Below, piece after piece: positions 1 through 64,000 of a DNA stretch of 64,000 nt. Each line of letters starts with the position of its first letter. Positions within the stretch are counted from its first letter, which is position 1. The notes beneath the pieces are model-generated. The model saw only the letters and a list, made by a program, of their open reading frames with translations. It ran no database searches and was not told the origin of the DNA. The stretch is from positions 32,860,001-32,924,000 of the forward strand of contig CATNEN010000038.1 of the NCBI GenBank assembly GCA_950097015.1, read 5' to 3'. The DNA comes from Macrostomum hystrix. Lineage: Eukaryota; Animalia; Platyhelminthes. Position numbers and translations under genes: made by a program.

Positions 1-19
1 CGCTCTAACCACAAGGCTA
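1..19 (-). mobile_element. 5' end (A box) of a SINE family A copy cut by the window edge
   Basis: Reverse complement TAGCCTTGTGGTTAGAGCG matches the head at 2947. Confidence 0.65.
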
Positions 20-107
20 AAAGCTCCTTGAGTATTGGAAATATGACTTTGAAATATGAAATGCGGCTTTAAAGTGAAAATGCAGACAGACTAACCAACA
101 GACTCAC

Positions 108-289
108 CATTCTGGAAGCCCAGTCATGGCTGATGGCACTGCTGATGAGAATAATGATATCAAATGGAACAGCAGCCAGAAGGTCCAGAATAAACCAGGT
201 CTTCAAATAGTTCAAAGCAATTTGCCTTTGGCAATAGACAACTTGTCCACTTTTGCTCACAAAAGTTGTGCAGAAGTTAATGCAAATAT
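108..289 (-). CDS. KCNH8: Elk/KCNH channel exon 6 (end S2-S3); gene continues beyond window start
   Basis: DICINFCTTFVSKSGQVV..IALNYLKTWFILDLLAAVPFD. Acceptor CGCAG, donor GTGAGT, phase continues exon 5. Confidence 0.93.
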
Positions 290-664
290 CTGCGTTGGCA
301 CAGGTGAGGGGGTGAAATTTCTGGTTAGCGAAAACATTTAGAGATTGTTAAAGATAATTAACATTGAGAGCTAATATGAAATCATGATTTGCGATTGAGC
401 GAAAATATTTAGCAGGTGCACAAATAGTAGCTCTAGATTTTTTTTTTCTTCCGCTTTTTATGTTGTTAATGGGTTCTCAATTAGAAGTTTCTGCTGGCTC
501 ACAGGTGCGTTAGTGAGTGTGTGTGTTCAGCTGTACTCTACGTCAGACAATTCGATTCCAAATCATTTATAACCGATGCAATCGCAAAAAATTACTTTTC
601 AGAGATTGGAGAACCAAATTAAAATAATGTTTCTCTAGTTTCTTTAGCGCACACAGAGCGAGAA

Positions 665-728
665 ATGGTTGCTCGGAAAGCAGCGATAAGTCAGAAACCT
701 TTAGGAGACAGCATTGACAGCAAGTCGG

Positions 729-762
<34 letters not shown>

Positions 763-1039
763 GAATGGTGCTGACTGCTCGAGTGACATTGTTACTCGTG
801 AGCCGAAGCTTCAATTGATTCGTTCATTAGCCTACATGGACACATTGCTTCCAGCTAAATGGAGCCTTTGGTGGCTGCCGATTGCGCTGACATTTTTGTG
901 CTACAGCCCGAATCTACTAATCTTCGCCAACGACGCTGAGACATGGATTTACGACGATCAGTCGAGTGTTCGCAGAAATCCCTGCGTTATCGGCGTGGAT
1001 CCCATGAACGAGCCCGTGCCCTGGACTTGCGTCTTCTGG
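665..1039 (+). CDS. TMTC: TMTC-family protein O-mannosyltransferase, exon 1
   Basis: TM segment followed by the luminal WIYDD..VRRNP motif typical of TMTC1-4. PolyQ near the N-terminus. Donor GTGAGC at 1040. Start codon choice uncertain. Confidence 0.85.
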
Positions 1040-1669
1040 GTGAGCAAAAATGCTCAAGTGCACCTGGGCTATCGAAAAATTGAAATTTCTTGGAAAACTA
1101 ATGATTTTTAATCGACATATTTCAAGGAAAATGATTTGAAATTATGTCAAGATCAGTCCATGGACAGGGGTTGATAAAAACTCGTCTAAATTTCTACTCA
1201 TGAGTTGGATTGAAAACACGGGACTTCCTGGAAAATTGTTACAATTCTTGGAAAACTTATGAATTTCTAGGATTTCGCTTTCAAAAGCAGTAATTCGTAA
1301 TATTAAGAAGAAAATGTGGTATTCAATGTTTATATTTCAATAACAAAAAATATTGATTAAGAAAATGAATGATCTATTGTACATCAACGGTGATTTATTG
1401 GAGAAAATATACATTTTATTTCCTAGAAAGCTATATTGAATGCGTAAAGAAGCAGCGATATTAATGAAAGAGCAAGTGATTTCCCAGAAATTATTTAAAA
1501 AGGCGACTTTGGAAGTTTATTGAACTAGTAGAAAGGCTAGTTAGTAAAATAAATATAGTTATTTATATATTTGAAAGTTTTGGAATTGAAAGTGAAATAA
1601 TAAAAAAATTAATTTGAATTTCAACGGCTCAGAGGATTACAAAGAATCTCAAATCGATCTCACAACCAG

Positions 1670-2716
1670 GCCGATTACTGGGGCACCCCAATGAGCAGCA
1701 ACTCGAGTCACAAGTCCTACCGCCCGGTCACCACAATGTTCTTCATCGTTGAGCGCCTCCTTTGGGGCTTCTCCGATTCGCGCCTCTGGCACCTCGGCAA
1801 CGTCGCCACCAAGGCAGTCGCCGTCTGGCTGTTCAGCAAAGTGTCCCGCATCTGCCTGACCTGTCAGGACTCGGCCGCCTTTGCCACGCTGCTGTTCGCT
1901 GTACACCCTATTCACACGGAGTCCGTCAGCAACATCACAGGCCAGGCCGAGTCACTCAGCGGCGTGTTCATGCTCCTGGCCTTTTTGGCTTATTCTAGAC
2001 GTCGCGGTTCAATTGTGATGAACTCAACCGCAGCGATTCTCGCCTCTCTGGCTGCCACCCTGTCCAAGGAGCCCGGCTTCTCGGCTTTGCCAATCATCTG
2101 CCTGCATATTGTCAGTGTAGAGTTGCGCGCGGTGAAGTCTGCCGCTGCCAAGAAGGACCAGTTGCAGTCAGATGGTTACCTCCAGTGGCGCGACCTGAGA
2201 AAGATTCGCTCATCAACCTGGCTCCACCTTGCCGCCTACATCCTGGCTGGCGTCGGCATCTTCGTCGGCCGCTGCTGCATTCAGCGCGAGAAGCCGCAGT
2301 TCAACAGTTTCATGAATCCGGCAGCGTTTCATCACAGCCGACTGGCCCGTGGCCTCACCATGGCCTACTACGCGATGGTACATGCCGGACTGCTAGTGGC
2401 ACCGGTCACTCTGTGCCCGGATTATTCCAACTCGGCCATTCCCGAGGTGGAGGGGCTGCTGGACCAGCGCTGTCTGCTCATGTACCTGGCTGGCGTGGCT
2501 CTGCTGTGGTCGGCCTTCACGCTGGTCAGAGCTGCACTGGACAAGCGGCGCGATGTACACGAACTGCTGACGGGTGTCGCCTGGCTGACGCTGCCCTTTC
2601 TGCCCGTGTCAAATCTGTTCTTTGTTGTTGGCTTCGCTGTTGCTGAGCGGATACTGTTCGCCCCGTCCATTGGCTTCTGCCTTCTGGTTGGACTGGGCGT
2701 TCAGAGGCTTACTGAG
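1670..2716 (+). CDS. TMTC: TMTC-family exon 2 (membrane core, DUF1736-like)
   Basis: DYWGTPMSSNSSHKSYRP, LFAVHPIHTESV, LSKEPG, NPAAF, PVTLCPDYS, PFLPVSNLFFVVGFAVAERILFAPSIGFCLL are hallmark TMTC motifs. Phase 0/0. Confidence 0.95.
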
Positions 2717-2754
2717 GTTTGAACTCACATTTGATTGATAAATATAAAAGTACA

Positions 2755-2893
2755 GCAAGTGCCACAGCCGAAGCTGAAGGCTGAACACGGCTTTTCAGTC
2801 CATGGACTGGGAGGAACGCCACAACCATACTCAATTAAGTTCAATTGCTTAATTGGGAATCGAACCCCCGACCTTCAAGTCGTGAGTGCAACC
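2755..2893 (-). mobile_element. SINE family A, internally deleted
   Basis: Tail with CAGTCCATGGACTG joined to head GGGAATCGAACCCCCGACCTTCAAGTCGTGAG. Confidence 0.75.
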
Positions 2894-2937
2894 CCTTTGT
2901 AGTTAGATTCGGGGCTATGAGCATACATTTGTACCAA

Positions 2938-3186
2938 GGGTATTGTAGCCTTGTGGTTAGAGAGTCGGTCTCGCGACTTGAAGGTCGTTGGTTCGATTCC
3001 CGAAAAATTTGTGTCGTCTAGCAAGACACTTAACTCTGCGTTGCTTCAGTTCACCCAGTGGTTAAATGGGTGCCAGCATCAGCTGTGGTAATAGAGGCTG
3101 GGTGTGTCGCCCACCCCAGTCCATGGACTGAACAGCCGTACGCAGCCTTCAGATGCGCCGCGCAATAGCTGTGACTGCACATCTGA
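2938..3186 (+). mobile_element. tRNA-derived SINE (family A) with CORE-like domain
   Basis: A box TAGCCTTGTGG, B box GGTTCGATTCC, GCAAGACACTTAAC..CAGTTCACCCAG..AAATGGGT; homologous copies elsewhere in the window. Confidence 0.88.
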
Positions 3187-3239
3187 GTTTCTTATTGCTT
3201 GTATCAGCATTAGCTGCGGTAGAAACTTTGCTGGATTTT

Positions 3240-3312
3240 CTGCGACCTCTCCAGTCCATGGACTGAACTGGCTGTACACAGCTTTTGGGTTTATTACTGA
3301 CTGTACATCTGG
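3240..3312 (+). mobile_element. SINE family A, 3' fragment
   Basis: CCAGTCCATGGACTGAAC..GCTGTACACAGC..GACTGTACATCTG. Confidence 0.65.
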
Positions 3313-3379
3313 CCCAGTAGAACTAGATTCATCTATATCATCTCTCCTCGCTTCACAATTTTTTTCGCGCAATTCGCAG

Positions 3380-4702
3380 GTCGTCACTCGAATCACCATC
3401 GATCAGACGAGGTGGCGGTTGGTGAGCAGTTTGCACAGGTGCCTTCGCTGGCTCCTCATTCTGATGGCCATTCGCACCAGCCTGCGTGACCTCGACTGGA
3501 ACAGCAGCCGCAGCCTCTGGTACTCGTCCTACAAAGCCTGCTCGCCAAACGCGAACGTTCTAGCTAACTTGGCCTTCTCAGAGCCAGACAGTCCCGGCTT
3601 TCAACGCTTCCTGTTCGAACGAGCCAACGCTGTTGGCAAGCCGTTCTCAATGGATCACAGCGTCGAGTCGCTCGCACGCGTGATGGAGAGCCAGGGACAG
3701 CACTGGGAGATGCTGGAGCTCTGTCAGCGGCACAGCAAATTCGGCAACCCGAAGGTGAAGCAGTGCGTAGCCTACGGTCTGCTGCAGCTGCGAAAGCCAG
3801 TCCAGGCTGTGCCAGAATTCCAGCAGCTGTACGCCCGGCTGAACGAGACCCGCTGGCACCTGAGCCAGATACAACCTGCCGATGTGATTCGCGGCTACGC
3901 GCGGAGTCTGGCCCTGGCCGGCAAAGCTGATCGGGCCCTAAAAATCATCCGCCTGCACGAGGCCGATGTCCCAGATCCCGTCAAGGAGCATCTGGCGGTT
4001 ACGGCGGTTCTGGCGGACACTCTGCGGTCGAGGCTCAATGTCAGTGGAAACTTTGAAGCGGCTTTAGCTCGCCTAACAAGCAGATCGCCGTCACCTGATG
4101 CCCTGCTAGACTTGGCCAAGGAACTCTGCCTGTCTGGCCGCTACGAGGAGGCTCTGGCTGCCTTGTCGGCGATTCAACCGCCCGAGGCGCGTCAGTCTCC
4201 GATGGGTAATTATGTTCGCCGATTCGCTCAGGATGGGATCTACTCAAGTACTCGGCTGTGCAAGCAACGCGAACAGCAACTGTTGAGCAACCTGACTGGC
4301 CTGTCTCCGAGAGCTGCGTTAGCCGTTCTGACCACAGCTGCCGAGCGAGTAGCCGAGACAGATCACAGCGACTCCGAGTACACACTGTACCACACCTGCC
4401 GGCTGGTTGTGCAGCCGATCGACGCCCTGCTGTCGCGCGTTGGCAGCTCAGCGCAGGACAATCCGAACTTCACCAGCTTAGCGGCGATGCATCGCTTGTT
4501 TAGAAACGGACAACGCGGCGAGTTGTTTCTCCACACCCAGCTGATGACGGAGCGAGAGAGGCTGCGCAGTTTTTTTGATGATTTGCGACGATCCGAAAGC
4601 GAACTGGCAGCGATTGAAGTCGCTGACGGCGATGACGATGGCGACTTCGCTGGATGGTCGATGAAGCCAGCTGACAAGTTTCGACTGGGTGATGACGACT
4701 GA
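3380..4702 (+). CDS. TMTC: TMTC-family exon 3 (last TM plus divergent TPR-like helical region); spliced protein about 914 aa
   Basis: RTSLRDLDWNSSRSLWYSS..PNANVLANLA resembles the TMTC TM-to-TPR junction. Acceptor TCGCAG at 3379 is in frame. The first 92 codons of track ORF 3104..4702 are intronic SINE sequence. Confidence 0.88.
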   Translation, partial: VVTRITIDQTRWRLVSSLHRCLRWLLILMAIRTSLRDLDWNSSRSLWYSSYKACSPNANVLANLAFSEPDSPGFQRFLFERANAVGKPFSMDHSVESLARVMESQGQHWEMLELCQRHSKFGNPKVKQCVAYGLLQLRKPVQAVPEFQQLYARLNETRWHLSQIQPADVIRGYARSLALAGKADRALKIIRLHEADVPDPVKEHLAVTAVLADTLRSRLNVSGNFEAALARLTSRSPSPDALLDLAKELCLSGRYEEALAALSAIQPPEARQSPMGNYVRRFAQDGIYSSTRLCKQREQQLLSNLTGLSPRAALAVLTTAAERVAETDHSDSEYTLYHTCRLVVQPIDALLSRVGSSAQDNPNFTSLAAMHRLFRNGQRGELFLHTQLMTERERLRSFFDDLRRSESELAAIEVADGDDDGDFAGWSMKPADKFRLGDDD

Positions 4703-5432
4703 CTGAATTAATCTCAAGTGAACGGTTTTAAGACTGTATTTTTTTAATGCATAGACTAGAATCAAATCGGTTAGTTGAATAGGATTTTGAGCATTGGAAT
4801 TGAATAGAACCTATGTTAGCACACAATGCCATCCATTGTAATACGATTTCAATTTGTAAAAGCACGCATTAAGCAAAAAAGTGAGAAATAAGTATACATC
4901 ACATTCTGTGGTTAGAACGCTCACATATGTGTGTACATCTGCCCTGACTTTCTCATTGTCCATAAACCGCCCGCAAAAAAGGCATCGACCAATAGGAATG
5001 GCTTACTGAGGCTAAAATGTCTATGGCACCCCGAAGTGGGGGCTCTGCCCCACAGCCCCGGCTCTGACTCTGAAAGTATTGCTTGGGCAAAAACGTCTAT
5101 GGTACAATCAAATTGATACCCAAGCTTTGCCAACCAACGATTTTTAACAGTAGGACTACCAAGCCATTTTGCCGCCCGTTTTTATACCAAGGGGGGGGGG
5201 ATTTCCCCCCCTGACAATTTTTTTTGCTGCACCCGAACGGGACAATGCAAGCACACGAAACTCAAGAACACGGGCCAACTTTTTGTTGCGCATCTTCTGA
5301 AGCAAGTCGCCAGCTCTTCAGACGGTCAAGATATTCAATGTTTCTGGCCGAAGGTCCGATTTTTACCATAAGAGCTAGTGTATTTCATACACCCCTATAC
5401 AAGAATTTGCACTGCGCCTCAGTGCGGCCTGA

Positions 5433-6098
5433 GGGACAGTGGGACAGTGGGACAGTGGGACAGTGGGACAGTGGGACAGTGGGACAGTGGGACAGTGGGA
5501 CAGTGGGACAGTGGGACAGTGGGACAGTGGGACAGTGGGACAGTGGGACAGTGGGACAGTGGGACAGTGGGACAGTGGGACAGTGGGACAGTGGGACAGT
5601 GGGACATTGGGACAGTGGGACATTGGGACAGTGGGACAGTGGGACAGTGGGACAGTGGAACATTGGGACAGTGGGACAGTGGGACAGTGGGACAGTGGGA
5701 CAGTGGGACAGTGGAACATTGGGACAGTGGGACATTGGGACAGTGGGACAGTGGGACAGTGGGACAGTGGAACATTGGGACAGTGGGACAGTGGGACAGT
5801 GGGACAGTGGGACAGTGGGACAGTGGGACAGTGGGACAGTGGGACAGTGGGACAGTGGGACAGTGGGACAGTGGGACAGTGGGACAGTGGGACAGTGGGA
5901 CAGTGGGACAGTGGAACATTGGGACAGTGGGACAGTGGGACAGTGGGACAGTGGAACAGTGGAACAGTGGGACAGTGGGACAGTGGGACAGTGGGACAGT
6001 GGGACAGTGGAACAGTGGAACAGTGGGACAGTGGGACAGTGGGACAGTGGGACAGTGGGACAGTGGGACATTGGGACAGTGGAATATTGGGACAGTGG
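5433..6098. repeat. 8-bp tandem repeat (GGGACAGT)n
   Basis: About 80 units with GGAACAGT/GGGACATT variants. Confidence 0.98.
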
Positions 6099-6564
6099 GG
6101 TGGTAGGCATAAATGAGGATTATATCCCAGACAAGGAAAGCATATTTCAGCAAATATAATTTCCCTTGCCGTGTGCCAAAGCATATTCCCGGTCGGTGTT
6201 TGAGGGTTGCAGTTTCTGCAAATAGTGGAGCCTAGCGATCTGCTTTCACTGATATGGGAATATTATCCTTGAATAGGGGTTTCCCGCCTATATATAAGCC
6301 AATTAAAATTCGGAGGGGATAATATCAGGAAAAATATTGACTCGCCAAGGCGTAGTTTGAGGTTGACTCAGTCAACAAAATTTTAGTTGGCTCAGATATG
6401 AGTTGGGGACGCCCAGTGTATTTGGGAAGTAGGCCTGCCTTTTTTCATTTTTTAAGAAAGTTCTTAATGGTTATTGAAAGCTTCTACTCGATATTTGATC
6501 ATTTATCTTCTGCTTTCTCACTGAATTTGTCTGCTACCACAGTTAATATTCTAGAGAATGTAAT

Positions 6565-7370
6565 AGTTCCCCATTTTCCGAATCTCCCAGTTCCTTATTT
6601 TTAAAAAATCTCCCAGTTACCCATTTTCTAAATCTCCCAGTTCCCCATTCTCAAAATCTCCCACTTCGCCATTTTCCAAATCTCCCAATTTCCCATTTTC
6701 CAAATCTCCCAGTTCCCCATTCTCAAAATCTCCCAGTTCCCCATTCTCAAAATCTCCCAGTTCCCCATTCTCAAAATCTCCCACTTCCCCATTTTCCAAA
6801 TCTCCCAGTTTCCCATTTTCCAAATCTCCCAGTTCCCCATTCTCAAAATCTCCCAGTTCCCAATTCTCAAAACCTCCCAGTTCCCCATTCTCAAAACCTC
6901 CAAGTTCCCCAGTTTCAAAATCTCCCAGTTCCCCAGTTTCCAAATCTCCCAGTTCCCCAATCTCAAAATATCCCAGTTCCCCATTCTCAAAATATCCCAG
7001 TTCCCTATTTTCCAAAATCTCCCAGTTCCCCATTTTCCAAATCTCCCAGTTCCCAATTGTTAAAGTCTCCCAATTCCTTATTTTCCAAAATCTCCCAGTT
7101 CCCCATTCTCAAAATCTCCCAGTTCCCAATTCTCAAAACCTCCCAGTTCCCCATTCTCAAAACCTCCAAGTTCCCCAGTTTCAAAATCTCCCAGTTCCCC
7201 AGTTTCAAAATCTCCCAGTTCCCCAATCTCAAAATATCCCAGTTCCCCATTCTCAAAATATCCCAGTTCCCTATTTTCCAAAATCTCCCAGTTCCCCATT
7301 TTCCAAATCTCCCAGTTCCCAATTGTTAAAATCTCCCAGTTCCTTATTTTTAAAATCTCCCAGTTCCCCA
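6565..7370. repeat. ~24-bp minisatellite (AAAATCTCCCAGTTCCCCATTCTC)
   Basis: Tandem units with an internal ~290-bp duplication. Confidence 0.95.
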
Positions 7371-8084
7371 TTAAAAAACTTACCAGATTCTCAAAATCTC
7401 ACTCTGTTCCTTTCAAAATCTCTACGTTCGTTTGAAACTGTCAGAGTTCCCTATTCTCAAACTCCCACAGTTCCTAATTTTCGGAATCTCGAAATTCCCA
7501 ATTCCCAAAATCCCACTGTTCGTCATAAAATATCACATGGTTTCTCTCAAAATCTTACTGTTTCTCCTTCATTAGTATTGTAATTGTTTAGACAAAATCT
7601 CGCAGCTGTTTATCAATCTCCTAGGCCAAATTTTTCTTACTTCTAGCTCATCAGAACTATATCATTCTGTGATTAGGCTGTCACTGTGAGGGCTTTGCAT
7701 TTGACACTCAAGGCTCATTTAGGTATTTAGATAGCAAAATGGCCACCCAGGCCTGCACTGATTGATCTATCGTTAAATTGCGACTATCCTGCACTATCAT
7801 TCTAGTGGCCACAGAGCAGGAAATTGCCAATTTCAACTAGATAGAGCTCAACAAGAATTTGATAATTAATGAGCTCGATAATGGCAAAAATCCTTGAGTT
7901 CAGAAGTCTTCTCTGAAAAAATGTACGAAAAAGAAACGATTTTTAAGAAACTAACCTCAGCCTCGTCTGGGAGTTTTAGATTTAGAACGGGAACTAGCAT
8001 GTTTTGCCCCCTTCGGGGAGCAGAAATATTTTTAATTCGTCTTGTATATACTTTTTAGCAGCTGTATTTTCAGCTTTTTAAGCA

Positions 8085-8290
8085 ACAATGATCCCCCAGT
8101 TGACAATGATCCCCCAGTTGACAATGATCCCCCAGTTGACAATGAACCCCCAGTTGACAACGATCCCCCAGTCGACATTGATCCCCCAGTTTACAATGAT
8201 CCCACAGTTGACAATGATCCCCCAGTTCACAATGATCCCCCAGTTCACAATGATCCCCCAGTTGATGATGACCCCCCAGTTGATGATGAT
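8085..8290. repeat. 18-bp minisatellite (AATGATCCCCCAGTTGAC)
   Basis: About 11 units. Confidence 0.95.
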
Positions 8291-8339
8291 GGCAATACGC
8301 TTGAATGTAAGCAACAAGTGGATTTTTAGAAATTGGTCA

Positions 8340-8650
8340 ATTTCTGGAAGTCGTTGATTTTAAGAATTCCTTGATTTTAGGAATCCGTAGATTTCGGAAA
8401 TTAGTCAATTCTAAGAATTCGTCGATTTCAGAAATTCTTCTATTTTCAGAATTTCGTCGATTTTAGGAATTTCGGGAATTCGTCGATTTCGGGAGTTTAG
8501 GGAGTTCGACGATTTCGGGAGTTTAGGGAGTTCGACGATTTCAGAGATTCGTCGATTTCGCGAATTTCGGGAATTCGTCGACTTCAGGAATAATGGATTT
8601 CCATATTTCGGTGATTTCAAGAATTCGTCGATTTCGGGAATTTGCTGATT
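8340..8650. repeat. Degenerate ~17-bp repeat (GAATTCGTCGATTTCGG)
   Basis: Recurring TTCGTCGATTT. Confidence 0.8.
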
Positions 8651-8964
8651 TACATGGAAATGAAAATGACAAAATTTATAGCTGAATCCATCTATAACAG
8701 GTTATAGTTTGATTGAAAGTATCAGTTTTAAGGTATCACATCCTCTATTCTGCTAGAAGTTTTCGTAAAAGTTCACGGAAAACGCATAGGCTGTTTCTGA
8801 AATGCATCTTGTCGTTTAAAAATTGATCAATCATTCCACAAAATGTCAGTGGCAAACGATTGTTCTGCTAAACAAACACTAGCATTCTCGCAAAAACTAC
8901 AGCTTTAATTATAAAAGGAGTAAAGAGAGAAGAGTTGAAAGGAAATAGATAAGAATTGAGAATG

Positions 8965-10602
8965 TGCGAGAGACGAGAGAAGAGAGAGAAGACAAGAGAG
9001 AAGAGAGAAAAGACAAGAGAGAAGAGAGAAAAGACAAGAGAGAAGAGAGAAGAGAGAAGAGAGAAGAGAGAAGAGAGAAGAGAGACGAGAGAATAGAGAA
9101 GAGAGAAGAGACAAGAGAGAAGAGAGACGAGAGAATAGAGAAGAAAGATGAGAGAATAGAGATGAGAGAATAGAGAAGAGAGAAGAGAGAAGAGAGAAGA
9201 GAGACGAGAGAATAGAGAAGAAAGATGAGAGAATAGAGATGAGAGAATAGAGAAGAGAGAAGAGAGAAGAGAGAAGAGAGAAGAGAGAAGAGAGAAGAGA
9301 GACGAGAGAATAGAGAAGAAAGATGAGAGAATAGAGATGAGAGAATAGAGAAGAGAGAAGAGAGAAGAGAGAAGAGAGAAGAGAGAAGAGAGAAGAGAGA
9401 CGAGAGAATAGAGAAGAGAGAAGAGAGAAGAGAGAAGAGAGAAGAGAGAAGAGAGAAGAGAGACGAGAGAATAGAGAAGAAAGATGAGAGAATAGAGATG
9501 AGAGAATAGAGAAGAGAGAAGAGAGAAGAGAGAAGAGAGAAGAGAGAAGAGAGAAGAGAGACGAGAGAATAGAGAAGAGAGAAGAGAGAAGAGAGAAGAG
9601 ATACGAGAGAATAGAGATGAGAGAATAGAGAAGAGAGAAGAGAGAAGAGAGAATAGAGAAGAGAGAAGAGAGAAGAGAGAAGAGAGAAGAGAGAAGAGAG
9701 AAGAGAGACGAGAGAATAGAGAAGAGAGAAGAGACAAGAGAGAAGAGAGACGAGAGAATAGAGAAGAAAGATGAGAGAATAGAGATGAGAGAATAGAGAA
9801 GAGAGAAGAGAGAAGAGAGAAGAGAGACGAGAGAATAGAGAAGAAAGATGAGAGAATAGAGATGAGAGAATAGAGAAGAGAGAAGAGAGAAGAGAGAAGA
9901 GAGAAGAGAGAAGAGAGAAGAGAGACGAGAGAATAGAGAAGAGAGAAGAGAGAAGAGAGAAGAGAGACGAGAGAATAGAGATGAGAGAATAGAGAAGAGA
10001 GAAGAGAGAAGAGAGAATAGAGAAGAGAGAAGAGAGAAGAGAGAAGAGAGAAGAGAGAATAGAGAAGAAAGATGAGAGAATAGAGATGAGAGAATAGAGA
10101 AGAGAGAAGAGAGAAGAGTGAAGAGAGACGAGAGAATAGAGAAGAAAGATGAGAGAATAGAGATGAGAGAATAGAGAAGAGAGAAGAGAGAAGAGAGAAG
10201 AGAGAAGAGAGAAGAGAGAAGAGAGACGAGAGAATAGAGAAGAGAGAAGAGAGAAGAGAGAAGAGAGACGAGAGAATAGAGAAGAGAGAAGAGAGAAGAG
10301 AGAATAGAGAAGAAAGATGAGAGAATAGAGATGAGAGAATAGAGAAGAGAGAAGAGAGAAGAGAGAAGAGAGACGAGAGAATAGAGAAGAGAGAAGAGAG
10401 AAGAGAGAAGAGAGAAGAGAGAAGAGAGAAGAGAGACGAGAGAATAGAGAAGAGAGAAGAGAGAAGAGAGAATAGAGAAGAAAGATGAGAGAATAGAGAT
10501 GAGAGAATAGAGAAGAGAGAAGAGAGAAGAGAGAAGAGAGACGAGAGACGAGAGAATAGAGAAGAAAGATGAGAGAATACGAGCGTAGAGAAGAGAGAAG
10601 AG
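8965..10602. repeat. Purine-rich 7-mer satellite (GAGAAGA)n with variant blocks
   Basis: Direct inspection. Confidence 0.97.
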
Positions 10603-11104
10603 ATTTAAAGAAAGGTGAAGGGTGAGACTTAAGTAGGCAAATGTGCATTCAAACAGAGCGTCGCAATAAGAGAGCATGTTGGATTTAAAAAACCAGAGGC
10701 CTGATTCCGCCTACAATCACATGCGGAGAAAAACGACCAGGCATATTTACAAAAGGCTCCGCGCTTCATAAGTGCTCATTGAAGTGGTAAAATTTGAGTA
10801 GGTTGCAGGCAGTTTATATTTGACAAAGATTGCTTCATGAGAAGCGTGCTGTTTCTCAAGTGTGCCAGCTCTGCAGCAGCACTTCAAGTGTTTAATAAGC
10901 TTTAGTTGCCGCTCCTATTCTGAGTTGATTGCATGCTCCGTAAATCTAGAGACCTGCTCACCATAGTGACAGGGTAAGGTGTGATCTCAATAGCTTTACT
11001 ATGTGAACGCAGTTCAACAGCAAACTAGGCATAGTGAACCAAAAAATGTTTGTCACAGAAGTATGAAATTTATAATAGAGGAAAGCTTTGTTTTTCATCC
11101 ACTG

Positions 11105-11987
11105 TCGCTTATCTCCACTGCCTCATCTCTACGTCTAAAATCCCCGTCTCATCTTTCCCCGTCTCATCTCCCTGTCTCATCTCTCCGTGTCTCATCTCTC
11201 CGTGTCTCATCTCTCCGTGTCTCATCTCTCCGTGTCTCATCTTTCCGTGTCTCATATCTCCGTGTCTCATCTCTCCCATGTCTTATCTCTCCGTGTCTCA
11301 TCTCTACGTCTAAACTCCCCTGTCTCATCTTTCCCCGTCTTATCTCCCTTTCTCATTTCTCCCTGACTTATATCTCCCCTGTCTCATCTATCCGTTTCTC
11401 ATCTCTCCTCTCTCTAATATCTCCCCTGTCTCATCTTTCCCCGTCTTATCTCCCTTTCTCATTTCTCCCTGACTTATATCTCCCTTGTCTCATCTATCCG
11501 TTTCTCATCTCTCCTCTCTCTAATATCTCCCCTGTCTCATCTTTCCCGTGTCCCATCTCTCCCGTGTCTCATCTCTCCCGTGTCTCATCTCTCCCGTGTC
11601 TCATCTCTCCCGTGTCTCATCTCTCATGTCTAATCTCCCCTGTCTTATCTCTCCCTGACTTATATCTCCCCTGTCTCATCTATCCGTTTCTCATCTCTCC
11701 CCTCTCTAACCTTTCCCCTGTCACATCTCTCCCGTGTCTCATCTCTCCCCTGTCACATCTCTCCCCTGTCTCATCTCTCCCCTGTTTCATCTCTCCCCTG
11801 TCACATCTCTCCCCTGTCACATCTCTCCCCTGTCACATCTTTCCCCTCTCTAACCTCTCCCCTGTCACATCTCTCCCCTGTCTCATCTCTCCCCTGTCTC
11901 ATCTCTCCCCTGTCACATCTCTCCCCTGTTTCATCTCTCCCCTGTCACATCTCTCCCCTGTCACATCTCTCCCCTGTCACATCTCTC
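11105..11987. repeat. 15-18-bp minisatellite (TGTCTCATCTCTCCC) in Elk intron 5
   Basis: Same family as 13746-14700. Confidence 0.95.
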
Positions 11988-12030
11988 AATTAGAGTTGGG
12001 CTTGATGGAGATTGCACAAGTTTCGCTCAC

Positions 12031-12292
12031 CAATGATAAACACCACTTCGACTAGCAAGTCGACAGCCACCCCAGCCTCCTCGCCGTCAGCCTGATGAGG
12101 TCGGCGCACTCGACTGCCTCCGCTGGCCGCATTGTAGGGCACCATGACGGCGATGTAGAAAGTGCAGAGCAAAATTAGCCAATCCCAGCTAATCTTTAGC
12201 AAGCCGTAGTGCAACAGAATGCAACTGGAGCGGCGAACCTCTTGCACTTTGTACTCCGGCAGCGCTGCCTTGCCTCTGAGACCGTGATGAAG
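12031..12292 (-). CDS. KCNH8: Elk/KCNH channel exon 5 (S1-S2)
   Basis: LPEYKVQEVRRSSCILLHYGLLKISWDWLILLCTFYIAVMVPYN..VDLLVEVVFII. Acceptor TTTTCAG, donor GTGAGC. Confidence 0.94.
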
Positions 12293-12314
12293 CTGAAAAA
12301 GGATGTTGCAATTG

Positions 12315-13288
12315 GTGTCTGAACGTAGAACAGGTTGTCTTTTTGTAGGACAGGGTGTCTGAATGCAGGACAGGGTGTCTTTGTATAGGACAGGGTGTCT
12401 TTTTGTAGGTCAGGGTGACGTTTTGAAGGTCAGGGTGACGTTTTGTAGGTCAGGGTGACGTTTTGTAGGTCAGGGTGACGTTTTGTAGGTCAGGGTGTCT
12501 TTTTGTGGGACAGGGTGTCTTTTTGTAGGACATGGTGTCTTTTTGTAGGACAGGGTGACTTTTTGTAGGTCAGGGTGTCTTTTTGTGGGACAGGGTGTCT
12601 TTTTGTAGGTCAGGGTGTCTTTTTGTGGGACAGGGTGTCTTTGTATAGGACAGGGTGTCTTTTTGTAGGTCAGGGTGACGTTTTGAAGGTCAGGGTGACG
12701 TTTTGTAGGTCAGGGTGACGTTTTGTAGGTCAGGGTGACGTTTTGTAGGTCAGGGTGTCTTTTTGTGGGACAGGGTGTCTTTTTGTAGGACATGGTGTCT
12801 TTTTGTAGGACAGGGTGACTTTTTGTAGGTCAGGGTGTCTTTTTGTGGGACAGGGTGTCTTTTTGTAGGTCAGGGTGTCTGAATGCAGGACAGGGTGTCT
12901 TTTTGTAGGTCAGGGTGACTTTTTGTAGGTCAGGGTGTCTTTTTGTAGGTCAGGGTGTCTGAATGCAGGACAGGGTGTCTTTTCGTGGGACAGGGTGTTT
13001 TTTAAGACGGTGTCTGAATTTTGGACAGGGTGTCTTTTTGTAACACCGGGTGTGTTTTTTAGGACAGGGTGACTTTTTGTAGGTCAGGGTGTCTGAATGC
13101 AGGACAGGGTGTCTTTTTGTGGGACAGGGTGTCTTTGTATAGGACAGGGTGTCTGAATGCTGGACAGTGTGTCTTTTTGTAGGACAGGGTGTTTTTTAAG
13201 ACGGTGTCTGAATTTTGGACAGGGTGTCTTTTTGTAACACCGGGTGTGTTTTTTAGGACAGGGTGTCTTTTTGCAGGGCAGGGTGTCT
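12315..13288. repeat. ~20-bp minisatellite (GGACAGGGTGTCTTTTTGTA) filling Elk intron 4
   Basis: Direct inspection. Confidence 0.96.
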
Positions 13289-13315
13289 AAAGTTAAGCCA
13301 TTGGTTAATATCTAC

Positions 13316-13677
13316 CTTGTTCAACTGGCTAAAGTGTTTGGTCTTATTGCGCGAATTAAACTGTCCACTGAGGTGATAGAGCACTGCTCTCGATCTCCGC
13401 CTTTTGTAACCGCCAGGGCCTAACAGTGCGGTCGATTGCTGCTGCTGCTGCTGCTGCTGCGAGTCAGTAGTTTTGATCGATTGATCACTGTCTTCGTCTT
13501 CACCAATGTCATGGTCAAAGTCCTTTGTCGACTTGTTCGATACAACCTGTCGATTAGACCAATTAGATAAAGAATATTGTTGTCTGCACCTGCTGCTGCT
13601 GCTGCCGGCTGCTGCTGCTAGCGAAGCTGTTACAGCTGGAGACGCTATGCCAGCTGTGGTCTGAATGTGCATGGACA
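13316..13677 (-). CDS. KCNH8: Elk/KCNH channel exon 4 (low-complexity linker with polyQ/polyA)
   Basis: Contains the Elk linker motif RRRSRAVLYHLSG. Donor GTAGAT. Acceptor CCGCAG fits the phase; a second in-phase AG lies about 24 nt downstream, so the 5' boundary is less certain. Confidence 0.8.
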
Positions 13678-13745
13678 CTGCGGTTGGTTTTTGTGAGAAT
13701 AAAGGTGCCATCGTGATTAACAATAAAAATACTTTTCAACTTAGC

Positions 13746-14700
13746 GTCTCTCATCTCTCATGTGTCTCATCTCTCCCGTGTCTCATCTCTCCCGTGTCTC
13801 ATCTCTCCCGTGTCTCATCTCTCCCGTGTCTCATCTCTCCCGTGTCTCATCTCTCCCGTGTCTCATCTCTCCTGTGTCTCATCTCTCCCGTGTCTCATCT
13901 CTCCCGTGTCTCATCTCTCCCGTGTCTCATCTCTCCCGTGTCTCATCTCTCCCCTGTCTCATCTCTCTCCTGTCTCATCTCTCTCCTGTCTCATCTCTCC
14001 CCTGTCTCATATTTCCCCTGTCTCATCTCTCTCCTGTCTCATCTCTCCCGTGTCTCATCTCTCCTGTCTCATCTCTCCCCTGTCTCATATTTCTCCTGTC
14101 TCATCTCTCTCCTGTCTCATCTCTCCCGTGTCTCATCTCTCCTGTGTCTCATCTCTACCGTGTCTCATCTCTCCCGTGTCTCATCTCTCCCGTGTCTCAT
14201 CTCTCCTGTGTCTCATCTCTCCCGTGTCTCATCTCTCCCGTGTCTCATCTCTCCCGTGTCTCATCTCTCCTGTGTCTCATCTCTCCCGTGTCTCATCTCT
14301 CCCGTCTCATATTTCCCCCAGTGTGTCTCATCTCTCTCCTGTCTCATCTCTCCCCTGTCTCATATTTCCCTGTCTCATCTCTCTCCTGTCTCATCTCTCC
14401 CGTGTCTCATCTCTCCTGTCTCATCTCTCCCGTGTCTCATCTCTCCCCTGTCTCATCTCTCCCGTGTCTCATCTCTCCACTGTCTCATCTCTCCCCTGTC
14501 TCATCTCTCCACTGTCTCATCTCTCCCGTGTCTCATCTCTCCTTGTGTCTCATCTCTCCCCTGTCTCATCTCTCCCGTGTCTCATCTCTCCCCTGTCTTC
14601 ATCTCTCCACTGTCTCATCTCTCCCGTGTCTCATCTCTCCTTGTGTCTCATCTCTCCCGTGTCTCATCTGTCCCGTGTCTCATCTCTTCCCTGTCTCATA
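13746..14700. repeat. 17-bp minisatellite (CTCATCTCTCCCGTGT-type) filling Elk intron 3
   Basis: Direct inspection. Confidence 0.96.
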
Positions 14701-14771
14701 TTTGAATGCACTAGAATGTACTAGAAATGCACTAATAATGCACTAGAATGTACTTTAACTCCATAGCTTAC

Positions 14772-14939
14772 GCATCTCGCCAGCAGCCGCCAGCAGTTTA
14801 CAGCCGCCCTCCTCTGAAGCTTCGTCGGCCAGACTGCGACTCTCCCTGGTGATGTCCTTGTGCGACGCCAGGAATAGCACCACTTCTCCTTTCTCGTTCT
14901 TGATTGGCACAATATCGAGTAGGCACAGGAACGGCTTGC
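14772..14939 (-). CDS. KCNH8: Elk/KCNH channel exon 3 (PAC motif)
   Basis: GKPFLCLLDIVPIKNEKGEVVLFLASHKDIT. Acceptor AACAG, donor GTAAGC, 168 nt, phase 1/1. Confidence 0.93.
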
Positions 14940-15052
14940 CTGTTTTTGTTCCGGTAAAAGTACATTGATAAACGTGCTGTATGCTGGCACAATTTGTAAC
15001 TGGTGCTAAGTTTTCAGTTCAGCCAATTAAAGAGACACTAAATAGTTAAAAA

Positions 15053-16227
15053 GGATAACAGGTGAGACACTGAATGATAACAGGTGAGACACTGAATGAT
15101 AACAGGTGAGACACTGAATGATAACAGGTGAGACACTGAATTATAACAGGTGAGACACTGAATGACAACAGGTGAGACACTGAATGATAACAGGTGAGAC
15201 ACTGAATGATAACAGCTGAGACACTGAAGGATAACAGGTGAGACACGGAATGATAACAGGTGAGACACTGAATGATAACAGGTGAGACACTGAATGATAA
15301 CAGGTGAAACACTGAATGATAACAGGTGAAACACTGAATGATAACAGGTGAGACACTGAATGATAACAGGTGAGACACTGAATGACAACAGGTGAGACAC
15401 TGAATGATAACAGGTGAGACACTGAATGATAACAGGTGAGACACGGAATGATAACAGGTGAGACACTGAAGGATAACAGGTGAGACACTGAATGACAACA
15501 GGTGAGACACTGAATGATAACAGGTGAGACACTGAATGATAACAGGTGAGACACGGAATGATAACAGGTGAGACACTGAATGATAACAGGTGAGACACTG
15601 AATGATAACAGGTGAGACACTGAATGATAACAGGTGAGACACTGAATGATAACAGGTGAGACACTGAATGATAACAGGTGAGACACTGAATGATAACAGG
15701 TGAAACACTGAATGATAACAGGTGAAACACTGAATGATAACAGGTGAGACACTGAATGATAACAGCTGAGACACTGAATGACAACAGCTGAGACACTGAA
15801 TGACAACAGGTGAGACACTGAATGATAACAGGTGAGACACTGAATGATAACAGGTGAGACACTGAAGGATAACGGGTGAGACACTGAAGTATAACAGGTG
15901 AGACACTGAATGATAACAGCTGAGACACTGAAGGATAACAGGTGAGACACTGAAGGATAACAGGTGAGACACTGAATGATAACAGCTGAGACACTGAATG
16001 ATAACGGGTGAGACACTGAATGACAACAGGTGAGACACTGAATGACAACAGGTGAGACACTGAATGACAACAGCTGAGACACTGAAGGATAACGGGTGAG
16101 ACACTGAATGATAACAGCTGAGACACTGAAGGATAACAGCTGAGACACTGAAGGATAACAGGTGAGACACTGAAGGATAACAGGTGAGACACTGAAGGAT
16201 AACGGGTGAGACACTGAAGTATAACAG
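15053..16227. repeat. 22-bp minisatellite (ATAACAGGTGAGACACTGAATG) in Elk intron 2
   Basis: About 53 units. Confidence 0.97.
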
Positions 16228-16361
16228 ACCAATGATTTTCAAATGAAAAGTTGTGGAGTCACTTAATTATGGAAGTGGATTCCCAAATCTTAGAGGAGGA
16301 TTCCCAATTCGTAGAAGAGGATTCCCAAATAGTAGGAGGGGATTCTCAATTCTCAACTCAC

Positions 16362-16592
16362 CGGCCTTGGTGTAGAAGATGACCTCGGTCTTCATCTCTG
16401 TCTTGTCCTTCAGGCTGGATTCGATCGCTTCAGTTGCCGCCGCCTCGGTGGCTTCGCCCCAGAGGAACTTGCAGGCGCAGCTGCGTGACATCACGCTGGC
16501 CCGGGAGAAGCCCGTCAGCTCGCAGAAGCCGTCGGAGCAGTACACAATGGGTCTTTCGGCTGCCTGGGCGTTGCCAAGCACGAAATTGCTGT
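16362..16592 (-). CDS. KCNH8: Elk/KCNH channel exon 2 (PAS domain)
   Basis: (H)SNFVLGNAQ..PIVYCSDGFCELTGFSRASVMSRSCACKFLWG. Acceptor TTCCAG, donor GTGAGT, phases match exons 1 and 3. Confidence 0.95.
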
Positions 16593-16619
16593 CTGGAATG
16601 ATTGAGAATTTCAATCGAA

Positions 16620-16950
16620 CAGGATTTACAATTTAGAAGTAGGATTTTTAATTTAGAAATGGGATTTTCAATTTAGAAATGGGATTTCCAATTTAGAAAT
16701 TGGATTTTCAATTTAGAAATGGGATTTCCAATTTAGAAATGGGATTTTCAATTTAGAAATGGGATTTCCAATTTAGAAATGGGATTTCCAATTTAGAAAT
16801 GGGATTTTCAATTTAGAAATTTAGAAATGGGATTTCCAATTTAGTAATTTAGAAATGGGATTTAGTATTAGGATTTCCAATTTCGATGATTGAGAAATGG
16901 ATACTGAAAATGCGATTACTGATTTAGAAAATGGGATTTCCAATTTAGCG
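16620..16950. repeat. 20-bp minisatellite (AATTTAGAAATGGGATTTCC)
   Basis: Direct inspection; next to the exon 2 acceptor. Confidence 0.9.
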
Positions 16951-17265
16951 ACAAAAATATTATTTTAATATTGAGGATTTCCGAAACTATAGTTTCTAAT
17001 GTTAAAAGAGAAATGGATGCAGAAGTTTTGGTAAGCTAAGCATTTTTGCATATTTCTTTTTCGCTACCACGTACAGAACGAGCAAAAAATATTTTTGTGT
17101 CCGGCAACATCGCATCGCTTGGTATGAAATGTGGGTGCACTTTTATACAGACAAGATAAGCGGTTTGTGACTTGATTTACGAGCAACACTGAATGCTTGT
17201 TATTGGGCGATTCAATCTTAGAGATATGGTATAATAGATCCAGAACTGAATGTAAATAGTTGTGC

Positions 17266-17468
<203 letters not shown>

Positions 17469-18044
17469 GGTTAGCAGCAGTTGTTTCCAAGTCATAAAAT
17501 ACAATTTGCCCACTCCTCCGCCTTAAGGCACATAGTTTCTGAAAAATTTCACTGCTTTTTGGACAAAATAATTTTGAAACAGCAACCTTGTGCAAGGAAT
17601 ATTGTATCATTGCGCGGATCCTGGCTATTTTAATCGCAGACTTCAAAGGCTGTTAGATTTTGCATCTATCAACAACAATTCAAGTCGCTATTTCAGCTAT
17701 CCAGGAAATCGTGATAAAAAAGCCTCTGTTTCTGTTGTTTTTGCCTCAAAAAACATCGGCAAGTTAACAGGACATTGTTTCTGCAGCTATTCAAAAGCAG
17801 AACAAAAAATATAGCAAGTAAAAGTCGCTAGTACTGAGAGAATTACCTGAAGTCCTGACAAAGCCAACACGCTATTCGCGAGTAGATACAACTCAGAATG
17901 CTTCCTAGGGGACTCATTTTTCATGTTATTGCTACTCAATTTAATTATGTTAAAGTCACTGCACGAGAATGGTTTTTATGGATGGATTTTTAAATAGAGT
18001 TTCTAAAGGCATTCTGCTTTTTCCTGCCATTTCTATTTATATCC

Positions 18045-18932
18045 TTGAGTCTGAGTACTTTTGTAAAACAGAGCGCTTTCGTGAATCAGAGAACTTTTGT
18101 GAATCAGAGCACTGTTGTGAATCAGAGTACTGTTGTGAATCAGAGAACTGTTGTGAATCAGAGAACTGTTGTGAATCAGAGCACTGTTGTGAATCAGAGT
18201 ACTGTTGTGAATCAGAGTACTGTTGTGAATCAGAGTACTGTTGTGAATCAGAGTACTGTTGTGAATCAGAGTACTGTTGTGAATCAGAGCACTGTTGTGA
18301 ATCAGAGAACTGTTGTGAATCAGAGTACTGTTGTGAATCAGAGTACTGTTGTGAATCAGAGTACTGTTGTGAATCAGAGCACTGTTGTGAATCAGAGTAC
18401 TGTTGTGAATCAGAGTACTGTTGTGAATCAGAGTACTGTTGTGAATCAGAGAACTGTTGTGAATCAGAGTACTGTTGTGAATCAGAGTACTGTTGTGAAT
18501 CAGAGAACTGTTGTGAATCAGAGAACTGTTGTGAATCAGAGCACTGTTGTGAATCAGAGTACTGTTGTGAATCAGAGTACTGTTGTGAATCAGAGAACTG
18601 TTGTGAATCAGAGTACTGTTGTGAATCAGAGCACTGTTGTGAATCAGAGTACTGTTGTGAATCAGAGTACTGTTGTGAATCAGAGTACTGTTGTGAATCA
18701 GAGTACTGTTGTGAATCAGAGAACTGTTGTGAATCAGAGTACTGTTGTGAATCAGAGTACTGTTGTGAATCAGAGTACTGTTGTGAATCAGAGAACTGTT
18801 GTGAATCAGAGTACTGTTGTGAATCAGAGCACTGTTGTGAATCAGAGTACTGTTGTGAATCAGAGTACTGTTGTGAATCAGAGTACTGTTGTGAATCAGA
18901 GTACTGTTGTGAGTCAGAGTACTGTTGTGAGT
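18045..18932. repeat. 18-bp minisatellite (GTGAATCAGAGTACTGTT) in Elk intron 1
   Basis: Units vary almost only at one position (T/A/C). Confidence 0.97.
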
Positions 18933-18977
18933 GATTGCTTTTGAATCATGTAAAATTTAGTCTATCAAAAGACTTAC

Positions 18978-19047
18978 GCGTGCCATCAAATCTAGTTGCT
19001 ATGGTATTCAGAAAAGTGTTCTGTGGAGCTAGAAGCCCTCTCGGCAT
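18978..19047 (-). CDS. KCNH8: Elk/KCNH8-like voltage-gated K+ channel, coding exon 1 (PAS-cap)
   Basis: Translates [23 protein letters not shown], the Elk-subfamily N-terminus. Donor GTAAGT, phase 1. Too short for the ORF track. Confidence 0.93.
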
Positions 19048-19384
19048 GGTGATTTTTGTCTGTTGTTAATTTCACAAGTTGCTCTGTAAATTAGAAATCT
19101 CGTAAAAATGGTGTGTGTCGTCTGATAATCAGGATTTAAACTCGATTAAAATGCACAAAAACTTCCCGAAAAGCAGCAAATCAACCCTCAGTCCTTGAAG
19201 TATTTTTTATGTAGCTATTCCGTCTCCCCATTGGCTGCGGATGAAATACAGTTGGAGGCCGGGCTGTATGAAGCACGTTAGTCAGTGTGTTCCCTGCACC
19301 AATAATATACCAGCTGGGGATTGAAATGTGAAGCGATGTTATGATTATTGACTTGGCAACACGGAATTAGCCGCAGCTATGGCA

Positions 19385-19595
19385 AGATACATCTGACGGC
19401 TGCGTATGACCATTCAGTCCACGGACAATTAACCCACCCGATGCTGGTATCTACTCGTATTTAACAACTGCAGTTTAACTAAAGCAATTTAGGGTTAAGT
19501 GTCTTGCTAAATTATGCTATTTGTTCCAGTGAAGCCCCAGGAATCGAACCCCGACCTTAAAGTCGTGAGGCCGACGCTCTAGCCACCACTAAGCC
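19385..19595 (-). mobile_element. SINE family A, degraded, between the divergent Elk and GILT starts
   Basis: GGAATCGAACCCCGACCTTAAAGTCGTGAG head, GTTAAGTGTCTTGCT core, CAGTCCACGGAC tail motif. Confidence 0.8.
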
Positions 19596-19905
19596 CTCTG
19601 ACAGTTTAATTACCGAGACTTGCAAAAGCAGAAATTTACGTAATTACATATTTTTCTTTATCTTATTAGCTCAGCTGTTTATCGACTTTGCATTTGCTGT
19701 TTATAGAAAAAAAGTGAACGACGCATAAACTTTTCACCGATAGCTAAACTTTTCTTCAGGTAAGAAAAACAGCACAATTCTCGGGTATAAATTAAGCCTT
19801 ATCATTGAATATTAGACTAATAGAGACTCGTGTTTGATAAGCGAATTAACTAACTTCACTTCGATTTTTTGGACAATTTGACAATTTTTTAGACAATTGC
19901 TCAGC

Positions 19906-20466
19906 ATGAGATTGCCTGCCATCGTTTCTCTGCTCCTAGTGTCAGCCGCAGCTGCTGTACCAGATGCCGCGGTCGGAGTGGACAGTCCAGTGGCTGTCAC
20001 TCTCTACATGGAGAGTCTGTGTCCTGGTTGTCAGGCCCTCTTTGCCAGCCAACTGTACCCGACCTGGTTGAAGCTGAATTCAACCGGAATCCTAGCCGTG
20101 GACGTTGTCCCTTATGGCAATGCTCGCGAGCAGCAACAAGGCGATAAGTGGGTGTTCACCTGTCAGCACGGAGACATGGAATGCGTCGGCAACCAGTTGG
20201 AGACATGCGCAATCAAACTGCTCGTTAGTCCGCCCAGGTGGCTGCCCTACTTGCACTGTATCGAGGTCGGGCTGGCGAACGGTAGTAGCGATGCTCTCCA
20301 GGTTGCTAAGGACTGCTCGACCGCTGTGCAGCCCAATATCAACTTTGATGACATTAGCAACTGCGCACTGAGCAGTCAGGGCAACCAGTGGGAGCATGAG
20401 ATGGGCCAGAGGACCGAGGCTTTGAACCCGCCGCATCAATACGTGCCTTGGGTCACCGTCAATGGG
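19906..20466 (+). CDS. IFI30: GILT (gamma-interferon-inducible lysosomal thiol reductase) exon 1
   Basis: Signal peptide, YMESLCPGC active-site CxxC, signature CQHGDMECVGNQLETC, YVPWVTVNG. Donor GTGAGG. Confidence 0.96.
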
Positions 20467-20524
20467 GTGAGGATATGGGTTGATGTGCGTGGCGAGTTAT
20501 GTCGAGACAAGGTTTAATGAGTCT

Positions 20525-20970
20525 ATAGATGTGCCTTCAGTAAATCGGTAGATGTGACTTCAGTAAATCGGTAGATGTGACTTCAGTAAATCGGTAGATG
20601 TGACTTCAGTAAATCGGTAGATGTGCCTTCAGAAAGTCGGTAGATGTGCCTTCAGTAAGTCAGTAGATGAGTGCTTAATGATTCTATATATGTGCTTTCA
20701 GTGAATCGATAGACATGCCTTCAGTAAGTCGGTAGATGTGCCTTCAGTAAGTCGGTAGATGTGCCTTCAGTATGTCGGTAGATGTGCCTCCATTAAGTCG
20801 GTAGATGTCCTTTCGGTTAGTCGATAGATATATTTTGTGCTTTTAATGCGTTTTTTCTATGTGCTTTAAATGGGTCAATAGATGTGCTTTTAAGTAAGTC
20901 GATAGATTTAGTCGATAGACTTAAAAAGCTTTCAATGAATCTAAAGATGTCTTTTAGTAAGTCGATAGAT
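20525..20970. repeat. 22-bp minisatellite (GTAGATGTGCCTTCAGTAAGTC-type) in the GILT intron
   Basis: Homogeneous at the 5' end, decaying 3'. Confidence 0.9.
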
Positions 20971-21232
20971 AGATAGAGTCGTCAGTTGAGGGAAATTCCT
21001 TAATTAGTTTTCCAACCGACAGCATTAACTCCCTCGAGGGTCCAAATCTAACTAGATTATTCTAATCTGATAACACACTCCCATAGAATCTGTTGAAAAA
21101 TTCAACATCTCAGGTGCGAAATTAAACATGAGATGTGTTCATGTGTATAAGCGTAGTTTCACGTGATACTACTTTAAGGATCTATGATAAGAATCCAATT
21201 AAATTCAGGCAATTTATTGTTCACACTAACAG

Positions 21233-21376
21233 GTGCACACGGACCAGATTCAGAAGCGGGCGGAAAATAATCTTTTAAAACTGGTTTGCGACACCTACAC
21301 AGGCGTCAAGCCGAAGGAATGCGGCGCCTTTGATGTCGTTGACAAGCGACATTGTCCAAAACAAGTGAACTGGTGA
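21233..21376 (+). CDS. IFI30: GILT exon 2; spliced protein 234 aa
   Basis: VHTDQIQKRAENNLLKLVCDTYTGVKPKEC..stop, a typical GILT C-terminus. CTAAC/AG acceptor, phase 0. Confidence 0.92.
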   Translation: MHTDQIQKRAENNLLKLVCDTYTGVKPKECGAFDVVDKRHCPKQVNW

Positions 21377-21595
21377 TTTTTATTTCGGCGAAACAAAACT
21401 GTAACAGTATTTTACAACCAAATTAAGCAATGATTTCATGTGATGAATAAAACTGCAATATTTGAAGAGAAAGACTATAGAATTGATAATCAATATAGCA
21501 ACTGTTGAAGGAACAAGGCCGATAAATGAAACCAATGCCAATTGTTTGCCGGATTTGCAGCACAAACTAATTCGATTTCACCTGCCCCAATTGGG

Positions 21596-21865
21596 TTAGA
21601 TGTGCAGCCGACAGCACAACCGCAGCTAATGCGCGGCGCATCTGAAGGCTGCGTACAGCTGTTAAGTCCATGGACTGGGGGGACGCCACACCCACCTTCA
21701 ATTATCCCAGCTGATGCTGGTACCCATTTAACATCTGGGTGAACTGAAGCAATGCAAAGTTAAGTGTCTTGCTGAAGGACACAAATTGTTCAGGGGAGTC
21801 GGGAATCGAACCCCCGACCTTCAAGTCGTGAGTCCGACGCCCTAACCACTAGGCTACAACCTCTC
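21596..21865 (-). mobile_element. SINE family A, near full length
   Basis: Reverse complement aligns with 2938-3186 along its length. Confidence 0.88.
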
Positions 21866-22311
21866 TGCACAAACTAAAACCCATGATTATTTTATTGTTG
21901 CTAAAATGTTGATTTGACTATTTTTTAAGTTAACAATTACACGCTTGAATGTGTTCTTAACTGCTTTCCAATTATTTTCAGGACTCTTGTATTTCCAACG
22001 GGTTAGGAAAACAGCGGATTTAATTACAGAGGCATCACGCATCACGCGCGTGATCTTACGATTAAAACTTTCCTCTGACCTTGGCCTTAGGCGATGAGCG
22101 AAACGCAACCTACCCTAGCTGAGCCGCGCTTTGATTGGTTGAAAATCTCTAGGTAGGCTTATTTAAGATCTGAGCGGTAATCAAAAGTGGTTATATACAT
22201 GGTATAGTCTGGAAGTAACAGTTATATACACATCACAATACCACTTTGTAAATAGCTAGCATGAGAACTGGCCTGACATGTAAGCGGTCAACATTTTAAT
22301 TTTCTAGAATT

Positions 22312-22399
22312 TTATATTCTTCTTCTTCTGAACATCAGTTTCTGCTGAATGCGCAGCGATCGACACAATGGTCCAGCGAAGCCGCGTTTGCACACGCAT
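22312..22399 (-). CDS. Small EGF-like protein, exon 2; spliced protein 110 aa
   Basis: Acceptor TTTCCAG. In the phase set by exon 1 it reads CVCKRGFAGPLC (EGF C-x-C-x2-G-F-x-G-x2-C), then a basic tail and TAA. Confidence 0.75.
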
Positions 22400-22549
22400 C
22401 TGGAAATTGTTAGTAGCCAGCTAAATTGCGTTGCTGAACTCAGAACTCCAAGAAAATCGGCATAAAACTCGTGGCATGTGTGTGAAATGACGACAAAAAC
22501 TTATGAAATGTTAAATATATTGATTTAGTGGGTACCATAATGTATCACA

Positions 22550-23580
22550 ATGTGTCAGAATGTCTAGAGTGTGTCAGAATAGGCCTGAGAGTGTCAGAAT
22601 GTCTAGTGTGTGTCCGAATAGGTCTGAGATTGTTAGAATGTGTCAGAATGTGTCAGAATGCGTCAGAATGTGTCAGAATGTCTAGAGTGTGTCAGAATAG
22701 GCCTGAGAGTGTTAGAATGTGTCAGAATGTGTCAGAATGCGTCAGAATGTGCTAGAATGCGTCAAAATGTGTCAGAAGTGAGAAGTCAGAAGTGTGTCAG
22801 ACTGTCAGAAGAAAGTGTCATGCTGTACCAGACTGTATCAGTAGAAAGTGTCATGCTGTACTAGACTGTATCAGTAGAAAGTGTCATGCAGTACCAGACT
22901 GTATCACTAGAAAGTGTCATGCTGTACCAGACTGTGTCAGGAGAAAGTGTCAGGCAGTACCAGACTGTATCACTAGAAAGTGTCATGCAGTACCAGACTG
23001 TATCAGTAGAAAGTGTCATGCAGTACCAGACTGTATCACTAGAAAGTGTCATGCTGTACCAGACTGTGTCAGGAGAAAGTGTCAGGCAGTACCAGACTGT
23101 GTCACTAGAAAGTGTCATGCAGTACCAGACTGTATCAGTAGAAAGTGTCATGCTGTACCAGACTGTGTCAGGAGAAAGTGTCAGGCAGTACCAGACTGTG
23201 TCACTAGAAAGTGTCAGGCAGTACCAGACTGTATCACTAGAAAGTGTCAGGCAGTACCAGACTGTGTCACTAGAAAGTGTCAGGCAGTACCAGACTGTGT
23301 CACTAGAAAGTGTCATGCAGTACCAGACTGTATCAGTAGAAAGTGTCATGCTGTACCAGACTGTATCACTAGAAAGTGTCAGGCAGTACCAGACTGTATC
23401 ACTAGAAAGTGTCAGGCAGTACCAGACTGTGTCACTAGAAAGTGTCATGCAGTACCAGACTGTATCAGTAGAAAGTGTCATGCTGTACCAGACTGTGTCA
23501 GGAGAAAGTGTCATGCTGTACCAGACTGTGTCAGTAGAATTTGTCAGGCAGTAACAGACTGTCAGTAGAAAGTGTCAGCA
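22550..23580. repeat. 10-bp (GTGTCAGAAT) array grading into a 33-bp array in the EGF-gene intron
   Basis: 33-bp unit AGAAAGTGTCATGCAGTACCAGACTGTATCACT. Confidence 0.95.
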
Positions 23581-23597
23581 AGTAATGCCAGACTCAC

Positions 23598-23842
23598 ACA
23601 TAGCGTGGTGAAGTGGACAGCTGAATGCACAGGTTGGTTCCGTGTCGAAAGCACATGTCACATTCGCTGATGTCATCCAGTGTCAGAAGCTGATCTGAAA
23701 TAGCATCCTTGTCGTCGACAGTAGACTGTTCTGTCTGTTGGCTGTACATCGAGATTACAACAATGGCAAACACAAGCAGATAGGTCAGGGCTAGTAACAC
23801 TAGGCAGTGCTGTTTGCTGAAGACGCATGTCCCTATTCGCAT
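23598..23842 (-). CDS. Small signal-anchor/TM protein with one EGF-like domain, exon 1
   Basis: Hydrophobic segment at about aa 13-33, acidic stalk, then C-x2-C-x7-C. Donor GTGAGT, phase 2. Confidence 0.75.
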
Positions 23843-24458
23843 ATTACCTTTGTGCCAGATTATGTCAATCAGTTATTTCAGTTTTTAGGGTCTATAGTTA
23901 TGAGTCAAGTATTTCTTTATGTTTAATAGTCGCTTGCTTTTAAACTAGAAAGAAAAGTAATGAAAAGCCCGGCCTTATCTTGGCTAAGGCTTTCTATTTA
24001 ACTTCTATTATTTCATACCACATTCTAGACCCTAGCTAGCTGAGTATACACACTAAAATGAGTACAACATGTGCAAGCTGCAGATGTACGCCTCAAGCAA
24101 TGTACACAGATTTGGGTTGGGTTGGGCCTCTGCCAAAATTTACCGACATGCGGGCTGCATAGACACATCTATGGCAAGATCATTTTCGTTTTATCGTGTA
24201 GCTTTATTTCGCAGATGCAATCCAAGTTAACCCTTTGAAAAGTCGACTGTTGTTACAGAATAACTTTTTATGGATAGCTGTGAAAGTAAGAAGCGAAAGA
24301 AGATAAGAAACTGATTACTGGACGCTAGGAGAAAACCGATTGTAGATTTGACATAAGTAGATTCAAGATTGAAGAAAAATCGATGAAGTTTGTACTCGCA
24401 CAATTATCGGGATGATGCATTGGAGAATGGCCTACAAACAGTTGGCGAAAAAGAGAGA

Positions 24459-25250
24459 ATGATGGATGGAAGATTGGAGAATGATGGATGGAAGATTGGA
24501 GAATGATGGATGGAAGATTTTAGAATGATGGATGGAAGATTTTAGAATGATGGATGGAAGATTTAAGAATGATGGATGGAAGATTTTAGAATGATGGATG
24601 GAAGATTTAAGAATGATGGATGGAAGATTTTAGAATGATGGATGGAAGATTGGAGAATGATGGATGGAAGATTGGAGAATGGTGGATGGAAGATAGGAGA
24701 ATGATGGATGGAAGATTGGAGAATGATGGATGGAAGATTGGAGAATGAGGGATGGAAGATTGGAGAATGATGGATGGAAGATTGGAGACTGAGGGATGAA
24801 AGATTGGAGAATGATGGATGGAAGATTTTAGAATGATAAATGGAAGACTGGAGAGTGGTGGATGAAACATTCGATAGTGACGGATGAAAGATTGGAGAAT
24901 GAGGGATGGAAGATTGGAGAATGATGGATGGAAGATTTTAGAATGATAAATGGAAGACTGGAGAGTGGTGGATGAAACATTCGATAGTGACGGATGGAAG
25001 ATTGGAGAATGAGGGATGGAAGATTGGAGAATGAGGGATGGAAGATTGGAGAATGATTGGAGAATTGGAGAATGAGGGATGGAAGATTGGAGAATTAGGG
25101 ATGGAAGATTGGAGAATGAGGGATGGAAGATTGGAGAATGAGGGATGGAAGATTGGAGAATGATTGGAGAATTGGAGAATGAGGGATGGAAGATGGGAGA
25201 ATGATGGAATGAATATTTGAGAAGAATGGATGAAATATTGGAGAATGATG
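24459..25250. repeat. 22-bp minisatellite (GGAGAATGATGGATGGAAGATT)
   Basis: Direct inspection. Confidence 0.95.
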
Positions 25251-25659
25251 GTTACAAGTTTAAAAAATAACAACTTATCATCAAATCAGCTTTTTTAGTC
25301 CGTTTTCTGTCACAATAAATTACCTAAAAAGTTCACTTTAGAGTAGGTCAAATTGGTAAATAAAAGTGTATTTTAAATAAAAGTGGAACAGTCCGGCTTT
25401 TTGCGCTATTTACGACTACTTAGTAGTGCAGTTAGTGAAATATTTGGAATATTAATGTAATCATTGCAATTAGCACAGGCCAGACACATATATACGTTTA
25501 TATTCTGTACAGATATGAGGCAACTCTGACAGTAGGTAAGCACACACAATAAACAGGTAGGCAAAAACTGAAGGAGATATCCGAATAGTTCAAACTAATA
25601 AATTCTTTTATTCAAGAGCAAGATAACAAAAAAGCATTTAGGCACGTAGAAAACACTTA

Positions 25660-26152
<493 letters not shown>

Positions 26153-26481
26153 AGAATAAGGAAGTGAGGAAGTCAGGGATTTATCGAACGTTGAGGTCAC
26201 ACTGTCAAACGAGTAATTTCTGGAATGATCAACATACTCGTAAGCGTTAACGAGGATCCGGTCGAAAAGTAACCGATATGGATCGAAAAAGCTTAAATTA
26301 ATAGAAAAAGAGTAGTAAAGAAAGGATTTCTTTGGATTATCGAGAAAAGCTGAGAAAGCGAAATGAATTAAAATTTAATGATGTAAATCGTTTTCTATCC
26401 TTCATGAAATTAAATTCTCAATTGTGCTTAATAATAGTCAAAACAATTCCACTTTGTTAATCTAGATGTTTAGCTTGTACT

Positions 26482-26655
26482 TTAGTGAGCATCGCCGCTG
26501 CCACCAAAGTCAAAGTGCAGCTGATCCTTAAAGATGCCCAGGACGGCGGTGACACCGAATCCCAGAACCAGGCCGACATTTTGCAGTAGGAAGATTTTTA
26601 GCCGACCAATGCCTTTGGCCTTGTCACTCTCCAGGGCGTGATTCATCTCGGGCAT
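26482..26655 (-). CDS. SLC39A: ZIP exon 6 (TM8, stop); spliced protein about 509 aa
   Basis: MPEMN..FLLQNVGLVLGFGVTAVLGIF, a LIV-1 C-terminus. Acceptor TTCAG. Confidence 0.93.
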   Translation of the reverse strand: MPEMNHALESDKAKGIGRLKIFLLQNVGLVLGFGVTAVLGIFKDQLHFDFGGSGDAH

Positions 26656-26677
26656 CTGAAGGCAATAGTTTGAGCTC

Positions 26678-27975
26678 AAGCTTTGGGATTTCAGGAGCTT
26701 TGGGATTTCAGGAGCTTTGGGATTTCAGGAGCTTTGAGATTTCAGGAGATTTGGGATTTCAGGAGCTTTGGGATTTTAGGAGCTTTGGGATTTCAGGAGC
26801 TTTGGGATTTCAGGAGATTTGGGATTTCAGGAGCTTTGGGATTTCACGAGCTTTGGGATTTCAGGAGCTTTGGGATTTCAGGAGCTTTGGGATTTCAGGA
26901 GCTTTGGGATTTCAGGAGCTTTGGGATTTCAGGAGCTTTGGGATTTCAGGAGCTTTGGGATTTCAGGAGATTTGGGATTTCAGGAGCTTTGGGATTTCAG
27001 GAGCTTTGGGATTTCAGGAGCTTTGGGATTTCAGGAGCTTTGGGATTTAAGGAGCTTTGGGATTTTAGGAGCTTTGGGATTTTAGGAGCTTTGGGATTTC
27101 AGGAGCTTTGGGATTTCAGGAGCTTTGGGATTTCAGGAGCTTTGGGATTTCAGGAGCTTTGGGATTTCAGGAGCTTTGGGATTTCAGGAGCTTTGGGATT
27201 TCAGGAGATTTGGGATTTCAGGAGCTTTGGGATTTCAGGAGATTTGGGATTTCAGGAGCTTTGGGATTTCAGGAGCTTTGGGATTTCAGGAGCTTTGGGA
27301 TTTCAGGAGCTTTGGGATTTCAGAAGCTTTGGGATTTCACGAGCTTTGGGATTTCAGGAGCTTTGGGATTTCAGGAGCTTTGGGATTTCAGGAGCTTTGG
27401 GATTTCAGGAGCTTTGGGATTTCAGGAGCTTTGGGATTTTAGGAGCTTTGGGATTTCAGGAGCTTTGGGATTTCAGGAGCTTTGGGATTTTAGGAGCTTT
27501 GGGATTTTAGGAGCTTTTGGATTTCAGGAGCTTTGGGATTTCAGGAGATTTGGGATTTCAGGAGCTTTGGGATTTCAGGAGATTTGGGATTTCAGGAGCT
27601 TTGGGATTTCAGGAGCTTTGGGATTTCAGGAGCTTTGGGATTTCAGGAGCTTTGGGATTTTAGGAGCTTTGGGATTTCAGGAGCTTTGGGATTTCAGGAG
27701 CTTTGGGATTTTAGGAGCTTTGGGATTTTAGGAGCTTTGGGATTTCAGGAGCTTTGGGATTTCAGGAGATTTGGGATTTCAGGAGCTTTGGGATTTCAGG
27801 AGATTTGGGATTTCAGGAGCTTTGGGATTTCAGGAGCTTTGGGATTTCAGGAGCTTTGGGATTTCAGGAGCTTTGGGATTTCAGGAGATTTGGGATTTCA
27901 GGAGCTTTGGGATTTCACGAGCTTTGGGATTTCAGGAGCTTTGGGATTTCAGGAGCTTTGGGACTTCCGGAGCTC
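26678..27975. repeat. 17-bp minisatellite (AGCTTTGGGATTTCAGG) filling ZIP intron 5
   Basis: About 75 units. Confidence 0.98.
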
Positions 27976-28098
27976 GGGAATTTAGGGAGATTTTAAGAGA
28001 TTTGGGGAATTTTTTGTCTTTTTTTGTGAGCTTTTTCAATATTTCGCAAAATTTGCTACCAGCCTACTAATAAGTAGCACAGTTTGCATTGTACTGAC

Positions 28099-28286
28099 CA
28101 AATCGACCAGAGCAATGTAGAGAAAAGCCCCGGCGCTGATTGCGAAGATCCAGATCTGGCTCTGGCCAAGGTCGCCCAGCAGAATGCCGAAGGCGGCGCC
28201 GATGAAAGCGAAGATGGCGGCGAAGAAATGGTACATGCTGGCCCGGCAAATTGTCATGCCAGCGCTCAGCAAAATCGCCACGTCGC
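28099..28286 (-). CDS. SLC39A: ZIP exon 5 (TM5-TM7)
   Basis: GDVAILLSAGMT..WIFAISAGAFLYIALVDL. Acceptor ACCAG, donor GTCAGT. Confidence 0.94.
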
Positions 28287-28320
28287 CTGGTTCCATTGTG
28301 GGGTAGAAAAAGCTGACGTT

Positions 28321-31300
28321 TGAGAGTGCTCAATCTTGAGAATAGAGTGTGCTCATTTAACAAACTAGAGAGTGCTCATTTAACAAACTAGAGAGTGCTC
28401 ATTCAACAGACAAAAGAGTGCTCATTCAACAGACTAGAGAGTGCTCATTCAACGGACAAGAGAGTGCTCATTCAACAGACAAGAGAGTGCTCATTCAACA
28501 GACTAGAGAGTGCTCATTCAATAGACTAGAGAGTGCTCATTCAACAGACTAGAGAGTGCTCATTCAATAGACTAGAGAGTGCTCATTCAATAGACTAGAG
28601 AGTGCTCATTCAACAGACTAGAGAGTGCTCATTCAACAGACAAGAGAGTGCTCATTCAACAGACAAGAGAGTGCTCATTCAACAGACAAGAGAGTGCTCA
28701 TTCAACAGACAAGAGAGTGCTCATTCAACAGACTAGAGAGTGCTCATTCAACAGACAAGAGAGTGCTCATTCAACAGACTAGAGAGTGCTCATTCAACAG
28801 ATAAGAGAGTGCTCATTCAACAGACTAGAGAGTGCTCATTCAACAGACAAGAGAGTGCTCATTCAACAGACTAGAGAGTGCTCATTCAACAGACTAGAGA
28901 GTGCTCATTCAACAGACTAGAGAGTGCTCATTCAACAGACTAGAGAGTGCTCATTCAACAGACTAGAGAGTGCTCATTCAACAGACTAGAGAGTGCTCAT
29001 TCAACAGACTAGAGAGTGCTCATTCAACAGACTAGAGAGTGCTCATTCAACAGACAAGAGAGTGCTCATTCAACAGACTAGAGAGTGCTCATTCAATAGA
29101 CTAGAGAGTGCTCATTCAACAGACAAGAGAGTGCTCATTCAACAGACTAGAGAGTGCTCATTCAACAGACTAGAGTGCTCATTCAACAGACAAGAGAGTG
29201 CTCATTCAACAGACTAGAGAGTGCTCATTCAATAGACTAGAGAGTGCTCATTCAACAGACAAGAGAGTGCTCATTCAACAGACAAGAGAGTGCTCATTCA
29301 ACAGATAAGAGAGTGCTCATTCAACAGACAAGAGAGTGCTCATTCAACAGACTAGAGAGTGCTCATTCAACAGACAAGAGAGTGCTCATTCAACAGACTA
29401 GAGAGTGCTCATTCAACAGACTAGAGAGTGCTCATTCAACAGACAAGAAAGTGCTCATTCAATAGACTAGAGAGTGCTCATTCAACAGACTAGAGAGTGC
29501 TCATTCAATAGACTAGAGAGTGCTCATTCAACAGACAAGAGAGTGCTCATTCAACAGACAAGAGAGTGCTCATTCAACAGACAAGAGAGTGCTCATTCAA
29601 CAGACTAGAGAGTGCTCATTCAACAGACTAGAGAGTGCTCATTCAACAGACTAGAGAGTGCTCATTCAACAGACTAGAGAGTGCTCAATCTTGAGAATAG
29701 AGTGTGCTCATTTAACAAACTAGAGAGTGCTCATTCAACAGACTAGCGAGTGCTCATTCAACAGACTAGAGAGTGCTCATTCAACAGACTAGAGAGTGCT
29801 CATTCAACAGACTAGAGAGTGCTCATTCAACAGACTAGAGAGTGCTCATTCAACAGTCAAGAGAGTGCTCATTCAACAGACTAGAGAGTGCTCATTCAAC
29901 AGACAAGAGAGTGCTCATTCAACAGACTAGAGAGTGCTCATTCAACAGTCAAGAGAGTGCTCATTCAACAGACTAGAGAGTGCTCATTCAACAGACTAGA
30001 GAGTGCTCATTCAACAGACTAGAGAGTGCTCATTCAACAGACTAGAGAGTGCTCATTCAACAGACTAGAGAGTGCTCATTCAACAGACTAGAGAGTGCTC
30101 ATTCAACAGACAAGAGAGTGCTCATTCAACAGACAAGAGAGTGCTCATTCAACAGACTAGAGAGTGCTCATTCAACAGACAAGAGAGTGCTCATTCAACA
30201 GACAAGAGAGTGCTCATTCAACAGACTAGAGAGCGCTCATTCAACAGACAAGAGAGTGCTCATTCAACAGACTAGAGAGTGCTCATTCAACAGACAAGAG
30301 AGTGCTCATTCAACAGACAAGAGAGTGCTCATTCAACAGACTAGAGAGTGCTCATTCAACAGATAAGAGAGTGCTCATTCAACAGACAAGAGAGTGCTCA
30401 TTCAACAGACTAGAGAGTGCTCATTCAACAGACAAGAGAGTGCTCATTCAACAGACAAGAGAGTGCTCATTCAACAGACTAGAGAGTGCTCATTCAACAG
30501 ACAAGAGAGTGCTCATTCAACAGACAAGAGAGTGCTCATTCAACAGACAAGAGAGTGCTCATTCAACAGACTAGAGAGTGCTCATTCAACAGACTAGAGA
30601 GTGCTCATTCAACAGACTAGAGAGTGCTCATTCAACAGACTAGAGAGTGCTCATTCAACAGACTAGAGAGTGCTCATTCAACAGACTAGAGAGTGCTCAT
30701 TCAACAGACTAGAGAGTGCTCATTCAACAGACTAGAGAGTGCTCATTCAACAGACAAGAGAGTGCTCATTCAACAGACAAGAGAGTGCTCATTCAACAGA
30801 CAAGAGAGTGCTCATTCAACAGACTAGCGAGTGCTCATTCAACAGACAAGAGAGTGCTCATTCAACAGACAAGAGAGTGCTCATTCAACAGACAAGAGAG
30901 TGCTCATTCAACAGACAAGAGAGTGCTCATTCAACAGACTAGAGAGTGCTCATTCAACAGACTAGAGAGTGCTCATTCAACAGACAAGAGAGTGCTCATT
31001 CAACAGACAAGAGAGTGCTCATTCAACAGACTAGAGAGTGCTCATTCAACAGACTAGAGAGTGCTCATTCAACAGACTAGAGAGTGCTCATTCAACAGAC
31101 AAGAGAGTGCTCATTCAACAGACAAGAGAGTGCTCATTCAACAGACAAGAGAGTGCTCATTCAACAGACAAGAGAGTGCTCATTCAACAGACAAGAGAGT
31201 GCTCATTCAACAGACAAGAGAGTGCTCATTCAACAGACAAGAGAGTGCTCATTCAACAGACTAGAGAGTGCTCATTCAACAGACAAGAGAGTGCTCATTC

Positions 31301-32458
31301 AACAGACTAGCGAGTGCTCATTCAACAGACAAGAGAGTGCTCATTCAACAGACTAGAGAGTGCTCATTCAACAGACTAGAGAGTGCTCATTCAACAGACA
31401 AGAGAGTGCTCATTCAACAGACTAGAGAGTGCTCATTCAACAGACTAGAGAGTGCTCATTCAACAGACTAGAGAGTGCTCATTCAACAGACTAGAGAGTG
31501 CTCATTCAACAGACAAGAGAGTGCTCATTCAACAGACAAGAGAGTGCTCATTCAACAGACTAGAGAGTGCTCATTCAACAGATAAGAGAGTGCTCATTCA
31601 ACAGACAAGAGAGTGCTCATTCAACAGACAAGAGAGTGCTCATTCAACAGACTAGAGAGCGCTCATTCAACAGACAAGAGAGTGCTCATTCAACAGACTA
31701 GAGAGTGCTCATTCAACAGACAAGAGAGTGCTCATTCAACAGACAAGAGAGTGCTCATTCAACAGACAAGAGAGTGCTCATTCAACAGACTAGAGAGTGC
31801 TCATTCAACAGACTAGAGAGTGCTCATTCAACAGACTAGAGAGTGCTCATTCAACAGACTAGAGAGTGCTCATTCAACAGACTAGAGAGTGCTCATTCAA
31901 CAGACAAGAGAGTGCTCATTCAACAGACAAGAGAGTGCTCATTCAACAGACTAGAGAGTGCTCATTCAACAGACAAGAGAGTGCTCATTCAACAGACTAG
32001 AGAGTGCTCATTCAACAGACTAGAGAGTGCTCATTCAACAGACTAGAGAGTGCTCATTCAACAGACTAGAGAGTGCTCATTCAACAGACTAGAGAGTGCT
32101 CATTCAATAGACAAGAGAGTGCTCATTCAACAGACTAGCGAGTGCTCATTCAACAGACAAGAGAGTGCTCATTCAACAGACTAGAGAGTGCTCATTCAAC
32201 AGACTAGAGAGTGCTCATTCAACAGACTAGAGAGTGCTCATTCAACAGACTAGAGAGTGCTCATTCAATAGACAAGAGAGTGCTCATTCAACAGACTAGC
32301 GAGTGCTCATTCAACAGACAAGAGAGTGCTCATTCAACAGACTAGAGAGTGCTCATTCAACAGACAAGAGAGTGCTCATTCAACAGACTAGAGAGTGCTC
32401 ATTCAACAGATAAGAGAGTGCTCATTCAACAGACAAGAGAGTGCTCAATCTTGAGAAC
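28321..32458. repeat. 23-bp minisatellite (GAGAGTGCTCATTCAACAGACWA) filling ZIP intron 4
   Basis: About 180 units. Confidence 0.98.
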
Positions 32459-32472
32459 AGGGATTAACTAAC

Positions 32473-32986
32473 CCAGTTCGGTTGGGATTTCCTCGAACAC
32501 GAAGGCCAGTGACAAGCTGACACCAACCAGCGGGCTGATGCTGAACGCGGCTCCAATGGCGGTTCCGTCGATAAAGTTGCGAATGCAGTCGCCCATGATG
32601 GCAATCCAGGCGATGGGTGCGATCGCCTCTTTTTTGTCATCCTCGTTCGGTACAACGGAAGTGGCGTTGTCAGTCATGGCCAGTTCGATACGCGAGTCCC
32701 GAGTATTTTGAATCATTTGGCGCGGAAAGCTGCTGATGTCACCGGCCATTGTTGTGCTGATTTTACGCGACGGCCTGACTGCGACACTTTCCTGAGCCAC
32801 GTTCAGACTGTAGCTGCGGTTGAGTGCTGTTTTATTGTAGAACTTTGTCTCCTTGTGCTCCATCAATAGGCGAAGCAGCTTCTCGATGAGGTAGAACAGG
32901 TAGATCCCAGCTCCGACCGCCAGCATTTTAATCACCGGTTCGCCAAAATTCTCTTCGTAGTGATCGATGTTTGGCAGGTTCAGAAT
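32473..32986 (-). CDS. SLC39A: ZIP exon 4 (TM3, cytosolic loop, TM4-TM5)
   Basis: GIYLFYLIEKLL, IAWIAIMGDCIRNFIDGTAIGAAFS, FEEIPTELG. Confidence 0.93.
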
Positions 32987-33351
32987 CTGATGACAGCCGG
33001 GTGATTGGTTTTGAGCAATGATTTTATTGAAAGACTCTGCTCGGGACTTTATCTGCTTGGCGATTATAGTTGGGAGCTTAAGGACTTCAAGAGCTTGGGG
33101 ATTTTAACAGTAGAACGACCTGTTAATGATAATGATAGCTTCCAAATCGAATGACCAATTTTCGTGAAAGTCCACTATCTGACTCAAAATTATCCACCCT
33201 TTACAATGAACAAATTTTCAAAGCCGTTTTGAAAGAGATTCTAGGATTTCTAGACTTGTTGGGATTTCATTAGTTTTTTTGTGAATCAAGAGTTTAATAA
33301 ACAATGGGATCTTTTGAACATCAAAAGAATTTCAACCGAATTTTACCGCAC

Positions 33352-33521
33352 CTCGGGCAGAAAGATGAACAAAGTGCTGCCCATCAGTGAACTGATGGCC
33401 AGAGGCACCAGGAATGACAGGGCCATTGTGTACACGGTGGCGCTCATACAGGGGAAGGCCAGGATGCCGACTAGGGCGCAGAATTTCATCACCAACACGG
33501 CCAGGAAGCTGTAGAGCCAGG
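33352..33521 (-). CDS. SLC39A: ZIP exon 3 (TM1-TM2)
   Basis: AWLYSFLAVLVMKFCALVGILAFP..LAISSLMGSTLFIFLPE. Phases fit neighbouring exons. Confidence 0.9.
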
Positions 33522-34000
33522 CTGCGGGATCCGAGGATCGTAGTTTGCACTTTAAAAAGTAGTTCCCAGGATCAATTTGTCTTAAAATTCCCGGCAGATT
33601 GCGTAAAATAATGCGATGTTTTTTTCTGAATTTTCGTTTTCCTTTTCCCACACCAATAGCGATTTGTGTTTTCGAACACCAAGGGCGGATAGCTCAGTCA
33701 GTAAAGTGTCGGACTCTAAATCAGATGGTCCTGGGTTCGACTCCCGACCTAAGTCTAGAACTATTCGTTCAGCCTTTGGCAAGCTGCTTTGCCCCGATGT
33801 GCACACAGTCTACTCAGCTGCAAATGAGTACCGTCATTTCGACGGGTAATAATAATTCCGGCTGGCGTGGAATAAAGCAGTTCTGTGCGGCAATTCAGTG
33901 GGGTTTGGATGCTGCCGATATGTTTGGAAAAATAAATTTCATTGCTGACACGCGGCTGTGAACCGGTGTCCGAGAGAGCCGGGGAGTACATTAGGTGTGC

Positions 34001-34290
34001 TGGTTTAAAGAGTATGTTTCAGTATATTATTATTTTTCATTATTTGAAATTTATTGCACGCGTACTCAATTTCTACCCCCCATGCGCTGAGTCATTTTCT
34101 CTCTGGCGGCAACTCATTCTTGGACTTCAGCATGTACGTTTATTTGCCCACCCCAATTAAATTGATTTAAATAGACTACTGGTCGTTAGCAGCGCTGAGA
34201 GTGACCGCGTCGTTTATAGCCTATAGTTTCAACGCTCAATTGACGGCCTACTTAGTTTCTTTTCAATAGTTGAGAACAAGCTCACAAACA
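34001..34290 (+). repeat. 5' LTR
   Basis: TGGTTTAAAG..CACAAACA; two substitutions relative to the 3' LTR by eye. Confidence 0.96.
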
Positions 34291-34292
34291 TT

Positions 34293-34311
34293 TGGTAGCA
34301 GAGCGTGGTTT
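34293..34311 (+). other. Primer binding site (initiator tRNA-Met-like)
   Basis: TGGTAGCAGAGCGTGGTTT two nt after the 5' LTR; TGGTAGCAGAG is complementary to the 3' end of animal tRNA-iMet. Confidence 0.85.
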
Positions 34312-34374
34312 GTCAAGCCACCAGACATCGCTTATAATAGTGCAAGTCCGAGCTAGCCAATACAGTAGGCAGAA

Positions 34375-37300
34375 ATGAGCGACGATGAAGAACAGAAGAA
34401 ACCGCCAGAGCTCGACGTGTCATCGCTGAACGCTCTTAGGCGACAAAAGGCAAAGTGCAAGTCTGCACTCACCAAGAGCCGCAGTAGGCTCTCGTGGTTG
34501 CTCATCACAGACGAAAAGGAGGCCATTCAGAGAGAATGCGAGACCGTCACCAAAGCGTACGAGGAGGCGGCAGAAGTTCTCCAGCAGCTTTGCGATGAGC
34601 TAGAACAGCAACCGGATCCAGGGGCACAGAAAAAGCTGCTCGACGAGATCGACACAATCGAGGACGACTATAGAACAGCTATGCAGGCGGTTCAGCGGTA
34701 CCTCATGGGCCGCACAGCACCGCGAACAACATCGACTACAGCTACGGCGGCACCTGAGGAGGCAGCAGCGGCAGCAGCGGCTCAGCCACTGTGTGGAGCC
34801 AGCCGAGGCCAGCGATTCGGATTCAGCGAGGCGGCGCCGGAGCTCCTGCAAAGTCAACAGCAGCAAAATCCGTACAGAGGATGGAGTGGTGAGTTTGGCT
34901 ACCTGTCTTCAAACCAGCGAAGGGGTTTCGAGAAGGAGGACGATGATCTAGCCAGCGCTTCTGGTGACTGCTGTGAGCGTAGAGTGGGCAATTCTTCAGA
35001 GCAGCAACTATCGAAGGATCTCTGGAAGATGCTCCGTAGAGTGGAGATTCCTACCTTTTATGGCGACAAGCAGCAGTATGAAGCGTGGAAGGCAGCCTTT
35101 ATGGCTTGCATTGATAGGGCGCCTGCAACTCCGGAATTCAAGCTGCTTCAGCTGCGCCAGTATCTGAAGGGAGCAGCGCTGAAAGTGATCGAGCACCTGG
35201 GTCACTCGGCAGCGGCGTATGAGGCGGCGAAGGAGAGGCTGGAGCGAGAGTATGGTGGCAAGAGGAGGCAGTTGGCTCTTTATTTAGAAGAATTAGACAG
35301 TTCTCCACCTGTGAAGCAGAATAGTGCAGAGGAGTTGAAGAAGTTTGCGAATCTCTTAGACGTTGCTGTTATTAATCTAGAAGAAGCTGGCAAGAACACC
35401 GAACTCAGCGATGGCCTACTGTATGCTAGATTGCAGAAAAAGCTCCCAGAGCCGATGGTCGCAGCGTTTCGCCGTTGGCTATTCGAGAAAGAGAAAGCAG
35501 AGGGTGTAAGGACACTTCGAGAATGGGTGCTGCGTGAGTCCGAGTTCCGGACTCAGGCAGCAGAGATTGTGCACGGAGTAGCCACTTCCAACCAGGAGCA
35601 ACCAAAGAAAGAAGGGAAGCAGAAGACTTTCCACGTGATGCATCAAAGCAAAAGCTCAGGCGAGAGGTACTCTTGTGTTGTTTGCAAGGAGCCGCACGAA
35701 CTGTGGAAGTGTCCAGTGTTTGCAAAGCTGTCGTCCGAAAATCGATGGAAAGCTGCTCAGGAAGCCAGGGCTTGTTTCCGGTGTCTAGGACATGGCCACA
35801 GTGCTATGAACTGTCGGCGAGGTCGCAAGTGTGGCATTGACGGTTGCAGCAAAACACACCATCGTTTGCTGCATTCAACAGCAAGATCAGAGGCAAAAGA
35901 AAAGCCCGAGGCAGCTTCAGCGGCAAAGCAGCAAGCTGAGAAATACCAGCCAAAAGCAGAAACTGTGACTATGGTGTCCAGGGAGGCTAGTGCAGTGTCG
36001 CTGCGAACAGTGCCAGTCATTCTTAAGTCGAATAGACGTGCGGTGAAGGTCAACGCCTTGCTGGATGACGCCAGCACGAAGACGTACTTGAATGCAGAGA
36101 TCGCCGCAGAGCTGGGATTGCAAGGCAAGCAGGAATCAGTTCAGGTGAATGTGCTGAATGGACAAGTTGAGACTTTTATGACAGCGCCAGTAACATGCAC
36201 GTTGGAGAGTGTGGATGGACAGATCAGTAAGCAGATCACGGCTTTCACGACGGACAGTGTCACCGGAAGCATGGAAGTCGTAGACTGGCAGAAATTGGCG
36301 TCGAGGTGGCCGCACTTGGCTAGCATTCCGTTCGAGAAGATGCAGACACCGCCGATTGTTGATCTGCTGATCGGTGTCGACTATGCCGACTTGCATTCAT
36401 CCCGCCTGGAAGTTTGTGGTAAGCCTGGAGATCCGCAAGCCCGACTAACGCCTTTGGGTTGGACGTGCATCGGCAAGGTTGATGAAGTTTCGGAGCGTTC
36501 ATTGTTCGCAAATACGTTCTTCAGTGGAAGTAGGATTGAGAACCTGGAGCCATTGTTACGTCAATTCTGGGAGGTGGAGGAGGTTCAACGAATGGAATCA
36601 GCTCTAGTCACAGAGGAAGAGCAGATTGCGTTGGAGCGTACTAGGTCGTCACTAAAGTTCGTCAACGGGCGCTACCAAGTTGGTGTTCCATGGAGAGCGG
36701 ACGTGAAGATCCAGACCAACAACTTCGAGATGGCCATCAAGCGGCTAGGCAACACCGAGAAGCGGCTCTTGAAGGACCTGGAAGTAGCAAAGCAGTACCA
36801 GGATGTAATCGATCGCTATGAGAAAATTGGCTACATCAGGAGGGTGCTTCAAAATGAACAAGAGCCTGCGAACCGGTACTACCTTCCGCATTTTCCAGTA
36901 GTACGGATGGACAAAGCAACGACAAAAGTTCGCATCGTCTTCGATGCTTCTGCGGGAGGCGAACAGTCTTTGAACAGCCTGATGCTGGCAGGGCCGAAGC
37001 TTCAGCAAGATCTGGTTGGCGTTCTGCTGCGCTTCAGAAGACATCCAGTAGCAGTTGCTTGCGACATTTCTGAAATGTACCTGCAAATTGAGATCGCACC
37101 AGAAGATCGAGCAGCGCACAGTTTTCTTTGGCGGGACATGGATCCGATGAAGGCACCGCAGACATTCGAGTTCAACAGAGTCGTTTTTGGAGCAACGAGC
37201 TCACCATTTCTGGCGCAATTTGTGACACAAGAGCACGCGAAGAAGTTGAAGCATGAGTTTCCTGCTGCAGCAGAAACGGTACTCCAGTCGACTTATATGG

Positions 37301-39881
37301 ATGACTGTCTGGATTCTAAGAAAACTGACGCAGATGCCATTCAGTTGTACCAGGAGCTCAGTCAATTGTGGGAGCGAGCTGGCATGCATGCCCGAAAGTG
37401 GATCTCTAACTCAAGAGAATTGCTTGCGCGTGTCGCCCCGGAGGATAGGGTCGCGGAGGTGAACCTGGATGGACAACCGTTGCCGGTTTCGAAGACGCTT
37501 GGAGTCGTCTGGAAAGGTGAAAACGATGAGTTCACCTTTGCTGCTGATGGCAAGTCGAGTCCAGTTAAGTCGAAGAGGGAGCTACTCAAGAGATTAGCGT
37601 CAGTTTACGATCCTCTCGGCCTCATTGCACCATTCACGGCACAGGCAAAAATTCTCCTTCAGGAGCTGTGGTGCAGCGGGCTTGACTGGGATGAAGCGCC
37701 GGATGAAGTCCTATAAAAGAGAATCCAAGCATGGTGCGACGACTTGGCGACTTTGAACTGCTTTCGAGTTGACCGTTGTCTGCAGCTCTCTATAGTGTGC
37801 CTACTCAGTCTCAGCTACACTGTTTCGTTGACGCTTCTGAAAAGGCCTACGGAGCGGTGTGCTATCTAAGATGCAAGTATGCCGACTTCTCAACATCCGT
37901 TCGTCTCATCGCGGCGAAGTCTCGAGTTGCACCCGTAGCAACCATGAGCATCCCGAGGCTGGAGCTAATGGCAGCAGTCGTTGGGCTTCATCTTACGGTC
38001 AAGATTGCCAAGGCGCTGGAGATCAACATCAAGGACGCAGTTTTCTGGTCCGACAGCATGAATGTCCTGTACTGGATTCGTGGCAGAGGCCGTTTCTTCA
38101 AGTCGTTCGTTGCGAATCGCGTCGGTGAAATCCAGCAGGCAACTGATCCGATTCAGTGGCGATACGTGCCGACAGCGTGCAATCCTGCGGATCTGCTGTC
38201 ACGAGGAGCCAAAATCAGTCAGCTGACCGAGGAGCAGACATGGAAGAGCGGTCCGGAGTTTCTGCATCAAGAGCAGTGCGCATGGCCAAGCACCGTGCTA
38301 GAGCGACCAGAGGGCCTAGAAACGCGGAATTCTAAGAAGAATTCAGTCGCGGCCGAGGTGGTCCTGAGTGCGAATCTTGTCAGCTGCGAGCAACGCAGAA
38401 CAATAGAACGGCTTGACCCGAGTAGGTTCTCAAGTTGGCTGCGCTTCTTGCGGTTGAATGCTTGGATCAGTCGGTTCGTCAACAACTGCCGTTTCGAACC
38501 ACAGCACCGAACTCGAGGAGAGCTACAACCGGCAGAGCTGGAGGATGCTGAGCTAAGAATCATCAAGGATGCTCAGCAAGATGCATTTAGTACGGAGCTT
38601 TCCGCTTTGAAGAAGAACAAGAGCGTTGTTGAGAGCAGCAAGCTGGCCGGCATGCATCCGAAAATCGATCCGAATGGCGTGATCCGCTCGGAGAGCCGAC
38701 TGCAGCGAGCCGAAGCACTGCCCTTTAGCACCCGATCGCCGATTATTTTGCCAAAGCACCATCCGGTGACAGAGCTGATCATCAAACACCACCACGAAAG
38801 AGCGTACCATGGCGGCACCAATCAAGTACTCGCAGCATTGACCGCGCGATTTTGGATTCCAGCAGGCCGTGAAGCCATTCGAGATTGGGAAGCTAAGTGT
38901 TCGGAGTGCAAGAGAAGAAGAGCCAAGCCAGCTTCGCAGTTAATGGCGCCATTGCCTCCAGATCGGCTAGAACCACTAAGAGCGTTCACGAAGGTGTCAG
39001 TGGATTTCGGCGGACCATTCCTGACGAAGCAGGGTCGAGGACGTGTTCGGCAGAAGCGTTACTTGACGCTCTTCACGTGCATGGCAACGCGTGCAGTCCA
39101 CTTGGAGATGGCGTACGGCCTTGATACGAGCAGTTTCCTTAATGCTCTATTTAGAATGATCAGCCGCCGAGGTCAGATTCAAGAAATATTTTCAGACAAT
39201 GGAACAAATTTCGTAGGAGCCGACAAAGAATTGAAAGCGCTGTGGAAGTCGGTGGACAAGAACGAATTGCAGTTGCGCACATGCCACATGCCGATCAAGT
39301 GGCATTTTAATCCACCTGCAGCTCCGCACTTCGGCGGTGTCCACGAGTCCATGATTAAGTCGGCAAAGAAAGCGATCAGTGCGATCCTGACAACAGCAGA
39401 AGTCAGCGATGAGGAGCTGGTGACAGCGTTTACGGGAGCTGAGTCGCTGTTGAACTCGCGGCCGTTGACATACCAGTCATCGCATCCGGGCGACGATCCT
39501 GTCCTGACGCCGGCGCATTTTCTGTACGGACACGTCGGCGGGCAGCTGGCACCGGAGATCGCAGCTGATGAGGCGTTCAATCCTACCAAGCGGTGGCGTT
39601 ACGTGCAGCAGCTGGTGAAGGCGTTCTGGCGTCGGTGGTTGCGAGAGTGGCTACCCGGCCTCGGAGCTAGGAGCAAGTGGCGGCGAGTGCAGCCCGACCT
39701 GAAGCCTGGCGATGTCGTTCTGTACGTCTGCCCTGACAGCCCGCGGGGACACTGGCCGCTGGCTCGAGTTCTGGAGGTGTACCCGGGCAGCGACGGCCAC
39801 GTGCGAGTAGCGAAGGTGCAAGTGGCGGATAGGATGCTGATCAGGCCTATCAACAAGCTGTGCCCATTGATAACTTATTGA
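34375..39881 (+). pseudogene. BEL/Pao gag-pol polyprotein broken by a premature TAA (37714-37716) and a frameshift near 37790
   Basis: CVVCKEPHELWKC, CFRCLGHGHSAMNC, LLDDAS, YYLPHFPV, YMDD, HCFVDAS, VDFGGP, SDNGTNF. Pao-like sequence continues past the stop (KRIQAWCDDLATLNCFRVDRC) and then switches frame. Confidence 0.92.
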
Positions 39882-40655
39882 ATTTGAGTGAACTAATGAC
39901 TGATCAATTTATGGACTGCAAACTTTTCGAGAGTTTTGTGTTGAAGTTAAAGTTACTGTTTGACTTTGTGAGGTAGTGTTTTTTCGAGTGTTTATTGTGT
40001 TCAGGGTTTAATGTGTCGGCCCATTGAGACATCTGCGCGTCCACGGCGAATTGTTAACAGGTTGTCGGTTTAAAATTTTGCGTTTTTCATTATCTTCGCC
40101 AAAGTTATATACGAAGTGTTTCAAGTGATTATGTTTCTACTCGTACTTTACTAAATTAGTGAGAGTTCAGTTGCTTTCAATTTGCTTGCAATTGTTAAAA
40201 AAAAATGAGTCATGCACTTTATTTGCTTAATTGCACTGTACTTTTCAGTAACAGTTTGGTGGCGGTGAATCTTTGTTTACAATTTTGCTCGTTTTTTCGC
40301 TTATTATTCATTTGCTTCAGTTTAATTAAATATTTGTCGTTTTCAATCAATGTAATTTAGCTTTCATTAAAAAATTTCTAACGTTTAGGCTATATTTTGC
40401 TTCCACTGCAACTAAATTTTGACGTTCTATGTTGACGCTAACTAGATTTCCCGTTTGCGGTTTTTTGTTTAGCTAAAGTTAAATTGTCCAATCTAATTGT
40501 TCCGGTGCCGTTGCAACGTATTTAGTCATTAGTGTTCACTTGCAACGGGCCTTGCTACACCTATCTAGCTTCCACTGCGCACGTATCAATGATTCTTGTA
40601 CTACAGTATTGAATGCAAGTCAGGTTTTGCCATAGACATGTCAAGGTGGGGAGTA

Positions 40656-40945
40656 TGGTTTAAAGAGTATGTTTCAATATATTATTATTTTTTATTATTT
40701 GAAATTTATTGCACGCGTACTCAATTTCTACCCCCCATGCGCTGAGTCATTTTCTCTCTGGCGGCAACTCATTCTTGGACTTCAGCATGTACGTTTATTT
40801 GCCCACCCCAATTAAATTGATTTAAATAGACTACTGGTCGTTAGCAGCGCTGAGAGTGACCGCGTCGTTTATAGCCTATAGTTTCAACGCTCAATTGACG
40901 GCCTACTTAGTTTCTTTTCAATAGTTGAGAACAAGCTCACAAACA
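40656..40945 (+). repeat. 3' LTR
   Basis: Copy of the 5' LTR, preceded by the purine tract AAGGTGGGGAGTA (40643-40655). Confidence 0.96.
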
Positions 40946-41057
40946 TGTGCAGTCCCCACCTGCTAGTGTGCCTGACACACAAGACCTGCACTGGCCCTTG
41001 GGTCTTGTGTCAAATTATTATTATTATTGTATAGCGATGTTCAGCAATGGTTCTCAC

Positions 41058-41226
41058 CGAACGGATCCGTCAAAGATCTCGGCCTGGGCTTCTCGGCGAA
41101 GCACTCAGGATTCTGCATCGAGAAGAACAGGCGGGGCAGCAGTTTGGCCAGCTCCTCCGTGCCATTCACCGACTCGCGACTGGACAGAATCGACGTGTCG
41201 TTTAACAAAGACTCGGCGGACTCGCA
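41058..41226 (-). CDS. SLC39A: ZIP exon 2 (PAL-motif-like ectodomain)
   Basis: CESAESLL..LAKLLPRLFFSMQNPEC resembles the LIV-1 C..PAL..Q...C domain. Acceptor GGCAG, donor GTGAGA. Confidence 0.8.
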
Positions 41227-41289
41227 CTGCCGTAATACGAATCGTTTGAGAAGTACTAAGAGTGAGTGCTTTGCTTGTAAATAGAAATA

Positions 41290-41800
<511 letters not shown>

Positions 41801-41825
41801 CATAAATGTGTTGAACTGCTCAAAC

Positions 41826-42140
41826 CTGTACTGCACTGCCCCATGGCTTGATCGAGTGCAGTCTGTCCCGAATCGTCTCAACGAACGCCTTCCTAGAGAC
41901 ATTCTTTCCAAACGAGATTAAGTCGTGCAGCTGTGCCCTACTCAGCGACGGCTGGTTATTAGGCTGCCGTGCAGCGCCGTACATGATCATGACAGCCTCT
42001 ATTAGGACTGAGTTGTTTAAACTACTCGGTAGCACATTGTTGTCACTATTATTATCTATGGCCGAATCTGCCGATGCAGCGAACGATGTTGATATTGTAA
42101 TTAGCAATCCGATGACTGATAGAAATGCCACTGCAGACAT
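41826..42140 (-). CDS. SLC39A: LIV-1/ZIP (SLC39) metal transporter exon 1 (signal peptide, ectodomain)
   Basis: Signal peptide MSAVAFLSVIGLLITISTSFAAS. Donor GTTTGA, phase 0 fits exon 2. Confidence 0.75.
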
Positions 42141-42501
42141 TTTCCGCTTAACCGATTTCTAGCTGATAAGTTCAATGACTAAATAATCTAATGCGAAATG
42201 CAATGCAGTTTTTACATGACAGCAATCCTGTTATATATAGTCTGTTCAAGTCTTGAGTACTTTGATCGGCAGAAAAAAAATTTCACCTTAGTCAGATAAG
42301 ACTCGTTTGCCCTTTATATCTACCCGTCTATTCGAGTTGCATTCTTTTAAATAGAATTTCTCAAGTGAATTTCGTAGAGTCTTCAAGTTTAACCAACAAA
42401 CCAATTCGGACTGGGCACAGGTAATCTTTAATTGAAAATATTCAGTGAAATCTTCACAGGAGCAAATGTTCCTGTCCTTATCTAATACCTGGCAGTGAAA
42501 G

Positions 42502-42532
<31 letters not shown>

Positions 42533-42717
42533 GAACTCTGTGTTTTACAGATTGGCAGCTTCCACTAAACCCTAATTGGCTATTATCGTTTTCTAGATTA
42601 TTTAAGCATGAAATCAAACTAGTCACATGCTTCAGCTCCAGTTTAATTTGAGCAGAACTGTCTGATAATACACGAAATACTGGTTAACAAATGGGCAACT
42701 CTTATTCCTTCAGCCAC

Positions 42718-43340
42718 AGTGCCTGAAGTCCCGAGGGACAGTGCCTGAATCTGGGTGACAGTGCCTGAATCTGAGGGACAGTGCCTGAATCTGGGTGACA
42801 GTGCCTGAATCTGGGTGACAGTGCCTGAATCTGAGGGACAGTGCCTGAATCTGGGTGACAGTGCCTGAATCTGGGTGACAGTGCCTGAATCTGGGTGACA
42901 GTGCCTGAATCTGGGTGACAGTACCTGAATCTGGGTGACAGTGCCTGAATCTGGGTGACAGTGCCTGAATCTGAGGGACAGTGCCTGAATCTGAGGGACA
43001 GTGCCTGAATCTGGGTGACAGTGCCTGAATCTGGGTGACAGTGCCTGAATCTGAAGGACAGTGCCTGAAGACCTGAGGGACAGTGCCTGAAGACCTGAGG
43101 GACAGTGCCTGAAGACCTGAGGGACAGTGCCTGAAGACCTGAGGGACAGTTCCTGAAGACCTGAGGGACAGTTCCTGAAGACCTGAGGGACAGTGCCTGA
43201 AGACCTGAGGGACAGTGCCTGAAGACCTGAGGGACAGTGCCTGAAGACCTAAGGGACAGTGCCTGAAGACCTGAGGGACAGTTCCTGAAGACCTGAGGGA
43301 CAGTGCCTGAAGACCTGAGGGACAGTGCCTGAAGACCTGA
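42718..43340. repeat. 20/21-bp minisatellite (GACAGTGCCTGAATCTGGGT then GACAGTGCCTGAAGACCTGAGG-type)
   Basis: Two sub-arrays that switch near 43065. Confidence 0.96.
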
Positions 43341-43961
43341 AGGATCTGCTGCCCCAACCGGATTCAAAGTAATATTTATCTTCTGTTTAATCTATTCGTC
43401 ATGACTGTACCTGCGAAGCGAATTGTTTTCCTGAAGTCCCACAAAACGAATAGGAAAATAGTCTTTAGCAGGCCATCAACAACGGTGACACGATGGTAAT
43501 GATTCTTTGCTCGGGCGAGCATGGAATCAGTTCCACAGTCGTCTCATTAACATTTCTGCCTGAATTAATATTTGCGCAAAAGCAAAGCAAAAAGAATAAA
43601 AAGGGAGACAAACAAAAGCGCAAATTGGGAGAAAATCTAAATCTGCCTAGAAAAATCTCCCTATCGCTTCAGATCCTCTTTTTTTCGACGACAGGCCAGT
43701 GTGGCACGCAAATTCTCAATCCTTGAGAGGATTCGAATGGATTATTAATAATGCGCCCCGATTCATCATCCAATCTGTCAGATTTTTTTCCAACCTGAGG
43801 GGTCTAAGCCTTTGCTAATTGTACTGCTCAGTAATTAGGGACTGAATGTTGTGCATACTTTTTGTTTTACACCTACATTTACATAGTTATGCATCTTACT
43901 TACTTCAATAGCTCATGGACTCAAGTACTGTGTTGCGCTTCTCAGCAGGTCGTACTTTTCA

Positions 43962-44210
43962 GCTCCCACTTATCTAATCTCACCAAGGTCTATTATCCCA
44001 CTATCTCATATCACTATGGTCTAATCTCCCACTATCTAATCTCACCGTGGTCTGATCTCCCACTATCTAATCTCACCGTGGTCTGATCTCCCACTATCTA
44101 TTCTCACCCTGGTCTATTATCCCACTATCTAATCTCACCTTGGTCTATTATCCCACTATCTAATCTCACCCTAGTCTAATCTCCCACTATCTCACTTCAC
44201 TCTGATCTAA
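43962..44210. repeat. ~30-bp minisatellite (CCCACTATCTAATCTCACCGTGGTCTGATC-type)
   Basis: About 8 degenerate units. Confidence 0.88.
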
Positions 44211-44374
44211 TCTACCTTTCTAATCTTTGTTTTTCTTTTTGTCGAAGCAAGCGAAACAAAACCCTAAGGATGCTCTTAAGTTCGTTCTAGCTCGCGACGA
44301 GCACATAATTAGTTTCTCTGCCTAACATTTTTCACGGGGACTCTGGCGCACTTGTCTCGACAGTCCTAAATCCA

Positions 44375-44388
44375 GTTGCCATGGCAAC
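44375..44388. promoter_or_regulatory. Palindromic RFX X-box
   Basis: GTTGCCATGGCAAC in a unique GC-richer island between the divergent ZIP and GUK genes. Confidence 0.7.
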
Positions 44389-44759
44389 CCCGGGGGGACA
44401 GAATGAGAGGAGTGCAAAATTGACCCAGAGGGAGGTGGGTGGGCGATTGTTCGAACGAATCCCGAGTCCAGGACACGAACCTGGGAGGAATCGGACAGGG
44501 GCAGAGGGAGAGATGTGTGGCAGATTAAGAGGCCGTGTGAGCCGGTCGATTTGTTAAGCGCAGGCTTCTAAAAATTTTTTCAGTGGCACTTTCTCCCGTT
44601 GTTGTCGAATTTCGTCATTGACAGATTTTGTCAAAGTGAAATCGAGGCCTGTAATAATTTAGAGTAATAAAATTATCAGGTAAAATTTTGCTTAACTTTG
44701 AGTTCTATGTTAAACTAGTTTTATCTGTTAGACAGGAGACAACTCAAACATATGAGCTA

Positions 44760-46388
44760 GTATGTTAGACACTCGAGTTACCTGTTAGATAATAAAGTCA
44801 CCTACCTGTTAGACACTCGAGCTACCTGTTAGATAATAAAGTCACCTACCTGTTAGACACTCGAGTTACCTGTTAGATAATAAAGTCACCTACCTGTTAG
44901 ACACTCGAGTTACCTGTTAGATAATAAAGTCACCTACCTGTTAGACACTAGAGTCACCTGTTAGACACTAGAGTCACCTGTTAGACACTAGAGTCACCTG
45001 TTAGACACTAGAGTCACCTGTTAGACACTAGAGTCATCTGTTAGACACTAGAGTCACCTGTTAGACACTAGAGTCATCTGTTAGACACTAGAGTCACCTG
45101 TTAGACACTAGAGTCACCTGTTAGACACTAGAGTCACCTACCTGTTAGACACTAGAGTCATCTGTTAGACACTAGAGTCACCTGTTAGACACTAGAGTCA
45201 TCTGTTAGACACTAGAGTCACCTACCTGTTAGACACTAGAGTCATCTGTTAGACACTAGAGTCACCTGTTAGACACTAGAGTCATCTGTTAGACACTAGA
45301 GTCACCTACCTGTTAGACACTAGAGTCATCTGTTAGACACTAGAGTCACCTGTTAGACACTAGAGTCACCTACCTGTTAGACACTAGAGTCACCTACCTG
45401 TTAGACACTAGAGTCACCTACCTGTTAGACACTAGAGTCATCTGTTAGACACTAGAGTCACCTGTTAGACACTAGAGTCACCTACCTGTTAGACACTAGA
45501 GTCACCTACCTGTTAGACACTAGAGTCACCTACCTGTTAGACACTAGAGTCACCTACCTGTTAGACACTAGAGTCACCTGTTAGACACTAGAGTCACCTG
45601 TTAGACACTAGAGTCACCTACCTGTTAGACACTAGAGTCACCTACCTGTTAGACACTAGAGTCACCTACCTGTTAGACACTAGAGTCACCTGTTAGACAC
45701 TAGAGTCACCTACCTGTTAGACACTAGAGTCACCTGTTAGACACTAGAGTCATCTGTTAGACACTAGAGTCACCTACCTGTTAGACACTAGAGTCATCTG
45801 TTAGACACTAGAGTCACCTGTTAGACACTAGAGTCATCTGTTAGACACTAGAGTCACCTACCTGTTAGACACTAGAGTCATCTGTTAGACACTAGAGTCA
45901 CCTGTTAGACACTAGAGTCACCTACCTGTTAGACACTAGAGTCACCTACCTGTTAGACACTAGAGTCACCTACCTGTTAGACACTAGAGTCACCTGTTAG
46001 ACACTAGAGTCACCTACCTGTTAGACACTAGAGTCACCTACCTGTTAGACACTAGAGTCACCAACCTGTTAGACACTAGAGTCATCTGTTAGACACTAGA
46101 GTCACCTACCTGTTAGACACTAGAGTCACCTGTTAGACACTAGAGTCATCTGTTAGACACTTGAGTCATCTGTTAGACACTAGAGTCACCTACCTGTTAG
46201 ACACTAGAGTCACCTACCTGTTAGACACTAGAGTCACCTGTTAGACACTAGAGTCACCTACCTGTTAGACACTAGAGTCACCTGTTAGACACTAGAGTCA
46301 CCTGTTAGACACTAGAGTCACCTGTTAGACACTAGAGTCACCTGTTAGACACTAGAATCACCTACCTGTTAGACTCTAGAGTCACCTT
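44760..46388. repeat. 20/24-bp minisatellite (CACCTGTTAGACACTAGAGT, with or without ACCT)
   Basis: Direct inspection. Confidence 0.97.
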
Positions 46389-46758
46389 TTGGGTATGAGT
46401 TGCATGTTAACCGATTTCAGTCGTTAAACTTGAATTTAACGATATGACAGCTAAGTTGAGATAAGAATCATTAATTCGAGTACTTATGTCTGTTATAAAT
46501 TATAATAAGTGCAAATCAGATAACGAATGATCCAACTAAAGTTAAGGTAGATTTCCTAAAAGTACACAGGTGGCACCTAACACGCAGAAATGCTCAGTTC
46601 GGGTGCATGATCACGAGAAGCTCTTTTGCAGTTCGAAATTAAACTTAAAATGGCGCCACTGCAGAGACCAAGGAGAGTTCAGTGCGAATGTGAATTCTGA
46701 ATGAATCGAATACACTGAAGTACCTGAAGTTTTCCATTTAGTTACCCCCCATTTACCC

Positions 46759-47396
46759 CTGAAGGACCTGAGGCTGTTGATTGTGACTCACTGAAGGACC
46801 TGAGGCTGTTGGTTGTGACTCACTGAAGGACCTGAGGCTGTTGATTGTGACTCACTGAAGGACCTGAGGCTGTTGATTGTGACTCACTGAAGGACCTGAG
46901 GCTGTTGATTGTGACTCACTGAAGGACCTGAGGCTGTTGATTGTGACTCACTGAAGGACCTGAGGCTGTTGATTGTGACTCACTGAAGGACCTGAGGCTG
47001 TTGATTGTGACTCACTGAAGGACCTGAGGCTGTTGATTGTGACTCACTGAAGGACCTGAGGCTGTTGATTGTGACTCACTGAAGGACCTGAGGCTGTTGA
47101 TTGTGACTCACTGAAGGACCTGAGGCTGTTGATTGTGACTCACTGAAGGACCTGAGGCTGTTGATTGTGACTCACTGAAGGACCTGAGGTTGTTGATTGT
47201 GACTCACTGAAGGACCTGAGGCTGTTGATTGTGACTCACTGAAGGACCTGAGGCTGTTGATTGTGACTCACTGAAGGACCTGAGGCTGTTGATTGTGACT
47301 CACTGAACGACCTGAGGTTGTTGATTGTGACTCACTGAAGGACCTGAGTTTGTTGATTGTGACTCACTGAACGACCTGAGGCTGTTGATTGTGACT
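46759..47396. repeat. 32-bp minisatellite (CTGAAGGACCTGAGGCTGTTGATTGTGACTCA)
   Basis: About 20 near-identical units. Confidence 0.97.
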
Positions 47397-47471
47397 AGGA
47401 AAATTTATTTTTATCTTTACTAGCTACAATGAAAGATTTTCATCACTTGCAGACTCCACTACTCAAAAGGC

Positions 47472-47580
47472 ATGACCCTCAGGCCAGTAGTATTGTGCGG
47501 ACCATCCGGCTCAGGCAAGTCGACCCTCATCAAGGCCCTGATGCAAAAATATGACGGCCTGTTTGCGTTCAGCGTGTCGC
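47472..47580 (+). CDS. GUK1: Guanylate kinase exon 1
   Basis: [17 protein letters not shown]-loop, FSVS. Donor GTGAGC. Confidence 0.95.
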
Positions 47581-47654
47581 GTGAGCTTTCTTGTCGCAGA
47601 AATTCATTTCTTAGAATTTTTCAGGATACAATTAAAATTGCTTCAACGTTGCAG

Positions 47655-47696
47655 ATACAACCCGACAGCCTCGACCCGGGGAAGTCGACGGAAAAG
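47655..47696 (+). CDS. GUK1: Guanylate kinase exon 2
   Basis: (H)[13 protein letters not shown](D), the GK signature. 42 nt, phase 1/1. Confidence 0.93.
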
Positions 47697-47792
47697 GTTC
47701 GGTAACTGAAACATTAATTTTGGATAGGATATCATCACCCAATTACGAGTATTACTAATACTAATATTATTTTTTTATTGAATTACTGGCAG

Positions 47793-48031
47793 ATTATTTC
47801 TTCACTGACCGGGCCACAATGCTGTCGATGATATCAAGAGGCGATTTCATAGAAAGTGCCGAATTCTCGGGCAACTTCTATGGCACAAGCCAGGCGGCCG
47901 TGGCAGCTGTGGCCGAGGCTGGCAAAATCTGCCTCCTAGACGTTGACACTCAGGGTGTCAAGACGTTGAAGCGACAGTCGGAGCTTCACCCGAAGTACGT
48001 CTTCATCATGCCACCATCTGTGGAAGTACTG
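47793..48031 (+). CDS. GUK1: Guanylate kinase exon 3; the rest of the gene lies beyond the window
   Basis: DYFF..FIESAEFSGNFYGTS..ICLLDVDTQGV..YVFIMPPSVEVL. Donor GTAAAT. Confidence 0.95.
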
Positions 48032-48077
48032 GTAAATAGAAAATTTGAAAATAGTTTTTTCATGCAAGTAGTGGGTT

Positions 48078-51000
48078 TTTAAACTAGCGATTTTCTAAAC
48101 TAGCGACATTCAGTAACTAGCGATTTTCAGTAACTAGCGATTTTCAGTAACTAGCGATTTTTAGTAACTAGCGATTTTCTAAACTAGCGATTTTCTAAAC
48201 TAGCGATTTTCTAAACTAGCGGCATTCAGTAACTAGCGATTTTCAGTAACAATCGATTTTCAGTAACTTTCGATTTTCTAAACTAGCGACATTCAGTAAC
48301 TAGCGATTTTCAGTAACTATCGATTTTCAGTAACTAGCGATTTTCAGTAACTAGCGATTTTCAGTAACTAGCGATTTTCAGTAACTAGCGATTTTCTAAA
48401 CTAGCGACATTCAGTAAATAGCGATTTTCAGTAACTAGCGATTTTCAGTAACAATCGATTTTCAGTAACTATCGATATTCAGTAACTAGCGATTTTCTAA
48501 ACTAGCGATTTTCTAAACTAGAGATTTTCTAAACTAGCGATTTTCTCAACTAGCGACATTCAGTAACTAGCGATTTTCAGTAACTAGCGATTTTCCGTAA
48601 CTAGCGATTTTCAGTAACTAGCGATTTTCAGTTACTAGCGATTTTCAGTAACTAGCGATTTTCAGTAACTAGCGATTTTTAGTAACTAGCGATTTTCTAA
48701 ACTAGCGATTTTCTAAACTAGCGATTTTCTAAACTAGCGATTTTCTAAACTAGCGATTTTCTCAACTAGCGACATTCAGTAACTAGCGATTTTCAGTAAC
48801 TAGCGATTTTCAGTAACTAGCGATTTTCAGTAACTAGCGATTTTCAGTAACTAGCGATTTTCAGTAACTAGCGATTTTCAGTAACTAGCGATTTTCAGTA
48901 ACTAGCGATTTTCAGTAACTAGCGATTTTTAGTAACTAGCAATTTTCTAAACTAGCGATTTTCTAAACTAGCGACATTCAGTAACTAGCGATTTTCAGTA
49001 ACTAGCGATTTTCAGTAACTAGCGATTTTCAGTAACTATCGATATTCAGTAACTAGCGATTTTCTAAACTAGCGATTTTCTAAACTAGAGATTTTCTAAA
49101 CTAGCGATTTTCTCAACTAGCGACATTCAGTAACTAGCGATTTTCAGTAACTAGCGATTTTCCGTAACTAGCGATTTTCAGTAACTAGCGATTTTCAGTT
49201 ACTAGCGATTTTCAGTAACTAGCGATTTTCAGTAACTAGCGATTTTTAGTAACTAGCGATTTTCTAAACTAGCGATTTTCTAAACTAGCGATTTTCTAAA
49301 CTAGCGATTTTCTAAACTAGCGATTTTCTCAACTAGCGACATTCAGTAACTAGCGATTTTCAGTAACTAGCGATTTTCAGTAACTAGCGATTTTCAGTAA
49401 CTAGCGATTTTCAGTAACTAGCGATTTTCAGTAACTAGCGATTTTCAGTAACTAGCGATTTTCAGTAACTAGCGATTTTCAGTAACTAGCGATTTTTAGT
49501 AACTAGCAATTTTCTAAACTAGCGATTTTCTAAACTAGCGACATTCAGTAACTAGCGATTTTCAGTAACTAGCGATTTTCAGTAACTAGCGATTTTCAGT
49601 AACTAGCGATTTTCAGTAACTAGCGATTTTCAGTAACTAGCGATTTTCTAAACTAGCGATTTTCTAAACTAGCGACATTCAGTAACTAGCGATTTTCAGT
49701 AACTAGCGATTTTCAGTAACTAGCGATTTTCAGTAACTAGCGATTTTCAGTAACTAGCGATTTTCAGTAACTAGCGATTTTCAGTAACTAGCGATTTTCA
49801 GTAACTAGCGATTTTCAGTAACTAGCGATTTTCAGTAACTAGCGATTTTCTAAACTAGCGATTTTCTAAACTAGCGACATTCAGTAAATAGCGATTTTCA
49901 GTAACTAGCGATTTTCAGTAACAATCGATTTTCAGTAACTAGCGATTTTCTAAACTAGCGATTTTCTAAACTAGCGATTTTCTAAACTAGCGACATTCAG
50001 TAACTAGCGATTTTCAGTAACTATCGATATTCAGTAACTAGCGATTTTCTAAAATAGCGATTTTCTAAACTAGCGATTTTCTAAACTAGCGACATTCAGT
50101 AACTAGCGATTTTCAGTAACTAGCGATTTTCAGTAACTAGCGATTTTTAGTAACTAGCGATTTTCAGTAACTAGCGATTTTCAGTAACTAGCGATTTTCA
50201 GTAACTAGCGATTTTCAGTAACTAGCGATTTTCAGTAACTAGCGATTTTCTAAACTAGAGATTTTCTTAACTAGCGATTTTCTAAACTAGCGATTTTCTC
50301 AACTAGCGACATTCAGTAACTAGCGATTTTCAGTAACTAGCGATTTTCAGTAACTAGCGATTTTCAGTAACTAGCGATTTTCAGTAACTAGCGATTTTCA
50401 GTAACTAGCGATTTTCTAAACTAGCGACATTCAGTAACTAGCGATTTTCAGTAACTATCGATTTTCAGTAACTAGCGATTTTCTAAACTAGCGATTTTCT
50501 AAACTAGCGATTTTCTAAACTAGCGACATTCAGTAACTAGCGATTTTCAGTAACTAGCGATTTTCAGTAACTAGCGATTTTTAGTAACTAGCGTTTTTCA
50601 GTAACTAGCGATTTTCAGTAACTAGCGATTTTCAGTAACTAGCGATTTTTAGTAACTAGCAATTTTCTAAACTAGCGATTTTCTAAACTAGCGACATTCA
50701 GTAACTAGCGATTTTCAGTAACTAGCGATTTTCAGTAACTAGCGATTTTTAGTAACTAGCGATTTTCAGTAACTAGCGATTTTCAGTAACTAGCGATTTT
50801 CAGTAACTAGCGATTTTTAGTAACTAGCGATTTTCAGTAACTAGCGATTTTCAGTAACAATCGATTTTCCGTAACTATCGATATTCAGTAACTAGCGATT
50901 TTCAGTAACAAGCGATTTTCAGTAACTAGCGATTTTCAGTAACTAGCGATTTTCAGTAACTAGCGATTTTCAGTAACTAGCGATTTATAGTAACTAGCGA

Positions 51001-54000
51001 TTTTCAGTAACTAGCGATTTTCAGTAACTAGCGATTTTCTAAACTAGCGATTTTCTAAACTAGCGACATTCAGTAACTAGCGACATTCAGTAACTAGCGA
51101 TTTTCAGTAACTAGCGAGTTTTAGTAACCAGCGATTTTCTAAACTAGCGATTTTTAGTAACTAGCGATTTTCTAAACTAGCGACATTCAGTAACTAGCGA
51201 TTTTCAGTAACTAGCGATTTTCAGTAACTAGCGATTTTTAGTAACTAGCGATTTTCTAAACTAGCGACATTCAGTAAATAGCGATTTTCAGTAACTAGCG
51301 ATTTTCTAAACTAGCGACATTCAGTAAATAGCGATTTTCAGCAACTAGCGATTTTCAGTAACTAGCGATTTTCAGTAACTAGCGATTTTCAGTAACTAGC
51401 GATTTTCAGTAACTAGCGATTTTCAGTAACTAGCGATTTTCAGTAACTAGCGATTTTCAGTAACAATCGATTTTCCGTAACTATCGATATTTAGTAACTA
51501 GCGATTTTCAGTAATTAGCGATTTTCAGTAACTAGCGATTTTCAGTAACTAGCGATTTTCAGTAACTAGCGATTTTCTAAACTAGAGATTTTCTTAACTA
51601 GCGATTTTCTAAACTAGCGATTTTCTCAACTAGCGACATTCAGTAACTAGCGATTTTCAGTAACTAGCGAGTTTTAGTAACCAGCGATTTTCTAAACTAG
51701 CGATTTTTAGTAACTAGCGATTTTCTAAACTAGCGACATTCAGTAACTAGCGATTTTCAGTAACTAGCGATTTTCAGTAACTAGCGACATTCAGTAAATT
51801 GCGATTTTCAGTAACTGGCGATTTTCAGTAACTAGCGATTTTCAGTAACTAGCGATTTTCAGTAACTAGCGATTTTCTAAACTAGCGACATTCAGTAAAT
51901 AGCGATTTTCAGTAACTAGCGATTTTCTAAACTAGCGATTTTCAGTAACTAGCGATTTTCAGTAACTAGCGATTTTCTAAACTAGCGATTTTCTAAACTA
52001 GCGATTTTCTAAACTAGCGACATTCAGTAACTAGCGATTTTCAGTAACTAGCGATTTTCAGTAACTAGCGATTTTCAGTAACTAGCGATTTTCAGTAACT
52101 AGCGATTTTCTAAACTAGAGATTTTCTAAACTAGCGATTTTCTAAACTAGCGATTTTCAGTAACTAGCGATTTTCAGTAACTAGCGATTTTCAGTAACTA
52201 GCGATTTTCAGTAACTAGCGATTTTCAGTAACTAGCGATTTTCAGTAACTAGCGATTTTCAGTAACTAGCGATTTTCAGTAACTAGCGATTTTCAGTAAC
52301 TAGCGATTTTCAGTAACTAGCGATTTTCAGTAACTAGCGATTTTCAGTAACTAGCGATTTTCTAAACTAGAGATTTTCATAACTAGCGATTTTCTAAACT
52401 AGCGATTTTCTCAACTAGCGACATTCAGTAACTAGCGATTTTCAGTAACTAGCGAGTTTTAGTAACCAGCGATTTTCTAAACTAGCGATTTTTAGTAACT
52501 AGCGATTTTCTAAACTAGCGACATTCAGTAACTAGCGATTTTCAGTAACTAGCGATTTTCAGTAACTAGCGACATTCAGTAAATAGCGATTTTCAGTAAC
52601 TAGCGATTTTCATTAACTAGCGATTTTCAGTAACTAGCGATTTTCAGTAACTAGCGATTTTCTAAACTAGCGACATTCAGTAAATAGCGATTTTCAGAAA
52701 CTAGCGATTTTCTAAACTAGCGACATTCAGTAAATAGCGATTTTCAGTAACTAGCGATTTTCAGTAACTAGCGATTTTCAGTAACTAGCGATTTTCAGTA
52801 ACTAGCGATTTTCTAAACTAGCGATTTTCAGTAACTAGCGATTTTCAGTAACTAGCGATTTTCAGTAACTAGCGATTTTCAGTAACAATCGATTTTCCGT
52901 AACTATCGATATTCAGTAACTAGCGATTTTCAGTAACAAGCGATTTTCAGTAACTAGCGATTTTCAGTAACTAGCGATTTTCAGTAACTAGCGATTTTCA
53001 GTAACTAGCGATTTATAGTAACTAGCGATTTTCCGTAACTATCGATATTCAGTAACTAGCGATTTTCAGTAACTAGCGATTTTTAGTAACTAGCGATTTT
53101 CAGTAACTAGCGATTTTCAGTAACAATCGATTTTCCGTAACTATCGATATTCAGTAACTAGCGATTTTCAGTAACAAGCGATTTTCAGTAACTAGCGATT
53201 TTCAGTAACTAGCGATTTTCAGTAACTAGCGATTTTCAGTAACTAGCGATTTATAGTAACTAGCGATTTTCAGTAACTAGCGATTTTCAGTAACTAGCGA
53301 TTTTCAGTAACTAGCGATTTTCTAAACTAGCGACATTCAGTAAATAGCGATTTTCAGTAACTAGCGATTTTCAGTAACAATCGATTTTCAGTAACTAGCG
53401 ATTTTCTAAACTAGCGACATTCAGTAACTAGCGATTTTCAGTAACTATCGATATTCAGTAACTAGCGATTTTCTAAACTAGCGATTTTCTAAACTAGCGA
53501 TTTTCTAAACTAGCGACATTCAGTAACTAGCGATTTTCAGTAACTAGCGATTTTCAGTAACTAGCGATTTTTAGTAACTAGCGATTTTCAGTAACTAGCG
53601 ATTTTCAGTAACTAGCGATTTTCAGTAACTAGCGATTTTTAGTAACTAGCAATTTTCTAAACTAGCGATTTTCTAAACTAGCGACATTCAGTAACTAGCG
53701 ATTTTCAGTAACTAGCGATTTTCAGTAACTAGCGATTTTTAGTAACTAGCGATTTTCAGTAACTAGCGATTTTCAGTAACTAGCGATTTTCAGTAACTAG
53801 CGATTTTTAGTAACTAGCGATTTTCAGTAACTAGCGATTTTCAGTAACAATCGATTTTCCGTAACTATCGATATTCAGTAACTAGCGATTTTCAGTAACT
53901 AGCGATTTTCAGTAACTGGCGATTTTCAGTAACTAGCGATTTTCAGTAACTAGCGATTTATAGCAACTAGCGATTTTCAGTAACTAGCGATTTTCAGTAA

Positions 54001-57000
54001 CTAGCGATTTTCTAAACTAGCGATTTTCTAAACTAGCGACATTCAGTAACTAGCGATTTTCAGTAACTAGCGATTTTCAGTAACTAGCGATTTTCAGTAA
54101 CTAGCGATTTTCAGTAACTAGCGATTTTCAGTAACTAGCGATTTTCAGTAACTAGCGATTTTCTAAACTAGCGACATTCAGTAAATAGCGATTTTCAGTA
54201 ACTAGCGATTTTCTAAACTAGCGACATTCAGTAAATAGCGATTTTCAGTAACTAGCGATTTTCAGTAACTAGCGATTTTCAGTAACTAGCGATTTTCAGT
54301 AACTAGCGATTTTCTAAACTAGCGATTTTCAGTAACTAGCGATTTTCAGTAACTAGCGATTTTCTAAACTAGCGATTTTCTAAACTAGCGATTTTCTCAA
54401 CTAGCGACATTCAGTAACTAGCGATTTTCAGTAACTAGCGAGTTTTAGTAACCAGCGATTTTCTAAACTAGCGATTTTTAGTAACTAGCGATTTTCTTAA
54501 CTAGCGACATTCAGTAACTAGCGATTTTCAGTAACTAGCGATTTTCAGTAACTAGCGACATTCAGTAAATAGCGATTTTCTAAACTAGAGATTTTCTTAA
54601 CTAGCGATTTTCTAAACTAGCGATTTTCTCAACTAGCGACATTCAGTAACTAGCGATTTTCAGTAACAATCGATTTTCCGTAACTATCGATATTCAGTAA
54701 CTAGCGATTTTCAGTAACTAGCGATTTTCAGTAACTAGCGATTTTCAGTAACTAGCGATTTTCAGTAACTAGCGATTTATAGCAACTAGCGATTTTCAGT
54801 AACTAGCGATTTTCAGTAACTAGCGATTTTCAGTAACTAGCGATTTTCAGTAACTAGCGATTTTCAGTAACTAGCGATTTTCAGTAACTAGCGATTTTCA
54901 GTAACTAGCGATTTTCAGTAACTAGCGATTTTCTAAACTAGAGATTTTCTTAACTAGCGATTTTCTAAACTAGCGATTTTCTCAACTAGCGACATTCAGT
55001 AACTAGCGATTTTCAGTAACTAGCGAGTTTTAGTAACCAGCGATTTTCTAAACTAGCGATTTTTAGTAACTAGCGATTTTCTAAACTAGCGACATTCAGT
55101 AACTAGCGATTTTCAGTAACTAGCGATTTTCAGTAACTAGCGACATTCAGTAAATAGCGATTTTCAGTAACTAGCGATTTTCAGTAACTAGCGATTTTCA
55201 GTAACTAGCGATTTTCAGTAACTAGCGATTTTCTAAACTAGCGACATTCAGTAAATAGCGATTTTCAGTAACTAGCGATTTTCAGTAACTAGCGATTTTT
55301 AGTAACTAGCGATTTTCAGTAACTAGCGATTTTCAGTAACTAGCGATTTTCAGTAACTAGCGATTTTTCTAAACTAGCGACATTCAGTAACTAGCGATTT
55401 TCAGTAAGTAGCGATTTTCAGTAACTAGCGATTTTCAGTAACTAGCGATTTTCAGTAACTAGCGATTTTCAGTAACTAGCGATTTTCTAAACTAGCGATT
55501 TTCTAAACTAGCGACATTCAGTAAATAGCGATTTTCAGTAACTAGCGATTTTCAGTAACAATCGATTTTCAGTAACTAGCGATTTTTAGTAACTAGCGAT
55601 TTTCAGTAACTAGCGATTTTCAGTAACTAGCGATTTTCAGTAACTAGCGATTTTTAGTAACTAGCAATTTTCTAAACTAGCGATTTTCTAAACTAGCGAC
55701 ATTCAGTAACTAGCGATTTTCAGTAACTAGCGATTTTCAGTAACTAGCGATTTTTAGTAACTAGCGATTTTCAGTAACTAGCGATTTTCAGTAACTAGCG
55801 ATTTTCAGTAACTAGCGATTTTTAGTAACTAGCGATTTTCAGTAACTAGCGATTTTCAGTAACAATCGATTTTCCGTAACTATCGATATTCAGTAACTAG
55901 CGATTTTCAGTAACTAGCGATTTTCAGTAACTAGCGATTTTCAGTAACTAGCGATTTTCAGTAACTAGCGATTTATAGCAACTAGCGATTTTCAGTAACT
56001 AGCGATTTTCAGTAACTAGCGATTTTCTAAACTAGCGATTTTCTAAACTAGCGACATTCAGTAACAATCGATTTTCCGTAACTATCGATTTTCAGTAACT
56101 AGCGATTTTCAGTAACTAGCGATTTTCAGTAACTAGCGATTTTCAGTAACTAGCGATTTTCAGTAACTAGCGATTTTCAGTAACTAGCGATTTTCAGTAA
56201 CTAGCGATTTTCAGTAACTAGCGATTTTCAGTAACTAGCGATTTTCAGTAACTAGCGATTTTCTAAACTAGAGATTTTCATAACTAGCGATTTTCTAAAC
56301 TAGCGATTTTCTCAACTAGCGACATTCAGTAACTAGCGATTTTCAGTAACTAGCGAGTTTTAGTAACCAGCGATTTTCTAAACTAGCGATTTTTAGTAAC
56401 TAGCGATTTTCTAAACTAGCGACATTCAGTAACTAGCGATTTTCAGTAACTAGCGATTTTCAGTAACTAGCGACATTCAGTAAATAGCGATTTTCAGTAA
56501 CTAGCGATTTTCAGTAACTAGCGATTTTCAGTAACTAGCGATTTTCAGTAACTAGCGATTTTCTAAACTAGCGACATTCAGTAAATAGCGATTTTCAGAA
56601 ACTAGCGATTTTCAGTAACTAGCGATTTTCAGTAACTAGCGATTTTCAGTAACTAGCGATTTTCTAAACTAGCGACATTCAGTAAATAGCGATTTTCAGT
56701 AACAATCGATTTTCAGTAACTAGCGATTTTCTAAACTAGCGATTTTCTAAACTATCGATTTTCTAAACTAGCGATTTTCTAAACTAGAGATTTTCTCAAC
56801 TAGCGACATTCAGTAACTAGCGATTTTCAGTAACTAGCGAGTTTTAGTAACCAGCGATTTTCTAAACTAGCGATTTTCAGTAACTAGCGATTTTCTAAAC
56901 TAGCGACATTCAGTAACTAGCGATTTTCTAAACTAGCGACATTCAGTAACTAGCGATTTTCAGTAACTAGCGATTTTCAGTAACTAGCGATTTTCAGTAA

Positions 57001-60000
57001 CTAGCGATTTTCAGTAACTAGCGATTTTCAGTAACAATCGATTTTCCGTAACTATCGATATTCAGTAACTAGCGATTTTCAGTAACAAGCGATTTTCAGT
57101 AACTAGCGATTTTCAGTAACTAGCGATTTTCAGTAACTAGCGATTTTCAGTAACTAGCGATTTATAGTAACTAGCGATTTTCCGTAACTATCGATATTCA
57201 GTAACTAGCGATTTTCAGTAACTAGCGATTTTTAGTAACTAGCGATTTTCAGTAACTAGCGATTTTCAGTAACTAGCGATTTTCTAAACTAGCGATTTTC
57301 TAAACTAGCGACATTCAGTAAATAGCGATTTTCAGTAACTAGCGATTTTCAGTAACAATCGATTTTCAGTAACTAGCGATTTTTAGTAACTAGCGATTTT
57401 CAGTAACTAGCGATTTTCAGTAACTAGCGATTTTCAGTAACTAGCGATTTTTAGTAACTAGCAATTTTCTAAACTAGCGATTTTCTAAACTAGCGACATT
57501 CAGTAACTAGCGATTTTCAGTAACTAGCGATTTTCAGTAACTAGCGATTTTTAGTAACTAGCGATTTTCAGTAACTAGCGATTTTCAGTAACTAGCGATT
57601 TTCAGTAACTAGCGATTTTTAGTAACTAGCGATTTTCAGTAACTAGCGATTTTCAGTAACAATCGATTTTCCGTAACTATCGATATTCAGTAACTAGCGA
57701 TTTTCAGTAACTAGCGATTTTCAGTAACTAGCGATTTTCAGTAACTAGCGATTTATAGCAACTAGCGATTTTCAGTAACTAGCGATTTTCAGTAACTAGC
57801 GATTTTCTAAACTAGCGATTTTCTAAACTAGCGACATTCAGTAACAATCGATTTTCCGTAACTATCGATTTTCAGTAACTAGCGATTTTCAGTAACTAGC
57901 GATTTTCAGTAACTAGCGATTTTCAGTAACTAGCGATTTTCAGTAACTAGCGATTTTCAGTAACTAGCGATTTTCAGTAACTAGCGATTTTCAGTAACTA
58001 GCGATTTTCAGTAACTAGCGATTTTCAGTAACTAGCGATTTTCTAAACTAGAGATTTTCATAACTAGCGATTTTCTAAACTAGCGATTTTCTCAACTAGC
58101 GACATTCAGTAACTAGCGATTTTCAGTAACTAGCGAGTTTTAGTAACCAGCGATTTTCTAAACTAGCGATTTTTAGTAACTAGCGATTTTCTAAACTAGC
58201 GACATTCAGTAACTAGCGATTTTCAGTAACTAGCGATTTTCAGTAACTAGCGACATTCAGTAAATAGCGATTTTCAGTAACTAGCGATTTTCAGTAACTA
58301 GCGATTTTCAGTAACTAGCGATTTTCAGTAACTAGCGATTTTCTAAACTAGCGACATTCAGTAAATAGCGATTTTCAGAAACTAGCGATTTTCAGTAACT
58401 AGCGATTTTCAGTAACTAGCGATTTTCAGTAACTAGCGATTTTCTAAACTAGCGACATTCAGTAAATAGCGATTTTCAGTAACAATCGATTTTCAGTAAC
58501 TAGCGATTTTCTAAACTAGCGATTTTCTAAACTATCGATTTTCTAAACTAGCGATTTTCTAAACTAGAGATTTTCTCAACTAGCGACATTCAGTAACTAG
58601 CGATTTTCAGTAACTAGCGAGTTTTAGTAACCAGCGATTTTCTAAACTAGCGATTTTCAGTAACTAGCGATTTTCTAAACTAGCGACATTCAGTAACTAG
58701 CGATTTTCTAAACTAGCGACATTCAGTAACTAGCGATTTTCAGTAACTAGCGATTTTCAGTAACTAGCGATTTTCAGTAACTAGCGATTTTCAGTAACTA
58801 GCGATTTTCAGTAACAATCGATTTTCCGTAACTATCGATATTCAGTAACTAGCGATTTTCAGTAACAAGCGATTTTCAGTAACTAGCGATTTTCAGTAAC
58901 TAGCGATTTTCAGTAACTAGCGATTTTCAGTAACTAGCGATTTATAGTAACTAGCGATTTTCCGTAACTATCGATATTCAGTAACTAGCGATTTTCAGTA
59001 ACTAGCGATTTTTAGTAACTAGCGATTTTCAGTAACTAGCGATTTTCAGTAACAATCGATTTTCCGTAACTATCGATATTCAGTAACTAGCGATTTTCAG
59101 TAACAAGCGATTTTCAGTGACTAGCGATTTTCAGTAACTAGCGATTTTCAGTAACTAGCGATTTTCAGTAACTAGCGATTTATAGTAACTAGCGATTTTC
59201 AGTAACTAGCGATTTTCAGTAACTAGCGATTTTCAGTAACTAGCGATTTTCTAAACTAGCGACATTCAGTAAATAGCGATTTTCAGTAACTAGCGATTTT
59301 CAGTAACAATCGATTTTCAGTAACTAGCGATTTTCTAAACTAGCGACATTCAGTAACTAGCGATTTTCAGTAACTATCGATATTCAGTAACTAGCGATTT
59401 TCTAAACTAGCGATTTTCTAAACTAGCGATTTTCTAAACTAGCGACATTCAGTAACTAGCGATTTTCAGTAACTAGCGATTTTCAGTAACTAGCGATTTT
59501 TAGTAACTAGCGATTTTCAGTAACTAGCGATTTTTAGTAACTAGCGATTTTCAGTAACTAGCGATTTTCAGTAACTAGCGATTTTCAGTAACTAGCGATT
59601 TTCAGTAACTGGCGATTTTCAGTAACTAGCGATTTTCAGTAACTAGCGATTTATAGCAACTAGCGATTTTCAGTAACTAGCGATTTTCAGTAACTAGCGA
59701 TTTTCTAAACTAGCGATTTTCTAAACTAGCGATTTTCAGTAACTAGCGATTTTCAGTAAATAGCGATTTTCAGTAACTAGCGATTTTCAGTAACTAGCGA
59801 TTTTCAGTAACTAGCGATTTTCAGTAACTAGCGATTTTCTAAACTAGCGATTTTCAGTAACTAGCGATTTTCAGTAACTAGCGATTTTCTAAACTAGCGA
59901 CATTCAGTAAATAGCGATTTTCAGAAACTAGCGATTTTCAGTAACTAGCGATTTTCTAAACTAGCGATTTTCTAAACTATCGATTTTCTAAACTAGCGAT

Positions 60001-63000
60001 TTTCTAAACTAGAGATTTTCTCAACTAGCGACATTCAGTAACTAGCGATTTTCAGTAACTAGCGAGTTTTAGTAACCAGCGATTTTCAGTAACTAGCGAT
60101 TTTCTAAACTAGCGATTTTCAGTAACTAGCGATTTTCAGTAACTAGCGATTTTCAGTAACTAGCGATTTTCTAAACTAGCGACATTCAGTAAATAGCGAT
60201 TTTCAGTAACTAGCGATTTTCAGTAACTAGCGATTTTCTAAACTAGCGATTTTCTAAACTATCGATTTTCTAAACTAGCGATTTTCTAAACTAGAGATTT
60301 TCTCAACTAGCGACATTCAGTAACTAGCGATTTTCAGTAACTAGCGAGTTTTAGTAACCAGCGATTTTCTAAACTAGCGATTTTCAGTAACAATCGATTT
60401 TCAGTAACTAGCGATTTTCTAAACTAGCGATTTTCTAAACTAGCGACATTCAGTAACTAGCGATTTTCAGTAACTAGCGATTTTCAGTAACTAGCGATTT
60501 TCAGTAACTAGCGATTTTCTAAACTAGCGACATTCAGTAAATAGCGATTTTCAGTAACTAGCGATTTTCTAAACTGGCGACATTCAGTAAATAGCGATTT
60601 TCAGTAACTAGCGATTTTCAGTAACTAGCGATTTTCAGTAACTAGCGATTTTCAGTAACTAGCGATTTTCAGTAACTAGCGATTTTCTAAACTAGCGACA
60701 TTCAGTAATTAGCGATTTTCAGTAACTAGCGATTTTCAGTAACTAGCGATTTTCAGTAACTAGCGATTTTCAGTAACTAGCGATTTTCAGTAACTAGCGA
60801 TTTTCAGTAACTAGCGATTTTCAGTAACTAGCGATTTTCTAAACTAGCGACATTCAGTAAATAGCGATTTTCAGTAACAATCGATTTTCAGTAACTAGCG
60901 ATTTTCTAAACTAGCGATTTTCTAAACTATCGATTTTCTAAACTAGCGATTTTCTAAACTAGAGATTTTCTCAACTAGCGACATTCAGTAACTAGCGATT
61001 TTCAGTAACTAGCGAGTTTTAGTAACCAGCGATTTTCTAAACTAGCGATTTTCAGTAACTAGCGATTTTCTAAACTAGCGACATTCAGTAACTAGCGATT
61101 TTCTAAACTAGCGACATTCAGTAACTAGCGATTTTCAGTAACTAGCGATTTTCAGTAACTAGCGATTTTCAGTAACTAGCGATTTTCAGTAACTAGCGAT
61201 TTTCAGTAACAATCGATTTTCCGTAACTATCGATATTCAGTAACTAGCGATTTTCAGTAACAAGCGATTTTCAGTAACTAGCGATTTTCAGTAACTAGCG
61301 ATTTTCAGTAACTAGCGATTTTCAGTAACTAGCGATTTATAGTAACTAGCGATTTTCCGTAACTATCGATATTCAGTAACTAGCGATTTTCAGTAACAAG
61401 CGATTTTCAGTAACTAGCGATTTTCAGTAACTAGCGATTTTCAGTAACTAGCGATTTTCAGTAACTAGCGATTTATAGTAACTAGCGATTTTCAGTAACT
61501 AGCGATTTTCAGTAACTAGCGATTTTCAGTAACTAGCGATTTTCTAAACTAGCGACATTCAGTAAATAGCGATTTTCAGTAACTAGCGATTTTCAGTAAC
61601 AATCGATTTTCAGTAACTAGCGATTTTCTAAACTAGCGACATTCAGTAACTAGCGATTTTCAGTAACTATCGATATTCAGTAACTAGCGATTTTCTAAAC
61701 TAGCGATTTTCTAAACTAGCGATTTTCTAAACTAGCGACATTCAGTAACTAGCGATTTTCAGTAACTAGCGATTTTCAGTAACTAGCGATTTTTAGTAAC
61801 TAGCGATTTTCAGTAACTAGCGATTTTCAGTAACTAGCGATTTTCAGTAACTAGCGATTTTTAGTAACTAGCAATTTTCTAAACTAGCGATTTTCTAAAC
61901 TAGCGACATTCAGTAACTAGCGATTTTCAGTAACTAGCGATTTTCAGTAACTAGCGATTTTTAGTAACTAGCGATTTTCAGTAACTAGCGATTTTCAGTA
62001 ACTAGCGATTTTCAGTAACTAGCGATTTTTAGTAACTAGCGATTTTCAGTAACTAGCGATTTTCAGTAACAATCGATTTTCCGTAACTATCGATATTCAG
62101 TAACTAGCGATTTTCAGTAACTAGCGATTTTCAGTAACTGGCGATTTTCAGTAACTAGCGATTTTCAGTAACTAGCGATTTATAGCAACTAGCGATTTTC
62201 AGTAACTAGCGATTTTCAGTAACTAGCGATTTTCTAAACTAGCGATTTTCTAAACTAGCGATTTTCAGTAACTAGCGATTTTCAGTAACTAGCGATTTTC
62301 AGTAACTAGCGATTTTCAGTAACTAGCGATTTTCAGTAACTAGCGATTTTCAGTAACTAGCGATTTTCAGTAACTAGCGATTTTCAGTAACTAGCGATTT
62401 ATAGCAACTAGCGATTTTCAGTAACTAGCGATTTTCAGTAACTAGCGATTTTCTAAACTAGCGATTTTCTAAACTAGCGACATTCAGTAACTAGCGATTT
62501 TCAGTAACTAGCGATTTTCAGTAACTAGCGATTTTCAGTAACTAGCGATTTTCAGTAACTAGCGATTTTCAGTAACTAGCGATTTTCAGTAACTAGCGAT
62601 TTTCAGTAACTAGCGATTTTCAGTAACTAGCGATTTTCTAAACTAGAGATTTTCATAACTAGCGATTTTCTAAACTAGCGATTTTCTCAACTAGCGACAT
62701 TCAGTAACTAGCGATTTTCAGTAACTAGCGAGTTTTAGTAACCAGCGATTTTCTAAACTAGCGATTTTTAGTAACTAGCGATTTTCTAAACTAGCGATTT
62801 TCTAAACTAGCGACATTCAGTAACTAGCGATTTTCAGTAACTAGCGATTTTCAGTAACTAGCGATTTTTAGTAACTAGCGATTTTCAGTAACTAGCGATT
62901 TTCAGTAACTAGCGATTTTCAGTAACTAGCGATTTTTAGTAACTAGCAATTTTCTAAACTAGCGATTTTCTAAACTAGCGACATTCAGTAACTAGCGATT

Positions 63001-64000
63001 TTCAGTAACTAGCGATTTTCAGTAACTAGCGATTTTTAGTAACTAGCGATTTTCAGTAACTAGCGATTTTCAGTAACTAGCGATTTTCAGTAACTAGCGA
63101 TTTTCAGTAACTGGCGATTTTCAGTAACTAGCGATTTTCAGTAACTAGCGATTTATAGCAACTAGCGATTTTCAGTAACTAGCGATTTTCAGTAACTAGC
63201 GATTTTCTAAACTAGCGATTTTCTAAACTAGCGATTTTCAGTAACTAGCGATTTTCAGTAACTAGCGATTTTCAGTAACTAGCGATTTTCAGTAACTAGC
63301 GATTTTCAGTAACTAGCGATTTTCAGTAACTAGCGATTTTCAGTAACTAGCGATTTTCAGTAACTAGCGATTTATAGCAACTAGCGATTTTCAGTAACTA
63401 GCGATTTTCAGTAACTAGCGATTTTCTAAACTAGCGATTTTCTAAACTAGCGACATTCAGTAACTAGCGATTTTCAGTAACTAGCGATTTTCAGTAACTA
63501 GCGATTTTCAGTAACTAGCGATTTTCAGTAACTAGCGATTTTCAGTAACTAGCGATTTTCAGTAACTAGCGATTTTCAGTAACTAGCGATTTTCAGTAAC
63601 TAGCGATTTTCTAAACTAGAGATTTTCATAACTAGCGATTTTCTAAACTAGCGATTTTCTCAACTAGCGACATTCAGTAACTAGCGATTTTCAGTAACTA
63701 GCGAGTTTTAGTAACCAGCGATTTTCTAAACTAGCGATTTTTAGTAACTAGCGATTTTCTAAACTAGCGATTTTCTAAACTAGCGACATTCAGTAACTAG
63801 CGATTTTCAGTAACTAGCGATTTTCAGTAACTAGCGATTTTCAGTAACTAGCGATTTTCAGTAACTAGCGACATTCAGTAAATAGCGATTTTCAGTAACT
63901 AGCGATTTTCAGTAACTAGCGATTTTCAGTAACTAGCGATTTTCAGTAACTAGCGATTTTCTAAACTAGCGACATTCAGTAAATAGCGATTTTCAGAAAC
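48078..64000. repeat. >15.9 kb 16/17-bp satellite (TAACTAGCGATTTTCAG / TAAACTAGCGATTTTC) in GUK intron 3
   Basis: Roughly 950 units (length divided by unit size) with higher-order duplications; runs off the window. Confidence 0.99.

What the first reader, a model, noticed from the sequence alone, without database searches (positions are those of the whole stretch)
11105..48100. Intron inflation: long introns look like short introns filled by their own minisatellite starting just after the 5' splice site
Seen, approximate distance from donor GT to the nearest array: Elk i1 45 nt, i2 10 nt (short GGATTCCCAA repeat), i3 70, i4 27, i5 43; GILT 58; EGF gene 17; ZIP i1 25-30, i4 14, i5 90-120; GUK i3 46. 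Removing the array leaves about 50 nt in Elk i4, 50-70 nt in ZIP i4 and 90 nt in ZIP i1, similar to the array-free GUK introns (74 and 96 nt). Unit lengths and sequences mostly differ between introns and arrays never enter exons. Inference: a local, possibly transcription/splicing-coupled process amplifies intron sequence in place. The alternative is that arrays survive only in introns and short founder introns force the proximity.
Basis: partly seen in the sequence, partly recalled or inferred. Interest (0 to 1): 0.8.

Follow-up and report, generated by a model that had tools for sequence, protein, structure and literature searches.

The report
Minisatellite-swollen short introns in a flatworm
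In this stretch of a flatworm genome many introns are tiny remnants swollen by their own tandem repeat, which likely grew on the spot and sits near both intron ends mostly because the original introns were likely short, a pattern resembling the 'sequence stuttering' described in birds rather than a new splicing-linked process.

Summary
The window is from a Macrostomum-like flatworm. Of 15 complete introns over 300 nt, 11 hold arrays and 7 shrink to 59-179 nt once the arrays are removed. ZIP i4 collapses to a 71-nt founder between two copies of one edge variant.

The generalisation fails for the other 8: remnants of 0.4-7.3 kb, a nested gene, a Pao retrotransposon, and array-free introns of 365-663 nt.

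Donor specificity is weak. The array is nearer the donor in 8 of 11 introns (p 0.11), asymmetry p is 0.07-0.30, and a GUK 5'UTR intron newly found from spliced contigs has its nearest array closer to the acceptor. There is no strand bias or polarity. Arrays also cover 33% of spacer DNA, and one unit is shared by two introns.

Best reading: locally born minisatellites, expanded by recombination and kept out of exons and splice signals by selection. This works like avian 'intronic stuttering'. A leftover excess of arrays in short-remnant introns (p 0.003-0.08, post hoc) keeps an exon-edge-linked origin open. This scan noted similar patterns earlier in other animal genomes. No genome was available for the decisive test.

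The parts
290..19047 (-). Elk/KCNH8-like potassium channel gene. Coding exons 18978-19047, 16362-16592, 14772-14939, 13316-13677, 12031-12292; exon 6 at 105-289; the gene continues beyond the window start.
   Evidence: tblastn with M. lignano P0008; open frame on joining. The i3 junctions fall in a poorly conserved stretch and rest on frame and GT-AG only.
16593..18977 (-). Elk intron 1: three arrays (18053-18930 18-bp, 17266-17468 ATCT, 16622-16948 20-bp); 47 nt from donor, 29 nt from acceptor; remnant 982 nt
14940..16361 (-). Elk intron 2: 81-nt repeat 16272-16352 and 22-bp array 15054-16227; remnant 167 nt
13678..14771 (-). Elk intron 3: 16-bp array 13745-14699 plus a 51-nt repeat 14704-14754; remnant 88 nt; unit shared with the first array of intron 5
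12293..13315 (-). Elk intron 4: 20-bp array 12325-13288 with a 253-nt exact block duplication; remnant 59 nt
290..12030 (-). Elk intron 5 (11.7 kb): six arrays (11141-11987, 8968-10603, 8321-8587, 8085-8283, 6565-7372, 5433-6099) and a nested TMTC gene on the other strand
665..4702 (+). TMTC-family O-mannosyltransferase gene nested in Elk intron 5; its introns (630 and 663 nt) have no array
20467..21232 (+). GILT intron: 23-bp array 20526-20907; 59 nt from donor, 325 nt from acceptor; remnant about 400 nt
22400..23597 (-). Intron of a small predicted gene with an EGF-like cysteine pattern: arrays 22798-23577 and 22539-22777; remnant 159-179 nt
   Evidence: Gene model from sequence only: no homolog, no Pfam hit for exon 1.
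24455..26154 (.). Two arrays (24455-25251, 25660-26154) between the ZIP stop and the EGF-like start; not assigned to an intron, UTR introns not excluded
26656..28098 (-). ZIP intron 5: 17-bp array 26679-27974, 23 nt from the acceptor and 85-124 nt from the donor
28287..32472 (-). ZIP intron 4: 23-bp array of about 180 copies; one rare edge variant stands at both ends and once inside, implying a founder intron of 71 nt
32987..33351 (-). ZIP intron 3, 365 nt, no array
33522..41057 (-). ZIP intron 2 (7.5 kb): inflated by a Pao/BEL LTR retrotransposon (about 34001-40945, LTRs 99% alike, 5-bp target duplication); no array
41227..41825 (-). ZIP intron 1: TAC/TAA array 41291-41796; remnant 93 nt; junction seen in spliced contigs of 3 of 4 runs laid
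42716..44213 (.). Two arrays (42716-43333, 43963-44213) between the ZIP 5' end (about 42206) and the first GUK exon (inferred from about 44576): intergenic as far as seen
44680..47452 (+).
   Evidence: loose ends of spliced contigs of X4 and X2 match the window up to 44676
47581..47792 (+). GUK introns 1 and 2 (74 and 96 nt), no array
   Evidence: joints in contigs
48032..64000 (+). GUK intron 3, open-ended: 17-bp array of about 950 copies from 48082 to the window end; the next exon is not in the window

Best explanation
These are locus-specific minisatellites that were likely born in place from a 10-33-nt piece of non-coding DNA, likely grew by recombination-type copying, and lie close to splice sites mainly because the founder introns were likely only 60-180 nt long. 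Step 1 (inferred): a short local duplication by slippage or repair makes the first copies, in introns and between genes alike. Step 2 (shown as a product; mechanism inferred): blocks of many units are re-copied, as unequal crossover or gene conversion would do, while the edge units decay. Step 3 (inferred): selection removes arrays that enter exons, the first ~9 nt after a donor or the last ~20 nt before an acceptor, so each array is boxed into its intron. Occasionally a unit is carried to a neighbouring intron. Other fillers (a Pao retrotransposon, SINE-like repeats, a nested gene) lengthen other introns. The arrays are likely tolerated passengers.
For: 7 of 11 array-bearing complete introns leave 59-179 nt, and remnant lengths do not differ from array-free introns (Mann-Whitney p 0.66). 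ZIP i4 has the same rare 20-nt variant at intron positions 16, 2776 and 4131 of 4186, so a 71-nt founder. 8 of 18 units match their own flanks better than all control flanks (Fisher p 0.001), 2 of them between genes. Exact multi-unit block duplications: 253 nt with 7 different unit words in Elk i4, 279 nt with 11 in the GUK UTR intron. Smallest gaps are 9 nt at donors and 21-23 nt at acceptors. There is no significant donor-versus-acceptor asymmetry once the acceptor signal is allowed for (6 of 11; p 0.07-0.30), no strand bias (8 of 23) and no polarity (7 of 12). 4 arrays cover 2161 of 6611 nt between genes. Spliced contigs skip array-bearing introns at single GT-AG junctions at the two sites tested.
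Against: Arrays are over-represented per base in short-remnant introns: 8 in 1084 nt versus 12 in 7195 nt (p 0.0025; 0.009 allowing 50 nt per array; threshold-free p 0.013-0.08). Uniform birth per base does not predict this. Donor distances are smaller than random placement gives (p 0.003-0.03 with all arrays; 0.09 for main arrays only). Introns have more arrays per unique kb than spacers (2.4 versus 0.9; p 0.04). Flank matches could be decayed array edges and not founder sequence. 10 of 18 units show no flank match.
Confidence: 0.62

Rival explanations
1. Array birth is tied to exon edges, most often the donor side: polymerase pausing, spliceosome assembly, R-loops or breaks in the nucleosome linker beside exons would raise the rate of local duplication, giving about one array per intron whatever its length.
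For: Per-intron rather than per-base distribution (p 0.003-0.08). Donor distances of 9-59 nt in 9 of 11 complete introns, including three with remnants of 0.4-3 kb (Elk i1 47, Elk i5 43, GILT 59). Random-placement p 0.003-0.09.
Against: Asymmetry is not significant after allowing for the acceptor signal. ZIP i5, Elk i1 and the GUK UTR intron are acceptor-nearer. Seven introns have no array. G-rich sense strand in only 8 of 23 and no polarity. Arrays of the same kind lie between genes. The tests are post hoc on the introns that prompted the idea.
Confidence: 0.2
2. Erosion: the founder introns were longer, and unstable arrays deleted or overwrote the unique DNA around them until they met splice signals, so short remnants are a result and not a starting point.
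For: It explains the excess of arrays in short-remnant introns and the closeness to both ends. The mouse PAR preprint reports introns shorter than the human orthologs and full of minisatellites (10.1101/2022.03.26.485930, passages).
Against: Array-free introns of 74, 96 and 145 nt exist here, so short founders need no erosion. ZIP i4 reads as a plain 71-nt intron with one unit.
Confidence: 0.12
3. The arrays are members of dispersed repeat families or pieces of mobile elements that landed in introns.
For: Elk i3 and i5 share a unit with a 72-nt exact match. Several other arrays share one to five recurrent 9-mers.
Against: Only 2 of the 27 arrays compared share more than 10% 12-mer cover, and they share it with each other. 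No dispersed element flanks an array in the masked self-BLAST of the window.
Confidence: 0.06

Closest known systems
Sequence stuttering (intronic type) on avian dot chromosomes, Hron et al. 2026, PMC12954441 (read: abstract, the results section on local repeat expansion, discussion, first part of methods; supplements not seen)
   Same: [quoted passage not shown] The authors propose repair or meiotic gene conversion, not splicing.
   Different: Here an invertebrate, with arrays of GC 0.26-0.60 and GC3 of about 0.5-0.7 in the five genes read in frame, so no extreme GC. Interspersed repeats are present. No exon copies were found. Length polymorphism was not testable. The paper reports the pattern in birds and gerbil GC-rich genes only.
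Minisatellite-filled introns of the mouse pseudoautosomal region (bioRxiv 10.1101/2022.03.26.485930; passages read)
   Same: Most introns occupied by tandem repeats; attributed to frequent recombination and unequal crossover; repeats in intergenic DNA too.
   Different: The PAR is dominated by one family (mo-2), with short genes and very high exon GC; here the units are mostly private and introns are lengthened.
'Mirage' minisatellites of amphioxus (Adh3, globins BflGb6 and BflGb9; PMC3087553, passages read) and the human F7 intron 7 VNTR (PMC1557585, search listing only)
   Same: Tandem arrays beside splice sites that do not disturb splicing.
   Different: Mirage units span the exon-intron boundary; here no unit contains exon sequence or the genuine splice site.
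Tandem-repeat-rich genome of Macrostomum lignano (PMC5730564, passages) and repeat totals for three Macrostomum species (PMC10468722, passages; supplement not readable)
   Same: Simple and tandem repeats are 15% of the M. lignano assembly, so abundant arrays are expected in the genus.
   Different: This window is 43-58% array, well above those averages. The passages read do not relate arrays to intron structure.

Membership tests
Sequence stuttering (Hron 2026) | [quoted passage not shown] | tested here: met
   11 of 18 complete introns hold arrays, covering 38-99% of each
Sequence stuttering (Hron 2026) | Blocks confined to single introns, exons intact | tested here: met
   No array over 100 nt overlaps an exon; joined exons give open frames
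Sequence stuttering (Hron 2026) | Local origin of the repeated unit | tested here: inconclusive
   Units mostly private within the window and 8 of 18 match their own flanks, but Elk i3 and i5 share one, and no genome was available to count copies elsewhere
Sequence stuttering (Hron 2026) | Extensive length variation between individuals | not testable with these tools
Sequence stuttering (Hron 2026) | Occasional copies of exon edges in the neighbouring intron | tested here: inconclusive
   The paper's blastn-short screen on 6 genes found no exon-edge copy; the only hits above the shuffled maximum were CAG runs matching the nested gene. The paper finds it in 3.4% of dot-chromosome introns, so none among 18 is expected.
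Mirage minisatellites | Unit spans an exon-intron boundary | tested here: not met
   Arrays begin 9 nt or more after the donor and end 21 nt or more before the acceptor; no exon sequence in units
Recombination-hotspot minisatellite domains (PAR, dot chromosomes) | Region of high recombination with GC-rich exons | tested here: inconclusive
   GC3 about 0.5-0.7, far below the PAR extremes; recombination rate and chromosomal position unknown

The most novel reading that the evidence does not exclude
In this flatworm lineage an exon-edge-linked mutational process seeds about one private minisatellite per intron, preferentially within 60 nt of the donor and without high GC, making tandem amplification the main engine of intron growth and giving a transgenic invertebrate model in which 'sequence stuttering' can be tested.
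Probability: 0.18. Interest if true: 0.7.

Novelty: new member of a known kind. Interest (0 to 1): 0.32.

Why it matters
Intron-confined private arrays were described in 2026 as a nearly bird-specific, GC-linked instability. A clear case in a moderate-GC flatworm suggests the pattern is a general result of short founder introns in a genome prone to minisatellites. Macrostomum has transgenesis (PMC5730564), so length change and splicing tolerance could be tested directly. If the small excess of arrays at exon edges holds genome-wide, it would tie repeat birth to gene architecture; the window alone does not show that.

Tried and rejected
No whole genome is held, so the genome-wide test could not be run. 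The run search listed no holder on record as RNA; X4, X2, X3 and X9 nevertheless gave spliced contigs. X10 laid nothing. X2, coded as another organism, was 99%+ identical on both stretches laid, so it gave no sister-species intron. Arrays could not be compared between runs because only array-free stretches were laid. Two metagenome scans for more Macrostomum DNA found nothing. The EGF-like gene has no homolog among proteins of 44-142 residues (longer ones not searched).

Rejected: mirage or exon-stuttering origin; G-rich sense-strand (R-loop) bias, 8 of 23; 5'-3' polarity of decay, 7 of 12; the idea that the ZIP-GUK arrays are all intergenic (two are in a UTR intron) or all intronic (ZIP contigs of X2 and X3 stop at 42206). 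Results under five TRF settings varied: donor-nearer 6 of 10 to 9 of 12, combined p 0.02-0.16. GUK i3 was left out of paired tests because its acceptor is outside the window. The nested TMTC gene and the LTR element were removed from remnant lengths before the placement tests.

Literature: the search for minisatellite + intron + Macrostomum found 0 papers; eight other searches listed no paper on this pattern in flatworms. The 2015 M. lignano genome paper is not held and might describe it. PMC4039745 (passages) concerned alternative splicing motifs and was not used.
Full report
Source and genes. The best protein hits are from Macrostomum lignano: 81% for ZIP exon 4 and 71% for Elk exon 5. The window is therefore from a Macrostomum-like flatworm; the species was not determined. 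No whole genome is held. I fixed 17 introns by GT-AG ends and homolog alignments; joined exons give open frames for Elk, ZIP, GILT, TMTC, the EGF-like gene and GUK. Pfam supports GILT, guanylate kinase and TMTC. The EGF-like gene rests on sequence alone, and the Elk i3 junctions lack homolog support. Elk exon 6 lies at 105-289, so Elk i5 is 11.7 kb and holds a TMTC gene on the other strand.

Transcript evidence. Contigs of X4 and X2 skip GUK i1 (74 nt); X4, X9 and X2 skip i2 (96 nt). X4 leaves the window at donor 48032 for an exon that is not in the window, so the 15.9-kb array lies in GUK i3 if the transcript comes from this locus. X4 and X2 also join 44679 to 47453, revealing an 18th intron: a 2773-nt GUK 5'UTR intron with two arrays that had looked intergenic. 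ZIP i1 is confirmed in 3 of 4 runs laid. ZIP contigs of X2 and X3 stop at 42206, X3 with a 21-letter tail that is not in the window and that resembles a cDNA template-switch primer (recalled, not from a call). I therefore treat arrays 42716-43333 and 43963-44213 as intergenic; this is a weak hint from contigs.

The observation. Arrays make up 47% of the finding's span and 58% of the window, against 15% simple and tandem repeats in M. lignano (PMC5730564, passages). Of 18 complete introns 11 have arrays. Of the 15 over 300 nt, 7 leave 59-179 nt, 4 leave 0.4-7.3 kb, and 4 have no array; one of these, ZIP i2, is inflated by a recent Pao retrotransposon. So 'long intron = short intron + own minisatellite' holds for about half.

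Is it the donor? Donor distances are 47, 9, 17, 27, 43, 59, 20, 29, 25, 124, 83; acceptor distances 29, 114, 67, 32, 902, 325, 139, 64, 35, 23, 56. The donor is nearer in 8 of 11 (p 0.11), or 6 of 11 after subtracting 6 and 20 nt for the signals. Random placement in stripped introns makes the donor distances somewhat too small (p 0.003-0.03; 0.004-0.034 leaving one intron out, and 0.09 when the two arrays under 100 nt are dropped). The asymmetry is p 0.05 and 0.014 with little or nothing protected at the acceptor, 0.07 and 0.14 with 20 or 30 nt protected, and 0.30 for main arrays only. The sense strand is G-rich in 8 of 23 intronic arrays and the 5' end is the more decayed in 7 of 12, so neither an R-loop signature nor a direction of growth shows.

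Introns versus spacers. Four arrays cover 2161 of 6611 nt between genes (33%), 0.9 per unique kb against 2.4 in introns (p 0.04). Against introns with remnants over 200 nt the difference vanishes (p 0.32). The spacers include promoters and UTRs, and two of the four arrays could still lie in UTR introns. The clearest leftover is that short-remnant introns carry 8 arrays in 1084 nt against 12 in 7195 nt (p 0.0025; threshold-free 0.013-0.08 depending on how much founder sequence is credited to each array). Uniform birth per base does not explain this. Exon-edge-linked birth, erosion of unique DNA, recent mobile-element filling of the medium introns, or the post hoc choice of this window could.

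How the arrays arose. In ZIP i4 a rare 20-nt variant stands at intron positions 16, 2776 and 4131 of 4186; collapsing from first to last leaves 71 nt, the size of GUK i1. Eight of 18 units match their own flanks better than any control flank, two of them between genes; this may be founder sequence or decayed edge. Exact duplications of multi-variant blocks (253 nt in Elk i4, 279 nt in the GUK UTR intron) point to recombination-type copying (mechanism inferred). Units are mostly private: of 27 arrays compared, only Elk i3 and the first array of Elk i5 overlap strongly (94% and 65% 12-mer cover, 72-nt exact match), which shows at least one transfer between introns or a shared source. No unit copies exon sequence.

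Comparison with what is known. The pattern works like intronic 'sequence stuttering' (Hron et al. 2026, PMC12954441; abstract, one results section, discussion and part of the methods read; supplements not seen). Two features are met, two are inconclusive, and length polymorphism was not testable, so membership is provisional. That paper reports the pattern in birds and GC-rich gerbil genes and proposes repair or meiotic conversion. Mouse PAR introns are a second parallel (bioRxiv 10.1101/2022.03.26.485930, passages). It is not a mirage array (PMC3087553, passages). These are unchecked AI notes and not evidence. Nine paper searches listed no description of the pattern in flatworms; the 2015 M. 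lignano genome paper could not be read and a supplement on repeat classes was unreadable, and either may bear on novelty.

Verdict. A real and striking region: a new member of a known kind in a new lineage. In-place inflation is partly supported; coupling to the 5' splice site is not shown (about 0.2). Interest 0.32.

Noticed in passing
window 665-4702 (+) inside 290-12030 (-): A complete TMTC-family gene is nested on the opposite strand in Elk intron 5.
   Followed up: yes
window 34001-40945: Young Pao/BEL LTR retrotransposon in ZIP intron 2, antisense to ZIP; LTRs 99% alike, 5-bp target duplication; its coding region is in two ORFs (34375-37716, 37776-39881).
   Followed up: partly
window 48082-64000: A 17-bp array of about 950 copies in GUK intron 3 carries 511 pyrimidine-CAG words on the sense strand, yet the X4 contig joins the donor to an exon beyond the window.
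   Followed up: partly
window 44375-44388: A perfect 14-bp palindrome about 190 nt upstream of the first GUK exon; it resembles an RFX X-box of ciliary genes (recalled, not tested).
   Followed up: no
window 2774-3171, 19426-19586, 21623-21859: A dispersed SINE-like repeat in three places (an inverted pair in TMTC intron 2); the two array-free spacers each hold a copy.
   Followed up: partly
window 15054-16227 and 46759-47396: Donor-like GTRAG words occur 41 and 19 times on the antisense strand of these arrays and never on their sense strand; across 14 intronic arrays sense copies number 5 and antisense 62. Too few independent units to test.
   Followed up: partly
window 8968-10603 and 11141-11987: Neighbouring arrays in Elk intron 5 share five recurrent 9-mers in opposite orientation.
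   Followed up: no
window 22270-23842 (-): Small predicted secreted or membrane protein with one EGF-like cysteine pattern split by the intron; no homolog found at similar length.
   Followed up: partly
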